Virus record (IMG/VR): IMGVR_UViG_3300022907_000007
Span: 10,743-74,742 of that record
Origin: a virus
Reading direction: 5' to 3' (one strand)
DNA: 64,000 nucleotides
Below, one piece after another: positions 1 through 64,000 of this stretch (position 1 is the first letter of the stretch; each line of letters begins with the position of its first letter). A program made the translations under genes and the position numbers. Below the pieces are notes generated by a model. It was not told the DNA's origin, made no database searches, and saw only the letters and a list, made by a program, of their open reading frames with translations.

Positions 1-2
1 AG

Positions 3-2180
3 CCAATCATTATTGAAGTAGCGGATGCGTGTAATACAAATGTTAATTCGGCTTTAGATTTAATTGACAATACAGATACGTTACTGAGCGAGAAAGCGTT
101 AGGTGTTGCTATTCGCAAAGGGCTGAACAAGGCTACTCAGCCTACACGATTTAGGGATATGTTTCTTGAAGGCGTAATCAACGGTTACCTTTCAGGCTTT
201 GGTACTCCTATTGCAAACGCTATCTCTATTGGTGTTCAAAACTTTACAGCACCAACTCTTGAAGCTATTGGTGCATTGACTGATACGTTGCGTGTAACTA
301 ACAGAGCACGTAATGCGGCAGGAGAATTACTTAAACCTAATCGTGAACTACGTGATGCTGTTGCTATGTTTGAAGCGGCAATGGAGGGGTTTGGTGCGGA
401 CATTATGTTCCTCAAGCAAGGATGGAAGAGTGGTTATCCTCTTGATGTAAACAGGTCATCTGCATCTCTTGCACGTCAACTAGGTGTCAGTACAGCAGAA
501 GCGCGTAAGGTAATTATCAAAGAGATTGCCGCAACTAAAGCGGCAAAAGCATTTGCTGAACCAGACAACACATCCACAATGGATCAATTAACTAAAGGCT
601 TCACTGCTCAAATGCAGAAGGAAGGGTTAAACCCTACTGAGTTTGAAGCGTATATGGATGAAGCCTATGATTATATCTCAGGTCATATTCCATCTAAGTT
701 TGGTGGCAAGATTATCCGTTGGCCTACTCGCGCAACAGTTGCAATTGATGAGTATGGTAAGGCACGTTTTCGTAGACAGAAGATTGCACAGATGGCATCT
801 GTCAAGGCGCGTGAGGATGAAGCAAAAGGACTTGGATCATACCGTGATCTGTATAACCAGTATCGTAAGGACTCATTGAGATCAGTCGATGAAGTTAAGG
901 CTGATGAGATTGAAGAAGTCTTTGGCCGCATGAAGATGGATATTGGTAAAGTCTTTGGTCAATCAGATGATGACATGACTCCATACGGTAGCATCAAAGA
1001 GTTTGCATTACGTCAGACGTTTCAGTCTCCCTTGTTCGGTGCGGCTAAAGCGGCACAGGATATTAGACGTGACCATGCATTCGTTGCTTACTTTGTACCG
1101 TTCATTAAGACACCATGGAACATCCTAAAAGAAGGTACATCATTTGTTCCTGGGCTAGGTTACGCATTACGTCCTGCTTATTTGAAGGGTGCAGTGCCTG
1201 TCAAGATGTCTAATGATGAGCTTATTCCTAGACAGATTCTAGGGGCTACAATGTTTGCAGGAGTCGGTGCTATGTTTGCTAGTGGTAATATCACTGGCTC
1301 TCCTAGAAATGCAGATGAAGCGCAAGCATGGAAGGATCAAGGCATTCAACCTTTCTCAATTAAGATAGGGGATAGTTGGGTTTCGTATCAGCGGATTGAA
1401 CCTATCGCTACAGTGCTTGGTCTTGCGGCTGACTTGTTACGTCTAACCGATGAGTATGTTCAGAACCCTGATCTTGATGCGTCATTCTTGGATGAAGCGG
1501 CAAAGCCTACACTTGTAGCAATCAAGGCAAACATCTTAAGTAAGTCATTCATGGAAGGGTTCTCAAATATCCTTGAGGTTATGTCAGACCCTGCTCGATA
1601 TGCTGAATCATTCATGGCATCTACATTACGTCCACTGTCTCCTGCAGTATTAAACATGGTTGCCCGCGCAACTGATCCATATGAACGTCTTGCAACAACA
1701 CCCGTCGAGAAGTTACAACAACGCTTCCCGTTCCTGCGTCAAGACTTACCAGTGGAGTACGGTGCAATTGGAGGTCCGCGTGAGACTAACTTTACACAGG
1801 CAGTTACTGGCTTTGGGATTACATCAGGGCCAGAGACAATGCTACAACAAGAGCTTGCTGATCTGAACTATACAAAGGGGCGTGTAGGAGATACCATTAT
1901 GCGCGTTGGTTTAACAACAGCACAGCTTGGTGAGTTCCGTATGATGTCTGCTGAGATGCTGACTCCTATACTAGATCGCTTTATTAACTCAGCGACATAC
2001 AGGAATGCAACTAATTCTAGACGTAAGGTACTACTTGATAAGATTACAGGACAAGTGCAGAACGCAGTGCGTAGGAAATACTTTGCACAGTTGCGGAAGC
2101 AAGACCCAGAGGTTGCACGTAAGTTCTACAATCAGGAGATCTTGAAGAGAGGACTAGAGGAACAAGTACCACTCCGCTAG
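3..2180 (+). CDS. Large internal virion/ejection protein, C-terminal part (LPD38-like); 5' end lies outside the window
   Basis: Frame open from position 3; motifs FVPFIKTPWNILKEG, GNITGS and QPFSIKIGDSWVSYQRIEP typical of podovirus internal virion proteins. Confidence 0.65.
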   Translation, partial: PIIIEVADACNTNVNSALDLIDNTDTLLSEKALGVAIRKGLNKATQPTRFRDMFLEGVINGYLSGFGTPIANAISIGVQNFTAPTLEAIGALTDTLRVTNRARNAAGELLKPNRELRDAVAMFEAAMEGFGADIMFLKQGWKSGYPLDVNRSSASLARQLGVSTAEARKVIIKEIAATKAAKAFAEPDNTSTMDQLTKGFTAQMQKEGLNPTEFEAYMDEAYDYISGHIPSKFGGKIIRWPTRATVAIDEYGKARFRRQKIAQMASVKAREDEAKGLGSYRDLYNQYRKDSLRSVDEVKADEIEEVFGRMKMDIGKVFGQSDDDMTPYGSIKEFALRQTFQSPLFGAAKAAQDIRRDHAFVAYFVPFIKTPWNILKEGTSFVPGLGYALRPAYLKGAVPVKMSNDELIPRQILGATMFAGVGAMFASGNITGSPRNADEAQAWKDQGIQPFSIKIGDSWVSYQRIEPIATVLGLAADLLRLTDEYVQNPDLDASFLDEAAKPTLVAIKANILSKSFMEGFSNILEVMSDPARYAESFMASTLRPLSPAVLNMVARATDPYERLATTPVEKLQQRFPFLRQDLPVEYGAIGGPRETNFTQAVTGFGITSGPETMLQQELADLNYTKGRVGDTIMRVGLTTAQLGEFRMMSAEMLTPILDRFINSATYRNATNSRRKVLLDKITGQVQNAVRRKYFAQLRKQDPEVARKFYNQEILKRGLEEQVPLR

Positions 2181-2196
2181 GTTAACTTGGTTAACC
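2180..2196 (+). repeat. Double-GTTAAC motif copy 1 (GGTTAACTTGGTTAACC)
   Basis: Direct reading; abuts the stop codon of the internal virion protein gene. Confidence 0.9.
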
Positions 2197-2199
2197 TCT

Positions 2200-2224
2200 A
2201 AAAAGAACCCCGCCGAAGCGGGGC
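2200..2224 (-). terminator. Intrinsic terminator of the leftward replication operon
   Basis: Minus strand GCCCCGC-TTCG-GCGGGGT followed by TCTTTTT. Confidence 0.85.
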
Positions 2225-2244
2225 AAGTTCCACTGGAGGGTGGT

Positions 2245-2442
2245 TCAGTCGTCAACAAGTCCGTAGACACTGCCGACCATAATCTTTACAAAAGGTATAT
2301 TGAAGATGTATCCATCAAAGAAGTAGATAGTTGCGTCTTCTTCTGATTCTCCATGCTGACGACCGTACACAGGCTGTGCTTCCACAGACTCAACAGACAG
2401 TCCAAAGACGTGCCAAAAACTAAACTGTACTACCATCCCCAA
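2245..2442 (-). CDS. Hypothetical protein
   Basis: ORF overlapping the nrdB stop; last gene before the terminator. Confidence 0.55.
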   Translation of the reverse strand: MGMVVQFSFWHVFGLSVESVEAQPVYGRQHGESEEDATIYFFDGYIFNIPFVKIMVGSVYGLVDD

Positions 2443-3383
2443 TCATCTCCATCTAATCCATGTGCATTGTAATCAGTCACTCGCTTCTCAAAGAAGTTAC
2501 TCATAGAGCTACCTCCAAGAATCTCCTCCATCCACGGTAGAGGGTTCTCCTTAACCTTCCAGTTTGTCTTGAGACCAAGTTGCAGTAGTCGTCTGTCTGC
2601 GAGATAACGAATGTACTGCTTGACATCTGCCGACGACAGACCTTCCAAGTCACCCATCTCATACGCAAGATCAATAACCTTGTCTTCAAGTTTGACTGCA
2701 GTACGGAACATCTCGTAGATATCTTTCTTGAAATCGTCGTTAACGATTCGTGGATGTTCATTACAATACTCCCTGAATAACTTAGCCATCCCCTCTGCGT
2801 GTTGTGACTCATCACGTACTGACCACTCAACAACAGTACACATACCCGGCATCTTACCATAGCGTTGATAGTTAAGTAGCATCGCAAATGCTGAGAACAA
2901 ACTCATACCTTCATTCAACACTGAGCGTGCAATTGCAAGGGCTGTACCGCTTATAGAAGTTACGTCTAATCCGGACATGAACTCCAGTTTTGCAGACATT
3001 TGCTCATACTCTAAGAACGCTGTGAACTCCTCTTCCGGAAGTCCGAGAGTGTCATTGAGTAAGGCATATGCTCGTTGATGGATGAACTCACGAGAAGCAA
3101 AGGCTGTGAGCATGGCTCTAATCTCATTGTTCTTGAACTTGGGAATATAATACTCAAGATAGTTTGTTCCAACCGCCACGTCTGTCTGCGTAAATAACCG
3201 CAAGATCTGGGTGATATGGTTCTTCTCGCTCTCCGATAGTGCGCCTGACTTCCAGTGTGATACATCTGTTTGTAACTCTAACTCATCCTCAATCCAGTGG
3301 ATACGCTCATGCTCTGTGGCATACGTAACAGCCCAAGGGTAGTTGAATGGTTTATAACTTTTGCTCTGTTCCTGCAAGCTCAT
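2430..3383 (-). CDS. nrdB: Ribonucleotide reductase class I, beta subunit
   Basis: Ferritin-like motifs FTQTD, EFIHQRAY, EG..LFSAF, RDESQH, NFFEKRVTDY. Confidence 0.95.
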   Translation of the reverse strand: MSLQEQSKSYKPFNYPWAVTYATEHERIHWIEDELELQTDVSHWKSGALSESEKNHITQILRLFTQTDVAVGTNYLEYYIPKFKNNEIRAMLTAFASREFIHQRAYALLNDTLGLPEEEFTAFLEYEQMSAKLEFMSGLDVTSISGTALAIARSVLNEGMSLFSAFAMLLNYQRYGKMPGMCTVVEWSVRDESQHAEGMAKLFREYCNEHPRIVNDDFKKDIYEMFRTAVKLEDKVIDLAYEMGDLEGLSSADVKQYIRYLADRRLLQLGLKTNWKVKENPLPWMEEILGGSSMSNFFEKRVTDYNAHGLDGDDWGW

Positions 3384-3516
3384 ATAGTTGTCTCTCCAGT
3401 GTGTCCAGTTTATTGGACAAGTCTATGATTGTGTCGTATGCGTCATTTAATAATTGTTTATTGAAAGGGTCTATGTCTTTGACCAGTTCAATTCTCTCTA
3501 GTATATTGGTTTGCAT
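3352..3516 (-). CDS. Hypothetical 54-aa protein (MQTNILERIELVKD...)
   Basis: Manually translated ORF filling the nrdA-nrdB gap. Confidence 0.5.
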   Translation of the reverse strand: MQTNILERIELVKDIDPFNKQLLNDAYDTIIDLSNKLDTLERQLYELAGTEQKL

Positions 3517-3522
3517 AGTCCC

Positions 3523-5280
3523 CTATCCCTGACAACTCACACAGACATCATCGTCTTCAAAGTCTTTCAACGCATTACGGTCCACTTTAGTCCCAACCTT
3601 CTCCGCTGTAACACCTGCAGTCGTGCGTAAATAATATAATCCTTTAAGCCCTTCCTTCCACGCCTTGAGGTGTACCTGATTGACAATAGCCTTGTCAGTA
3701 CCCGATGGAAAGAACACGTTAACACTCTGCCCTTGACATATAAACTCTTGTCTTTTAGCTGAGTGTTCGACAACCCACCCCTGATCGAGTTCAAATGCTG
3801 TCTTAAATGTAGCCTTCTCGTCGTCGGATAGGAACTCCAAGTGCTGTACAGAGCCTTCATTCTCAAGAATACTTTGCCATATCTTCTTGGTGTTCTTTCC
3901 TTTGTCATCTAAAAGTTCCTCCAAGTACGGATTGCGAACAGTATGACTCCCGGCACGAGTACGATGGACAAAGCAGTTGCTAAGACGTGGTTCAATGCTA
4001 GCAGAGCACCCACATAGGATACTAGAATTAGCGTTAGGAGCAATAGCCAACAGATGCATATTTCTAATACCATAACCCACCCCATCAGGACACTCACCAC
4101 GTCCCACAGCGAGCGAGTACGTGGCCTCAAGTGCTTGGGATTTGATGTCCTTGAAGAGGTTGTAGTTTTCACTCGCCGCTTGCCATGACTCCCAAGCTAT
4201 GCCTTTGCCTTGGAGGTAGCCGTGGAAGCCCATTGCTCCAAGACCGACTGAGCGTTCTCTGTAAGCTGAGTAGACAGCTTTTGATAGTTCTTCTGGTGCG
4301 TTGTCAATAAAGAATTGAAGGACGTTGTCCAAGAATCTGATAAGGTCTCCAACCATGCCGCTTGATTTCCAGTCATCGTATCGCTCAAGGTTGACTGAGG
4401 AGAGGCAACAGACTGCTGTGCGTTCTTCACTTGTTGCGAGATGGATTTCGTTGCAGAGGTTACTGCCATTAATTGACAGTCCAAGTTTTCTTTGAGCTTC
4501 CGGTAAACCTCTTCTGGCTGTGTCGATAAAGTTAAGGTAAGGACTGCCAGTTCTGAAGCGAGCTTCAAGTATTCGTTGCCAAAGTTTACGAGCTTGGATT
4601 GTATCTCTAACAATTCCTGTGTTGGGATCAACAAGGTTCCATTCTGTTCCATTGATTACACACTCCATAAAATCATCTGTGATATTCACAGCATTAAAAA
4701 GATTAAAACATTTGCGGTTGATGTCACCACCAGTCGCTACTTTAAAGTTGATGAACTCCTCGATATCAGGATGGCTTACGTCTAGGTACGCCGCGTAGCT
4801 TCCCTTCCGTGTCTTCCCCTGTTTGTACGCTGTCATCTGTGCGTCCACTACTTTCATGAACGGTATCGGTCCCGGTGCTTTGTCGGAGATCCCTCTCACG
4901 TCTGACCAATGCCCACCCACACCTCCGCCCTTTACGGAAAGCCATGCTACTTCACCATTGTGTTCAATAAGGCTGTCAAGAGAGTCAGCCACATAAGTAA
5001 GGAAGCAACTAATAGGCAAGCCACTAATCCTTCCGTTCGGTTCTGGGGCATTAGATAAGACAGGCGACGCAAACATGAACCAACCCTTTGAGGCATAGTC
5101 ATAAATACGTTGTGCCAAATCCAGATCCCCATCGCAGTAAGCCACTGCCGCGCGAGCAAACGCCTGCTGAGGAGACTGCTCATGAGCAAGCATATAGTAA
5201 TCTTGCATGAGCGTAGTCGCTTGGTCACTGAGGCGAAAGTCTCTTTCATAGTCAATCGTTATCCCAAGGTGTTGAGTCAT
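3523..5280 (-). CDS. nrdA: Ribonucleotide reductase class I, alpha subunit (no ATP cone)
   Basis: PISCF, GGGVG, SNLCNEI, VCCLSS, APNANSS, LKGLYYLR and C-terminal CVSCQG; start chosen by RBS spacing. Confidence 0.95.
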   Translation of the reverse strand: MTQHLGITIDYERDFRLSDQATTLMQDYYMLAHEQSPQQAFARAAVAYCDGDLDLAQRIYDYASKGWFMFASPVLSNAPEPNGRISGLPISCFLTYVADSLDSLIEHNGEVAWLSVKGGGVGGHWSDVRGISDKAPGPIPFMKVVDAQMTAYKQGKTRKGSYAAYLDVSHPDIEEFINFKVATGGDINRKCFNLFNAVNITDDFMECVINGTEWNLVDPNTGIVRDTIQARKLWQRILEARFRTGSPYLNFIDTARRGLPEAQRKLGLSINGSNLCNEIHLATSEERTAVCCLSSVNLERYDDWKSSGMVGDLIRFLDNVLQFFIDNAPEELSKAVYSAYRERSVGLGAMGFHGYLQGKGIAWESWQAASENYNLFKDIKSQALEATYSLAVGRGECPDGVGYGIRNMHLLAIAPNANSSILCGCSASIEPRLSNCFVHRTRAGSHTVRNPYLEELLDDKGKNTKKIWQSILENEGSVQHLEFLSDDEKATFKTAFELDQGWVVEHSAKRQEFICQGQSVNVFFPSGTDKAIVNQVHLKAWKEGLKGLYYLRTTAGVTAEKVGTKVDRNALKDFEDDDVCVSCQG

Positions 5281-5428
5281 CGAAATCATTCTCCAGTGTA
5301 TCTTGTTTTTGTTCAATCAGGTCAGAGAACCTGTCAACCAAATCTTCAGAGGTGAGTTCTAATGTTTCCATCAGAGTCACCTCATCCAACTGCTTGAGTT
5401 TATCTTTAATATCTTCAAGCGTAAGCAT
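5252..5428 (-). CDS. Hypothetical acidic 58-aa protein (MLTLEDIKDKLKQLDE...)
   Basis: Manually translated ORF filling the gap. Confidence 0.55.
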   Translation of the reverse strand: MLTLEDIKDKLKQLDEVTLMETLELTSEDLVDRFSDLIEQKQDTLENDFDDSTPWDND

Positions 5429-5433
5429 CTATT

Positions 5434-5664
5434 TTACCACACTTCTATGAGTTTGTCAAGGTAATGTTTGCACTTTTGTAAGTCTAACACGCCACCTTTA
5501 TCCTGAAAGCGAGCAATGTATTTGATCACATTACCAATTAGGAAACCTTTGAACTGCTCTTCAGTCATCCATTCCTGCATAGCATCCCAAGGCTGTACCT
5601 TCTTGTCGGTGTAGTGTGTGCCACCAAGCTGATAGTTCCTAGCCATCTCATTTAAGTCAGGCAT
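5434..5664 (-). CDS. DUF3310-family protein (T7 gp1.7-like)
   Basis: GGTHY...QPWD...GNVIKYIAR..KGG..DLQKCKHYL. Confidence 0.8.
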   Translation of the reverse strand: MPDLNEMARNYQLGGTHYTDKKVQPWDAMQEWMTEEQFKGFLIGNVIKYIARFQDKGGVLDLQKCKHYLDKLIEVW

Positions 5665-6418
5665 AACGCTCCCTCAAATAATTGATAGACACTGGCATCT
5701 CATCGAACGTACCTTCCATTACCTCATGTAACATCCAGATACCAGACCATGATCCATTAGTCTGCGGGTTCAGATACTCTTCATCATGTTGATAATAGAT
5801 ACCTGCAAACAGACCAGTGATTCGTTTACCATCAGCGCGTCGAGCGTAAGAGATACTACGATCCTGTACGTGACCCATCACACATGACATATGTTGCTTA
5901 TTGATTAGTGCATTAGAAGAACTTACTGGTCTTCCCATAACACCACTAACAAAATAATGGCTGTAACAGACACCATCAATAACCACAGGTTGTAAGAAAT
6001 CATACACTTCCCATCCCATCTCTGTCAAGTACAGATCATCAAAGGACATGAGACCTTCTAGCTTAGGGTCTGCATTGATAGCGCGAGCAATACGATACTC
6101 ATGGTTACCTAATGTAAATACTAAGCGAGGGTTCCACTGCTTGTCTTTGTTACGCTTGAGTCTATCTTGTTCCTTACGAATAGGATCAAGGAACTCTTGC
6201 ATTGCCTCGACACCTGCATTGATGTCATTGATGTATCGCCTACCTTCAAACGATTTCTTACCGACATCATAGGTAGATAGACTAGGCATATCAAAATGAT
6301 CACCGATGTGTACGATTACATCAGGCTTCTTCTCTACGGCATATTCTCCTGCCCAACGCAGATGGCTAGTCGGATGATCCGGCTTCACTTGCGTGTCAGG
6401 TATGACCATATGTTTCAT
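5657..6418 (-). CDS. Calcineurin-like metallophosphoesterase
   Basis: IPDTQ, HIGDHFD, LGNHE, GHVQ motifs. Confidence 0.85.
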   Translation of the reverse strand: MKHMVIPDTQVKPDHPTSHLRWAGEYAVEKKPDVIVHIGDHFDMPSLSTYDVGKKSFEGRRYINDINAGVEAMQEFLDPIRKEQDRLKRNKDKQWNPRLVFTLGNHEYRIARAINADPKLEGLMSFDDLYLTEMGWEVYDFLQPVVIDGVCYSHYFVSGVMGRPVSSSNALINKQHMSCVMGHVQDRSISYARRADGKRITGLFAGIYYQHDEEYLNPQTNGSWSGIWMLHEVMEGTFDEMPVSINYLRERYA

Positions 6419-6419
6419 A

Positions 6420-6773
6420 TCAGTCTCCTGTGGTTAACTTGGTTAACCTCAACAATTCAAAAAAGTGTTCGGCATCTAAGACTGCGAGAGGTCTTCGTCT
6501 GTTTTCTTTAACGATGACAAGTGGCTGTGCATCACCTCGATTGTTGCACTGGTCAACAAAACGATAGACTCCAACTCTCGCAAGGCTTTTGCATTCGACA
6601 TCATACGTGAAAGACTTGCGAGCCAGAGGGCTAAGTTGAACATCACTGCCACTAACACCCATACTGGTTGATCTAACATCATCACTCTCCAGATGCGGGA
6701 ACGTCTGTAGTATCTGTTCCGCTGTCCATTGTTGTAGTTTCCTTCCCTTTGCTTTCGCGCTCTGTGTCTTCAC
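6420..6773 (-). CDS. Holliday-junction resolvase-like PD-(D/E)xK nuclease
   Basis: SAKAKGR.LQ, G.D, VECK and PLVIVKENR motifs; GTG start inferred. Confidence 0.7.
   Translation of the reverse strand: MKTQSAKAKGRKLQQWTAEQILQTFPHLESDDVRSTSMGVSGSDVQLSPLARKSFTYDVECKSLARVGVYRFVDQCNNRGDAQPLVIVKENRRRPLAVLDAEHFFELLRLTKLTTGD
6432..6448 (+). repeat. Double-GTTAAC motif copy 2
   Basis: GGTTAACTTGGTTAACC; directly upstream of the RBS of the 6418 gene. Confidence 0.9.
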
Positions 6774-7437
6774 TTGGCGGCTCCCATTGCTCTCCTTGTT
6801 GACGCTGAAGGTACAGTAGTTTTCCATTCTCTACTGCACGTTCAACACTACCTAATTGCTCAACGCAAGTATCAAACATTTCTTTTTCACTCAGTCCATT
6901 GAGTAACTTGTAAGCCTTCTTAGGCCCAATACCTTTGACACCCATGATGTTATCAATGCGGTCTCCAACAAGGAACTGCATATAGAAGTTGAGTAATCCC
7001 TGCTCATGCGTGATGTAGTACCTGTCTTTCTTAACAAAGTTGTAGTGCCATCCCTGCACCTGATCAAAGTCTTTGTCAAGAGAAACAATGATAGAGTCGT
7101 CACCATGTGAGGTTGCCGCAATAGCGATCTCATCATCAGCTTCACACCCATCAGATACTACACCATTCCATGATAGCTCAAGGTACTCACGCAACAGTGC
7201 ATGATGCGTAGGCTTTTCACCTTTGCGGTTTCCCTTGTATGGGGCGGTGACTGCAACATCAAATCGGAAGTTGGTCTTACCAGTTAGGTAAGTCTGCCAG
7301 TCTGATACGTTTATCTCAAACATCAACATCTCCTCCAAGAAGGAGGCCATCGTCCTGATAGCCACACTCTCAGATTCTTCGTTGGTTGCAAACCCAATGC
7401 GGTAGCAAAGGATGTCACCGTCAATCAGCGCAATCAC
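6682..7437 (-). CDS. 5'-3' exonuclease / RNase H (T7 gp6-like)
   Basis: LIDGD, YKGNR, EADD, SLDKD, GDRIDNIMGVKGIGPKKA. Confidence 0.9.
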   Translation of the reverse strand: MIALIDGDILCYRIGFATNEESESVAIRTMASFLEEMLMFEINVSDWQTYLTGKTNFRFDVAVTAPYKGNRKGEKPTHHALLREYLELSWNGVVSDGCEADDEIAIAATSHGDDSIIVSLDKDFDQVQGWHYNFVKKDRYYITHEQGLLNFYMQFLVGDRIDNIMGVKGIGPKKAYKLLNGLSEKEMFDTCVEQLGSVERAVENGKLLYLQRQQGEQWEPPSEDTERESKGKETTTMDSGTDTTDVPASGE

Positions 7438-7853
7438 AGGGTGTCTTCTTCTACCGTCACGTCTGCCTTAGTTTCTTCAGGCACATACTGATTCAACTCA
7501 GTGACCATGAGCTTGACGATACCAAGAGAGATACCAGTCTGTCCTGTTGGAGACTTCCAAGAGTAAGGCTTCGCCATGATAGTCGCACGCGAACCATTAC
7601 CAACAAGGACGTTACGGCTGATAGCTTCACCGTTCTTGTCGTATGGAGTGATCTCATACTTAGACTTGCAGGTTACAAAGAACCCACGCTCATCGTCTTT
7701 CGACTTGATCTGCACACCAGTCGTCTCGATCTGATCGATCTGATCTGTTGACAGGTTAGCCAAGTCTACCTGAAACTTTTGTGACAACTTGTTGACCTCG
7801 AAAAGGTTAGGCCAGAACAGTTCGACGTTGTCTAGTTTAATTAAGTTACTCAT
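7434..7853 (-). CDS. Single-stranded DNA-binding protein (gp2.5-like)
   Basis: Between pol and exonuclease; VGNGS motif; acidic C-terminal tail. Confidence 0.7.
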   Translation of the reverse strand: MSNLIKLDNVELFWPNLFEVNKLSQKFQVDLANLSTDQIDQIETTGVQIKSKDDERGFFVTCKSKYEITPYDKNGEAISRNVLVGNGSRATIMAKPYSWKSPTGQTGISLGIVKLMVTELNQYVPEETKADVTVEEDTL

Positions 7854-7882
7854 ACTTTTCTCCTACGGAAGTGAGTCTATAT

Positions 7883-7911
7883 ATTATAGCACACAAATTA
7901 ATGTGTGTCAA
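7883..7911 (-). promoter_or_regulatory. Consensus sigma-70 promoter for the SSB operon
   Basis: TTGACA-17 bp-TATAAT with extended TG; spacer holds inverted repeat CACACA/TGTGTG. Confidence 0.85.
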
Positions 7912-9532
7912 ACCAAGTCTTACCAATTTTAGACTCGGCATCTACTGGGCATCGAAAGCCCAAGGTAAGCCCTGCTTGTGAGGCAGAGTCGCACATGATC
8001 TGTGCAACCTCTTCACCATACTTCTCCTCTGTTTCAATTTGAATTTCATCGTGTACAAATGCAACCTGTCGCACAGGTAAGCAAAGTCGCTTAAACTTTT
8101 GGTGTGCTTCAATACACCACTGCTTTGCAATGATAGCCCCACAACCTTGAAGGAGGCTGTTGAGTGCGGCGTGCTCAGATCTAACAATGATCCTTCTACC
8201 ATCCAACCCCGGTACGTACCCTTTGCTCGCCACTTTCTTAACTTTTTCCATAAGTCTTGATAACGCAGGGGTGTTAGCATAAAAGCGCGACAAGACCTCT
8301 TGCCCCTGACGCGCACCTCCCCCGACAATACTACCAATCTTTGCGGGTCCCGCGCCGTAAAGGGTTGCATAGATGAGAGTCTTAGCCTGCGGTCTCGTAA
8401 TGCCTGCGGCATCTGCGTTCTTCTGATGGATATCTCCATTCAATAACTCCTCTGTCCACTCATCATCCTGCATATAATGGGCAAGACATCTCAACTCGAT
8501 CCCGCTTAAGTCCGTGCCGCATAAGACATGACCATCATCAACAGTCCACAGACCACGACACTCAGGTCCATACTCACTGTTGACACTGGGGATTTGTCCC
8601 ATGTTTGGTTTTTGGTGGGTCATACGTCCAGTAACAGCACCATTAGTAATCACCCTACCATGTACCCTGCCGTCATCCTTGAGGTTATCAATCCATGACT
8701 CAAGCAAACCGACACGCTTCTGTATCATCAGGTACTCAGCGATCAACTGCGCTTCAGGCAGATCAATAGCCTTGAGTGTACCCTCATCAACTATGATAGT
8801 ACCTTTCTCAGTCTTCTTAGTAAACTTAACACCACGCTCCTGAAGACGCTGTGCGATCTGTTGTCTTGACCCCACATTGAATACGGTAACCCCATCTTTG
8901 AGACGCTTGCCTGTCTTCTCTGACCAACGCTCTTCCACAATCGGAGGAAATATATTTTGCAAGTGATCAGTAATATAAGCCATTCGATCTTTAAGTTGAG
9001 CCAACAAAGTGATAGCTTCTTTCTCGTTGAGTTTGAATCCATTGTCCTCTTGCCTCTTCATAATAAAAGCGATGCTGTGTTCCAGATCAATAGACACACT
9101 GTAGTCTTCTAGTTCTTTGCACAATTGTTTGTACAACTTGACTGTTAAGTTCACGTCTTGAGAACAATACTCAACCATCTGTTCAGTAAGACCGCCATTG
9201 AAATCAGTGAAGTCCTGTTTGTAATCACCAAGACGTTCGCCCCATGCACGTAGACTATGGCCACCCTCCAGTTGTGGATTCCATAGCCTTGACATGACCA
9301 GAGTATCACGAACTTTGGAGAGGGGAATCTTTACTCCCCAAATCCGTGACAACACTGGCCCGTCAAACCCAATGATGTTGTGACCTACTACTACATCAGC
9401 CTTGTCCACTAGCTCTTGGACTTTCTGTGCGTTTGTGTATACAGATGTATAACTGTCGTAGTTACATCCACAGCACCAGATTCTGTCGTGCGTTAGGTTG
9501 GTCTCAATGTCGAGTACCAATACCTTCATCAT
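7898..9532 (-). CDS. Family A DNA polymerase with 3'-5' exonuclease (T7 gp5-like, Tyr at the 762-equivalent position)
   Basis: LDIET, HNIIGFD, DLSGIELR, KTLIYATLYG, VHDE. Confidence 0.95.
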   Translation of the reverse strand: MMKVLVLDIETNLTHDRIWCCGCNYDSYTSVYTNAQKVQELVDKADVVVGHNIIGFDGPVLSRIWGVKIPLSKVRDTLVMSRLWNPQLEGGHSLRAWGERLGDYKQDFTDFNGGLTEQMVEYCSQDVNLTVKLYKQLCKELEDYSVSIDLEHSIAFIMKRQEDNGFKLNEKEAITLLAQLKDRMAYITDHLQNIFPPIVEERWSEKTGKRLKDGVTVFNVGSRQQIAQRLQERGVKFTKKTEKGTIIVDEGTLKAIDLPEAQLIAEYLMIQKRVGLLESWIDNLKDDGRVHGRVITNGAVTGRMTHQKPNMGQIPSVNSEYGPECRGLWTVDDGHVLCGTDLSGIELRCLAHYMQDDEWTEELLNGDIHQKNADAAGITRPQAKTLIYATLYGAGPAKIGSIVGGGARQGQEVLSRFYANTPALSRLMEKVKKVASKGYVPGLDGRRIIVRSEHAALNSLLQGCGAIIAKQWCIEAHQKFKRLCLPVRQVAFVHDEIQIETEEKYGEEVAQIMCDSASQAGLTLGFRCPVDAESKIGKTWFDTH

Positions 9533-11139
9533 AACTCCTCATCTTTTACCTCAGTCATTCTACCTGTTGCGTGAGTATAAAGCAAGCTACAAGCAGGACC
9601 AGTGATACCACAGAAACGATTCTTCAGTACCCGCACGCGAGTGGTATTACGCTCAGTGATATCCTCAGCCTGACCGTTACGCTCCAGACCAATCACCATG
9701 TCAGATAGCTGTGCGATAGAACCAGAGCCACGCAACTGTGCCAGTGATGTAGCTGTCCCTTCCTCATGTCCCTTACCTTCAGGACGCTTGAGGTGTGAGA
9801 CACAGATAAGACATATACCTGTCTCTTGCACCAACATCCGGAGCTTGGTCATGATCTCATCTATCGCTTTACGTTCGTCACCACTGGCTTGAGCAGACAC
9901 CACGATACTAATATGATCGAGAAATATATAACTACACCCCAATCCTTTAGCAAGATATCGGACACGATTAATAATGTTATCGACGCTAGTGCTACCGAAA
10001 TGGTCAAAGAGATATATGCGATCAGTCCCAAGAGTTTTGCTAAAAGCATCACGCTTCTCCTCTTCAGTGGCATCTGAGTCTGGTAGATGCAGTGGTTGAT
10101 TTGCCGCAAGCGACATGATAGACAGCGCAGACTTCCGCACTGACTCCTCTAAGAACATCAGACCTACGTTGTCCTCTGTCTTATTCAAGATGTGCCATAC
10201 AATCTCTCGCACAAACTGTGACTTACCTAGTCCAGATCCTGCAGTGATAGTCACTAGCTCACCCTTACGTACACCATAGGTTAACTTGGTTAACCCTGCG
10301 AATGGGTAATCACAGTCCGATGGGGCAACAGGTTTCATTACCTCCTCAAGCAGAGTACCACCCGCAACAATACCATCAGGTACGTGCTGTTCAGAAGACC
10401 ACCACTTGTCAGTGAACTCCTTCATCTTCTTGTTCTGAAGATAGTCGCACGCATCCTTCATACCATCGAGGTGCATAAAGACTTTGGCTTTACTACCAAA
10501 GATCTCTGCCGCCTGTGATGCCGCACGCTTGCCTGCATCGTCACCGTCAAAGCAGATCACGACGTTGTCAAAGGAATCTAACCACTCATACTGAGCGCGG
10601 ATGTCTTTGGCGGCAGAGGCCGCACCGTTCCGTACCGAAACCACCGGATACTTAGACCCTAGCATTTGGTATGCCGCCATCGCATCGAACTCTCCCTCAA
10701 CAATGGTGACGTACTTACCACCCTTGCTGAATAGATTCTGTCCGTACAGCACAGCACTCTTCCAGTCACCTGCGATTGAGAACTGCTTGTCCTCTGCACG
10801 TTCCTTCTGTGCCACGAGTTGACCACTCGCATTACAGTAGCCAAAGAATGTAGTGCCGTCAGCGACAGAGCACTTGTATGCCTTGGCGGTATCGCTACTG
10901 ATACCACGGTCAATAATTGTACGATACCCTGCGTCTTGGAACTTAGACAGTTGAGTATCAGTCAGTTGTTTAGCTTCCACCTGTACCTCCCTATGGGTTG
11001 GTGTGTAATCGTCGCTCTGTGAGCCTGTGTATGCCTCGCAGACAAAGCAAAAGGATGAACCGTCATCGTTGTATGACAGCCCATCGCTTGAGCCACAGTC
11101 ACTGCATGGTTGGTGCGTCTTGACAAATGGCACGCTCAT
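9529..11139 (-). CDS. Primase-helicase (T7 gp4-like)
   Basis: CxxC..CxxC zinc finger, TOPRIM EGEFD/FDGD, Walker A GSGLGKS, LRGSGSIAQLSD, KNR. Confidence 0.95.
   Translation of the reverse strand: MSVPFVKTHQPCSDCGSSDGLSYNDDGSSFCFVCEAYTGSQSDDYTPTHREVQVEAKQLTDTQLSKFQDAGYRTIIDRGISSDTAKAYKCSVADGTTFFGYCNASGQLVAQKERAEDKQFSIAGDWKSAVLYGQNLFSKGGKYVTIVEGEFDAMAAYQMLGSKYPVVSVRNGAASAAKDIRAQYEWLDSFDNVVICFDGDDAGKRAASQAAEIFGSKAKVFMHLDGMKDACDYLQNKKMKEFTDKWWSSEQHVPDGIVAGGTLLEEVMKPVAPSDCDYPFAGLTKLTYGVRKGELVTITAGSGLGKSQFVREIVWHILNKTEDNVGLMFLEESVRKSALSIMSLAANQPLHLPDSDATEEEKRDAFSKTLGTDRIYLFDHFGSTSVDNIINRVRYLAKGLGCSYIFLDHISIVVSAQASGDERKAIDEIMTKLRMLVQETGICLICVSHLKRPEGKGHEEGTATSLAQLRGSGSIAQLSDMVIGLERNGQAEDITERNTTRVRVLKNRFCGITGPACSLLYTHATGRMTEVKDEEL
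10279..10295 (+). repeat. Double-GTTAAC motif copy 3 (inside primase-helicase)
   Basis: GGTTAACTTGGTTAACC. Confidence 0.9.
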
Positions 11140-11338
11140 TCTCCTTGTAGAAATCTGCCATCAATGATAGCGCATATGACTCCTTGTTGTCAGCGCAGTA
11201 GTCTGCAAGAGAAGTCAGCACTCGATGTAATCCATAACGATAAATCAAATCGCAAGTGTCAACAAGAACTTGATGTTGAATCATCTCTTCCATCGCAAGA
11301 GTAAAATCGTCAACAGGAATATTTAAATCTTTATACAC
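11099..11338 (-). CDS. Hypothetical protein
   Basis: ORF with AGGAG RBS, coupled to the primase gene. Confidence 0.6.
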   Translation of the reverse strand: MYKDLNIPVDDFTLAMEEMIQHQVLVDTCDLIYRYGLHRVLTSLADYCADNKESYALSLMADFYKENERAICQDAPTMQ

Positions 11339-11410
11339 TTCAGCACTCCTAAGTAGATGTAAGAGATAACTAAGATAATAATTATCTCTTGCATATGTCT
11401 TTAAAGTAAT

Positions 11411-11439
11411 ATTATATCACGAATCAGGACGAAAGTCTG
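11411..11439 (-). promoter_or_regulatory. Extended -10 sigma-70 promoter for the replication operon
   Basis: TGaTATAAT with weak -35; followed by an AAGAGATAA/TTATCTCTT leader hairpin. Confidence 0.55.
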
Positions 11440-11614
11440 CTTGAAAAAGATCATCATCATCTTCATGCATTAGATCCATTCGCTCGACAGCCTTTACCTC
11501 ATCCTTAACAAAGGTATAACAATGATTGCATAAGTCTATGAATTCATTGGTCTCAGCACTCTTGCGTGTGGACTCAAAGTCTGTCAGTTCTACGTTACAC
11601 GATAGGCATCTCAC
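11417..11614 (-). CDS. Small zinc-finger protein (CxxC...CxxC) with acidic tail
   Basis: RCLSC...LCNHC; GTG start after AAGGAG. Confidence 0.65.
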   Translation of the reverse strand: MRCLSCNVELTDFESTRKSAETNEFIDLCNHCYTFVKDEVKAVERMDLMHEDDDDLFQADFRPDS

Positions 11615-11650
11615 AACTGTGCGCTCCTTATTAAGTACAGTAAGATGACT

Positions 11651-11679
11651 AGTATAACACACCCGAATAAAAATCTCAA
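11651..11679 (-). promoter_or_regulatory. Sigma-70 promoter
   Basis: TTGAGA-17 bp-TATACT with extended TG. Confidence 0.7.
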
Positions 11680-11909
11680 ACGTGACTCCACGCCCCATCA
11701 CGGGCATTGACAATTTCCCACACACGTTGCTTGCTGATGCCAAACTTCTCACCGATAGCCCGCTGAGATAGGCTGTCAAGTTTTTCTTTGGCGCGTATGC
11801 GCTCTTGATTCAACTCAAGAATCAATCGAACATCGCTCTCATCAATCTTTGCGTTGTGATGCTTCGATCCGCGTGGTGCATAAGGACGATCTGTATCATA
11901 ATTAGCCAT
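11676..11909 (-). CDS. Stand-alone HTH DNA-binding protein resembling the C-terminal domain of HNH homing endonucleases
   Basis: RGSKHHNAKI...SQRAIGEKFGISKQRVWEIVN...W.HV. Confidence 0.65.
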   Translation of the reverse strand: MANYDTDRPYAPRGSKHHNAKIDESDVRLILELNQERIRAKEKLDSLSQRAIGEKFGISKQRVWEIVNARDGAWSHV

Positions 11910-11931
11910 TGTGTTCTACCTTGTATATACA

Positions 11932-11963
11932 AAAAAAATACGAGGTTAACTTGGTTAACCCCG
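11932..11963 (-). terminator. Probable intrinsic terminator whose stem is double-GTTAAC motif copy 4 (11944-11960)
   Basis: Minus strand CGGGGTTAAC-CAA-GTTAACCTCG then TATTTTTTTT. Confidence 0.65.
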
Positions 11964-11969
11964 CGAGTG

Positions 11970-12257
11970 TTATTCGTAACTTACCTCTTCCATTTTCATT
12001 GATGGTCCTTCATCCACAACATAACGCCAGATCTCTCTGTCTGTTCCACACATCCACTTGACTTCCTCGATGAACCCTTGTGGCAAACTCTGGCTGTAGT
12101 CTTCCAACTCAACAGACTGCAAGTGCCATGAGTCAGGGATATCATAACCCTTCTCAAACTTCCACACGACATTGAGACAGAACTCATTGTCCTCTGGGTC
12201 ATACCACCAATGAGTACCGTAATACTCATGACCATCTTTGTATAAGCTAGTTGACAT
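11970..12257 (-). CDS. Hypothetical acidic early protein
   Basis: ORF in the tightly packed early operon. Confidence 0.6.
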   Translation of the reverse strand: MSTSLYKDGHEYYGTHWWYDPEDNEFCLNVVWKFEKGYDIPDSWHLQSVELEDYSQSLPQGFIEEVKWMCGTDREIWRYVVDEGPSMKMEEVSYE

Positions 12258-12600
12258 ACATCACCCCATACATTCTACCTACTTCATCACGGGTCATAAA
12301 CTTGTGGTCAATGTCCGCAACATCCTCTGCATCAAGCCATGCATCCTTGGAGTTACCTCCCGCATCAATACCAAGGAACAACACACGACCTGCATACGGA
12401 TCAGGGTATATATCAGGGGCATACCAGAACTCAGACTCCTCATGTAACCCATTGTCATTGACATAGATTGCATCACCGCCCTCATCATAACCACCACTGC
12501 AGAAGATATCACACTGCAAATGCTTACTGATATCTGTGTAGTCATTCACTTCTACATTCTCAATCGTCTTGAGATATGGATCTACTAATACTGCTTTCAT
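12247..12600 (-). CDS. DUF3846-like early protein
   Basis: MKAVLVDP...IYVNDNGL...YAGRVLFLG pattern. Confidence 0.6.
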   Translation of the reverse strand: MKAVLVDPYLKTIENVEVNDYTDISKHLQCDIFCSGGYDEGGDAIYVNDNGLHEESEFWYAPDIYPDPYAGRVLFLGIDAGGNSKDAWLDAEDVADIDHKFMTRDEVGRMYGVMYVN

Positions 12601-12830
12601 TACTTCACCTCTGCTATCAAACCGTCACTCATTGTGACCTGTGCAAAAAACTCACGACCTTTGTTAGTCGTAAGCTGTGGTCTGTTAGAGCCTGTCAACA
12701 CACCATTAGGTCTGTACTCTGGACCAAAGTAGGATGTCTCAGTGTAGTTAAGACGCTGACCAATATGCTCACGCATTTCTTTCTTGCTACTGTAATTGAA
12801 TATCATCATGGTTATGTACCTATATGTCAT
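12600..12830 (-). CDS. Hypothetical early protein (alternative start 12809)
   Basis: ORF coupled to the next gene. Confidence 0.6.
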   Translation of the reverse strand: MTYRYITMMIFNYSSKKEMREHIGQRLNYTETSYFGPEYRPNGVLTGSNRPQLTTNKGREFFAQVTMSDGLIAEVK

Positions 12831-12877
12831 ACACTTTTAAAGACAAGCAGTTTTACATCATGCTCAGGATGGGAGGA

Positions 12878-13507
12878 TTAACCGATCAGCGCGGCAACGT
12901 GCATCTGAGATACTTCATTGCCATCTGCAAAACGCCCACGGTTACATGGCTTGTAAACTAATTGCTCACACCATGAGTCCCACAGTTTCTCTGTACTACG
13001 ATTGACCTTGCACAGGCTGACGTAGTTCATCAGCTTAGCAAACTTAGTCTGCGGCTTGGTGATGTCAGAGAATGTAAAGTCTTTGGGATCTACCTTGCGG
13101 AATCGTCGCAAGTTATGCACATCAAAACAACCAACACGACCGAACATCATCTGCATGACAAAGCCTGCCTTGACAGCGCGGAGTCCAGGCACTTCGACAA
13201 GACGCAACAACATCGCCGCATCTTTCTGATCCTGAGTACCACCAAACTCTTTCTTCGGTGACATCCACAACTGCATGAGATCATCATACAATTCCTTGCC
13301 GTGTTCTTGCAGATAATTGTGAGTGTCAATCTTGAATCCCCACACATACTTAGAGTTAACTTGGTTAACCCTGTAGTCGTCCATCTGACGCTTCATCGTA
13401 TGGAATGGTGTCTTCACAGACAGCACAACAAACATAATACCCATGCTCATTTGCTCATGGTTCTCTTGCATATACGCATTGATAATTGGATTATGATTCT
13501 TGAACAT
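12878..13507 (-). CDS. HhH-GPD superfamily (DNA glycosylase-like) protein
   Basis: LVEVPGLRAVKAGF...GCFDVHNLR resembles HhH hairpin plus catalytic D-x-H. Confidence 0.55.
   Translation of the reverse strand: MFKNHNPIINAYMQENHEQMSMGIMFVVLSVKTPFHTMKRQMDDYRVNQVNSKYVWGFKIDTHNYLQEHGKELYDDLMQLWMSPKKEFGGTQDQKDAAMLLRLVEVPGLRAVKAGFVMQMMFGRVGCFDVHNLRRFRKVDPKDFTFSDITKPQTKFAKLMNYVSLCKVNRSTEKLWDSWCEQLVYKPCNRGRFADGNEVSQMHVAALIG
13354..13370 (+). repeat. Double-GTTAAC motif copy 5
   Basis: AGTTAACTTGGTTAACC within the CDS. Confidence 0.9.
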
Positions 13508-13605
13508 TATTTTAACCCTCTCAAGAAATTAGAAATAACTTGGGACAGCAAATGCGCCGCCCCAATAAAGGCCAACAGGCCAAGCCACAGTACAAAGAAC
13601 TCCAT
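13507..13605 (-). CDS. 32-aa hydrophobic membrane peptide
   Basis: MEFFVLWLGLLAFIGAAHLLSQVISNFLRGLK; start and stop overlap both neighbours. Confidence 0.55.
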   Translation of the reverse strand: MEFFVLWLGLLAFIGAAHLLSQVISNFLRGLK

Positions 13606-13898
13606 CAGTCTTGAAACTCCGGAGTGTCTATCCCTTCATATGCTTCCATGATCTGACGACAATGAGTGTGAAAGAACTCTTGCATTCTTGTCTCAAGATC
13701 ACGAGCTTGATCATACGATAACTCACGCGCAACATGACGTATCGCCCAATAAGCACCACCAATCTTGCAACTCACGCGAGGCTCGAAAGTCTTCGGTTCG
13801 TTGTAAGCCACAGCATATTTATCAACGTCTTCAGGTCTTGTAATATCCTCAACAACTTCGCTGATGAACGCACCAAGTAATGTTTTAACTGTAATCAT
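13605..13898 (-). CDS. Hypothetical early protein
   Basis: GGAGG RBS upstream. Confidence 0.65.
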   Translation of the reverse strand: MITVKTLLGAFISEVVEDITRPEDVDKYAVAYNEPKTFEPRVSCKIGGAYWAIRHVARELSYDQARDLETRMQEFFHTHCRQIMEAYEGIDTPEFQD

Positions 13899-13914
13899 TT
13901 TGCAACCCTCCACA

Positions 13915-13931
13915 GGTTAACCAAGTTAACT
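13915..13931 (-). repeat. Double-GTTAAC motif copy 6 (opposite orientation)
   Basis: GGTTAACCAAGTTAACT on +; immediately upstream of an RBS. Confidence 0.9.
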
Positions 13932-14024
13932 TCACAGCCGGAATGCATACTGTCGCCCGACTGTGTAAGCACAGTATAACACAGCAGACCCAGTAAATCC
14001 GGCGTAAAAAAATTTATTTTAGAC

Positions 14025-14048
14025 AAAGAAAAAGGGGCTTTCGCCCCT
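14025..14048 (-). terminator. Intrinsic terminator after the first early gene
   Basis: AGGGGC-GAAA-GCCCCT-TTTTCTTT on minus strand. Confidence 0.8.
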
Positions 14049-14055
14049 CTCTCGA

Positions 14056-14595
14056 TTATGCCGCTTTCGGTGCGGCGGTCAGTTCCTTGAATGCTTTCTG
14101 GATATCGGCTTGGCTGTATCCCTCCTCGAATGCTTTCTCGATCAGTGCATTCATCTTCTCGCCGAGATCCCATTTCTTTGGTTGCGCCTCATCCCCTTCG
14201 GCTTCGCGGCAGAGTCCGGCCAGTGCGTTGATATTGGTGGCGCCCTTGAATTCTTGAACGACCATTGTCTTACCTTCGCCATTTCCCCATAGTTCGGGTT
14301 GCTCCTGTTGCTTTTTGCGGATGCCTAGTGCAAAATCTAGGATGCATTTTCTCGCTGATTTCAGCGCCTTGATGCTTTTCTTATCCCGTCCGGACGCGAG
14401 TAACATGGAATCAAAATCAGCGCAATAGGCCTTAATGATATCTTTGTCGAGGTTAACCGAGTTAACCATGTCAATCATGTTATCCACTTGCTTACCATCA
14501 GTAGAGTTTACAATCAACTCCACATCAGTATTCAAGAACTTCGCGTAAGACGCACCTTTCCCATCGAATTGAATCGCTTCGTTTTTAGTAGTCAT
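14056..14595 (-). CDS. First early gene, hypothetical 179-aa protein
   Basis: Own promoter, GGAGG RBS and terminator. Confidence 0.75.
   Translation of the reverse strand: MTTKNEAIQFDGKGASYAKFLNTDVELIVNSTDGKQVDNMIDMVNSVNLDKDIIKAYCADFDSMLLASGRDKKSIKALKSARKCILDFALGIRKKQQEQPELWGNGEGKTMVVQEFKGATNINALAGLCREAEGDEAQPKKWDLGEKMNALIEKAFEEGYSQADIQKAFKELTAAPKAA
14451..14467 (-). repeat. Double-GTTAAC motif copy 7
   Basis: GGTTAACCGAGTTAACC on +. Confidence 0.9.
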
Positions 14596-14658
14596 GAGAC
14601 CCTCCAGTCTATATATTTACTATTTAATTTATGATCATTTGTTATTGACCATATGTAC

Positions 14659-14686
14659 ATATTACCAGAGTCAGGGTAGATAGCAA
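14659..14686 (-). promoter_or_regulatory. Probable early sigma-70 promoter
   Basis: TTGCTA-16 bp-TAATAT with extended TG. Confidence 0.5.
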
Positions 14687-14691
14687 GCAAT

Positions 14692-14708
14692 TGTTAACCG
14701 AGTTAACC
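14692..14708 (-). repeat. Double-GTTAAC motif copy 8
   Basis: TGTTAACCGAGTTAACC on +; just upstream of the early promoter -35. Confidence 0.9.
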
Positions 14709-14821
14709 TTGTATATTTCTATCGATATGGCTGGGGTGATAGTTTAATACTATGGGGAGGCTATAGCGGGTACTTATCAGACCCTCACATTCAATAGTCT
14801 GGGGCAATGATTGCGTTATCT

Positions 14822-14863
14822 AGCAAGAACTATGCCAACTTTTCCATGCAAGAGGCGTGCCAA
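14822..14863 (-). promoter_or_regulatory. Two tandem sigma-54 (RpoN) -24/-12 elements
   Basis: Minus strand TTGGCACGCCTCTTGCA and TTGGCATAGTTCTTGCT, both GG-N10-GC, 25 bp apart. Confidence 0.7.
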
Positions 14864-15085
14864 CTATGGAGGGGCGGGGGAGGCGCACAACAGTACGTCG
14901 AATATAGTGTACCTGCTTAGACACAATAAAGGGTGAAATTAGGATTTAAATAAGAATGGTTCGCATTTGCGTAAAAGAGCTATAAGTATATTGTTATTAA
15001 TAGTAAAAATCAATCGCGCACTGCGGAGAACAGTCTACTGAAACCCGCTGAGTAAAGGGAATCTGTACTGATCTTTAAAAAGAGC

Positions 15086-15114
15086 TTGACATTTACTAAA
15101 AAGTATGCTACAAT
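15086..15114 (+). promoter_or_regulatory. Late-arm sigma-70 promoter
   Basis: TTGACA-17 bp-TACAAT with extended TG; shares AAAAGTATG with the 20389 promoter. Confidence 0.8.
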
Positions 15115-15205
15115 ATTAGCACTAAAGAGATACGCAAGAGACATATGCAAAAGAATTAATATTTAAAAGTAATAATCTCTTGCGATAAACTACATAGAGT
15201 ACAGA

Positions 15206-15589
15206 ATGACTGAGAATACTCAACCTAAAAAGCGTGGAAGACCCAAGAAGAGTCTTGTTGAATCCAAGAAGCCGGGCAATCGCGGTGTTAGAGGAAGACC
15301 TCCCGGCGATGCGGCGGCAATCAATGAGTTCAAAGCCCGATTGTTGTCCTCTCCACGGTCGCAAAAGGTACTCGATAGTATTATGAGTGCCGCATTAGAC
15401 GATGAACACAAGAATCAAGCGGCGGCATGGAAGTTATTAATGGATCGTATGTTACCCGTTAGTTATTTCGAGAAAGATAAAAACAATATGGGGCGATCTG
15501 CTGTATCTATTACCATCACTGGTGTAGGTGGAGAAACTGTAATCACAAATGACGAGGATATAATTGATGTTACCCCCGAATCTGATTGA
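15206..15589 (+). CDS. Probable terminase small subunit
   Basis: First late gene, two RGRP motifs, helical core, upstream of TerL. Confidence 0.6.
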   Translation: MTENTQPKKRGRPKKSLVESKKPGNRGVRGRPPGDAAAINEFKARLLSSPRSQKVLDSIMSAALDDEHKNQAAAWKLLMDRMLPVSYFEKDKNNMGRSAVSITITGVGGETVITNDEDIIDVTPESD

Positions 15590-16019
15590 TGTCATCAAGG
15601 AAGACCTTGTTAAACACGAAGGATACGTAACAGAAATCTATCTATGTTCTGAGAACTACCCTACCTTTGGGATTGGTCACATGGTTACGGAAAATGATAT
15701 GGAACATACGTGGCCTGTTGGTACACCAGTGACTGATGAGCGTATCCTCCAAGTATTCCATGATGATTGTAACGCCGCTTGCGTAGATGCAAGTGCATTG
15801 TTCCTAAACTTTAGCTCACATCCTGAAGATGTACAGCGTGTGTTAGTGAACATGGCGTTTAATCTAGGGCGTTCACGCTTAGGTAAGTTTAAGAATATGA
15901 TTACTGCTGTCAATGAGGGGAACTACTCCAAGGCCGCAGATGAGATGGTAGATTCAAAGTGGTATCGTCAGGTTAAACGCCGTGGCGAAGAACTCGTGGA
16001 GATAATGCGTGGCGTATAA
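15564..16019 (+). CDS. Lysozyme (GH24, T4-like)
   Basis: HEG...Y.....YPTFGIGH, LVNMAFNLG, DSKWYRQV..R. Confidence 0.85.
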   Translation: MMLPPNLIDVIKEDLVKHEGYVTEIYLCSENYPTFGIGHMVTENDMEHTWPVGTPVTDERILQVFHDDCNAACVDASALFLNFSSHPEDVQRVLVNMAFNLGRSRLGKFKNMITAVNEGNYSKAADEMVDSKWYRQVKRRGEELVEIMRGV

Positions 16020-17055
16020 AGTACAAGCAGGCGATACTCTAGGTAAGATCGCACAGAATCAAGGCGCAACTCTGGAACAGATCCTAGCATTGAACCCAGA
16101 GATTACAAACCCTAACATGATCCGTGCAGGTCAAGACATTCTCCTACCTGATACACCAGAGGATGAAGTTGTTTCCTTGGAATCAGAGTTTGATGCTCCT
16201 GCACCTGTAGAGCCACGTAACCTTGCTGAGGTTGTTCCTCCTGTGGAAGAAGAGTCTAGCATGGTAGACAGTATGTTTGGCGCAATAGGAGACATAGGAG
16301 CAGGATTAGTGAATATGTTAATCCCTTCTGCGCGTGCTGATGTATCTGAAGTTCCTGAAGAGAATGTTATTAAGGTTGGTGAGCCTCCTCCTGTAGAAGC
16401 TGTAGCAGACATCGCTGCATCTAAGAACCCTGCAAGTGTAGCCATGAAGTATCTTGGTATGTCAGAAGATGACAAGGAAGGAGCAGAAGCAATACGTGGA
16501 TTCTTTGATAATGCTGTGGGTAACTGGCGTGCAGATATGACACCAGAACAGTTTGCAAAAGAAACTCCGTGGTGTGCGGCATTTGTTACACAGGTACTAC
16601 GTGACTCAGGTGTCAACCCTCAAGAAGAACTAGGGCAAGACAGCTTTAATCAAATACGTGCCTCGTCCTATGCCAAAGCAGGCGTAGGGGTTTCTCCTGA
16701 GTTAGCTAAGCCCGGTGACATAATGGTTAAATTCCATGACGAAGCTACGCGAAAGAAATATAATACTGGACCTGCTCATGCGGGTATTGTTGTTAAAGTT
16801 GAAGGCGACACAGTATGGTACGTTGGTGGTAACACAGGCGATAAAGTTGAAGTATCTTCATATAGTTTGAAGGATAATGATATTCGGTTGCGTCGAGTTC
16901 GTGGTGCTTCAGATATTCCTCCAGAAAGTTTACCTTCAATTACTGAGCTACGTATTGGTAAAGCAGGTCGGAAGATTGCAGATGAGTTATCTAGTTTCTT
17001 TTCTGCAAGTGCCGCTTCTCCACAAGATCCAAATGTAAATATCAATGGAGCTTAA
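16009..17055 (+). CDS. LysM-domain plus CHAP/NlpC-P60-like peptidoglycan hydrolase
   Basis: N-terminal YKVQAGDTLGKIA...NPNMIRAGQ; PWCAAFV, HAGIV, GGNTGD. Confidence 0.8.
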   Translation: MAYKVQAGDTLGKIAQNQGATLEQILALNPEITNPNMIRAGQDILLPDTPEDEVVSLESEFDAPAPVEPRNLAEVVPPVEEESSMVDSMFGAIGDIGAGLVNMLIPSARADVSEVPEENVIKVGEPPPVEAVADIAASKNPASVAMKYLGMSEDDKEGAEAIRGFFDNAVGNWRADMTPEQFAKETPWCAAFVTQVLRDSGVNPQEELGQDSFNQIRASSYAKAGVGVSPELAKPGDIMVKFHDEATRKKYNTGPAHAGIVVKVEGDTVWYVGGNTGDKVEVSSYSLKDNDIRLRRVRGASDIPPESLPSITELRIGKAGRKIADELSSFFSASAASPQDPNVNINGA

Positions 17056-18298
17056 TGTTGAGTTGCTTCCTTGGCAACAGGAAGTCTTTAACGATCCAAC
17101 ACGATTCAAGATTGTAGCGGCAGGGCGGCGTACTGGTAAGTCTCGTCTAGCCGCGTGGCAGTTGATTATCTATGGACTGCAAACAAACCGTGGTCATGTG
17201 TTTTATGTTGCTCCGACTCAGGGGCAGGCTCGTGACATTATGTGGTCTACTCTGCTAGAGTTAGCACATCCTGTTATTAAAACATCCCACATTAACAACT
17301 TGCAAATCACTCTTATTAACGGTTGCACTATCTCACTGAAGGGTGCTGACAGGCCAGAGACGATGCGTGGTGTATCCCTAAAGTTCCTTGTTATGGACGA
17401 ATATGCGGATATGAAGCCTAGTGTGTGGGAACAGATCCTACGTCCTGCGCTTGCTGACCAGAAGGGTGAAGCCATGTTTATTGGTACACCGATGGGACGT
17501 AACCACTTCTATGAACTGTATCACTATGCAGAGTTAGGAGATGATGATAGCTACAAGGCGTGGCACTTTACATCATACGATAACCCATTGCTAGACCCTG
17601 AAGAGATTGACACAGCCAAGAAGTCAATGTCTAGCTATGCATTCCGTCAAGAGTTCCTTGCCTCGTTTGAAGCATCAGGCAGTGAAGTATTCAAAGAAAA
17701 TTGGATACAGTTTGATGACGAAGAACCAGAACTTGGTGATTACTACATTGCAGTTGACTTAGCAGGTTTCGCAGATGTGGAATCGGCTACCAAGTCTAAG
17801 AATAAAAAACTTGACCAAACAGCAATTGCAATTGTTAAAGCAAGTGAGAACGGATGGTGGGTAGCGGATATTGTACATGGACGATGGGATATCAAAAAGA
17901 CCGCCAAGAAAATATTCGATGCTGTAGAACATTATCAACCAGTTGCGGTTGGTATCGAAAAAGGGGCATTGAAGAATGCGGTACTGCCTTATCTTACAGA
18001 CGTGATGAAGTCCAAACAAAGATTCTTCAGAGTGGAAGAGTTGACACACGGCAACAAGAAAAAAACTGATCGTGTTGTGTGGGCTTTGCAAGGACGTTTT
18101 GAACACGGACAGATAACATTAAACAAAGGCGACTGGACTGCTAACTTTCTTGATGAGTTGTTTCAGTTTCCCAATGCCCTAGTGCATGATGACTTAGTAG
18201 ATGCTCTGGCATACATTGACCAGTTAGCAAAAGTGTCGTACTTCTACGATTATGAAGAAGACGACTTTGAAATTTTAGACCCTGTAGCAGGATATTAA
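17045..18298 (+). CDS. Terminase large subunit (phage A)
   Basis: AGRRTGKS, VMDEYA, IGTPMGRN, VDLAG, HDDLVDA. Confidence 0.95.
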   Translation: MELNVELLPWQQEVFNDPTRFKIVAAGRRTGKSRLAAWQLIIYGLQTNRGHVFYVAPTQGQARDIMWSTLLELAHPVIKTSHINNLQITLINGCTISLKGADRPETMRGVSLKFLVMDEYADMKPSVWEQILRPALADQKGEAMFIGTPMGRNHFYELYHYAELGDDDSYKAWHFTSYDNPLLDPEEIDTAKKSMSSYAFRQEFLASFEASGSEVFKENWIQFDDEEPELGDYYIAVDLAGFADVESATKSKNKKLDQTAIAIVKASENGWWVADIVHGRWDIKKTAKKIFDAVEHYQPVAVGIEKGALKNAVLPYLTDVMKSKQRFFRVEELTHGNKKKTDRVVWALQGRFEHGQITLNKGDWTANFLDELFQFPNALVHDDLVDALAYIDQLAKVSYFYDYEEDDFEILDPVAGY

Positions 18299-18299
18299 C

Positions 18300-20267
18300 A
18301 TGGACTATGATCATAACCACGAAGACCCCACATCATTAGAAGGTTGGGTTATACACAAGTGCAACCAATGGCGTGACCACTTTGAGTCAAACTATCAAGA
18401 AAAGTTTGATGAGTATTATCGTCTATGGCGTGGCATCTGGGCTGAAGAAGATTCAATGCGTGCATCAGAGCGTTCACGTCTTATCTCTCCTGCATTACAA
18501 CAAGCTGTTGAGTCTGCTGTTGCTGAAGTAGAAGAAGCAACCTTTGGGCGTGGTAAATGGTTTGACATCAAGGATGACTTTGCTGATGAGCAACCACAAG
18601 ACATCCAAGTCTTACGTACTCAACTTGATGAGGATATGACTTTTGCTAAAGCTCGTAAGGCAATTGCAGAATGTTTAATTAACTCTGCTGTCTTTGGTAC
18701 AGGAATTGGTGAAATCATTTTGGATGAAGTCAATGAGCTACGTCCTGCAACTCAACCAATCATGGACGGTGAGATGACAGCCGTAGGTGTGACAGAACAA
18801 CCTCGTACTCTTGTTAAGCTACGTCCGGTTATGCCTCAGAACTTTTTGATTGATCCAGTTGCTACAAGTATTGAAGAAGCATTGGGTGTAGCAATTGATG
18901 AGTTTGTACCTTTACATCAAATTGAGATTGCTCAAGAAGCAGGCATCTATCGTGACGTTGACGTTGCTGTAGCGGCTCCTGATACAGACATTGAGCCTGA
19001 TCAAGATCTAACAATTTACATGGATGATAAGGTTCGTCTAACAAAGTATTATGGTCTTGTTCCTCGTGAGTTATTTGAAGAAGCTCTGTATGATCCTGAA
19101 GGCGAAGACAAACCTACTGACGAAGAACTAGAAGAATACAGCGGATACATCGAAGCAATTGTTGTTATTGCTAATGGTGGTACTCTTCTTAAGATTGAAG
19201 CAAACCCATACATGATGCAGGATCGTCCTGTTATTGCTTTCCCTTGGGATGTAGTACCTAGTCGTTTCTGGGGGCGTGGTATTTGTGAGAAAGGCTACAA
19301 CGCACAAAAAGCCCTTGACACCGAACTACGCGCACGTATTGATGCCTTGGCATTGACTGTACATCCAATGATGGCTGTAGACGCTTCTAGGCTCCCTCGT
19401 GGTGCTAAGCTAGAGGTACGTCCGGGCAAAGCAATCTTGACTAATGGTAACCCTTCAGAGATCCTTCAGCCATTTAATTTTGGTACGCTTGATCCTAATA
19501 CCTTTAACCAAGCGGCTACCCTACAGCAGATGGTACAGCAAGCAACAGGTGCTATTGATGCCGCAGGGATTCCTGGGTCAATCAATGGAGACTCAACAGC
19601 GGCAGGTATTTCAATGTCACTGGGTGCTATTATTAAGCGGCACAAGCGTACATTGATTAACTTCCAAGACTCGTTCTTACTACCGTTTGTAACTAAAGCG
19701 GCTCATCGGTATATGCAATTCAGTCCTGAGTTGTATCCAATCAAAGACTTTAAGTTTGTTGCAAGCAGTTCACTTGGGATTATTGCTCGTGAATATGAAG
19801 TCACTCAGTTAGTTCAGTTACTACAAACTATGAGTCCTGAGTCTCCTATGTATCCAATGTTGATTGAATCAATTGTGGATAATATGAACTTAAGCAACCG
19901 TGAGCAAATCATTGAAGGATTGAAACAGGCTAACCAACCTGATCCTCAACAACAAGAAATGCAACAGATGCAAGTACAAATGGAAATGGCTCAGAAGGAA
20001 GAGACCATTAAAAATATCCAAGCACAAACTGCTGAGATTCAATCGCGTGTACAACAGAATGAGATTGAGTCGCAATTGCTTCCATTGGATGCAGAGACAC
20101 GTCGTATTGCGGTACAGCTTAAGGCAGGCGGTAGTGATGACGTAGATAAAGAGTTTGAGCGTAGAGCTAAACTTGCAGAGCTTGTACTCAAAGAACGTGA
20201 GATTGCAAGTAAAGAAGACATAGTTGAACAACAAATGAGGAAATCTAATGGTAGTTACCAAGCGTGA
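18300..20267 (+). CDS. Portal protein (phage A)
   Basis: Follows TerL; NFLIDP, FWGRG, Gln-rich barrel region. Confidence 0.85.
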   Translation: MDYDHNHEDPTSLEGWVIHKCNQWRDHFESNYQEKFDEYYRLWRGIWAEEDSMRASERSRLISPALQQAVESAVAEVEEATFGRGKWFDIKDDFADEQPQDIQVLRTQLDEDMTFAKARKAIAECLINSAVFGTGIGEIILDEVNELRPATQPIMDGEMTAVGVTEQPRTLVKLRPVMPQNFLIDPVATSIEEALGVAIDEFVPLHQIEIAQEAGIYRDVDVAVAAPDTDIEPDQDLTIYMDDKVRLTKYYGLVPRELFEEALYDPEGEDKPTDEELEEYSGYIEAIVVIANGGTLLKIEANPYMMQDRPVIAFPWDVVPSRFWGRGICEKGYNAQKALDTELRARIDALALTVHPMMAVDASRLPRGAKLEVRPGKAILTNGNPSEILQPFNFGTLDPNTFNQAATLQQMVQQATGAIDAAGIPGSINGDSTAAGISMSLGAIIKRHKRTLINFQDSFLLPFVTKAAHRYMQFSPELYPIKDFKFVASSSLGIIAREYEVTQLVQLLQTMSPESPMYPMLIESIVDNMNLSNREQIIEGLKQANQPDPQQQEMQQMQVQMEMAQKEETIKNIQAQTAEIQSRVQQNEIESQLLPLDAETRRIAVQLKAGGSDDVDKEFERRAKLAELVLKEREIASKEDIVEQQMRKSNGSYQA

Positions 20268-20403
20268 GTTCCAAGAAATCATTGATCAAATGAATGGTAT
20301 CTTGACAAAACTTGACAGCCGTATCAAAGACTTAGAAGATACTAAGACTCCTCGTAATACTAAGCCTGCAAAAAGTGTGCCAAAAGACTTGACAAATGAA
20401 TAA
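20248..20403 (+). CDS. Hypothetical 51-aa coiled-coil protein
   Basis: Manually translated MVVTKREFQEIIDQMN...; GAGG RBS. Confidence 0.5.
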   Translation: MVVTKREFQEIIDQMNGILTKLDSRIKDLEDTKTPRNTKPAKSVPKDLTNE

Positions 20404-20417
20404 AAGTATGGTATAAT
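20389..20417 (+). promoter_or_regulatory. Consensus sigma-70 promoter for the head genes
   Basis: TTGACA-17 bp-TATAAT with extended TG. Confidence 0.85.
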
Positions 20418-20444
20418 ATTTGCTTATAAATTAGGAGAAACTCT

Positions 20445-20678
20445 TTGAGTCCTGAAGAACAAAAGTATTACGAAACTTATTTTGATCTGTTCATGACAGA
20501 TGGTTGGAAACAATTCATCGAAGAGATCAACGAAATTCTTGATAGACATCGTATAGAAGATATTAAGAATGAAACACATTTAGCGTTTGTCAAAGGTGAA
20601 CGCGATGCACTGTTCAGAGTGAGACGCTTTGAGACAGGTATCAAAACAGCTTATGACGTATTGCAGGGGCCGAAATAA
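20445..20678 (+). CDS. Hypothetical protein
   Basis: AGGAGA RBS, TTG start. Confidence 0.7.
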   Translation: MSPEEQKYYETYFDLFMTDGWKQFIEEINEILDRHRIEDIKNETHLAFVKGERDALFRVRRFETGIKTAYDVLQGPK

Positions 20679-20890
20679 TGCTTAGGCGATACGATTATAA
20701 ATGCACCGTATGTAACCATACAGAGGAAGACTGGGCTGACTCGTCAGACTGTGACTTCTCAACCTGTAAGGAATGCGGTGAAACATCAGTACGGATAATC
20801 TCTCCTGTCCGAACACATTTCGTTGGTCACGGTTGGCCGGATAAAGACGATAGGTGGGCTAAGGATCATGAGAGAGCCGCACGTAAATAA
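20678..20890 (+). CDS. FmdB-like zinc-ribbon protein
   Basis: YDYKCTVC...CKECG...RIIS. Confidence 0.75.
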   Translation: MLRRYDYKCTVCNHTEEDWADSSDCDFSTCKECGETSVRIISPVRTHFVGHGWPDKDDRWAKDHERAARK

Positions 20891-20924
20891 CTTTCCATAA
20901 TGCTACGGCACGGAGTTTAACAAT

Positions 20925-21743
20925 ATGGCACGTTTTATAGATGAGAGTCCCGAGTATCAACCAGAAGACGGGGAAGCACTCGCTAACTTAGAAGATGAAG
21001 AGACGCAGATTCCGGAAGAGGAACAACCTGCAGAACCTGAAGAGATTCAAGAAGCACAAGAAGAAAGCATTCCTGAGAAATATCAGGGTAAGGATATCAA
21101 AGATGTTGTCCGAATGCATCAAGAGGCTGAGAAACTTTTAGGTAAACAATCATCAGAAGTTGGTGAGTTACGTCAGATAGTTGATAATTTCGTAAAGACG
21201 CAACTTGAAGCCAATAGCCCACAAAAAGAAGAAGACGAAGAAGACGACATTGATTTCTTTGATGATCCAAAGAAAGCAGTAGAGCGAGCAATTGCGAAGC
21301 ATCCTAAAATTAGGGAAGCAGAAGAAGTTACTCGCGCCATGAAGCAACAGGAGATCCTAAACAAACTCCAACGTAGCCATCCCGATTTCAATGAAATCAT
21401 TCAGGATAGTAGGTTTGGAGAATGGGTAGCGGCTTCTAAGGTACGGACTGAATTGTACCAACGTGCAGACCAACGGTTTGACTTTGACAGTGCTGATGAA
21501 CTTTTAAATACTTGGAAGGAACGTCAGAACTTAGTTAGTGAAACTGTTGAGATGCAAGAGGCTGACCGTAAGCGTCAGTTAAAATCTGCTTCTACTGGTA
21601 CTGCTAAAGGGTCAGGCGAAAAGCCAAGTCGTAAAGTCTATCGTCGTGCTGATATTATTAAACTTATGCAAACAGACCCTAACAGATATCAAGAACTGGC
21701 GGCTGAGATTCGCCAAGCATATGCTGAGGGTCGAGTTAAATAG
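20925..21743 (+). CDS. Capsid scaffolding protein (phage A)
   Basis: Acidic, IPEKY.GK, C-terminal AYAEGRVK; upstream of MCP. Confidence 0.8.
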   Translation: MARFIDESPEYQPEDGEALANLEDEETQIPEEEQPAEPEEIQEAQEESIPEKYQGKDIKDVVRMHQEAEKLLGKQSSEVGELRQIVDNFVKTQLEANSPQKEEDEEDDIDFFDDPKKAVERAIAKHPKIREAEEVTRAMKQQEILNKLQRSHPDFNEIIQDSRFGEWVAASKVRTELYQRADQRFDFDSADELLNTWKERQNLVSETVEMQEADRKRQLKSASTGTAKGSGEKPSRKVYRRADIIKLMQTDPNRYQELAAEIRQAYAEGRVK

Positions 21744-21762
21744 CTATTAGGAGATATTTACA

Positions 21763-22698
21763 ATGGCAAACTTAACCCCCGCAAGTAACAATACCGTTAC
21801 TTTAGCAAACGCGGCTACGTTCATTCCAGAACTGTGGTCAGATGAAATCATTGCGGCGTACAAGCAAAACCTCGTTCTTGCTAACCTCGTAAACAAAATG
21901 CCTATGACTGGTAAGAAAGGTGATACTCTTCACATTCCTAAGCCTGTCCGTGGCGCGGCCAATGCTAAGACAGCGGCTGACACTGTAACAATTCAACAGA
22001 CTGCTAACACAGAAGTTATAATCACTATCGACAAGCACTACGAATACTCACGCTTGATCGAGGACATCACAGAAGTACAGGCGTTGGATTCACTCCGCCG
22101 TTTCTACACTGACGATGCAGGTTACGCTCTTGCTAAGCAAGTCGATGACGATCTGTTCGCAGAGTTGTTGAACGTGTCAAACGATGCAGGTACTGCTGAT
22201 GGTGCTGATGCTACTCAGTCTCACTACCAGATCAACGGTGCATCTGATGTCTTGATTGACTACGATGACTCTACTGCTCTTGAAGCGTTCTCTGATGCGG
22301 CTTTCCGCAACATGATTCAACGGTTGGATGATGCTGATGTTCCTATGGAAGGTCGTGTATTGATTATCCCTCCTGTGATTCGCAACACTATCATGGGCAT
22401 TGAGCGTTACGTGTCTTCTGACTTTGTCAACGGTCGTGGTGTTAACAACGGTCAGATTGGTCAGCTTTACGGTGTTGACGTTTACGTTACATCTAACGCT
22501 CCAACTGTCACTGGTACTACCACTTCTGGTCGTGTCATGACTATGATGCACAAGGACGCTTTCGTTCTTGCAGAGCAAATGGCTGTACGTTCACAGACTC
22601 AGTACAAGCAAGAGTTCCTTGCGAACTTGTTCACTGCTGACACTCTGTACGGCACCAAGGTTCTCCGTCAAGAGAACGTACTCTCTGTTGTAGTATAA
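21763..22698 (+). CDS. Major capsid protein (phage A)
   Basis: FIPELWS, GDTLHIP, DTLYG; followed by a terminator. Confidence 0.9.
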   Translation: MANLTPASNNTVTLANAATFIPELWSDEIIAAYKQNLVLANLVNKMPMTGKKGDTLHIPKPVRGAANAKTAADTVTIQQTANTEVIITIDKHYEYSRLIEDITEVQALDSLRRFYTDDAGYALAKQVDDDLFAELLNVSNDAGTADGADATQSHYQINGASDVLIDYDDSTALEAFSDAAFRNMIQRLDDADVPMEGRVLIIPPVIRNTIMGIERYVSSDFVNGRGVNNGQIGQLYGVDVYVTSNAPTVTGTTTSGRVMTMMHKDAFVLAEQMAVRSQTQYKQEFLANLFTADTLYGTKVLRQENVLSVVV

Positions 22699-22708
22699 AC
22701 AGAGTCCG

Positions 22709-22741
22709 GGGGAGTCTACTCAGGCTCCCCTATCTTATTTC
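22709..22741 (+). terminator. Terminator after MCP
   Basis: GGGGAGTC...GGCTCCCC then TATCTTATTT. Confidence 0.6.
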
Positions 22742-22756
22742 TAACTGGAGAGTGTA

Positions 22757-23929
22757 ATGGCTATCTTTCGTGGTATTGGTGGTGCAGGTGATTCAACAAC
22801 TGACGCTACAGTTACTGAAGTAACTCAGCAAGCAACTAACGCCGCCGCATCTGCAACAGCCGCCTCCTCTTCAGCTTCATCAGCCGCTACTTCAGCAAGT
22901 AATGCGGCAACCTCAGAAAGCAATGCCGCTACCTCTGCAACTAATGCGGCTACCTCTGAGTCTAATGCAAGTACCTCCGCAACTAATGCCGCAAGCTCTG
23001 CTACTACAGCATCGACAGCGGCTACAGCGGCTCAGACTGCTCAGACTGCCGCAGAAGCGGCTCAAACAGCGGCAGAAACTGCAGAGACTAATGCATCTAC
23101 TTCAGCCACGTCAGCGGCTTCTAGTGCAACCTCAGCGGCATCTTCAGCATCTGCGGCAAACACAAGTGAAACGAATGCGGCCACAAGCGAGACAAACGCC
23201 GCTACGTCAGAAACTAATGCGGCTACATCAGCGACTACGGCACAGAGCGCACAGACTGCGGCAGAGGCGGCAAGAGATGAGGCTGTAGCGGCACAAGAAG
23301 CAATTGATGGTTTGTATCTTGGAGCGCAAACATCTGATCCCACATTAGACAATAATGGTGATCCAGTTACTGCAGGTGATTGGTATTACAATACATCCAC
23401 TGGTGTAACTCGTATCTACGATGGTAGTGCTTGGGTTAATGGTGCAGTCTCTACCGCTTCTTTTCTATTAGCGGCTAACAACTTATCAGACCTTACTAAT
23501 GCGACTACAGCACGTACTAACTTAGGTCTTGGTACTGCGGCTACGACAGCATCTACAGACTATGCGACAGCCGCACAAGGTACACTAGCTGATAGTGCTA
23601 CTCAGCCCGGAGACAACATCTCCACATTAACTAATGACTCTGGTTATCTCACTAGCTTCACAGAGACTAACGATCTATCGACAGCGGTCACATGGGCAAA
23701 CGTACCAGACGCTAACATTACGCAGTCTTCAGTCACACAACATCAGGCGGCACTGTCGATCACAGAGTCACAGATCAGCGACTTTGGCACATACGCTACA
23801 TCCGCAGAGTTAACATCAGCAACAGCCAACTCAGGCAACTGGGACACTGCATACTCATGGGGTGATCACTCAGTCGCAGGATACGGGACAACTGACGAGG
23901 CTCTTGCACTCGCAATCGCACTAGGATAG
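22757..23929 (+). CDS. Ala/Ser/Thr-rich tail fibre protein
   Basis: Low-complexity SETNAA repeats, ARTNLGLG motif; homologous to 61181-62668. Confidence 0.75.
   Translation: MAIFRGIGGAGDSTTDATVTEVTQQATNAAASATAASSSASSAATSASNAATSESNAATSATNAATSESNASTSATNAASSATTASTAATAAQTAQTAAEAAQTAAETAETNASTSATSAASSATSAASSASAANTSETNAATSETNAATSETNAATSATTAQSAQTAAEAARDEAVAAQEAIDGLYLGAQTSDPTLDNNGDPVTAGDWYYNTSTGVTRIYDGSAWVNGAVSTASFLLAANNLSDLTNATTARTNLGLGTAATTASTDYATAAQGTLADSATQPGDNISTLTNDSGYLTSFTETNDLSTAVTWANVPDANITQSSVTQHQAALSITESQISDFGTYATSAELTSATANSGNWDTAYSWGDHSVAGYGTTDEALALAIALG
23642..23767 (+). repeat. Near-identical ~125-bp block shared with 62129-62254
   Basis: GGTTATCTCACTAGCTTCACAGAGACTAACGATC...GATCACAGAG with about 4 substitutions. 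Confidence 0.85.
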
Positions 23930-23933
23930 GACA

Positions 23934-24242
23934 ATGGCAAACACGTTCAAGAATTACACATCGGCATCTGTAGGCACATCACCTGTGACGGTCTACACAG
24001 TGCCATCAGCAACCACTGCGGTTGTCATCGGGTGCAACGTAGCAAACCGCACAGCATCGTCCATTACTGTGGATGTACAGCTAGGGTCTACCTACATCGT
24101 GAAAGGCGCACCAGTGCCTGCAGGATCAGCCCTGAGCGTACTGGACGGCAAGATCATTGCAGAGACTACAGAGACTATTGTGGTGACATCTGATACCGCA
24201 AGCAGTGCTGACGTAATCCTGAGTGTACTGGAGCAAAGCTAA
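23934..24242 (+). CDS. Small beta-rich structural protein
   Basis: In fibre operon with coupled starts. Confidence 0.65.
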   Translation: MANTFKNYTSASVGTSPVTVYTVPSATTAVVIGCNVANRTASSITVDVQLGSTYIVKGAPVPAGSALSVLDGKIIAETTETIVVTSDTASSADVILSVLEQS

Positions 24243-25912
24243 TGGCAGGCTATATTGGTAAGGCACAGTCTTTAGCCAACCTATCTGAAGCAGATACTTT
24301 AGATTCTGTAACGGGGCGTGGAGCCACTACAGCAAATGATTTATCGCTAACTGGCGATCTCAGCGTAGACGGCGGCACAATCAAACTGGATGGGAATTAT
24401 CCGGTTGGTACGGAAAACGTAGCTTTGGGTAATGAGGCTTTAGATGCCTTAACTTCAGGTGGTGATTACAACACAGCCCTTGGTTATGCGGCATTGACAG
24501 CTAATACATCCGGGCAAAGAAATACTGCGGTTGGTCGTACAGCAATGTCATCAAATGCTACTGGCTCATATAATACTGCTGTTGGTATGGCTTCACTAAG
24601 TGCTAGTGGTTCTGGAAATTCTAACACCGGACTGGGATATAATGCCTTAGCAAATAATACTACTGCCTCTAACAACACTGCTGTCGGTTTTGAGGCACTT
24701 GTTGTAAACACCACAGGTACACAGAACGTGGCTGTTGGTTATTTAGCATTAGATGCAAACACCACAACAAGTAATAATACAGCTATTGGTGGAAATTCAC
24801 TTTCTGCAAACATAGCGCACAATAATACAGCACTTGGATATAACACGTTTGCTGTCAACACCACAGGCACAGACGGTGTAGCTATCGGTGCATATGCGCT
24901 AGATTCTAATACGACAGGTACAAATAATGTTGGTATAGGACGAGACGCATTAGGAGCAAACACCACAGGTGCATCAGGGACGGCAGTCGGTTATCAGGCA
25001 GGAGGTAGCGTCACTACTGGTAGTGGCAATAGTTATTTCGGGATGCAAGCAGGATATTCAAATACAACAGGGATATTCAATACTGCTGTTGGTTACAATG
25101 CTCTTTATACAAGCACAGCAAGTTACAACACAGCCTGTGGTATGTATGCGCTCAGATATACTACGTCAGGAGGATATAATACTGCTGTTGGTTACAATGC
25201 TTTACAAGGCAATACTACGGCTACATTCAATACTGCGCTAGGTTGGTCAGCATTATCCGCCAGTACAACTGGAGACAGCAACGTAGCTGTCGGAGTATCG
25301 GCATCAGGTAACCTTACGACTGGTTCGCAAAATACTGTTATGGGACGGTATGCAGGTGGAGCAATTACAACCGGAAACGAAAATGTCGTCATTGGACATT
25401 ACGCAGGTGCTTCTGGGACAAACGATTTAACAACTGGTTCGTATAACGTCTTAATCGGAAGATTGGCTCATATGTCCAGTGCAAGTGGGCAAGAGCAAAT
25501 CGTTATTGGATTCAATGCTCAAGGTAAAGGTAACAACACGACCTTTGTTGGTGGCGGTTCAGGTGCTTATCAGGCAAACAATTCATCATCTTGGTCAACA
25601 ACGTCAGATGAGCGTCTGAAAAAGAACATCGTTGATAACACAGATGGTCTAGACAAGATCAATGCCATTCAAGTCCGCAACTTTGAATATCGCACTGAAG
25701 ATGAAATCACAGAACTTGAGCCATCAAATGTCATTCAGATTGAAGGCACTCAGCTTGGTGTTATCGCTCAAGAGATCCAACAAGTTTGCCCACAGATGGT
25801 CAAAGAAGAGTCAACAGGTGTTTTATCCGTCGATACAGACAATTTAGTCTGGTATTTAATTAACGCTGTTAAGGAATTATCAGCCAAAGTCGAAGCATTG
25901 GAGAACGCATAA
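24242..25912 (+). CDS. Tail fibre with NTAVG..AL repeats and C-terminal peptidase S74 intramolecular chaperone
   Basis: ~14-aa repeats; SDERLKKNI...GVIAQE...LINAVKELSAKV. Confidence 0.85.
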   Translation: MAGYIGKAQSLANLSEADTLDSVTGRGATTANDLSLTGDLSVDGGTIKLDGNYPVGTENVALGNEALDALTSGGDYNTALGYAALTANTSGQRNTAVGRTAMSSNATGSYNTAVGMASLSASGSGNSNTGLGYNALANNTTASNNTAVGFEALVVNTTGTQNVAVGYLALDANTTTSNNTAIGGNSLSANIAHNNTALGYNTFAVNTTGTDGVAIGAYALDSNTTGTNNVGIGRDALGANTTGASGTAVGYQAGGSVTTGSGNSYFGMQAGYSNTTGIFNTAVGYNALYTSTASYNTACGMYALRYTTSGGYNTAVGYNALQGNTTATFNTALGWSALSASTTGDSNVAVGVSASGNLTTGSQNTVMGRYAGGAITTGNENVVIGHYAGASGTNDLTTGSYNVLIGRLAHMSSASGQEQIVIGFNAQGKGNNTTFVGGGSGAYQANNSSSWSTTSDERLKKNIVDNTDGLDKINAIQVRNFEYRTEDEITELEPSNVIQIEGTQLGVIAQEIQQVCPQMVKEESTGVLSVDTDNLVWYLINAVKELSAKVEALENA

Positions 25913-26121
25913 TGGAAGAACTCACAGCAGAACAAATCGCACAGCACTACTCAGCCGCTATGGACTCAGTGAACCTGTTGAACGCAGGACAACCAGACGA
26001 CATGAGCGATGATGACTGGGCTGATTGTGTTGCACGAAACAAAGAACACTTACGGATCATGTTAGCTAAGGACTTCTGGACTGATGAAGACCTTACACCA
26101 TTACAGGAAGCGAGTGCATAA
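25912..26121 (+). CDS. Small acidic protein, possible fibre chaperone
   Basis: Coupled to the fibre gene. Confidence 0.6.
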   Translation: MEELTAEQIAQHYSAAMDSVNLLNAGQPDDMSDDDWADCVARNKEHLRIMLAKDFWTDEDLTPLQEASA

Positions 26122-26573
26122 TGTCAGGTTACATCGGAAACATCCCAGTACCACAGGCTACGCAGACTCGTGACAACTTCACAGCCACTGCAAGCCAGAC
26201 TACCTTTGCTACCTCTGGGTACACTCCGGGCTACCTTGACGTATACCTCAACGGTGTACACTTAGACCCTACAGACTACACAGCCGCTAACGGCACTGAT
26301 GTGGTGTTGGCTACTGGAGCGACTGCAGGTGACGTACTATCAGTGGTGGCATTCACTACCTTTGAACTAGCAGGGCCGGCAGGTGCGGGATACTTCCTTG
26401 GTGAGAACGGTGCTACTGGCGACACTACGAATGGCCTAGGTGACATCTTCAGGGTGCATGAGGATGCCCTTGATACTGCAGTGACCATTGCCGCTAACAC
26501 CAACGCATCAGCCACTGGCCCACTGACATTGAATGCGACAGTGACGGTCAACGGCACACTGACGATTGTATAA
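26121..26573 (+). CDS. Tail fibre adaptor-like protein
   Basis: LDVYLNGV motif; C-terminal GPLTLNATVTVNGTLTIV similar to the 62665 product. Confidence 0.6.
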   Translation: MSGYIGNIPVPQATQTRDNFTATASQTTFATSGYTPGYLDVYLNGVHLDPTDYTAANGTDVVLATGATAGDVLSVVAFTTFELAGPAGAGYFLGENGATGDTTNGLGDIFRVHEDALDTAVTIAANTNASATGPLTLNATVTVNGTLTIV

Positions 26574-26582
26574 GGAACTGAG

Positions 26583-27125
26583 ATGGCTTCAGAGCTAATC
26601 GTACAAACACTCAAGGGGCCAACTAGCGGGGCCAATGCGAACAAGGTGATTATCCCGTCTGGGCAGACGTTGGATGCGAGTGCGGGTGGTTTTACTCCTG
26701 CTAGTGGTCAGATTGTTAATCATGAATATTACACAAATAATACTTATGTAAACAATTCTACTGAAACTTTTGCAGACCTTTGGAGTGTAACGTACACACC
26801 AGTTCTTACTCAAAGTCTTATTTACTTTATGTGGTCTTGCGATATTAGAACATCAAGAAGTGGCGGGGCGGATACACGAGCGCATTTACGCACTGTTGTA
26901 GATGGAGCAGGTTACGCAAATAACTATGATATGTCTCACTACGATTATGGCAATAGTGGGGCTTGGCATCACATGATGGTTGCAGTGACAAGTTTTAAAA
27001 ACAATACGGACGGATCGGCTACAACTCATGTATTCCAAGGGCGTACAGCAGGCGGCGCAGAAGTTGGTATAAGTATAACCGCAACTAATACGAGCTACTT
27101 ACACGTCATGGAGATCGCAGGATGA
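26583..27125 (+). CDS. Fibre-tip cassette protein 1 (ends MEIAG)
   Basis: First ~30 aa identical to the 62855 product; body divergent. Confidence 0.7.
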   Translation: MASELIVQTLKGPTSGANANKVIIPSGQTLDASAGGFTPASGQIVNHEYYTNNTYVNNSTETFADLWSVTYTPVLTQSLIYFMWSCDIRTSRSGGADTRAHLRTVVDGAGYANNYDMSHYDYGNSGAWHHMMVAVTSFKNNTDGSATTHVFQGRTAGGAEVGISITATNTSYLHVMEIAG

Positions 27126-27592
27126 CAACACTCTATGTAGACAACATCGCCCCGAATCTCCAGAGTCGTGTATCAGTGCCGGGTCATGTGATTCAGGTTG
27201 TAGGTGCTAATGACATTATTACTGCAACTAACACTAACTCAACAAGTTTTATCGCTACGACACTAGCGGCCACAATTACGCCAACAAGTACATCTAGTAA
27301 AATTTTAGTTACGGCAACATTTAGTGCTACTCAAGACGGTGGCTCTAATGAACAAGCATATGTACAAATTTATCGTGGAGCGTCTAATCTTAGGCCATCA
27401 GGCACTCCACAGTTTATGTATGATCATCCCGGTGGCAACGTGGGTTTCAGCGGGACATATATGTTTTATGATTCTCCTGCTACGACATCCGCAACAACTT
27501 ACACTGTGTATATCAAAGTAAGTGGGTCAGGTTCATTTTTTAGAGCAGTAGCCGGGACAGACACCATCACACTCATGGAGATCGCCGGATGA
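27122..27592 (+). CDS. Fibre-tip cassette protein 2 (ends MEIAG)
   Basis: Close allele of the 63391 product. Confidence 0.7.
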   Translation: MTTLYVDNIAPNLQSRVSVPGHVIQVVGANDIITATNTNSTSFIATTLAATITPTSTSSKILVTATFSATQDGGSNEQAYVQIYRGASNLRPSGTPQFMYDHPGGNVGFSGTYMFYDSPATTSATTYTVYIKVSGSGSFFRAVAGTDTITLMEIAG

Positions 27593-27713
27593 GCAGTATA
27601 ATCAAAGTCGATCAAATCCAACTGGCTGATGGCTCGACACCAACTGCGGGTGATCTTGGGTTGAATGTTACTGGTAGCACTTTACAAACAGTCAACGCTG
27701 TTTTTTCTGGTTC
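27501..27713 (+). repeat. Direct repeat with 63788-64000; may extend beyond the window
   Basis: About 213 bp with 2 mismatches; last 125+ bp identical. Confidence 0.9.
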
Positions 27714-28128
27714 AGAAACTTTTTCTTCTGATTCTTACGCAGATACTAGCTTAACGGCAACTATCACTCCTTCCAGTACAAGCAGTAAAGTGCTTGTTTT
27801 AGTGACTCAAAGATTATTAGTTACAGAAGCTCAATCCGGTATTGGTTATGGAAACAACTCTAATATGGGATGGAAGGTAGTTAGAGATTCTACAGACCTT
27901 ATGAACCCCGGTAGCGATAGCGGAGGTAAATACTCTATGGGGTTGGCCGCTTCTGACACAAGCAGTGGAAATCTTATGATGACTGCGTATATAAATTATG
28001 CATATTTGGATTCACCCGGTAAAGCAACAGCTTGCGTGTACAAAACACAAGCCGCAAAAGGAACGTCCGGGATGGGTTCCGTTTACACAAGAGATGGATT
28101 TATCACCCTAATTGAAATCGCAGGCTAA
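27589..28128 (+). CDS. Fibre-tip cassette protein 3 (ends IEIAG)
   Basis: ATITPSSTSSKVLV, YLDSP and EIAG shared with paralogues. Confidence 0.7.
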   Translation: MSSIIKVDQIQLADGSTPTAGDLGLNVTGSTLQTVNAVFSGSETFSSDSYADTSLTATITPSSTSSKVLVLVTQRLLVTEAQSGIGYGNNSNMGWKVVRDSTDLMNPGSDSGGKYSMGLAASDTSSGNLMMTAYINYAYLDSPGKATACVYKTQAAKGTSGMGSVYTRDGFITLIEIAG

Positions 28129-28139
28129 AGGAGAAACAC

Positions 28140-28523
28140 ATGGCAAGCGTATCACAGGCTTTATCAGAGCTTAATATTACAGAATGGGTTCTCCGTGGAG
28201 AGCCTACAACAGAGGCAGAGTTCAACGAAATGTTCCGCAAGGTCACTGGAGCAGACGCTAATGGTAGTGCCATTGAGTCAGCTAACTCAGCAGACTGGGG
28301 CGTAACGTGGACTCAGGTATCAGCCAAGGTCACAGAGCTTACAGCGGCAGAACCGATGAAGGCATTGCGTGAAGAACGTAACCGCCGAATCGCTGAGACA
28401 GACTGGTGGGCATCATCTGATCTGACCATGACTGCTGAACAGACTGCATACCGTCAGGAACTGCGCGACATCACAAACAGCGCAACATCGCTTGATGACG
28501 TAACTTGGCCTACAAAGCCTTAA
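28140..28523 (+). CDS. Tail fibre assembly chaperone
   Basis: LREERNRRIAETDWW...YRQELRDI...WPTKP. Confidence 0.8.
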   Translation: MASVSQALSELNITEWVLRGEPTTEAEFNEMFRKVTGADANGSAIESANSADWGVTWTQVSAKVTELTAAEPMKALREERNRRIAETDWWASSDLTMTAEQTAYRQELRDITNSATSLDDVTWPTKP

Positions 28524-28535
28524 TAGGAGATTGCC

Positions 28536-29042
28536 GTGTCTAAAATAGCTATCAAAGGTGCTACTACTGGCACTGGCACATTTACTATTGAAAGCCCTGC
28601 GACTAACACAGACCGCACACTGACTCTGCCAGATGAGGCGGGGACGGTTGTCACAAAAAATGGTTCTGGGACGATTGCGTCAACAAATATTTCCGATGGA
28701 ACAAACAGCACAAGCACTACGAATGTTGTCAAGGGTAGCGCAAAGGCATGGGCTAATTACAACGGATCATCTAACACTTTAGATAATAATTACGGAGTAA
28801 GTTCTGTAACAGATAATGGTACAGGTGATTTTACATTTAATTTTACAACTGCATTTGCTAACGCAAATTACGCTGTTTCAGGGGCTGTCGGTAACGATAA
28901 TAACACGGACACAACAAATACCTGCATACGGCCCGGAGCAAAAACAACATCTTCTTGTAGAGTAAGTATTAACTATGCATCTGCAGGGACAAATTCTTTA
29001 TACGATTACAGCGATATAAGCATAGTAATTTTCGGAGACTAA
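28536..29042 (+). CDS. Tail fibre-associated protein
   Basis: TLTLPD, AKAWANYNG, VSSVTDNGTG. Confidence 0.65.
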   Translation: MSKIAIKGATTGTGTFTIESPATNTDRTLTLPDEAGTVVTKNGSGTIASTNISDGTNSTSTTNVVKGSAKAWANYNGSSNTLDNNYGVSSVTDNGTGDFTFNFTTAFANANYAVSGAVGNDNNTDTTNTCIRPGAKTTSSCRVSINYASAGTNSLYDYSDISIVIFGD

Positions 29043-29045
29043 GTA

Positions 29046-29288
29046 GTGAATCAACGAATTATTTATACAACAGACGAAGGCGATCTTGCGGTAATCATTC
29101 CTACGAACGAAGCACTACAAACTCACACTATCCAAGAAATTGCAGAGAAAGACGTACCGGCAGGAAAGCCATACAAGATCGTCTCAGTGGATGACATCCC
29201 ATCAGACCGCACTTTCCGCAATGCGTGGACGGTTGACGAGACGACATTGACCGATGGTGTTGGAGCAGATCGGAGTACGTTTGAATGA
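29046..29288 (+). CDS. Hypothetical tail-associated protein
   Basis: KDVPAG.PY, DRTFRNAW. Confidence 0.6.
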   Translation: MNQRIIYTTDEGDLAVIIPTNEALQTHTIQEIAEKDVPAGKPYKIVSVDDIPSDRTFRNAWTVDETTLTDGVGADRSTFE

Positions 29289-29506
29289 TTACCGTAGACA
29301 TGACCAAGGCCAAGGCCATAGCACACGAGAAGCGCAGACAGGCACGGGCTGAAGAATTTGCACCACTGGACATCAAGGCCACAATCCCTACGGAAGCTGA
29401 TGCGGCTGAAGCGGCTAGACAGATAGTGCGTGATAAGTACGATACAATGCAAACAGCAATGGATGCGGCTGAGACACCTGAAGCATTGAAGGAATTATTG
29501 CCATGA
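29285..29506 (+). CDS. Hypothetical helical protein, chaperone-like
   Basis: Coupled ORF. Confidence 0.6.
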   Translation: MITVDMTKAKAIAHEKRRQARAEEFAPLDIKATIPTEADAAEAARQIVRDKYDTMQTAMDAAETPEALKELLP

Positions 29507-30645
29507 GCCAACTCAACGTAGATACAATCAAGAAAGCTGACGGCACAGGCAACCTCAGTGTCCCTGCTGAGACAGGTACGGTGGTGACCACTTCATCTCC
29601 ATCGTTGGGGCGCAGGAATCTCATCATCAACGGTGCGATGCAGGTGGCACAGCGTGGGACGAGTCAGTCAGGTGTATCTAATACTTCTGGTTACTATGTC
29701 TGCGATAGATGGAATGGTGAGGAAACGGGGTTTCAAACTCCTGCGTTTACTATTAGCCAAGAAACCTCTGTTGTCCCTGACGGATTTGGTGCGGCGTTAA
29801 AGTACGATGTTACTACTGCTGACGCAACTTTAGGAGCAGATAATAGTTGGATTATTCAACAACGCCTAGAAGGGCAAGACCTTCAAGGATTAAAGTTTGG
29901 AACATCATCTGCTCAATCCTTAACATTATCGTTCTGGGTTTACTCTAACAAAACCGGAACATGGATTGCTGAACTACAAAACAATGATGCAACAAGACAT
30001 ATCTCTCAAGCGTATACAATCAATTCAGCAAATACTTGGGAACAAAAAACTCTGACGTTTTCAGGAGATACCACTAGCGGTTTTGACAACGATAACAATG
30101 CATCTTTGTATGTAAACTTCTGGCTATATGGCGGGACAAACTTTACCAGTGGAACTTTAGCAACCTCATGGGCCGCAACTACAAACGCTAATCGTGCAGT
30201 AGGACAAGTTAATTTTGCCGACAGTACAGACAACAACTTCTATCTCGCCGGAGTCCAACTCGAAGTCGGCTCTGTTGCGACACCTTTCGAGCATCGCTCA
30301 TACGGGGAGGAGCTTGCGTTGTGTCAGAGGTATTTTTATAGGGCGAGTAGAGGAACAATTATTGGTGCTTACATTGATTCAAATCGTATAGATGCAACGA
30401 TTCATTTCCCTACTACTATGAGGGCTACCCCCACTATAACCGCATCTTCTGGAACAAACTACTGGTATGCATATACTGGAGGATCGCCAGATTATTTTAA
30501 TGCGTGGTCAGGAGCCGGAGGTGCTTCCGTAAACAACGGATCAATGTATGTGAGTAGTGGAGAAATTTCTGGGCCTGATAACGCAGGGTGTCAAATATCT
30601 TTCTCAACTGATGATTCATATTTTCAAGCAGATGCGGAGTTATAA
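29503..30645 (+). CDS. Tail fibre protein with putative carbohydrate-binding domain
   Basis: RNLIINGAMQVAQRGTS...GVQLEVGSVATPFEHR..ELALCQRYF. Confidence 0.75.
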   Translation: MSQLNVDTIKKADGTGNLSVPAETGTVVTTSSPSLGRRNLIINGAMQVAQRGTSQSGVSNTSGYYVCDRWNGEETGFQTPAFTISQETSVVPDGFGAALKYDVTTADATLGADNSWIIQQRLEGQDLQGLKFGTSSAQSLTLSFWVYSNKTGTWIAELQNNDATRHISQAYTINSANTWEQKTLTFSGDTTSGFDNDNNASLYVNFWLYGGTNFTSGTLATSWAATTNANRAVGQVNFADSTDNNFYLAGVQLEVGSVATPFEHRSYGEELALCQRYFYRASRGTIIGAYIDSNRIDATIHFPTTMRATPTITASSGTNYWYAYTGGSPDYFNAWSGAGGASVNNGSMYVSSGEISGPDNAGCQISFSTDDSYFQADAEL

Positions 30646-30840
30646 ATGGAATCTATGGACATTACATCAGCTAAATATGTAAACGATCCTGCTAATATTA
30701 AAGCAGTGTCAATTACTGCCACGATTGACGGTGATACTTTGTTTGTCCCACTCGATCCCGCAAACCGCCACTACGCAGAAATCATGCGTCAGGTTGAGGC
30801 GGGTGAGCTAACCATACAAGAAGCAGATGCTGTAGAATAG
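30646..30840 (+). CDS. Small fibre-associated protein
   Basis: VPLDPANRHYAEI. Confidence 0.6.
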   Translation: MESMDITSAKYVNDPANIKAVSITATIDGDTLFVPLDPANRHYAEIMRQVEAGELTIQEADAVE

Positions 30841-30864
30841 GCAAAGGATTCAGAGGATTAAGTA

Positions 30865-31401
30865 ATGGCAGATACCACAACCACTACCTACGGCCTAACC
30901 AAGCCAGAGCTTGGAGCCAGTGAGAACACATGGGGCCAGAAACTCAATAGTAATTTGGATAGTATTGACGATCTACTCGATGGAACAACTGCCATCGCGC
31001 CTAATTTGACAGCGGGATCGTGGCAAGTCGGCGGTACTGCAGTTACATCGACTGCGGCAGAGCTAAACATCCTTGATGGTGTTACTGCTACATCGGCAGA
31101 GTTGAACGCTCTGGATGGCATCACAGCAACTGTCACAGAGCTTAACTACACAGACGGTGTTACATCAGCCATTCAGACACAGTTAGATGCCAAGGCTCCG
31201 CTAGCGTCTCCTGCGCTAACAGGAACGCCAACAGCGCCTACAGCATCGGCGGGGACAAACAACACGCAGGTTGCAACTACCGCTTATGTAGACACTGCGG
31301 TTGGAGCTATCCCTGCTCTTGAATACGCAACACAGACAACAATTGGTGGCGTGAGAGCGTACACATCAGGTAGCAATCTTTACATCTTCCTGAGCGCATA
31401 A
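30865..31401 (+). CDS. Tail fibre protein
   Basis: [23 protein letters not shown] repeats, [12 protein letters not shown]. Confidence 0.7.
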
Positions 31402-31403
31402 TC

Positions 31404-31850
31404 ATGGCCTTATATGTAGATGGCACTGAGTATAAATGGTACGAGAAGACCATCTCTGTCGATGGATCGACTCTTAGTAGCCCAGATAGCCCCGGAGATA
31501 TTTATGTCGGCGGCACAAAAGTATTTGGGCTTACTGGGTTTAGTTCTGAGACAACAATAATGTCTGGTGGACTAGCCCCTGACTCTGCTGATATTGAAAA
31601 CATGCTATCTACGTTTCAATCCTTAGACGCATTTCATTCTCAAGGATATACGCAGGGGCCGGGTACAGACACAACCTATACTGTCTACGTTAAAGAAGGT
31701 TACAGGGTGGTGTCATCCGATGGCACTTTCACTGGCACAGCATCTCCGGGGACTCAGGTTAACTTTTATTCTGGGCGAACAGTGACTGGTATTAATACAT
31801 CTCACAATGGCGGCACAAGTTTTACTGTGCGCCGTGACAATGGAGTTTAA
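31404..31850 (+). CDS. Hypothetical tail protein
   Basis: Gly/Thr/Ser-rich ORF in tail operon. Confidence 0.6.
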   Translation: MALYVDGTEYKWYEKTISVDGSTLSSPDSPGDIYVGGTKVFGLTGFSSETTIMSGGLAPDSADIENMLSTFQSLDAFHSQGYTQGPGTDTTYTVYVKEGYRVVSSDGTFTGTASPGTQVNFYSGRTVTGINTSHNGGTSFTVRRDNGV

Positions 31851-31852
31851 CA

Positions 31853-33331
31853 ATGCCACTGATACCACTCCAGTTGAAGCCGGGCATGTATCGCAACGGC
31901 ACAGAGTACGAGCAGTCTAATCGTTGGAGAGATGGCTCGTTAGTGCGTTGGTCAGAAGGCTCATTGCGCCCAGTAGGCGGTTGGACTGCGTTCACAACTG
32001 CCGCTGTTAATGCGGCCCCGAGAGGCATGCATGGATGGCGTGCTAATGACGACTCAAACAACATTGCTGTCGGAACGTACAACAAGCTGTACTACATTTC
32101 ATCTTCAGGAACTCTCACAGATATCACTCCTGTAGGGATAACTGCCGGGCGTGAGGATGCAACTCAAAATACTGGGTACAGCGGCGGTTATTACAATGTT
32201 GGAACGTACTCGACTCCGCGCACACCAACAGCTACTTACCTTCCGGCTACAACGTGGGCAATCGACAACTGGGGTGAATACCTCGTTGCCTGTTCTATTG
32301 ATGACGGCAAGATTTACGAGTGGCAGTTGAATACATCGAATCCTGCGGCAGTGATCACTAACGCCCCGGTCAACAACAGATCAATGGTTGTGACAGAAGA
32401 GCGGTTCATCTTTGCTCTTGGCGCAGATGGCAATCCTCGTAAGGTTTCATGGTGTGACCGAGAAGACAACACCACTTGGACTCCTGCGGCAACCAACGAG
32501 GCAGGTGATCTAGAGCTACAGACTTCTGGATCGATCATGACAGCGACTCGTGTACGAGGCCGCACACTGATCCTGACAGACACAGATGCTCACATCGCTA
32601 CTTATCAAGGGCCGCCTTATGTCTACGGCTTTGAGCGCATTGGTTCAGCGTGTGGCACTGACTCACCAAACTCACTGGTAGCGGTTGACCAGTTTGCATT
32701 CTGGATGGGGCAGAAAGGCTTCTTCATGTTCAACGGGTCTGTACCTACAGAGTTGAACTGTGACGTATCCGACTATGTATTCCGGGATATCAACACAAAC
32801 CAAATATCTAAGGTCTATGGCGTTCACAACTCGCGGTACTCAGAGATCTGGTGGTTCTACCCATCGGAAGACTCAGTAGAGAATAATCGCTATGTGACCT
32901 TTGACTACAAGGATCAGATCTGGACGTTTGGCAACCTATCCCGCACAGCGGCGATCGACACCGGCATTCTCAGATACCCAGTGTGGACGACTTCAGATGG
33001 ATACCTGTACTTCCATGAGTACGGCTTCAATCATCAAGGCGACACCACGTTCGTTGAGTCTGGGCCGATCAGCCTAGGCAATGGCGACACAGTCATGAAG
33101 GTCAACCAGTTAGTCCCTGATGAACTCAATCAGGGTGACGTAACGGCTAAGTTTAAGACTCGATTCCATCCTAACGACACAGAGCGTGAGTATGGGCCGT
33201 ACACAATGGCTAACCCAACATCTGTACGGTTTACCGGCAGGCAGATGCGGATGCGGCTAGAGACAACAGTCAACTCAGACTGGCGAGCAGGCATTATGCG
33301 GGTCAAGGCAACCCCAGGCGGTGAGAGATGA
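31853..33331 (+). CDS. Tail hub/nozzle (P22 gp10-like DNA stabilisation protein)
   Basis: About 490 aa, beta-propeller-like composition, WTPAATNEAG, EIWWFYP. Confidence 0.65.
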   Translation: MPLIPLQLKPGMYRNGTEYEQSNRWRDGSLVRWSEGSLRPVGGWTAFTTAAVNAAPRGMHGWRANDDSNNIAVGTYNKLYYISSSGTLTDITPVGITAGREDATQNTGYSGGYYNVGTYSTPRTPTATYLPATTWAIDNWGEYLVACSIDDGKIYEWQLNTSNPAAVITNAPVNNRSMVVTEERFIFALGADGNPRKVSWCDREDNTTWTPAATNEAGDLELQTSGSIMTATRVRGRTLILTDTDAHIATYQGPPYVYGFERIGSACGTDSPNSLVAVDQFAFWMGQKGFFMFNGSVPTELNCDVSDYVFRDINTNQISKVYGVHNSRYSEIWWFYPSEDSVENNRYVTFDYKDQIWTFGNLSRTAAIDTGILRYPVWTTSDGYLYFHEYGFNHQGDTTFVESGPISLGNGDTVMKVNQLVPDELNQGDVTAKFKTRFHPNDTEREYGPYTMANPTSVRFTGRQMRMRLETTVNSDWRAGIMRVKATPGGER

Positions 33332-33987
33332 TTAAGCCGCCTCCTCCACTCGGTGACTTATGGACAGAGTGGGGCGAACGCCTCAACACTTATCTCGTTC
33401 GTTTCATGAACCGCATCCAGTTCAAGCAGGCAGATGACTCTGCAAGCGATGACGGCGTGTTCTTGTGGGATCGAGAAATCAATCAGCCGGTTGTCTCGTA
33501 CAACAACGAATGGGTTCCACTGGCGTACAGCTACAATAGCTTTGGCGCGTTTTACACGTTAACAACTCAGGCCGCTACAACGATCAACACAGCTACAGCA
33601 ATCACATGGGGCAACACGGCGGTTGCAAGTGGTATGGCGGTAGATGGTGCAGTAACAAGTAGAATAAATTTCAGCAGAGCAGGCACATATGAAATTCACT
33701 TTTCCGCCGAGATGCATTCGGAAAGTGCATCAGCTAAAACCATGTACATGTGGCCGCGTATCAACGGCACTGATGTGTCGGGTTCGACAATGGTTAACGT
33801 CATTACCGCAAACGATCAGCGTAAGACTGTCTCACGCACTGGTCTATTCCAAGTGGAGAGCGGTGATTACTTGGAAGCTATGTTCGCTGTGGATGACCTT
33901 GACCTTGACCTTCATGGGATTGCGGCTACGGCGTTTTGCCCGGCAAGTCCAAGTGTCACACTGGTAATCACTGAGGTGACTGTATGA
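33328..33987 (+). CDS. Tail needle/structural protein
   Basis: Follows nozzle; C-terminal beta-sandwich-like region. Confidence 0.55.
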   Translation: MIKPPPPLGDLWTEWGERLNTYLVRFMNRIQFKQADDSASDDGVFLWDREINQPVVSYNNEWVPLAYSYNSFGAFYTLTTQAATTINTATAITWGNTAVASGMAVDGAVTSRINFSRAGTYEIHFSAEMHSESASAKTMYMWPRINGTDVSGSTMVNVITANDQRKTVSRTGLFQVESGDYLEAMFAVDDLDLDLHGIAATAFCPASPSVTLVITEVTV

Positions 33988-34391
33988 CTTACGGACATAA
34001 CCTAGCCCAACAACTACCGATGGAAGACATCATGATGCTAGAACTCGATCGCTGTCGTCAGTGGATCGAAAACGCGCTGATGTACTCAGGAGGCACACAC
34101 GAGTTCATTGATATCGTGAATGGCGTGTTATCAGGTACAATGCAACTGTGGGCCGGTGAGCGTGGATGTGCGGTGACAGAGATCACTGTTTACCCACGCA
34201 AAAAGATTTTGCATGTGTTCCTAGCAGGCGGAGATATGGAACAAATCCTTGATTTTCAGGAATCTGCCGCAGAATTTGCTAGAATAAACAAATGCGACAG
34301 TATGACCATAGCAGGTAGGCGTGGTTGGACACGAGTTTTAGACAAGCACGACTGGGAAGAGTCGTTCTGTGTAATGAGCAAGGAGTTATAA
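33984..34391 (+). CDS. Hypothetical protein, possible GNAT-like fold
   Basis: LHVFLAGGDM...GRRGW; precedes ejection genes. Confidence 0.55.
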   Translation: MTYGHNLAQQLPMEDIMMLELDRCRQWIENALMYSGGTHEFIDIVNGVLSGTMQLWAGERGCAVTEITVYPRKKILHVFLAGGDMEQILDFQESAAEFARINKCDSMTIAGRRGWTRVLDKHDWEESFCVMSKEL

Positions 34392-34766
34392 ATGGGCGGC
34401 GGCGGCGGAAAAGGCGGAAGCCAAACACAGCAGGTTGAGATTCCAAAGTGGATTGAAGATCCTGCAACGCGAAATCTGGCACGAGCGGAAGAGGCTCAGA
34501 AGATCCCTTACATGCCATTTTATGGTGCTGATGTTGCGGCGTTTACCCCAACTCAGACAGCGGCAATGCAGGGCCAGTACGACACTGCGGCGGCATTCGG
34601 TTTAGTTCCACAGGGCGGCGATGTAGCGGCAGGTATGCCACAAGCACAACAGTACGCAGGTGGTTTCATGGGCTACTCATCAGCCCCAATGTATGAGCAA
34701 GCACTGGCCGAGCTAGAGGCTCGCAACCCAGAAGCCGTTGCTCAGTACAACAAGATGTTTGTGTAG
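34392..34766 (+). CDS. Putative ejection protein
   Basis: MGGGGGKGGSQTQ N-terminus. Confidence 0.55.
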   Translation: MGGGGGKGGSQTQQVEIPKWIEDPATRNLARAEEAQKIPYMPFYGADVAAFTPTQTAAMQGQYDTAAAFGLVPQGGDVAAGMPQAQQYAGGFMGYSSAPMYEQALAELEARNPEAVAQYNKMFV

Positions 34767-34775
34767 GAGATAACG

Positions 34776-35471
34776 ATGGCAGGCGCACCACAGGGCGGAG
34801 GTCAGACCGCAACTCCCAATATCAACCAAGCGGCGGCTCAAGGCATTTACGGCGCAGGAATGGGTACTGCGGCAGGCATGGGGTTCGATCCCGGCACACT
34901 AGCCCAGACTGACATCAGCCAGTACCAAAACCCATTCACCGAGCAAGTCATCAAAGCGAACGAAGCAGATATCCTGCGCGGCGCTCAGATGGGCATGAAC
35001 GAGCTAGGCGCTCAAGCATCTCGTGCAGGCGCTTTCGGTGGTTCGCGGCAGGGTGTCGCAGAAGCAGAGATGGGACGCAACGTGCTTCAGCAGTTAGCCC
35101 AGTCATCTGCAGGCTTACGTCAGCAAGGGTTTACCACTGCACAGCAAATGGCACAGCAGGACATCCAGAACCGCATGATGGGTCAGACGGCTCGCACTGG
35201 AGCGGCAGGTCAGCTAGCAAACATCGCACAGACTGGTTTTGGTATGGGTCAGCAAGCACTCGCAGGTCTACAGCAGACTGGAGCGCAACAGCAGGCTCTA
35301 CAGCAGGCGCTTATCGATGCGGCAAAGGGTCAGTACGCAGGTTACGTTGGACAGCCACAGCAGTCGATTGGTTACGTCTCTCAAGCTCTTGGTGCGACAC
35401 CAGTACCTCAGACTACGACTACATCAAAACAGCCGGGTCTATTCGATTACCTCACACTAGCGTTGGCGTAA
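34776..35471 (+). CDS. Putative ejection (DNA transfer) protein
   Basis: Gln/Ala/Gly-rich, YQNPF, GAFGGSRQG. Confidence 0.65.
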   Translation: MAGAPQGGGQTATPNINQAAAQGIYGAGMGTAAGMGFDPGTLAQTDISQYQNPFTEQVIKANEADILRGAQMGMNELGAQASRAGAFGGSRQGVAEAEMGRNVLQQLAQSSAGLRQQGFTTAQQMAQQDIQNRMMGQTARTGAAGQLANIAQTGFGMGQQALAGLQQTGAQQQALQQALIDAAKGQYAGYVGQPQQSIGYVSQALGATPVPQTTTTSKQPGLFDYLTLALA

Positions 35472-35475
35472 TACT

Positions 35476-35898
35476 ATGTTGATGGATGCACTAGACAGTT
35501 ACCTCTCGGCAAAAGATGAAGAATCTAAGTTGAGAAGGCAGATGGCCGCAGGCGGAGATACTGGAGATGTAGCAGGCGCAAACTCGATGAGTGCGGCTGA
35601 CGCTCAGCGGTTACAAAATCTGCAAGCGACAACTCAGCAAAACTTTTTAGAGCATCTAGGCACAACATTAGGCGCTCGCATGTTAGGTAAGACAGGATTA
35701 GATGCATTTGGCGTAGGTCAGGGCAATCAGGCAATGCAGAACGCAATGGCGTATCAGCAATATCAGCGCCCAGAAATGTTAGCCGCAGGATCTACAGACG
35801 GCCTGACAGGCGCTCTCAACGTCCCATCATCAGGAGGCGGCGATAAAAGCAACCTCAAGAAGATGATCGACATGTACAAGATGATGCAGGCAGGGTAA
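35476..35898 (+). CDS. Putative ejection-associated protein
   Basis: Position and composition. Confidence 0.5.
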   Translation: MLMDALDSYLSAKDEESKLRRQMAAGGDTGDVAGANSMSAADAQRLQNLQATTQQNFLEHLGTTLGARMLGKTGLDAFGVGQGNQAMQNAMAYQQYQRPEMLAAGSTDGLTGALNVPSSGGGDKSNLKKMIDMYKMMQAG

Positions 35899-35908
35899 GG
35901 CATAAGTT

Positions 35909-37231
35909 ATGGCTCAAAATACTTTACAAACATTGCGCCCAAGAGCTTCAGGCATTATGGAAGCCTTAATCCAACGGTTTAATACGCCTGAGCGTGTCAT
36001 GCAAATCCCGGAAAGGCCAACACCATTAAGACCGCTAACTGAACAAGAGATTGTATTACCTCTTAGACAGCCAGTAATGCCTAATATGAGCGCGATGGCT
36101 GATGAAGCAATGGGCCAAATGGAAGCATCTACGACTCCTGCTGATTTTCCTGCGGAGACTCCTGAGATTCCACAACAGCCTACTGAAGAGCCGGGCATGT
36201 TTTCCAAGTTGTATGACAGCACTATGGGAGATGAGGCGTGGCGCTTACGCAAGGCTATTGCGCTGAACTCTATGCGGCTAAATCCAGACCAAGGACTAGC
36301 ATCCGCTTTGAGTAGCCGTCTAGATTCCGTTACAAAAATGGGCGTAATGAATAAAACAGCAAAAGCTGTTGCCGACAGATTAAGGTTGATGGGATACGAA
36401 AATGAGGCCGCTCTTGTTGAGGCAAACCCATCAATGGCTAAAGAAGTTTATGCCGCGATCAAGACAAAAGATAAGCCAATGTCAACCATTGGGAAGCTCA
36501 CTGACGACTTAAACAATGGAAGAATCACTCGTGAGGAATATGACATAGGTGTTGAGGCTATAAAGAAATCAGGACTCACGCTCAATTTAGGCGAAAAAGC
36601 TCGTGGGCAAGCATTGGGCGCGGCAGGAAAAGATATATTCAAAGCTGATGTTGACGCGCATGCAGGCGCTGAAAAAGCACTGCAAACAATTGCAAAAGCA
36701 GATGAAATTACTTCTGTTCTAGCATCTGGCGCACCAACGACAGGCTTGACAGCGACATTCAGAAACGCGGTGGATAACGCACTGGCGTTTATTGGCGATA
36801 AAGACGCAATCAGGTCAGCTAGTGATACACAGTTACTGAAATCACTGTTAGGGCAAGACGTATTTGGAGCTATTAATTCATTAGGGATTGGAGCAAAAGG
36901 TCTTGATACTCCTGCAGAACGAGAGTTCTTGATCAGCGTTATGACTGGTGATATCACCATGACTAGTGACGCGATCAGAAAGATCACATCGATTCGCCGT
37001 AAGTATGCTGAACAAGCAATCAAGCAGTACAACTCAAAGGTTAAACGAGGCGATTACGATTTATTAAATAAAGAATTTGGAAATCGATTCAAGCTAATTG
37101 AGATACCAGAGGCTCCAGAAATTACATATGTGGGCGCTCCGCAGGTTGGGACAATTCAAGAACTTGATGGAATAAAATGGAAATACTTAGGCGGAGATCC
37201 AAAAGAACCAAGTAGTTGGGAGGAGCAATAA
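35909..37231 (+). CDS. Putative ejection (DNA transfer) protein
   Basis: Helical 440-aa protein in ejection cluster. Confidence 0.55.
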   Translation: MAQNTLQTLRPRASGIMEALIQRFNTPERVMQIPERPTPLRPLTEQEIVLPLRQPVMPNMSAMADEAMGQMEASTTPADFPAETPEIPQQPTEEPGMFSKLYDSTMGDEAWRLRKAIALNSMRLNPDQGLASALSSRLDSVTKMGVMNKTAKAVADRLRLMGYENEAALVEANPSMAKEVYAAIKTKDKPMSTIGKLTDDLNNGRITREEYDIGVEAIKKSGLTLNLGEKARGQALGAAGKDIFKADVDAHAGAEKALQTIAKADEITSVLASGAPTTGLTATFRNAVDNALAFIGDKDAIRSASDTQLLKSLLGQDVFGAINSLGIGAKGLDTPAEREFLISVMTGDITMTSDAIRKITSIRRKYAEQAIKQYNSKVKRGDYDLLNKEFGNRFKLIEIPEAPEITYVGAPQVGTIQELDGIKWKYLGGDPKEPSSWEEQ

Positions 37232-38748
37232 TGGCAGAAAGAAAGCCGTGGGAGATGGACTACGGTACTGCATCAGCAGTTGATGTTGCAGGAGCCGCTT
37301 TTACCAATTTGCCTGAGTCAACTTATAAGTTAGGTAAGCAGACCTATGAGGCGATTACTAGCCCATTAGAAACGGCAGATGTAATCACTAAACTGGGAGC
37401 GGGCTTATTACAACAGGCTTTGCCAGACGAGCTTGTTGACATGATAGGACGAGATCAGGAGTCAATTGATTTAGCCAAAAAAGTCGGCGAAATGTATGTG
37501 CAGAAATACGGAAGCATTGAAGGTTTCAAAAATGCTTTTGCAAATGATCCTGCAGGCATCATCAGTGACGTAGGTTTAGTCCTAGGTATTGGTTCTGCGC
37601 CTTTCGCGGCAAAAACTGGCGCTGTCGGTAGAACAGCTAGAGCAGGGCAAGCGACATCTAAGTACACAGATCCTTTAGGAGCGACTCTTGGTCTTGCAAC
37701 AGCCGGAGGTAAAGTCGCCTCTGAAGTTCTTGGAGCCACAACTGGTGTTGGCGGGACTCCAATACGAGAGGCTTTTGAAGCGGGAGCAGAAGGCGGCAAG
37801 CGAAGCGAATTGTTTGTAGAAAGCATGCGCGGGAAAAGAGACCCTGCCGCTGTGGTAGCTGATGCTATAGAGAACTTATCTCAACTAAAAAGACGCCGTA
37901 GTGAGCAGTATAGACAGTCGATGGCGCAGGGCGTGTTGAAAGACCCTACTACACTCAATTTTGCGGGAGTTGATGCGGCACTACAAAGTGGGTTTGATCG
38001 CTTCAGTTACGGTGGCAAGGTCACAAACCAACAAGGCGCTAGTGCGGTTGGTGATGTGAAGAAACTTGTTGATGAATGGAAGGCCGGAGACCCAAGCGTA
38101 TTTCACACAGTAGAAGGTTTTGATGCTCTAAAGAAGGCTATATGGGAAATCCAAGACAGCCTACCAATGGAAGCTAAAAGCGCGAGAGGTGCAATTGGCG
38201 ACATTTATAACACTGTAAAGTCAGATATCGTGAAACAAGCTCCTGACTACGGAAGAGTCATGAAGGGGTATGAAGAGGCAAGTCAGCTAATACGGGAAAT
38301 CGAAAAAACTTTATCTCTAAACCCTACCGCAACGATCGACACTAAATTGCGTAAGCTACAGTCGATTATGCGGAATAACGTAAACACTAATTATGGTCAG
38401 CGGGTAAAGTTAGTCGATGAACTCGAAGGTCAGCCTAATTTATTAAAGCCTCAGTTAGCAGGTCAATCTTTAGAGCAGGCAACTCCTCGCGGCATACAAA
38501 GCGCAACACAGCCAATGGCAATTGCCTCAACAGGATTTTTCCAAGGAATCCCAGAGGCAATAGGGTTAGCAGGTGCAAGCTCTCCGAGATTGATAGGAGA
38601 AATGGCTTACAAGCTAGGTCAGGCTAGAGGATTAGGCTCAAAACTTCCTGATATTCCGCTAGTGTATTCTCCTGAATTTAGATTGGCTCTGGCTGAGACA
38701 CAGCAGGCAAAAGAGCAAGCAAGCGGCAGAAAGCCTTGGGAGCGATAA
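37231..38748 (+). CDS. Putative ejection (DNA transfer) protein
   Basis: Helical ~505 aa, RKLQSIMRNNVNTNYG, SSPRLIGE. Confidence 0.6.
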   Translation: MAERKPWEMDYGTASAVDVAGAAFTNLPESTYKLGKQTYEAITSPLETADVITKLGAGLLQQALPDELVDMIGRDQESIDLAKKVGEMYVQKYGSIEGFKNAFANDPAGIISDVGLVLGIGSAPFAAKTGAVGRTARAGQATSKYTDPLGATLGLATAGGKVASEVLGATTGVGGTPIREAFEAGAEGGKRSELFVESMRGKRDPAAVVADAIENLSQLKRRRSEQYRQSMAQGVLKDPTTLNFAGVDAALQSGFDRFSYGGKVTNQQGASAVGDVKKLVDEWKAGDPSVFHTVEGFDALKKAIWEIQDSLPMEAKSARGAIGDIYNTVKSDIVKQAPDYGRVMKGYEEASQLIREIEKTLSLNPTATIDTKLRKLQSIMRNNVNTNYGQRVKLVDELEGQPNLLKPQLAGQSLEQATPRGIQSATQPMAIASTGFFQGIPEAIGLAGASSPRLIGEMAYKLGQARGLGSKLPDIPLVYSPEFRLALAETQQAKEQASGRKPWER

Positions 38749-38749
38749 A

Positions 38750-40858
38750 ATGACTCAAACACCTCAACCGATGAAGCCTGATCAAATCGAGTCGATCGCT
38801 AGCGAAGCCGTTAGTGACGCACTGGACTTCATCGAGTCAGAGATTTCAGAAGACCGCATCAAGGCACAGCGTTATTTCGATGGCGAGATCGATTTAGGCC
38901 ACGAGGAAGGCCGTAGCCGTGTTGTGGCTACAAAGGTGCGTGACACTATCCGCTCAGTCAAACCATCGCTGATGCGTATCTTCTTGTCGAATGAGAAGTA
39001 TGTTGAGTACATTCCGCGCTCACCACAAGACGTAGGGCAGGCAGAAACTGCTACCCGGTACGTCCACTCTACATTTACTGAGAACAACGGCTACCGCATC
39101 CTTCAGAATGCATTCCACGATGCCTTGTTGAAGAAGACAGGCGTTGTGAAAGTTTACTGGGATCAGTACACAAAGGGTAAAACCTACGAGCTTACTGGGC
39201 TGACCGAGCAAGAGTACCTGATGGTCACTCAGGAAGACGATATCGAGATCATCGAGCAATCGATGGAAACCTCGGTCTCTATGGATGAAATGGGCATGGA
39301 GATCGAAACCCCGATCTATGACGTAAAGCTCATGCGTAGGAAAGAAGGCGGGAAGCTCTGTGTTGAGCCAGTGCCGCCTGAAGAGTTCTTTGTCGATCGT
39401 GGCGCTAAATCAGTTGAAGACTTTTATGTTATCGGTCACCGCACAGAGATGCGCGTAGGTGATCTAGTCGCAATGGGCTATGACTTTGAAGAAGTCTCTG
39501 AACTGACAGGTATCTCTGAGCATGACACTCTGGCCGAGGCGGAAGACTTTGAGCGCCGTGGATACGAGCAGTCAGATGAGGAAGATATCAAAGACCCATC
39601 GATGCGTAAGGTAGCCGTCACAGAAGCATATATGCGGATGGACGTAGACGGCACTGGCGTCCCAATGATGTACAAAATCACGTTGGGCGGCGGCCAGTAT
39701 AAGTTGCTCGATTATGAGCCATGCGATGACGTACCGTTCGCAATTTTTGAGGTAGACCCGGAACCACATGCATTCTTTGGCCGGTCAATGGCTGACCTGA
39801 TCCTTGACGATCAGGATGCGGCAACATCGATTCTGCGTGGAGTCCTCGACAATATCGCAATGACCAACAACCCGCGCCTGTCGATGGTAGAAGGTCAGGT
39901 CAACATCGATGATCTGCTCAACAACGAAATCGGCGGTATCGTCCGCGTTAAAGATCCAAGCGCCATACAGCAACTTGGAGTGCCATTCGCCGCAGGTCAG
40001 ACGCTAGCGGCTCTGGAATACTACAATCAGGTTGTCGAGCAAAAGACTGGCGTTTCTCGTGCATCGAACGGGCTAGACCCAGACGCACTGCAGAATACCA
40101 CTGCAACTGCTGTGGCGATGACAGCGCAGGCCCAGGCAGGGCAGATCGAGGTAATCGCTCGGAACCTTGCAGAAGGCGGCATGACGCAGTTATTCAAGCT
40201 CATGCTCAAATTGCTTGCTGAGAACTCTCCAGACGAGACGCTGATGAAGATAGCAGGTGACCAGTTCGCGCCGATCGATCCGCGCTCGTGGAATGTCGAG
40301 ATGGGCGTATCAGTCAACGTAGGCTTAGGAACTGGCAAGGAAGATCAGCAGGCCGCTGTTCTACAGGCCACACTGCAAACACAGATGAACATATGGCAGA
40401 CCTATGGCCCGATGAACGGCTTGGTGTCTATGGTCACAATTCGCAACACACTTGCAGATATCCTCGCACTAGGCGGTGTTCGTAACTCTGACAGGTACTA
40501 CCTGCCAATGAACCCACAGCAGGAGCAGATGCTGATTCAACAGCAACAGCAGATGCAGGCGCAACAGCAAGCAGGTCAGCAAGATCAGCAGGCTCAGGCA
40601 CTGGTGCAGGCAGAAACAATCCGGGCGCAGGCCAAGGCTCAGTCTGACATGGCGAAGATCCAGTTGGACGCACAGAAGGCTCTGGCATCAGATGACAGAG
40701 AGCGCGACAAGATGGATCAGGATCTATTGATCAAGGCGGCAGAGGTGATCGGAAAGTACGGCACAGCGGTAGACGTAGAGCGCATCAAGGCAATGCAAGC
40801 AGAGCCACGATTTGCGGATACATCACCACAGCAGGCTGTGACGCAGGCTAGATATTAA
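38750..40858 (+). CDS. Portal protein (phage B, P22-like)
   Basis: VPPEEFFVD, PHAFFGRS, Gln-rich barrel; upstream of scaffold/MCP. Confidence 0.85.
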   Translation: MTQTPQPMKPDQIESIASEAVSDALDFIESEISEDRIKAQRYFDGEIDLGHEEGRSRVVATKVRDTIRSVKPSLMRIFLSNEKYVEYIPRSPQDVGQAETATRYVHSTFTENNGYRILQNAFHDALLKKTGVVKVYWDQYTKGKTYELTGLTEQEYLMVTQEDDIEIIEQSMETSVSMDEMGMEIETPIYDVKLMRRKEGGKLCVEPVPPEEFFVDRGAKSVEDFYVIGHRTEMRVGDLVAMGYDFEEVSELTGISEHDTLAEAEDFERRGYEQSDEEDIKDPSMRKVAVTEAYMRMDVDGTGVPMMYKITLGGGQYKLLDYEPCDDVPFAIFEVDPEPHAFFGRSMADLILDDQDAATSILRGVLDNIAMTNNPRLSMVEGQVNIDDLLNNEIGGIVRVKDPSAIQQLGVPFAAGQTLAALEYYNQVVEQKTGVSRASNGLDPDALQNTTATAVAMTAQAQAGQIEVIARNLAEGGMTQLFKLMLKLLAENSPDETLMKIAGDQFAPIDPRSWNVEMGVSVNVGLGTGKEDQQAAVLQATLQTQMNIWQTYGPMNGLVSMVTIRNTLADILALGGVRNSDRYYLPMNPQQEQMLIQQQQQMQAQQQAGQQDQQAQALVQAETIRAQAKAQSDMAKIQLDAQKALASDDRERDKMDQDLLIKAAEVIGKYGTAVDVERIKAMQAEPRFADTSPQQAVTQARY

Positions 40859-41091
40859 TGTCAAACATTAAGGATAAGGCTACCAAGATCCGCATGCTGA
40901 TGAAGGATGAAACCTTCAAAGAAGTGATGCAAGGCGTGAGAACGGCGCAGGTTGGTGTATTTTTATCCAGTAGTGCTACAATCGAGTCTGTTGAAGAAGC
41001 GCATCAAATTGTTGTTGCGCTTGATAAAATTGAGGCGTACATGCAAACCGTATTAGATGACGAGGCAGTGTACGACAAGAAACATTCATAA
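40858..41091 (+). CDS. Hypothetical protein
   Basis: Coupled ORF between portal and scaffold. Confidence 0.65.
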   Translation: MSNIKDKATKIRMLMKDETFKEVMQGVRTAQVGVFLSSSATIESVEEAHQIVVALDKIEAYMQTVLDDEAVYDKKHS

Positions 41092-41109
41092 CACTGGAGA
41101 CACTGTACC

Positions 41110-42117
41110 GTGGAAACGACAGAATCTGGTAATACTGCACTGAGTTTAGACTCAGCGGCAGATTTGCTAATACAGGATCAGCAACCTGAGCAAGCTGAAG
41201 AGGTAGCAGAAGTTGAGGAGGAGCAACCCGTAGAGGACTCTTTCGATGAAGCGGATGACTCGGAGGATGCTGAGGTTGAGGAAGTCGATGCCGATGAAGT
41301 CGAGGAGATCGATGACGAGGCAGAAGACGAGGAGTACGAAGACACAGAGGAAGACGATGAGGAATCTGACCCTGCGCTAGAAAGCTATACCGTAAAGGTA
41401 GACGGCCAAGAAAAGCAGGTAACTCTAGAAGAACTCAAGCGTGGTTACTCAGGTCAGCAGTACGTCCAAAAGGGCATGCAGGAAGCGGCTGAGGCTCGGA
41501 AACAAGCTGAAGGCGTCTATGAAGCCCTGATGCAAGAAAGACAAAATCTTGCACAATTGGTACAGATGGCACAGGCAGGTGATCTTGCCCCGCCAAAAGA
41601 ACCTAGCAAAGAGTTGTTTGACGCAGATCCGATTGGCTATATGGAAGCCAAGATGAACTACGATGAACAGATGAAGGCATACGGCGAGAAGCAACAGGCA
41701 TTGCATCAGCAACTGCAAGCGCAGTCTGAGGCAGAGCAAAGAGCAAGATCGGTGTATGCACAACAGGAAGCTCAAAAGCTAGTAGAACTCGTCCCTGAGT
41801 TACGAGACGCCGGTAAGGCATCGCAGTTCAAGGATAAGGTAGTGAAAGCGGCGACAGAGGTCTACGGCTATACGCCAGACGAGATCGCTAACATCCAAAG
41901 TCACAGAGACTTTATGGTTCTCAGGGACGCGATGCTCTACCGCGAGATGATGGCAGGCAAGGAAAATGTTCAGAAGAAGGCCAAAAAGGCCAGACCGATG
42001 ATCAAGCCCGGAGCCAAAAAAGTCAGTACCAATAATGACGTAGTCCGCAAAAAGCGGGCAACACTGAAGAAGACAGGTAGCATCAACGATGCCTTGTCAC
42101 TGATTTTAGATAACTAA
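41110..42117 (+). CDS. Scaffolding protein (phage B)
   Basis: Acidic N-terminus, YTVKVDGQEKQVTLEELKRGYS. Confidence 0.8.
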   Translation: METTESGNTALSLDSAADLLIQDQQPEQAEEVAEVEEEQPVEDSFDEADDSEDAEVEEVDADEVEEIDDEAEDEEYEDTEEDDEESDPALESYTVKVDGQEKQVTLEELKRGYSGQQYVQKGMQEAAEARKQAEGVYEALMQERQNLAQLVQMAQAGDLAPPKEPSKELFDADPIGYMEAKMNYDEQMKAYGEKQQALHQQLQAQSEAEQRARSVYAQQEAQKLVELVPELRDAGKASQFKDKVVKAATEVYGYTPDEIANIQSHRDFMVLRDAMLYREMMAGKENVQKKAKKARPMIKPGAKKVSTNNDVVRKKRATLKKTGSINDALSLILDN

Positions 42118-42145
42118 GCTAAGTTCTTGATTTAGGAGAAGAATC

Positions 42146-43120
42146 ATGGCGCAACCATCGAACACGTTCGACTCATATGACGCGGTCGGCATACGGGAAG
42201 ACCTAGAAGACATCATCTATGATGTGTCTCCAGAGGAAACTCCATTCTATTCAGCCTGCGCGAAAGTAAAGGCAACTAACACGTTCCACGAGTGGCAGAC
42301 AGACGCATTGCGTTCATCTGCGGCAAACGCTCACGTTGAAGGTGATGACACAACTGCTGAAGCTCGCACAGCGACTTCACGTTTGGGCAACTACACTCAG
42401 ATCTTCAAGAACGCAGTATCTGTTCCTGACACTGACGATGGCCTGAACAAAGCAGGACGCGCAAAGGAAATTGCCTATGCCACGCTCCGCATGGCTAAAG
42501 AGCAAAAGCTCGACATTGAAAAGGCATTGTTCGACAACAACGCTCGTGTAGCAGGTAGCTCTTCAGTTGCCCGTGAATTGGCGGGCGCTCCTGCGTGGAT
42601 GATCACTAACACTGACTTTGTTACTGGCGGCGCGACTGACGGTGCAGATCCTACTGGTGACGGTACTGACGCTCGTACAGATGCTGTTGGCTCGTTAACA
42701 GCGTTCAGCCAAACTAAGTTTGACGGTGTTATGCAGTCAATCTGGGAGCAGGGTGGTAACCCAGACGTTGTTTACTTGTCAGCGTTCCAGATGAACAAAG
42801 CTCTGGGCTTCACTGGCATGAACAATCAGCGTTCAACTATCGGCGCTTCTGTTGGTGGTACTAACGCGGTAATCAACGCAGTAGATGTCTACGTTACTCC
42901 TTGGGGTACTGTAGAGTTCATTCCTACTCGTGAAAACCGTTCGCGTGACGTATTCATCATGCAGAACGACATGTGGGCTGTTGGCGTATTGCGTCCAACT
43001 AAGAACACACAGTTGGCTAAGACTGGCGACTCAACTCGCCGTCAGGTCATCACTGAACTCACTCTTGTTTGTAAGAACGAGAAGGCTTCAGGGATCATCG
43101 CTGACAACACAACTTCTTAA
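42146..43120 (+). CDS. Major capsid protein (phage B, DUF5309/SU10-like)
   Basis: GIREDL.D.IY.VSP.ETPF, HEWQTD, NYTQIF, LAKTGD. Confidence 0.9.
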   Translation: MAQPSNTFDSYDAVGIREDLEDIIYDVSPEETPFYSACAKVKATNTFHEWQTDALRSSAANAHVEGDDTTAEARTATSRLGNYTQIFKNAVSVPDTDDGLNKAGRAKEIAYATLRMAKEQKLDIEKALFDNNARVAGSSSVARELAGAPAWMITNTDFVTGGATDGADPTGDGTDARTDAVGSLTAFSQTKFDGVMQSIWEQGGNPDVVYLSAFQMNKALGFTGMNNQRSTIGASVGGTNAVINAVDVYVTPWGTVEFIPTRENRSRDVFIMQNDMWAVGVLRPTKNTQLAKTGDSTRRQVITELTLVCKNEKASGIIADNTTS

Positions 43121-43133
43121 TGAAGTGACCAAG

Positions 43134-43160
43134 GAAGGGGCTACGGCCCCTTTCTGCTTT
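43134..43160 (+). terminator. Terminator after MCP
   Basis: AAGGGGC-TACG-GCCCCTT-TCTGCTTT. Confidence 0.75.
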
Positions 43161-43172
43161 GGGAGATAGACA

Positions 43173-43355
43173 ATGGCTAAATATAAAGTCGTAGTTGGAA
43201 CACTATTTTTGGCAGGTCAGAAGTACCGCCGTGGCGACATCGTTGAATGCGCTAACCCAGAATTGCATGGAACCCGACTGGAGCCAGTCGTGGAGCCAAA
43301 GGTAGAAGAGAAGCCAAAACCTGCTCGTAAGCCACGGGCTAAGAAGGCGGAATGA
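43173..43355 (+). CDS. Hypothetical protein
   Basis: GGAG RBS. Confidence 0.6.
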   Translation: MAKYKVVVGTLFLAGQKYRRGDIVECANPELHGTRLEPVVEPKVEEKPKPARKPRAKKAE

Positions 43356-43642
43356 AACTAGGCGAGAAGATTCTGTATGACCACACAAACGACAAAGTGG
43401 TAATCCAGAAGACTCATGACGTTACCCCTGAGATGCATCGCGCACAGATGTTGCGTGAGGCAGGTGCAGGCCAGAATGGTGAGCATCGGCTCGTAGGAAC
43501 AATTCCACTGAACCTTATTGCAGAGTGGTGCAAAGAGGCAGGCGTAAAGTGGAATGACACTCAAGCCCGGCAGGAAGTTGTAAAGCGCAAGATCCTGTCT
43601 GGAGACTTTGACAAGTTCAGGGTTTGGAAGGGAACGTATTGA
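43352..43642 (+). CDS. Hypothetical protein
   Basis: Coupled ORF. Confidence 0.65.
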   Translation: MKLGEKILYDHTNDKVVIQKTHDVTPEMHRAQMLREAGAGQNGEHRLVGTIPLNLIAEWCKEAGVKWNDTQARQEVVKRKILSGDFDKFRVWKGTY

Positions 43643-43643
43643 G

Positions 43644-43838
43644 GTGGATAGGCGGACTGCGGCTTCTGCTCATAAGCGAATTGATGATCTGGAGAAACAA
43701 CTCGTGAAACATGAGGCTGTATCTACAGAGCGTTGGACAGAAACAATATTACGAATCAAGAGGATTGAGGCGATCATGATCGGGACAGCGGGTGCTACCA
43801 TCATGCTCCTGATCACCCTGTTAACCAAAACGGGATAG
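43644..43838 (+). CDS. Coiled-coil plus C-terminal TM protein
   Basis: Hydrophobic C-terminus; GTG start inferred. Confidence 0.55.
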   Translation: MDRRTAASAHKRIDDLEKQLVKHEAVSTERWTETILRIKRIEAIMIGTAGATIMLLITLLTKTG

Positions 43839-43844
43839 AGAGCC

Positions 43845-44294
43845 ATGATATTTGAGGCCATAGCCGCTATTAAGATTGCCAACGAGGCGATCGGCGCGAT
43901 CAAGGAATTTGCGGGCCACGTTTCTTCTGTAGGAGAGATGGGCAAAGATTTAACGAAATTGGCAGACGCCAAGGACGATATCGAGAAGGCGGCTAAGGAC
44001 GGCGACATGGAAGCGTTCTGGGCTTTAGAAGATATCAAGCGGCACGAGGCTGAGGTAAAGCAACAGTTCATCTACGCGGGACGCGCAGGGCTGTGGGACG
44101 ATTACTGTAAGTTCATAGCAAACCGCAAGCAACTGCGTGAGAACGAGCGGAAACGTGCAGAAGCTAAAAAACTGGCTCGTAAAAAAGCCATACAGAATGG
44201 ATTCCTGTATGTGGCTATTGGCATTGCTGTCCTCGGTGCTGTGGGCGGGGCCGTGGCCTTACTACTGTGGCTTATTAGCCTTAAAGGTACTTAG
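43845..44294 (+). CDS. Coiled-coil protein with C-terminal TM helix
   Basis: Hydrophobic stretch near the C-terminus. Confidence 0.6.
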   Translation: MIFEAIAAIKIANEAIGAIKEFAGHVSSVGEMGKDLTKLADAKDDIEKAAKDGDMEAFWALEDIKRHEAEVKQQFIYAGRAGLWDDYCKFIANRKQLRENERKRAEAKKLARKKAIQNGFLYVAIGIAVLGAVGGAVALLLWLISLKGT

Positions 44295-44296
44295 AG

Positions 44297-44548
44297 ATGG
44301 CTATCGTATACCGTGGTGAAAAATTCAGCGGCTACAACAAGCCGAAGAGAACGCCGGGAGCATCCAAGAAGTTTGCGGTGCTAGCCAAAGAAGGCGAGAC
44401 GATCCGACTCATCCGATTCGGTGATCCTAATATGACGATCAAGAAATCAAACCCAGAACGCAGAAAATCTTTCAGAGCGCGGCATCGCTGTGACAGCAGT
44501 CCGCCGTCAAAACTAACGGCCAGATACTGGTCATGCAAGAAGTGGTGA
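44297..44548 (+). CDS. Small basic protein
   Basis: RFGDPNM...RRKSFRARHRC...ARYWSCKKW. Confidence 0.7.
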   Translation: MAIVYRGEKFSGYNKPKRTPGASKKFAVLAKEGETIRLIRFGDPNMTIKKSNPERRKSFRARHRCDSSPPSKLTARYWSCKKW

Positions 44549-44553
44549 AAACT

Positions 44554-44688
44554 ATGGCTAAGAAAGCATATGGCAAGAAGATGTCACAGAACAGCAAGGC
44601 GCAGAAGGGGTTCACGCCATGCAGTCGTTGCCCCAACCCTAGCTCCTGTAAGAAAGCAGGAATGTGTCTCGCACAGGCAATGTCATGA
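44554..44688 (+). CDS. Small basic Cys-rich peptide (44 aa)
   Basis: Manually translated MAKKAYGKK...PCSRCPNPSSCKKAGMC. Confidence 0.5.
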   Translation: MAKKAYGKKMSQNSKAQKGFTPCSRCPNPSSCKKAGMCLAQAMS

Positions 44689-44846
44689 GCCTGTACGCGA
44701 ACATCCACAAGAAACGGAAACGTATCAAGGCAGGCTCGAAAGAGACGATGCGGAAGCCGGGGACTAAAGGCGCTCCAACTGATGCGGCATTTGCTAAGGC
44801 AAAAAAGACTGCTAAGAAGCCAAAGAAAAGGACTAAGAAGTCATGA
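44685..44846 (+). CDS. Lys-rich small protein
   Basis: MSLYANIHKKRKRIKAGS...KGAPT. Confidence 0.6.
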   Translation: MSLYANIHKKRKRIKAGSKETMRKPGTKGAPTDAAFAKAKKTAKKPKKRTKKS

Positions 44847-45160
44847 CATTTGATCAAGTTGACCAGAATGGCGATGGTTTCATCGATCAGGCTGAATGGG
44901 AACGCATGAAGCTAGATGCAGAACGTGAGCGTCTAGCTGACGAGAACAATGACAGAGATGCTAAAAGAAAGATGTGTTATTTCTGCTTGGCGGGGATGTT
45001 GATGTATCCGGCGGCAGTGGTAATCACTGAGATGCTTAAACTCCCTACGGCAAGCCAATTATTATCATCAATGGCTAACATCTACTACCCTTCTGTTAGT
45101 TTGGTGGTAGGTAGTTACTTTGGCTTCAGCGCAATGTCTGGCAAGGATAAGGCAAAGTAA
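44843..45160 (+). CDS. EF-hand-like plus two-TM membrane protein
   Basis: DQNGDGFIDQAE loop; two hydrophobic segments. Confidence 0.6.
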   Translation: MTFDQVDQNGDGFIDQAEWERMKLDAERERLADENNDRDAKRKMCYFCLAGMLMYPAAVVITEMLKLPTASQLLSSMANIYYPSVSLVVGSYFGFSAMSGKDKAK

Positions 45161-45280
45161 TGAAAACCTGTCTGTACTCCTACACTAAGGGAATGTACGA
45201 GACAGAGTGCGGATTAAAAGCATTGTTGCGCCCACATCATCGGTGCGATAAATGCGGTAGGAAAGCAGAAGAGGTGCGCT

Positions 45281-45427
45281 ATGCCACTGACAGCGAAAGG
45301 CAAGAAGATCATGAAAGAGATGATCGATCAGTACGGTAGGGACAAGGGTGAGTCCATGTTCTACGCGATGGAACGCTCAGGCAAACTGAAGGGCGTGGCA
45401 GGCAAAAGGAAGAAACGCAATGCTTAA
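45281..45427 (+). CDS. Small basic protein (48 aa)
   Basis: Manually translated MPLTAKGKKIM...; GAGG RBS. Confidence 0.55.
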   Translation: MPLTAKGKKIMKEMIDQYGRDKGESMFYAMERSGKLKGVAGKRKKRNA

Positions 45428-45797
45428 CATGTTACTCGGCCCGGCTCTTGAGCTAGGCAAGGACTTTCTGAAAGGGAAGGCGGAAGAAAAGAAAGCAATC
45501 CAACAGCGGAAGATCAACCAGATCAACAGTGACGCTGACTGGGAAGCTAAGATGGCTGACGCCACTAAATCATCATGGAAAGATGAGTGGTTTTCCTTGA
45601 TTCTAAGTGCGCCTTTGATTGCCGTGGCATATAGCGTGGCAATGGATGACACCGCTATCATTACAAGGATGGATGAGGCTTTCACTGCGCTCAACTCACT
45701 GCCTGAATGGTATCAGTACCTGCTTTTTATAGCGGTCAGCGCGTCATTTGGTGTTAAGGGTGCGGACAAGATTATGAGCATGCGGGGTAAAAAATGA
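45420..45797 (+). CDS. Putative holin
   Basis: SWKDEW, TM segments, LPEWYQY; directly before endolysin. Confidence 0.6.
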   Translation: MLNMLLGPALELGKDFLKGKAEEKKAIQQRKINQINSDADWEAKMADATKSSWKDEWFSLILSAPLIAVAYSVAMDDTAIITRMDEAFTALNSLPEWYQYLLFIAVSASFGVKGADKIMSMRGKK

Positions 45798-46312
45798 TCG
45801 AGAATTATCAGCAATGTCTAGAAATGCTGTTGCATCATGAAGGCGGCTTTGTAAACCATCCTGCCGATCCCGGCGGAATGACTAACCTTGGAGTGACCAA
45901 GAAGGTCTACGAAGATTATCTGGGCCGAGAGGTCACAGAGGATGAGATGCGAGCTTTGACGCCAGAGGATGTCGCGCCACTGTACAAGCGTAATTATTGG
46001 GACAGGGTGAAAGGTGATGATTTGCCGTCTGGTCTTGATTGGGCTGTTTTTGATTGGGCTGTTAATAGTGGGACTGGCCGGAGTGCAAAAGCTCTCCAAA
46101 CGTGTATCGGAACTACAGCAGATGGAGCGATCGGCCCTAACACACTGAAGAAACTTGCTGAGTTTGATCCTAAAGAGATCGTTATGCAGATGTTTGAGGC
46201 GCGTCAGGCGTTCTACGAGAGCCTGTCTACCTTTGACACGTTCGGCAAGGGATGGACACGCAGGAACAGCGAGACACTCGATCAAGCAATCGCAATGTTA
46301 GAAAACAAATAA
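45794..46312 (+). CDS. Endolysin, GH108 family with peptidoglycan-binding domain
   Basis: HEGGFVNHPADPGGMTNLGVT, FDWAVNSG, DGAIGPNT, FGKGWTRR. Confidence 0.9.
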   Translation: MIENYQQCLEMLLHHEGGFVNHPADPGGMTNLGVTKKVYEDYLGREVTEDEMRALTPEDVAPLYKRNYWDRVKGDDLPSGLDWAVFDWAVNSGTGRSAKALQTCIGTTADGAIGPNTLKKLAEFDPKEIVMQMFEARQAFYESLSTFDTFGKGWTRRNSETLDQAIAMLENK

Positions 46313-46373
46313 TGTTGCACAGATAAACATAATATGTTGTAATTCTCCTGTTGTTTACCAATGGGAGAATGCA

Positions 46374-47006
46374 ATGAAAAATCAAACAACACTAATGGCC
46401 CGTGTCTGGGCTGACCTATCTGCGATCAACGTCAACGATCACATCCAAAAGAAAGGCAACTTGTCCTATCTGTCTTGGGCTTGGGCTTGGTCAACTCTTA
46501 TGACTAAATACCCTGAGTCGTACTACGTCTTCCAAGACACCCGTACTGAAAACGGTACGGTAATGGTTGAGTGCGTCCTGACTATTCATGAAGGCGAAGA
46601 GGTTGCCACGCGCACAATGTGGTTGCCGGTCATGGATCACAAGAACAAGGCGATCGTTGACCCTGACACTCGTGCGATATCTGACACACGCATGCGCTGT
46701 CTTGTGAAGTGCCTCGCTATGTTTGGTCTAGGTTTCTACATCTATGCAGGTGAAGACATCCCGCAGGCTGAGAAAGAAGCCCTAGATCAGCCGATCGACA
46801 AGGCTCAGGCTCAACGCCTCAATGAGATGTTGGACTACTCAGGAACCGACATACAGAAGTTCCTAGCGCACTATCGGATCAGTTCTGTGTCCGAGCTACC
46901 ACAATCGCATCATGAGCAGGCGTATAACGCGCTGTCGCAGAAGATCTCGCAAATGGAAGCCCAGACTGCGCAAGCTGATAACGAGTTGTCAGATGTCGAT
47001 CTGTAA
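46374..47006 (+). CDS. Sak-like single-strand annealing recombinase (DUF1071)
   Basis: LSYLSWAWAW, WLPVMD, MRCLVKCLAMFGLGFYIYAGED. Confidence 0.85.
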   Translation: MKNQTTLMARVWADLSAINVNDHIQKKGNLSYLSWAWAWSTLMTKYPESYYVFQDTRTENGTVMVECVLTIHEGEEVATRTMWLPVMDHKNKAIVDPDTRAISDTRMRCLVKCLAMFGLGFYIYAGEDIPQAEKEALDQPIDKAQAQRLNEMLDYSGTDIQKFLAHYRISSVSELPQSHHEQAYNALSQKISQMEAQTAQADNELSDVDL

Positions 47007-47018
47007 GGGGCAAGCACG

Positions 47019-47624
47019 ATGAGAATGATCAATCACGAGCAAGGGACACAGGAGTGGCTGAACAGCCGCCTAGGCTGTCCTAGTGGGTCAGGATTCGACA
47101 AGTTGATTCAGGCCAGTGGCAAGCCTTCTACGCAGGCTGAAGGGTACATTAATCAGTTAATCGCTGAATTGATGACCGGGCAGACCACAGAAGTCAAAGT
47201 CACTGAGTGGATGCAACGGGGAACTGAACTGGAGCCGATGGCGCGTAACTTTTACGAGCTAGCGTCAGGCAATGACGTTGAAGAGGTTGGGTTTTGCAAG
47301 CATGACGTTTTGGAGTGCGGTGTAAGCCCTGATGGACTGATTGGTGAGGATGGCGGGCTAGAGATTAAATGCCCGACTCCTGCAACACATATTGCTTATT
47401 TACGGGCAGGTGTGTTACCAACTAAATACAAACAGCAGGTGATGGGCTGTATGTGGATCACTGGCAGGCAGTGGTGGGACTTTGTGTCTTACCACGAGAC
47501 GATGCCTGCGCTGATCGTCAGAGTCGAACGTGACGATGACTACATCACGCTACTGGCTGATGAGGTATCAAAGGCCGTAGACACAATTCAATTAGAAGTT
47601 AATCGATTAAGGAAAATGCAATGA
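47019..47624 (+). CDS. YqaJ / lambda-type exonuclease
   Basis: QGTQEWL..R, RGTELEP.AR, SPDGL, LEIKCP, QVMGCMW. Confidence 0.9.
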   Translation: MRMINHEQGTQEWLNSRLGCPSGSGFDKLIQASGKPSTQAEGYINQLIAELMTGQTTEVKVTEWMQRGTELEPMARNFYELASGNDVEEVGFCKHDVLECGVSPDGLIGEDGGLEIKCPTPATHIAYLRAGVLPTKYKQQVMGCMWITGRQWWDFVSYHETMPALIVRVERDDDYITLLADEVSKAVDTIQLEVNRLRKMQ

Positions 47625-55474: not shown

Positions 55475-55659
55475 GCATGCCTAAGCATCCATCCTGTCCC
55501 AACTGTGGGGACAACTTACTCAGGGAACACCTGAACATGGGCGATGAGGTCTGCAGATACTGCGGGCCAACTCGTGAGCTAGACACTTACGGTGAGCTAG
55601 AGAAGAAACAATTTGACGCATGGTACTCAGCGTACCTCGATGAGAAAGGTGGAGAATGA
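55471..55659 (+). CDS. Small zinc-finger protein
   Basis: CPNCG...CRYCG. Confidence 0.55.
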   Translation: MSMPKHPSCPNCGDNLLREHLNMGDEVCRYCGPTRELDTYGELEKKQFDAWYSAYLDEKGGE

Positions 55660-55856
55660 ACAACAAGGCAATGAACGAGCCAACAGTGGACGATGTGATG
55701 AGCCACTGGAGCAAGTGCGGATCGATCAAGGACACCGCTGAACACTTTGACAAGACCTACAAGTCAGTCGAGATCATGGTTGCACGTTACAAGTACAACT
55801 ATGAGCGGAGCTTCAACTTCCCGCACATCATCCACGCCAAGAGGTTCGGAGCATAA
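55656..55856 (+). CDS. Small HTH-like protein
   Basis: GSIKDTAEHFDKTYKSVE. Confidence 0.55.
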   Translation: MNNKAMNEPTVDDVMSHWSKCGSIKDTAEHFDKTYKSVEIMVARYKYNYERSFNFPHIIHAKRFGA

Positions 55857-55938
55857 TGGAATTTGTCTGCGCTTTAATCATCACTGTGTCACTACTGGTC
55901 TGGCTATGCCTATGGTGGGACGCCAACGAGAAGTCGAA

Positions 55939-56145
55939 ATGAGTACGATCTGGAGAGCAGTCAGCAAGAAGCGTGGTTGGGTAGTGCATTTCGGAAACCA
56001 CAGAGACCTAAACGCATTCTTGTATTCCAATGGTGCGTCTGACTACGAGGTAGACAAACTTGAATACTCAAGAAAAATAGACATCATCAAGATGCTAAAT
56101 GGCAGTGCCTTATGTGGTTGGGTCAACGGGAGAAAGCGTAAGTGA
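55939..56145 (+). CDS. Hypothetical protein
   Basis: Coupled ORF; start inferred. Confidence 0.5.
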   Translation: MSTIWRAVSKKRGWVVHFGNHRDLNAFLYSNGASDYEVDKLEYSRKIDIIKMLNGSALCGWVNGRKRK

Positions 56146-56438
56146 GATTCACTGACCTGATGTCGGCGTTTGAAGAGATGGAGTATCTCGTCCATACCAC
56201 TGGCCGCACATTCAGGATTATCCACTCAGGCACTAAGACTCCGGCCTATCATGTAGTCCAAAAGGCAGGCAGTGCCAAAGTCCCGTTCCTGATCGCAGAA
56301 CTCAATTGTCGCAACGTAGTAGGTGACGAGCAGATACAGAAAAGCCGTGGGAGAAAGACCCAGAAGAAAATGGTTGGCAAGAAAGAGATCACCAAGGATG
56401 GCCTCTACCAATACAGCGCACCATCGAGAGCAAAGTAG
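56142..56438 (+). CDS. Hypothetical protein
   Basis: Coupled ORF. Confidence 0.55.
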   Translation: MRFTDLMSAFEEMEYLVHTTGRTFRIIHSGTKTPAYHVVQKAGSAKVPFLIAELNCRNVVGDEQIQKSRGRKTQKKMVGKKEITKDGLYQYSAPSRAK

Positions 56439-56501
56439 AACGTGTTAGCGCAATCGTGTTATAAAGCGCCTATCAACACTTTGGACGCTATAGGCACAGA
56501 G

Positions 56502-56882
56502 ATGGCAGGTGGAAGACCAACCAAGTACAACGCGACAATCCAGAAAAAGGCAGAGGACTACATCAAGAATCTGCCAGAGGATGAAGTCGTACACAGCATT
56601 GAAGGACTCGCAGATCACATCAACGTGGCCCGGTCTACAGTCTACAAATGGCGTGATGAGATTGAAGAGTTTTCGGACACGTTAGAGACAATCCTGAGAA
56701 AACAGGCTAAGACTTTGATCAACCGAGGGCTTGCAGGTGAGTTCAATGCGCCGATGACCAAGATGATGATGAACGTCAACCACGGCTACAGAGAGCGCAC
56801 AGAGCTAGACAATCTTTCGAGTGATGGATCGATGTCGCCACAGAAGATCGAGCGGGTCATCATCGAGGCTACGCAGGTTTGA
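56502..56882 (+). CDS. Terminase small subunit (phage B)
   Basis: MAGGRPTKYN, HTH GLADHINVARSTVYKW; directly before TerL. Confidence 0.85.
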   Translation: MAGGRPTKYNATIQKKAEDYIKNLPEDEVVHSIEGLADHINVARSTVYKWRDEIEEFSDTLETILRKQAKTLINRGLAGEFNAPMTKMMMNVNHGYRERTELDNLSSDGSMSPQKIERVIIEATQV

Positions 56883-58174
56883 GTGCAATCCTACGGTTTG
56901 AGACAGCATCTGTCTTCAGGCCACTGCTAGAACCGGCACGATACAAAGGCGCATGGGGAGGCCGAGGTTCAGGCAAGTCTCACTTCTTTGCCGAGCTACT
57001 GATCGAAGACTCAGTCAGGATACCGGGCATGCGAGCGGCATGTATCCGGGAAGTGCAGAAGTCACTCAAGCAATCATCCAAGCGTTTGATCGAGGATAAG
57101 CTCCAAGCGTACAACCTCGGAGAAAGGGCGGGCTTTAAAGTCTACCGGGAAGTCATCGAGACGCCGGGCGATGGCGTGATCATCTTTACTGGTATGCAAG
57201 ACCACACCGCTGACTCTATCAAGTCACTGGAAGGCTTTGACCGAGCATGGATCGAGGAGGCGCAGTCACTGAGCCACAGATCGCTAGAACTACTCACGCC
57301 AACCATGCGTAAGGAAGGATCAGAGATCTGGGCATCATGGAACCCTAACCGGCCAACAGATGCGATCGATCAACTACTGCGAGGCGTCAACACTCCAACA
57401 GGCTCGGTAGTCGTCAACGCTAACTGGAAGCACAACCCGTGGATCAGTAAGGTACTATTGCAAGAGAAGGACGACTGCTTACGCATGACTCCCGATCGGT
57501 ATCCACATGTATGGGAAGGTGAGTATGCTACTGTCTTGGAAGGTGCGTATTATGCTAGACACCTATCGGAAGCGGCACTTGAAGGTAGAATCGGATTCTT
57601 TGGAAAAGATCCTCTTATCAAACTACATGCCGTGTGGGACATCGGTGGAACGTCCAAGAAGTCGGATGCGACTGCTATCTGGATTGTTCAGTACATCGGC
57701 GAAGAAGTCAGGCTGATCGACTACTACGAGGCAGTAGGCCAACCGTTTGAGTCTCATGTAAACTGGTTGCGAGCCAAGGGCTACGAGGATGCGCTCATGG
57801 TACTGCCGCACGATGGCAGGAAGCATGACATGGTCTACAAGGTCACACCGGAAGGATTCCTGCAAGATGCCGGATTCACTGTTGAGTCTATCAAGAATCA
57901 AGGCGCAGGCGCTGTACTGTCCCGCATCGAAGCGGCCCGCCGGATGTTCCCATCCTGCAGATTCCACGATGAAAACACTAAAGGCGGACGAGAGGCACTC
58001 GGTTGGTATCACGAGAAACGTGACGAGGCCAGAGGTCTCGGTCTCGGCCCTGAGCATGACTGGGCATCCCACGGCGCTGATGCTTTTGGCTTGGTGGCCG
58101 TCTATCGACAGGGCATCCATCAATCCGACTCGTGGGATACGCCAATACGAAGAAATATCGCGGGTGTAGCCTAA
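56879..58174 (+). CDS. Terminase large subunit (phage B, PBSX-like)
   Basis: WGGRGSGKSH, WIEEAQ, SWNP, WDIG, SHGADAF. Confidence 0.95.
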   Translation: MSAILRFETASVFRPLLEPARYKGAWGGRGSGKSHFFAELLIEDSVRIPGMRAACIREVQKSLKQSSKRLIEDKLQAYNLGERAGFKVYREVIETPGDGVIIFTGMQDHTADSIKSLEGFDRAWIEEAQSLSHRSLELLTPTMRKEGSEIWASWNPNRPTDAIDQLLRGVNTPTGSVVVNANWKHNPWISKVLLQEKDDCLRMTPDRYPHVWEGEYATVLEGAYYARHLSEAALEGRIGFFGKDPLIKLHAVWDIGGTSKKSDATAIWIVQYIGEEVRLIDYYEAVGQPFESHVNWLRAKGYEDALMVLPHDGRKHDMVYKVTPEGFLQDAGFTVESIKNQGAGAVLSRIEAARRMFPSCRFHDENTKGGREALGWYHEKRDEARGLGLGPEHDWASHGADAFGLVAVYRQGIHQSDSWDTPIRRNIAGVA

Positions 58175-58225
58175 TCACTGTTTAGTGGTAAAATGTCCGA
58201 GTGATCACATACTTGGGACGCTCTG

Positions 58226-59815
58226 ATGGCGAAAAAGCAAGGCTTACTTGACGCACTGTCTGATTATTACGAAGGATTCTCATCGATCCCAAGCTCTGTG
58301 ATGGGTTACATTGGCTCCACAGATTCATCAAAGATGGCGGATGACGCGACTCAGTATGCAAAGCAGTCAGCAGAGGCGTTAGCAAAGCAGTTCAAAGAAG
58401 ACCCATTCAACATGTTGCTCGACATGGCTCCAATCGTTGGAGAGGTCAGAGCATTCATGGATGCAGAAGATCTGCGGACAGCGGCAGATCAGGCAGATCA
58501 GGTAGGCGATAAGAGCAAGGCTGAGAAACTACGCCAAGAAGCATCAATCACAATGACTGGTGCTATTCCACTGTTAGGTATGGCGGCTCGCGCAGGTAAA
58601 AAGATTGGTACTGCCGGAATGCAGATGACCAATGACGGAAAGCCGATATTGCGTTCAGATATTGTTGGTGAAGAAAACATCGCAGTGCCTGATCAAGACA
58701 TGATGTTGGCAAAGCGTTTGATCGATACAGGATTCCTCACTGTTCAATCTGCCGGGAAGCCATCAAGCGTTAAAACAGCAATTAAAAATTACCGCAAAGC
58801 AATGCAGTCATCAAAAGCATTTGCAGACCGAGAAATGAGAGCCGCTGAAAACGATTTCCAAACAATCTTCACTCCAACTGATATCGGAGAGCGTACAACA
58901 TTCAACCCAGAGACCTTGTTTGGCAAAGTAGTTATCCCGATTCAGGGTGATGTATCAAACCTTGGGTTGCTTGAGCGAGTTGGCGGGATCGATGTGGATA
59001 CTCCTGTGCAAGCAGGAAACAAGTACAGTCAGCAATATAAAGACTCAGGCTTTGGTTGGCAGTCTATGTTGGATACAGCGCAGTCAGTCCAGAACAAAGT
59101 ACGCACAGTAGCAGATGATACGGGTCAGGCTCCTGTTGGTGTTTACACAACAATGGGCCTTGAGGCGACAAACTTCAGCACACCAATTGCTGAGGCAATG
59201 TTGAAGCAGATACAAAACTCAAAAATCACAAAAGCCGATAAAGCCGCTTTTGACAAAAAGCTCAGAAGCAAAACGATCAAAGACTCCAAGGGCCGTGTTA
59301 AAAAAGTATTTCCTGATTGGGTTGGGCTAGATCATCCTGATGCTATGGATCAGTTAATGGGCCAAGGAAAATACGAAAATATTGGCAAAAAGCGAACTGC
59401 GTTCACCACAACGATGAAGACAAACGACTTCAGAGATAGGGGCTTCCCAAACTACAATGAGTTGTTGTTTGCCACACAAGACCCAGATTTGGTTAATGCG
59501 CCAATTAAAGGTTCCGGTCTTTCAACATACCAAACAATTATTGGCGATGCTGTTTATGACCCAACAATCCACAAAAGCTACACAGGCAGAATGCCGGGCC
59601 AATACTCTGGCGGGTTAGGTGGGTCAATCCCATTTGAAGTAATGTTCCCTGATGCATTCGCAGAGCAAATGAAGCGCAAGACATCAGCAGGTGAGCCGTT
59701 TACGCCATCACAAGCTATTGATGCTGTCATGAAAAAACCTGAAGGGTTCCAGAGAATGGATGAGCGAACTGTGCAGGGCATCCTCGATTACATTAATCAA
59801 TACGGGTTGAAGTAA
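58226..59815 (+). CDS. Large hypothetical protein, possibly virion-associated
   Basis: 529-aa ORF between TerL and adaptor. Confidence 0.6.
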   Translation: MAKKQGLLDALSDYYEGFSSIPSSVMGYIGSTDSSKMADDATQYAKQSAEALAKQFKEDPFNMLLDMAPIVGEVRAFMDAEDLRTAADQADQVGDKSKAEKLRQEASITMTGAIPLLGMAARAGKKIGTAGMQMTNDGKPILRSDIVGEENIAVPDQDMMLAKRLIDTGFLTVQSAGKPSSVKTAIKNYRKAMQSSKAFADREMRAAENDFQTIFTPTDIGERTTFNPETLFGKVVIPIQGDVSNLGLLERVGGIDVDTPVQAGNKYSQQYKDSGFGWQSMLDTAQSVQNKVRTVADDTGQAPVGVYTTMGLEATNFSTPIAEAMLKQIQNSKITKADKAAFDKKLRSKTIKDSKGRVKKVFPDWVGLDHPDAMDQLMGQGKYENIGKKRTAFTTTMKTNDFRDRGFPNYNELLFATQDPDLVNAPIKGSGLSTYQTIIGDAVYDPTIHKSYTGRMPGQYSGGLGGSIPFEVMFPDAFAEQMKRKTSAGEPFTPSQAIDAVMKKPEGFQRMDERTVQGILDYINQYGLK

Positions 59816-60573
59816 TGGCTAATCCAAGTTTTATTGATCGCATTAACAACCCACAAGATTATCCATATGTGAAAAACCCAGATGGGTCGATATCTACTCA
59901 CCGTATGGCGGCAGAGTATGATGAGGATAGTGGCCAGTGGATGGCCTTTCCAATGATCCAGATGCAGGGAGATCAACTCAAAGTTTACGAGGATGATCAG
60001 TTAAGGTCGGCAATGGACAGCGCGATAAAGTCTGGAAACTACTTGCCGATGCCAAGCAAAGAAGCGGCTATCGAATACTCAAAAGGTGGGTATAAAACAG
60101 ACGCTCTGAATAATTTTGGTAAATCAATTTCAAATCAGAATCCATACGAAAACTACGGCATCCTCGACTTGATCAACGATGTACCCTACTCGGAGCTACA
60201 CAAGTTCTTCACAAAGGGTCATCAGACGTACTACAACAATGCGCCGCAGATGATACAGGAGTTACGCCCAGAGCTAGCAGGTCAGCGTGTCGATCGCAAC
60301 CTACAGGATCAAATGCTAAACTTTATCGGCGGGTACGACATGGCCGCACGAGGCATGAGTCCAGAGGCCGCAATGAGTGGAGCAAGAGCTTATCAGGGCA
60401 AACAGTATCTATTCAGTGATCGCAAGCCAGACGCTATTGGCGACTATGAAGAGAACGTAGCAGGAGTCCAAGCGTTTGACCCAGAGCAAGGAAGACTATC
60501 AGATGAGGCGCTGATTGATCTCGCTCTGAAGTTTGCTCGTGATAGAATGGCACAAAGCCAGAGGAATCAGTAA
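59815..60573 (+). CDS. Hypothetical protein, possibly two fused domains
   Basis: Coupled ORF. Confidence 0.6.
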   Translation: MANPSFIDRINNPQDYPYVKNPDGSISTHRMAAEYDEDSGQWMAFPMIQMQGDQLKVYEDDQLRSAMDSAIKSGNYLPMPSKEAAIEYSKGGYKTDALNNFGKSISNQNPYENYGILDLINDVPYSELHKFFTKGHQTYYNNAPQMIQELRPELAGQRVDRNLQDQMLNFIGGYDMAARGMSPEAAMSGARAYQGKQYLFSDRKPDAIGDYEENVAGVQAFDPEQGRLSDEALIDLALKFARDRMAQSQRNQ

Positions 60574-61181
60574 TGGCACTATCTAACTATGGCGAGCTAA
60601 AGACAGCGATCGCAGATTTCTTAAACAGGGATGATCTTACATCGGTCATTCCTACATTCGTTGCGCTTGCAGAATCACAGATAGCTCGTGACCTACGCCA
60701 CTGGCGACAAGAGGTACGGGTAACTGCTGATCTAAACGAGCGGTTCGAGAACCTGCCGACAGATTGGTTGGAAGGTGTTCACCTATACCTAAGTGATGGT
60801 GCGCCGGTAGAGTACGCATCAGTCGCGGAGATCGGACGCCAGAAGGTGCTGACCAACGACACTGCAGGTAAGCCACGGCTATACACGTTGAACTCAGGTC
60901 AGATCGAGTTCTACCCTGCGCCTGATGAAACCTACACTCTCACAATGGTTTACTTTGCTCGCATCCCAACAATGAGCGGTGACGCAGACGCAAACTGGCT
61001 CATGACTTATTACCCGGACGTTTACCTGTATGGCTCACTGCTACAGTCAGCACCTTATCTAGCAGAAGATGCTAGAATCGCAGTGTGGGCGCAGTTATAC
61101 AGCGCGGCAGTCAAGAATCTAGGCGATGATTCAGAGAAGGCTCGGTCATCAGGTGGGCCGCTCGTGATGAGGAATGCGTAA
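60573..61181 (+). CDS. Head-to-tail adaptor protein
   Basis: YGELKTAIADFLNRDDL..IPTFV.LAE, YPAPD, PDVYLYGSL. Confidence 0.7.
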   Translation: MALSNYGELKTAIADFLNRDDLTSVIPTFVALAESQIARDLRHWRQEVRVTADLNERFENLPTDWLEGVHLYLSDGAPVEYASVAEIGRQKVLTNDTAGKPRLYTLNSGQIEFYPAPDETYTLTMVYFARIPTMSGDADANWLMTYYPDVYLYGSLLQSAPYLAEDARIAVWAQLYSAAVKNLGDDSEKARSSGGPLVMRNA

Positions 61182-62668
61182 TGACCGAATGGACTCCTAA
61201 CGTCACACCAACGACAACGTATGAGCAAGAAGCCGGGATGCTCCCATCCGGGGCAGGTGTTGACGAGAACATCCTCAATCTAACCACTCGCGCAGAGACA
61301 GCCGCTACCAACGCTGAAACAGCAGAGACAAACGCTGAGACTGCAGAGACCAATGCGGAAACTGCACAGGCCGCCGCTGAGTCAGCGCGTGATGCCGCTG
61401 TAGTCGCCCGCACTGGAGCAGAAACTGCCGAGACTAACGCAGAGACAGCGCAAACAGCCGCAGAAGCCGCTCAGACAGCCGCTGAGGCCGCTCAGACAGC
61501 CGCAGAGACGGCGGAAACAAATGCGGAAACCGCTGAGTCCAATGCACAGACTTATGCCGCTAACGCGCTATCTAGTGCCAACGCATCGGCAAGTTCAGCA
61601 ACAGACGCAGATACAGCAAAGACGGCGGCAGAGTCGGCAAGGGATGCAACGCTCGCGGCTTACGACAGTTTTGACGATCGCTACCTTGGTGCAAAGGCAT
61701 CCGATCCTGCGACAGACAATGACGGCGATGCACTTGTAGGCGGGTCACTGTACTTCAACACCACTGACGGCATCATGAAGCTCTATGACGGTAGTGCATG
61801 GGTAGCGGCTTATGTGTCAGCGTCCGGTGTGCTAACAGTCGCCAACAATCTATCTGATCTTGGAGATGCGGCTACGGCTCGCACAAATCTAGGGTTAGGA
61901 ACAGCGGCCACTACAGCGGCCACAGACTATGCGACAGCGGCTCAAGGAACACTGGCGGCATCAGCAACACAGCCGGGCGACAACGTATCTACACTGACAA
62001 ATGACGCAGGGTATCTAACGTCATACACTGAGACTGACCCGGTCTACACCGCATCATCTTGGTACACAACGACAAACAACTCAGGAAACTGGGACACAGC
62101 CTATGGATGGGGTGACCACTCCACTGCAGGTTATCTCACTAGCTTCACAGAGACTAACGATCTATCGACAGCGGTCACATGGGCCAACGTACCAGACGCT
62201 AACATCACACAGTCGTCAGTCACACAACATCAGGCGGCACTGTCGATCACAGAGAGCCAGATTAGTGACCTCCAGTCTTATCTCACATCTATTGCCGCTA
62301 ACTCTGTAGGTATTACAGAGATCAACGTGACTGATGGTACTAACGGTCAGGTACTGACAACTAACGGTGCAGGTACGCTGTCGTTTGCTGATGCGTCCAC
62401 TGTGGCGGCTCTCAATGACCTCACAGACGTATCAACCTCTGGCATCACTGATGGGCAAACCATTGTATACAACTCAAGCACTACATCGTTTGAGCCGGGT
62501 ACTGCAGGTGGTAATACAACAACCAATGGCCTGTGGGAACACAGTGCAACCATTAGCGCTAACTACACAATTACATCAGGCAACAACGCAGTGGCGGCAG
62601 GGCCGATAGATATTGCAAGCGGTGTCACAGTAACTATTCCAAGCGGATCAAGGTGGGCTATCGTATGA
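61181..62668 (+). CDS. Ala/Thr/Glu-rich tail fibre protein (phage B)
   Basis: AETAETN repeats, FDDRYLGAK, ARTNLGLG; homologous to 22757-23929. Confidence 0.75.
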   Translation: MTEWTPNVTPTTTYEQEAGMLPSGAGVDENILNLTTRAETAATNAETAETNAETAETNAETAQAAAESARDAAVVARTGAETAETNAETAQTAAEAAQTAAEAAQTAAETAETNAETAESNAQTYAANALSSANASASSATDADTAKTAAESARDATLAAYDSFDDRYLGAKASDPATDNDGDALVGGSLYFNTTDGIMKLYDGSAWVAAYVSASGVLTVANNLSDLGDAATARTNLGLGTAATTAATDYATAAQGTLAASATQPGDNVSTLTNDAGYLTSYTETDPVYTASSWYTTTNNSGNWDTAYGWGDHSTAGYLTSFTETNDLSTAVTWANVPDANITQSSVTQHQAALSITESQISDLQSYLTSIAANSVGITEINVTDGTNGQVLTTNGAGTLSFADASTVAALNDLTDVSTSGITDGQTIVYNSSTTSFEPGTAGGNTTTNGLWEHSATISANYTITSGNNAVAAGPIDIASGVTVTIPSGSRWAIV

Positions 62669-62853
62669 CAGTTACAATCAATGGAACAACAGGGATTGTC
62701 ATGGAGGAGAACAAGGTAGAGCTTGGGTATTTCTCTAATGACGACAGCGTTGATACAGCCTTCACTGTGCCTAGTGGAGACAATGCGGCTATTGTCGGGC
62801 CTGTGACGGTCAATCAAACAATCACAGTAAACGGGACTCTGACGGTACTCTGA
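62665..62853 (+). CDS. Small fibre adaptor-like protein
   Basis: GPVTVNQTITVNGTLTVL resembles the C-terminus of the 26121 product. Confidence 0.6.
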   Translation: MTVTINGTTGIVMEENKVELGYFSNDDSVDTAFTVPSGDNAAIVGPVTVNQTITVNGTLTVL

Positions 62854-62854
62854 T

Positions 62855-63394
62855 ATGGCAAGTGAACTCATAGTACAAACACTCAAGGGGCCAACTAGCG
62901 GGGCCAATGCGAACAAGGTGATTATCCCGTCTGGGCAGACGTTAGAGTGTTCTAGCGCAGTAGTTTCGCCGGGCAGTATCCTGCAAAAAACAACAGTGTC
63001 TCAAAATACTCAACAATCATTCACTTCAAGTAGCTATGCTGATACCAATGTTTATATTGAGCTAACCTCCGAACAAGCAAACTCTGACTTCTTTATGACG
63101 TTTTGTGTGGGGGTGTCACCAAATAATTTTTACAGTATTTATGGAAGACTTGTGCGCCGAATCTCTGGGCTGTCTGACGTTACTATATCGGAAGGTCGAG
63201 TTCATCGGGCGCAAGGGACATCAACTGGAGATGCCGATAGGCATTACCCAGTAACTTATATTGATTCTCCTAGTGCCGCCGCAGGAACTACGGTTCAATA
63301 TATGTTCCAAGTTGCTAGCGGAAACAACGGCTCTATGGTGCGTGTTAACGATAACTCCAACACTACCATTACCCTAATGGAGATCGCAGGATGA
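62855..63394 (+). CDS. Fibre-tip cassette protein 1, phage B allele (ends MEIAG)
   Basis: 62873-62943 identical to 26601-26671; body divergent. Confidence 0.7.
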   Translation: MASELIVQTLKGPTSGANANKVIIPSGQTLECSSAVVSPGSILQKTTVSQNTQQSFTSSSYADTNVYIELTSEQANSDFFMTFCVGVSPNNFYSIYGRLVRRISGLSDVTISEGRVHRAQGTSTGDADRHYPVTYIDSPSAAAGTTVQYMFQVASGNNGSMVRVNDNSNTTITLMEIAG

Positions 63395-63879
63395 CAACAC
63401 TCTATGTAGACAACATCGCCCCGAATCTCCAAAGTAAGATCAGTGCGCCTAACCTTCAGCTTCCTAGTGGGTCTGTGATTCAGGTTGTAGGTGCTAATGA
63501 CATTATTACTGCAACTAACACTAACTCAACAAGTTTTACTGCTACTACACTAGCGGCCACAATTACGCCAACAAGTTCGTCTAGTAAAATTTTAGTTACA
63601 GCAACTTTTAGTGCCACACAAGATGGTGGTTCTAATGAACAAGCTCAAGTCACCATTTATCGTGGGGCAACAAACTTGCGCCCTTCTGGAACTTGTAATT
63701 TTATGTATGACCATCCCGGTGGCAATGTAGGGTTTAGTGGAACTTATATGGTGTATGACAGCCCTGCTACAACCTCTGCAACAACCTACACTGTGTATAT
63801 CAAAGTAAGTGGGTCAGGTTCATTTTTTAGAGCAGTAGCCGGGACAGACACCATTACACTCATGGAGATCGCAGGATGA
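63391..63879 (+). CDS. Fibre-tip cassette protein 2, phage B allele
   Basis: Highly similar to the 27122 product. Confidence 0.7.
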   Translation: MTTLYVDNIAPNLQSKISAPNLQLPSGSVIQVVGANDIITATNTNSTSFTATTLAATITPTSSSSKILVTATFSATQDGGSNEQAQVTIYRGATNLRPSGTCNFMYDHPGGNVGFSGTYMVYDSPATTSATTYTVYIKVSGSGSFFRAVAGTDTITLMEIAG

Positions 63880-64000
63880 GCAGTATAATCAAAGTCGATC
63901 AAATCCAACTGGCTGATGGCTCGACACCAACTGCGGGTGATCTTGGGTTGAATGTTACTGGTAGCACTTTACAAACAGTCAACGCTGTTTTTTCTGGTTC
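63876..64000 (+). CDS. Fibre-tip cassette protein 3, truncated by window end
   Basis: Identical to 27589-27713. Confidence 0.75.
   Translation, partial: MSSIIKVDQIQLADGSTPTAGDLGLNVTGSTLQTVNAVFSG

Follow-up and report, generated by a model that had tools for sequence, protein, structure and literature searches.

Genomic context of the repeat array

The window, a stretch of 64,000 nucleotides (positions 10,743 to 74,742 of the 74.7-kb IMG/VR record), contains DNA of two phages. About 38 kb of the record belongs to phage A, and a second phage, joined to it at a 125-bp repeat, occupies the window from 27.7 to 64 kb. Phage A is a marine or salt-marsh podovirus-like phage whose nearest cultured relatives, as judged by the primase, are pelagiphages and SIO1-like phages. 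Its early arm encodes, in this order, g1, g3, g4, g5, a DUF3846 protein, g7, the HTH protein g8, g10 and the primase/helicase, followed by PolA, a gp2.5-like SSB, an exonuclease, RusA, a phosphoesterase, a DUF3310 protein, the large and small RNR subunits and g20. The preliminary description had considered a nearby genome end, which is not supported: the region at 14.7 kb is the divergent promoter region that separates the early and late arms, and the ends of the record are arbitrary. The sigma70-type early promoter predicted there matches the consensus and is kept in relatives as TTGCWA-N16/17-TAWTAT together with "gtacatatgg". We saw no lysogeny genes, including an integrase, no repressor-like domain among the scanned early-arm proteins, and no recognizable replication initiator in the early arm.

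Table 1. Window coordinates of the eight repeat copies (M1 to M8) and of neighboring early-arm features.
Feature	Position	Strand	Sequence or product	Context
M1	14693..14707	sense (-)	GTTAAC-TCG-GTTAAC	divergent intergenic region
M2	14452..14466		VNSVN	inside g1, codons 44-48
M3	13916..13930			between g1 terminator and g3; 4 nt upstream of g3 SD GGAGG
M4	13355..13369		VNQVN	inside g4, +138 nt
M5	11945..11959			intergenic g7/g8; top of 11-bp stem followed by T8, intrinsic-terminator-like (11964-11940)
M6	10280..10294		LTKLT	inside primase/helicase gene, start of helicase domain (GLTKLTYGVRKGEL)
M7	6433..6447		LTKLT	last RusA codons; 3 nt upstream of phosphoesterase-gene SD AGGAG
M8	2181..2195			convergent junction; 1 nt after stop of last late-arm gene, just beyond early-arm terminator
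Early/replication arm	2245..14595	-		contains or is bounded by all eight copies
g1	14056..14595	-	179 aa, all-helical orphan; conserved C-terminal ..KAA	first early gene; strong terminator 3'
Predicted early promoter	14659..14686	-	TTGCTA-16-TG-n-TAATAT	sigma70-type
Terminator-like hairpin	14028..14053	-	intrinsic-terminator-like	directly 3' of g1
Early-arm end terminator	2224-2207			adjoins M8

The window contains eight exact matches to GTTAAC-N3-GTTAAC, compared with none in 100 dinucleotide-preserving shuffles, and no ninth copy occurs in the window or in the preceding 10.7 kb of the record. The positions and gaps reported earlier (4252, 3847, 1665, 1410, 561, 536 and 241 bp, with the first start at 2180 when the flanking base is counted) were reproduced exactly. 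On the plus strand, GTTAACNNNGTTAAC matches with the center TTG at M4 to M8, CAA at M3 and CGA at M1 and M2; the sense-strand (minus) centers are accordingly CAA in five copies, TTG in one and TCG in two. The full site is the 17-bp palindrome (G)GTTAAC-NNN-GTTAAC(C), in which the arms are invariant in all eight copies, and the flanking 5' G and 3' C on the sense strand are present in seven and six of the eight, respectively. Because only two weak additional matches appeared when up to three mismatches were allowed, the copies are all-or-none. Lone GTTAAC hexamers outside the array numbered 11, with about 12 expected.

The array extends over 12.5 kb, and no two neighboring sites are closer than 241 bp; five of the eight lie in junction or intergenic DNA, and the probability that all eight fall within 12.5 of the 38.4 kb is about 1e-4. 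We likewise found no copy between 15 and 64 kb, but the motif-free background amounts to about 26 kb rather than 49 kb because the second phage begins at 27.7 kb. In 596 Gb of bacterial genomes, the 17-mer gave only single occurrences at the chance rate, and Rfam 15 had no match at any copy (the sole hit, with E=0.97, was elsewhere). The copies do not belong to the class of intrinsic terminators, which have a GC-rich stem and a U-run: a T-run was sought beside all copies and was absent at seven, only M5 having an extended stem with T8, an arrangement also present in L118, L194 and L199. Nor is there an iteron-type origin with at least three sites within ~200 bp by an AT-rich region; an AT-rich leader is found only between M1 and M2.

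Conservation of the array among related phages

In relatives collected through the primase gene, the arrays occupy the same slots and are found in the early arm only. The recurrence of this confinement in independent relatives bears out the earlier proposal of an early-arm site array. For example, the 34.2-kb genome G001 (93% complete) has six early-arm copies and none in ~21.7 kb of late genes, and G002 is similar. A copy at the M1 slot is present in 10 of the 12 g1-bearing relatives and is degenerate in L117 and L197. M1 stops 6 nt short of the predicted -35 element of the early promoter and 98 nt before the ATG of g1; its center is at about -48, or about -70 in lineages with a G-N-C center, with no overlap of the core promoter. 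The M2 slot is kept in every g1 family-A gene, each with the center triplet of its own lineage, and the M4 slot is also occupied in the G-N-C lineages, where it encodes VNGVN. The center triplet flips between CAA and TTG at orthologous slots, as at M3, where it is TTG in the window phage versus CAA in its closest relative (L194). The M8 slot is conserved in L118, L140 and G001, and L138 has a motif of its own there.

Sister lineages with ~79% primase identity carry other palindromes at the array slots (TTAGTCATGACTAA, TTAAGCATGCTTAA, TTTGTA-N2-TACAAA and TTTCCTAGGAAA), or none. At the M7 junction, for instance, TTAGTCATGACTAA or TTAAGCATGCTTAA is found, and L138, L130 and L133 have no insert. 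The array of L140 has spacers of both 3 and 4 nt, a mixture that a rigid dimer would not easily accommodate. The spacing gradient emphasized in the preliminary description is exact in the window but does not hold as a design feature: strictly monotonic spacing is restricted to the window phage and its closest relative, others show only a looser trend with denser sites near the early promoter, and the gradient partly follows gene size. The early arm is strongly mosaic, with several homology breakpoints at or beside M1, M3 and M5.

Selection on the nucleotide sequence

The intragenic copies are read in different frames, as noted previously, giving one peptide in the primase and the RusA C terminus and others in g4 and g1. 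In all lineages whose primase lacks the M6 site, the protein has G-[LVI]-N-x-L-T at this place, so that the motif displaces an otherwise invariant Asn; the M7 motif lengthens the C terminus of RusA. Synonymous positions within the copies are frozen, and the flanks are variable. The different frames, the frozen synonymous positions and the lost primase Asn together indicate selection on the nucleic acid and not on the protein, in line with the first suggestion. The placement at functional joints was also confirmed, namely after a stop codon (M8), before SD sequences (M3 and M7), in a terminator stem (M5) and beside a promoter (M1).

The first early gene as a candidate for the site-binding protein

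GTTAAC arrays are present in all 18 loci with a g1 family-A gene. Loci without family-A g1 are also without the motif, and L133, whose first gene is unrelated, carries no array of any kind. The g1 proteins with at least 55% identity are associated with the centers CAA, TTG or TCG, and those with 38-48% identity with the G-N-C center, which makes a perfect 7-1-7 palindrome. Only g1 tracks the motif subtype, which is not followed by g3, g4, g5, g7 or the first late protein: g4, for example, is 94% identical to that of L201 versus 54% to that of L117, and the late protein shows 75-99% identity throughout. Since blastn homology to other lineages ends 2 nt before M1 and restarts at the first base of M3 (the L201 block), the variable cassette between M1 and M3 holds g1 alone. 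In a conserved basic helix of g1, K-S-x-x-K, the two variable residues are AR, NR, QI or QT across four motif classes, and QT is shared by L119 and L126, which have very divergent g1 proteins and an identical motif. The correlation between g1 and the motif is partly confounded by shared descent, and a g1 homologue is detectable in four motif classes only.

No Pfam or PHROG family matched g1, and the PDB sequence profile search found nothing. Foldseek searches of the PDB and BFVD gave no match at E<=0.001, and VIA gave Z <=6.4. The protein has no recognizable DNA-binding domain or fold and no helicase-loader or initiator domain, and nothing like the arginine-rich motif of lambda N or a domain of lambda O was detected. 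The HTH protein g8 (11676), which had been proposed as a binder, is not supported in this role, being missing from five loci that retain the array.

Proposed function and alternative explanations

The sites are real, selected at the nucleotide level, restricted to the early arm, conserved in their slots, specific to lineages, and they track g1. On these grounds we favor, with a probability of about 0.5, an array of recognition sites for one phage-encoded, probably dimeric DNA-binding protein, with g1 as the best candidate, that could exert stoperator-like control over the early arm. We infer the binding by g1, double-stranded DNA as its target, and the sign and mode of the regulation. Action at the DNA level is suggested by the dyad symmetry, including the 7-1-7 form, and by the center flips at orthologous slots, as well as by copies that precede the promoter or lie past the terminator of the arm and by the weak predicted RNA hairpins of the sister motifs. 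According to this model, g1 would be made first from the promoter beside M1 and would occupy M1 and M2, bracketing its own promoter and 5' end and thereby regulating itself. It might also occupy the remaining sites, mostly at gene junctions along the arm, plus the far end of the arm. Bound there, g1 would alter the expression of genes further downstream, and the effect would most likely be negative: much as at stoperators, it would stand as a roadblock or insulator in the path of RNA polymerase. The early/replication arm would consequently be timed or shut off, and the specificities of site and protein would have diversified together between sister lineages. Besides the lack of a recognizable DNA-binding domain in g1, the confounding by shared descent, the mixed spacers of L140 and the absence of lysogeny genes, further points count against this model: M1 is off the core promoter, unlike a classical operator; the tight spacing to SD sequences and starts is not required by a pure DNA roadblock and suits a translational operator; and the sense-strand centers are strongly biased (CAA 33, TTG 2, TCG 4).

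The main rival, which we regard as unlikely, is an RNA-level element, in which the early mRNAs would fold the site into a hairpin of 7 bp with a 3-nt loop beside ribosome-binding sites, or a phage protein, for example g1, would bind it there. Such an element could serve as a translational operator, as a stabilizer or insulator between cistrons, or in nut-like antitermination that carries transcription through the terminators at M5 and downstream of g1 and g3. Among 73 copies from 14 loci, 33 (~45%) have an SD within 5 nt or span a start codon, compared with 2.5 expected; in these, the SD follows the motif after 0-5 nt or, in sister lineages, the motif spans the ATG. The count includes an internal SD with GTG in the primase gene. 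Moreover, M5 makes up the core of a terminator stem, a strong terminator follows g1 as with lambda N, the sense center is mostly CAA, and the mixed 3- and 4-nt centers of L140 are easier to reconcile with a loop than with a dimer of fixed spacing. However, about 12 of the 18 slots are not beside any start, the loop flips from CAA to UUG at orthologous slots, and copies of the M8 type are found past the terminator of the arm, just as those of the M1 type precede the predicted promoter. The window-type RNA hairpin has a predicted energy of -5.4 kcal/mol, whereas the sister motifs at shared slots reach only -1.0 to -2.3 kcal/mol, which also disfavors the hairpin or cruciform elements considered in the preliminary description. 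The lack of an Rfam family also counts against an RNA-level element, as do, weakly, RNA-library contigs that cross M2, M3, M4, M6 and M7 unbroken, these being contigs only, with possible DNA carry-over.

A replication element appears improbable. Here, g1 would supply the origin-binding initiator that is missing from a T7-like replisome without a phage RNA polymerase, M1 and M2 would bracket the promoter and a ~45-bp AT-rich leader as the origin, and the other copies would be auxiliary loading or control sites. The unrecognized initiator of the arm and the conserved AT-rich stretch between M1 and M2 accord with such a role; a site inside the putative initiator gene and lineage-specific pairs of protein and site recall lambda O and ori, and the conserved C-terminal ..AA of g1 could be a ClpX-type degron, as in unstable initiators. 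Against it, the sites are spread over 12.5 kb unlike clustered iterons, many copies are exactly at gene starts, g1 has no detected helicase-loader or initiator domain, and the composition profile shows no strand-skew inversion at M1/M2 beyond the change in transcription direction of the arms. Signals for recombination or module exchange, with crossover points for the exonuclease, annealing protein and RusA and an incidental regulatory look, are very improbable: the mosaic arm with its breakpoints and the reported deletions between Cluster O repeats (PMC4351075) would fit, but junction breakpoints are expected in any case, repeats of 15-17 bp within one genome lead mainly to deletions and inversions, and the intragenic copies at an amino-acid cost, the restriction to one arm and the replacement of the motif together with g1 are left unexplained.

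Comparison with known site arrays

The closest described system is the 17-bp, 7-3-7 dyad repeat 5'-TGTTCGG-NNN-CCGAACA of the Cluster O mycobacteriophages (Corndog and its relatives), for which a dimeric DNA-binding protein was inferred and the function left open (PMC4351075). Both systems have invariant 7-bp inverted arms around a 3-bp center with one dominant triplet in both orientations, occur in multiple copies per genome and are absent from the host. Both mix intergenic, 5'-proximal and intragenic copies, those of Cluster O being denser in the leftward non-structural operon, and neither group of phages is obviously temperate. In contrast, the arms are unrelated to TGTTCGG, and the Cluster O phages are Mycobacterium siphoviruses. 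They have more than 30 copies spread over the whole genome, and according to the authors these are not closely tied to translation starts, compared with eight copies within or bounding the 12.5-kb early arm and the association of ~45% with starts here. A lineage-specific motif switch with a co-varying candidate gene is present here; neither was reported for Cluster O.

In the stoperators of the Cluster A mycobacteriophages, one protein, the L5 gp71-type repressor, binds all sites and blocks elongating RNA polymerase (PMC9283540, PMC6550527). As in our array, many copies of a short site lie in short intergenic spaces and at gene boundaries, and repressor and site diverge together between subclusters, much as the g1 sub-family tracks the motif and the center type here, subject to the caveat of shared descent. 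The array cannot be called undescribed as initially claimed, since the Cluster O repeat has an almost identical architecture (PMC4351075) and diverging pairs of binder and site arrays are known from Cluster A (PMC6550527, PMC9283540). However, Cluster A stoperators are 13-bp, asymmetric and oriented with transcription, whereas the present sites are symmetric with a biased but flipping center. Cluster A phages are temperate, with a monomeric two-domain repressor and sites over both arms rather than in the early arm only, and g1 has no detectable similarity to their repressors. Stoperator-like repression, as first suggested, is compatible with the data and is the leading mechanism, but the prophage-silencing role does not transfer directly because no lysogeny genes were seen. 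Taken as a whole, the interpretation given in the preliminary description is partly supported.

The N/nut and O/ori pairs of lambda combine an unstable first early protein with a cognate site that differs between sister phages, the site being in or near its own gene and a terminator following the first gene. A lambda genome contains two nut sites, or four iterons in one cluster, in contrast to the eight dispersed sites here.

The start-associated sequences (SAS) and ESAS of the Cluster K mycobacteriophages are of unknown function, with a protein or RNA factor suspected (PMC3203893). SAS is 13-bp, asymmetric and includes the SD upstream of starts, and ESAS has arms that repeat 17 bp imperfectly and spacers that vary, whereas the present motif is an exact palindrome outside the SD with many copies far from starts.

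A palindromic array confined to the early arm

The preliminary description listed eight copies of GTTAAC-N3-GTTAAC, and a search with GTTAACNNNGTTAAC returned just those eight (M1 to M8, numbered from the divergent promoter region to the arm end) and none in dinucleotide-preserving shuffles. When three mismatches were permitted, just two weak additional matches appeared, and no copy was present in the remainder of the 74,742-bp IMG/VR record outside the window (bases 10743-74742). Every copy is located in, or at either end of, one 12.5-kb arm of phage A, the motif-bearing phage of the record. We verified a 125-bp exact repeat enclosing 36.3 kb with an unrelated second phage gene set, so that two phages are probably joined in the record, as a chimera or a cointegrate. 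Because the repeat would bound this second phage, phage A would be about 38 kb in length.

Table. Arms, motif copies and associated features, in window coordinates.
Feature	Position	Strand	Description
Late arm	15206, round the record, to 2180	opposite to early arm	small AT-hook-like protein first; lysozymes, TerL, portal, capsid, fibres; internal virion protein last
M8	2181	+	TTG centre; 1 nt past the stop codon of the last late gene, just outside the arm-end terminator
Early/replication arm	2245-14595	-	small orphan genes first; T7-like primase/helicase, PolA, gp2.5-like SSB, exonuclease, RusA; phosphoesterase, DUF3310 protein, both RNR subunits
M7	6433	+	TTG centre; final RusA codons, 3 nt upstream of phosphoesterase SD
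M6	10280	+	TTG centre; within primase gene
Primase-internal start	10980	-	in-frame GTG, codon 54; GGAGG SD 5 nt upstream
g8	11676-11909		HTH protein
10-mer ATATACAAGG	11920-11940; 14708-14717	-	about 20 nt downstream of M5, past the T-run; directly upstream of M1
M5	11945	+	TTG centre; top of an 11-bp stem, then T8
M4	13355	+	TTG centre; within g4
M3	13916	opposite	CAA centre; 4 nt upstream of g3 SD
Terminator-like hairpin	14053-14028		strong; directly 3' of g1
g1	14056-14595		first early gene
M2	14452	opposite	CGA centre; within g1
Control region	14596-15205		610 bp, between the arms
M1	14693	opposite	CGA centre; ends 6 nt ahead of predicted sigma70-like promoter TTGCTA-16-TGnTAATAT
Sigma54-type -24/-12 sites	14862-14847; 14837-14822	-	TGGCAC-N5-TTGCA; TGGCAT-N5-TTGCT; tandem
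First late-arm protein	15206-15589	+	127 aa; two N-terminal RGRP AT-hook-like motifs
Exact repeat	27589-27713; 63876-64000		125 bp
Second phage gene set	27.7-64 kb		unrelated to phage A

The non-coding stretch near 14.7 kb had been taken to lie close to a genome end. Since both arms diverge from it, it is a divergent control region rather than a demonstrated physical end. The tandem sigma54-type sites in this region lie some 115-170 bp upstream of M1 and are oriented toward the early arm. They are conserved, as two to three of them also precede g1 in three relatives (L124, L201, L204). We saw no gene for an enhancer-binding protein in the phage. The monotonic shrinking of the gaps toward this region was borne out in the window and in the closest relative, where gaps widen away from the promoter, and is looser in L140, L201, L139 and L204. 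As small genes sit near the promoter, the gradient partly follows gene size, and we treat its strict form as incidental.

The nearest cultured relatives by primase are the Pelagibacter phages HTVC115P and HTVC103P (50-55% amino-acid identity), followed by SIO1-like roseophages (about 46%). HTVC115P has no such array, and megablast of the early arm against cultured phages gave no match.

Related lineages exchange the motif at fixed slots

We compared 80 loci that were retrieved by the primase protein alone, so that the sample is unbiased by motif. The closest relatives (81-82% identity) carry GTTAAC-CAA-GTTAAC, and another set (74-79%) has GTTAAC-G-N-C-GTTAAC, which is a perfect palindrome of the 7-1-7 form. 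In relatives of similar closeness (about 79%) the GTTAAC pair is absent, and several copies of TTAGTCATGACTAA, TTAAGCATRCTTAA or TTTGTA-N2-TACAAA are present instead; farther relatives have AGTTTCCTAGGAAACT or GGTTAATATATTAACC, and part of the loci have no array whatever. The restriction to the early arm recurs in the longer genomes: all six copies of G001 (34.2 kb, 93% complete) are in the early arm, its late genes (about 21.7 kb) being free of the motif, and those of G002 are likewise found only in the early arm.

The copies occupy conserved slots, namely upstream of g1, at g1 +129, upstream of g3, at g4 +138, upstream of g5/g6/g8, at primase +129 and +827, at the RusA/phosphoesterase junction and after the last gene, with occupancy differing from genome to genome. 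The clearest swap is found at the RusA/phosphoesterase junction, where the surrounding protein is 90-98% conserved: some lineages carry a GTTAAC-type site, others carry TTAGTCATGACTAA or TTAAGCATGCTTAA with the central ATG serving as the start codon, and L138, L130 and L133 have no insert at this junction. The motif here makes the RusA tail longer. At primase +827, the protein reads G-[LVI]-N-x-L-T in all lineages that lack the site. Where the site is present it reads G-L-T-K/A-L-T, and every synonymous position is fixed amid drifting flanks. The site thus costs an otherwise invariant primase Asn. As judged from these alignments, selection acts on the nucleic acid.

The first early gene follows the motif type

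A profile search with g1 retrieved 18 loci, all 18 of which have GTTAAC arrays. Homologues at least 55% identical to the window g1 accompany CAA, TTG or TCG centres, and those at 38-48% accompany G-N-C centres. Loci without a g1 of this retrieved family (family A) lack the motif, including L133, whose first gene is unrelated and which has no array. Among the genes of the arm, g1 alone follows the motif type. The early arm is strongly mosaic (window 11972-12241, 13930 and 14709). Nucleotide homology to other lineages ends 2 nt before M1 and restarts at the first base of M3, so that the variable cassette comprises only g1 with its promoter and terminator. This covariation is suggestive of g1 as the candidate binder, although shared descent confounds it.

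The gene encodes 179 aa with a confidently predicted all-helical structure (pLDDT 81). Nothing significant was found in Pfam, PHROGs, Foldseek against PDB and BFVD, VIA wide, a PDB sequence profile or the ESM Atlas, and IMG/VR look-ups for the sub-families P0024 and P0035 returned nothing. The family is small and comprises 33 clusters in a set of 1.8 billion representatives. Its members have a conserved basic helix with the sequence K-S-x-x-K, in which x-x is AR, NR, QI or QT according to which of four motif classes the protein accompanies. L119 and L126, whose g1 proteins have diverged very far, both have QT and carry the same motif. Most members (P0001-P0045) terminate in ..KAA or ..AA after an otherwise variable C-terminal region. 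This end may be a ClpX-type protease recognition tail, which could render g1 short-lived. The first gene of L128 (259 aa, non-homologous-looking) also ends in this manner.

We rejected several other candidate binders. The preliminary description had proposed the HTH protein g8, which gave only weak HTH matches and is missing in five array-bearing loci (L204, L206, L207, L140, L139). The early proteins g3 and g4 and the first late AT-hook-like protein show similarity patterns that depart from the motif type: the window g4 is 94% identical to that of L201 (G-N-C type) versus 54% to that of L117 (CAA type), and identity of the first late protein is 75-99% throughout the lineages, whatever their motif. 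The same holds for g7, 93-96% identical to lineages with wholly different motifs; at the DNA level this block (window 11972-12241) has 92-96% identity to them and stops 13 nt before M5. A host-factor site is unlikely, as the 17-mer occurs in GTDB genomes just singly, at a chance rate. The palindrome is ill-suited to a phage RNA-polymerase promoter at 3-5 nt from an SD, and no RNA polymerase gene was recognised among the window genes that were scanned. A restriction-site effect is rejected because lone GTTAAC hexamers, which are HpaI sites, occur at the expected frequency.

Recognition of the motif as DNA or RNA

The motif could instead act in the RNA or in translation, which we consider less likely. 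Of 73 copies in 14 loci, 33 either precede an SD by 0-5 nt or contain a start codon, compared with 2.5 expected at random positions. One such slot adjoins the SD and GTG inside the primase gene, the sense-strand centre is mainly CAA, and L140 mixes 3- and 4-nt centres, all of which would suit an RNA-level role. However, the dyad symmetry of the sites, perfect in the 7-1-7 form, and the inversion of the centre at orthologous slots favour double-stranded DNA, as do copies upstream of a promoter or past the arm terminator and the location of about two thirds of the slots away from any start. The hairpins that sister motifs would form at these slots are also predicted to be marginal (-1.0 to -2.3 kcal/mol, versus -5.4 kcal/mol for the window type). 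We estimate a probability of about 55-60% for recognition at the DNA level. If so, placement at gene junctions would be partly functional, through control of the downstream gene, and partly a matter of cost, because a fixed 15-17 bp can be accommodated in a C-terminal tail or an N-terminal extension.

The primase-internal GTG would yield a shorter primase/helicase without the N-terminal part, reminiscent of the short form of T7 gp4. Four relatives (L118, L028, L201, L204) have a motif copy 5 nt upstream of this internal SD.

A model for the array

The array is real, selected and conserved, and it is most likely an array of regulator-binding sites, the binder and mechanism of which we infer. 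In our model, g1 would be produced first, bind M1 and M2, which surround its own promoter, and also bind sites at gene junctions along the arm and at its distal boundary. Bound g1 would modulate, and most likely limit, early-arm transcription in a stoperator-like manner. M1 lies upstream of the -35 element (its centre is at about -48 in the window, and about two helical turns farther upstream in G-N-C lineages), so that activation is also conceivable, as is insulation from the sigma54-like sites that lie upstream. A more far-reaching proposal, which we regard as less likely than not, is that g1 founds an unrecognised family of sequence-specific nucleic-acid binders in apparently lytic marine podoviruses. 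Its hallmarks would be the all-helical orphan fold, K-S-x-x-K as recognition helix and ..KAA as a possible degron. Each g1 variant would then form, with its own palindrome array, a fast-diversifying 'specificity cassette' gating the whole early/replication arm at junctions. Competition among co-infecting relatives would drive the diversification, a lytic-phage counterpart of immunity groups.

Relation to known arrays

The closest formal parallel is the 17-bp dyad repeat of Cluster O mycobacteriophages, the function of which has been open since its first description (PMC4351075); it shares the 7-3-7 layout, invariant arms, flipping centre and mixture of intergenic and intragenic sites. The nearest understood functional model is the Cluster A stoperator/repressor system, in which binder and site diverge (PMC9283540, PMC6550527). 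Unlike the array described here, Cluster A stoperators are asymmetric, oriented, genome-wide and found in temperate phages. The association with translation starts resembles Cluster K SAS/ESAS (PMC3203893). The restriction to one arm, the swapping of the motif by sister lineages at fixed slots and the single co-varying orphan gene as candidate binder are new. If our model is true, g1 and the 17-bp palindrome would provide a concrete protein/site pair for Cluster O-type arrays that is cheap to test. Stoperator-like embedded control arrays would then not be peculiar to temperate actinophages and would also work in a marine and salt-marsh podovirus clade that is uncultured and environmentally active. 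Sister lineages that change motif and g1 type at identical slots constitute a ready-made specificity-swap experiment, and the series is a possible source of orthogonal DNA-binding parts.

Additional observations

In a farther relative, an asymmetric 18-mer, CACCAAGAGAGTTAAGTG, occurs five times without mismatch (L159:6100-7480); an ATG follows each copy directly, which makes it start-associated like Cluster K SAS. The 10-mer shared by the M1 and M5 surroundings extends near M5 as ..AAGGTAGAAC, resembling a degenerate half-site, and L118 shows the same 10-mer arrangement. The early arm is 97-98% covered in thirteen DNA runs from salt marsh, and four salt-marsh metatranscriptome libraries (2018) contain contigs of at least 95% identity covering both arms (window 1-20000). 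The phage was abundant in this habitat and possibly active there. The phage contigs from the RNA libraries span several copies of the motif and, being contigs, carry no transcript ends.
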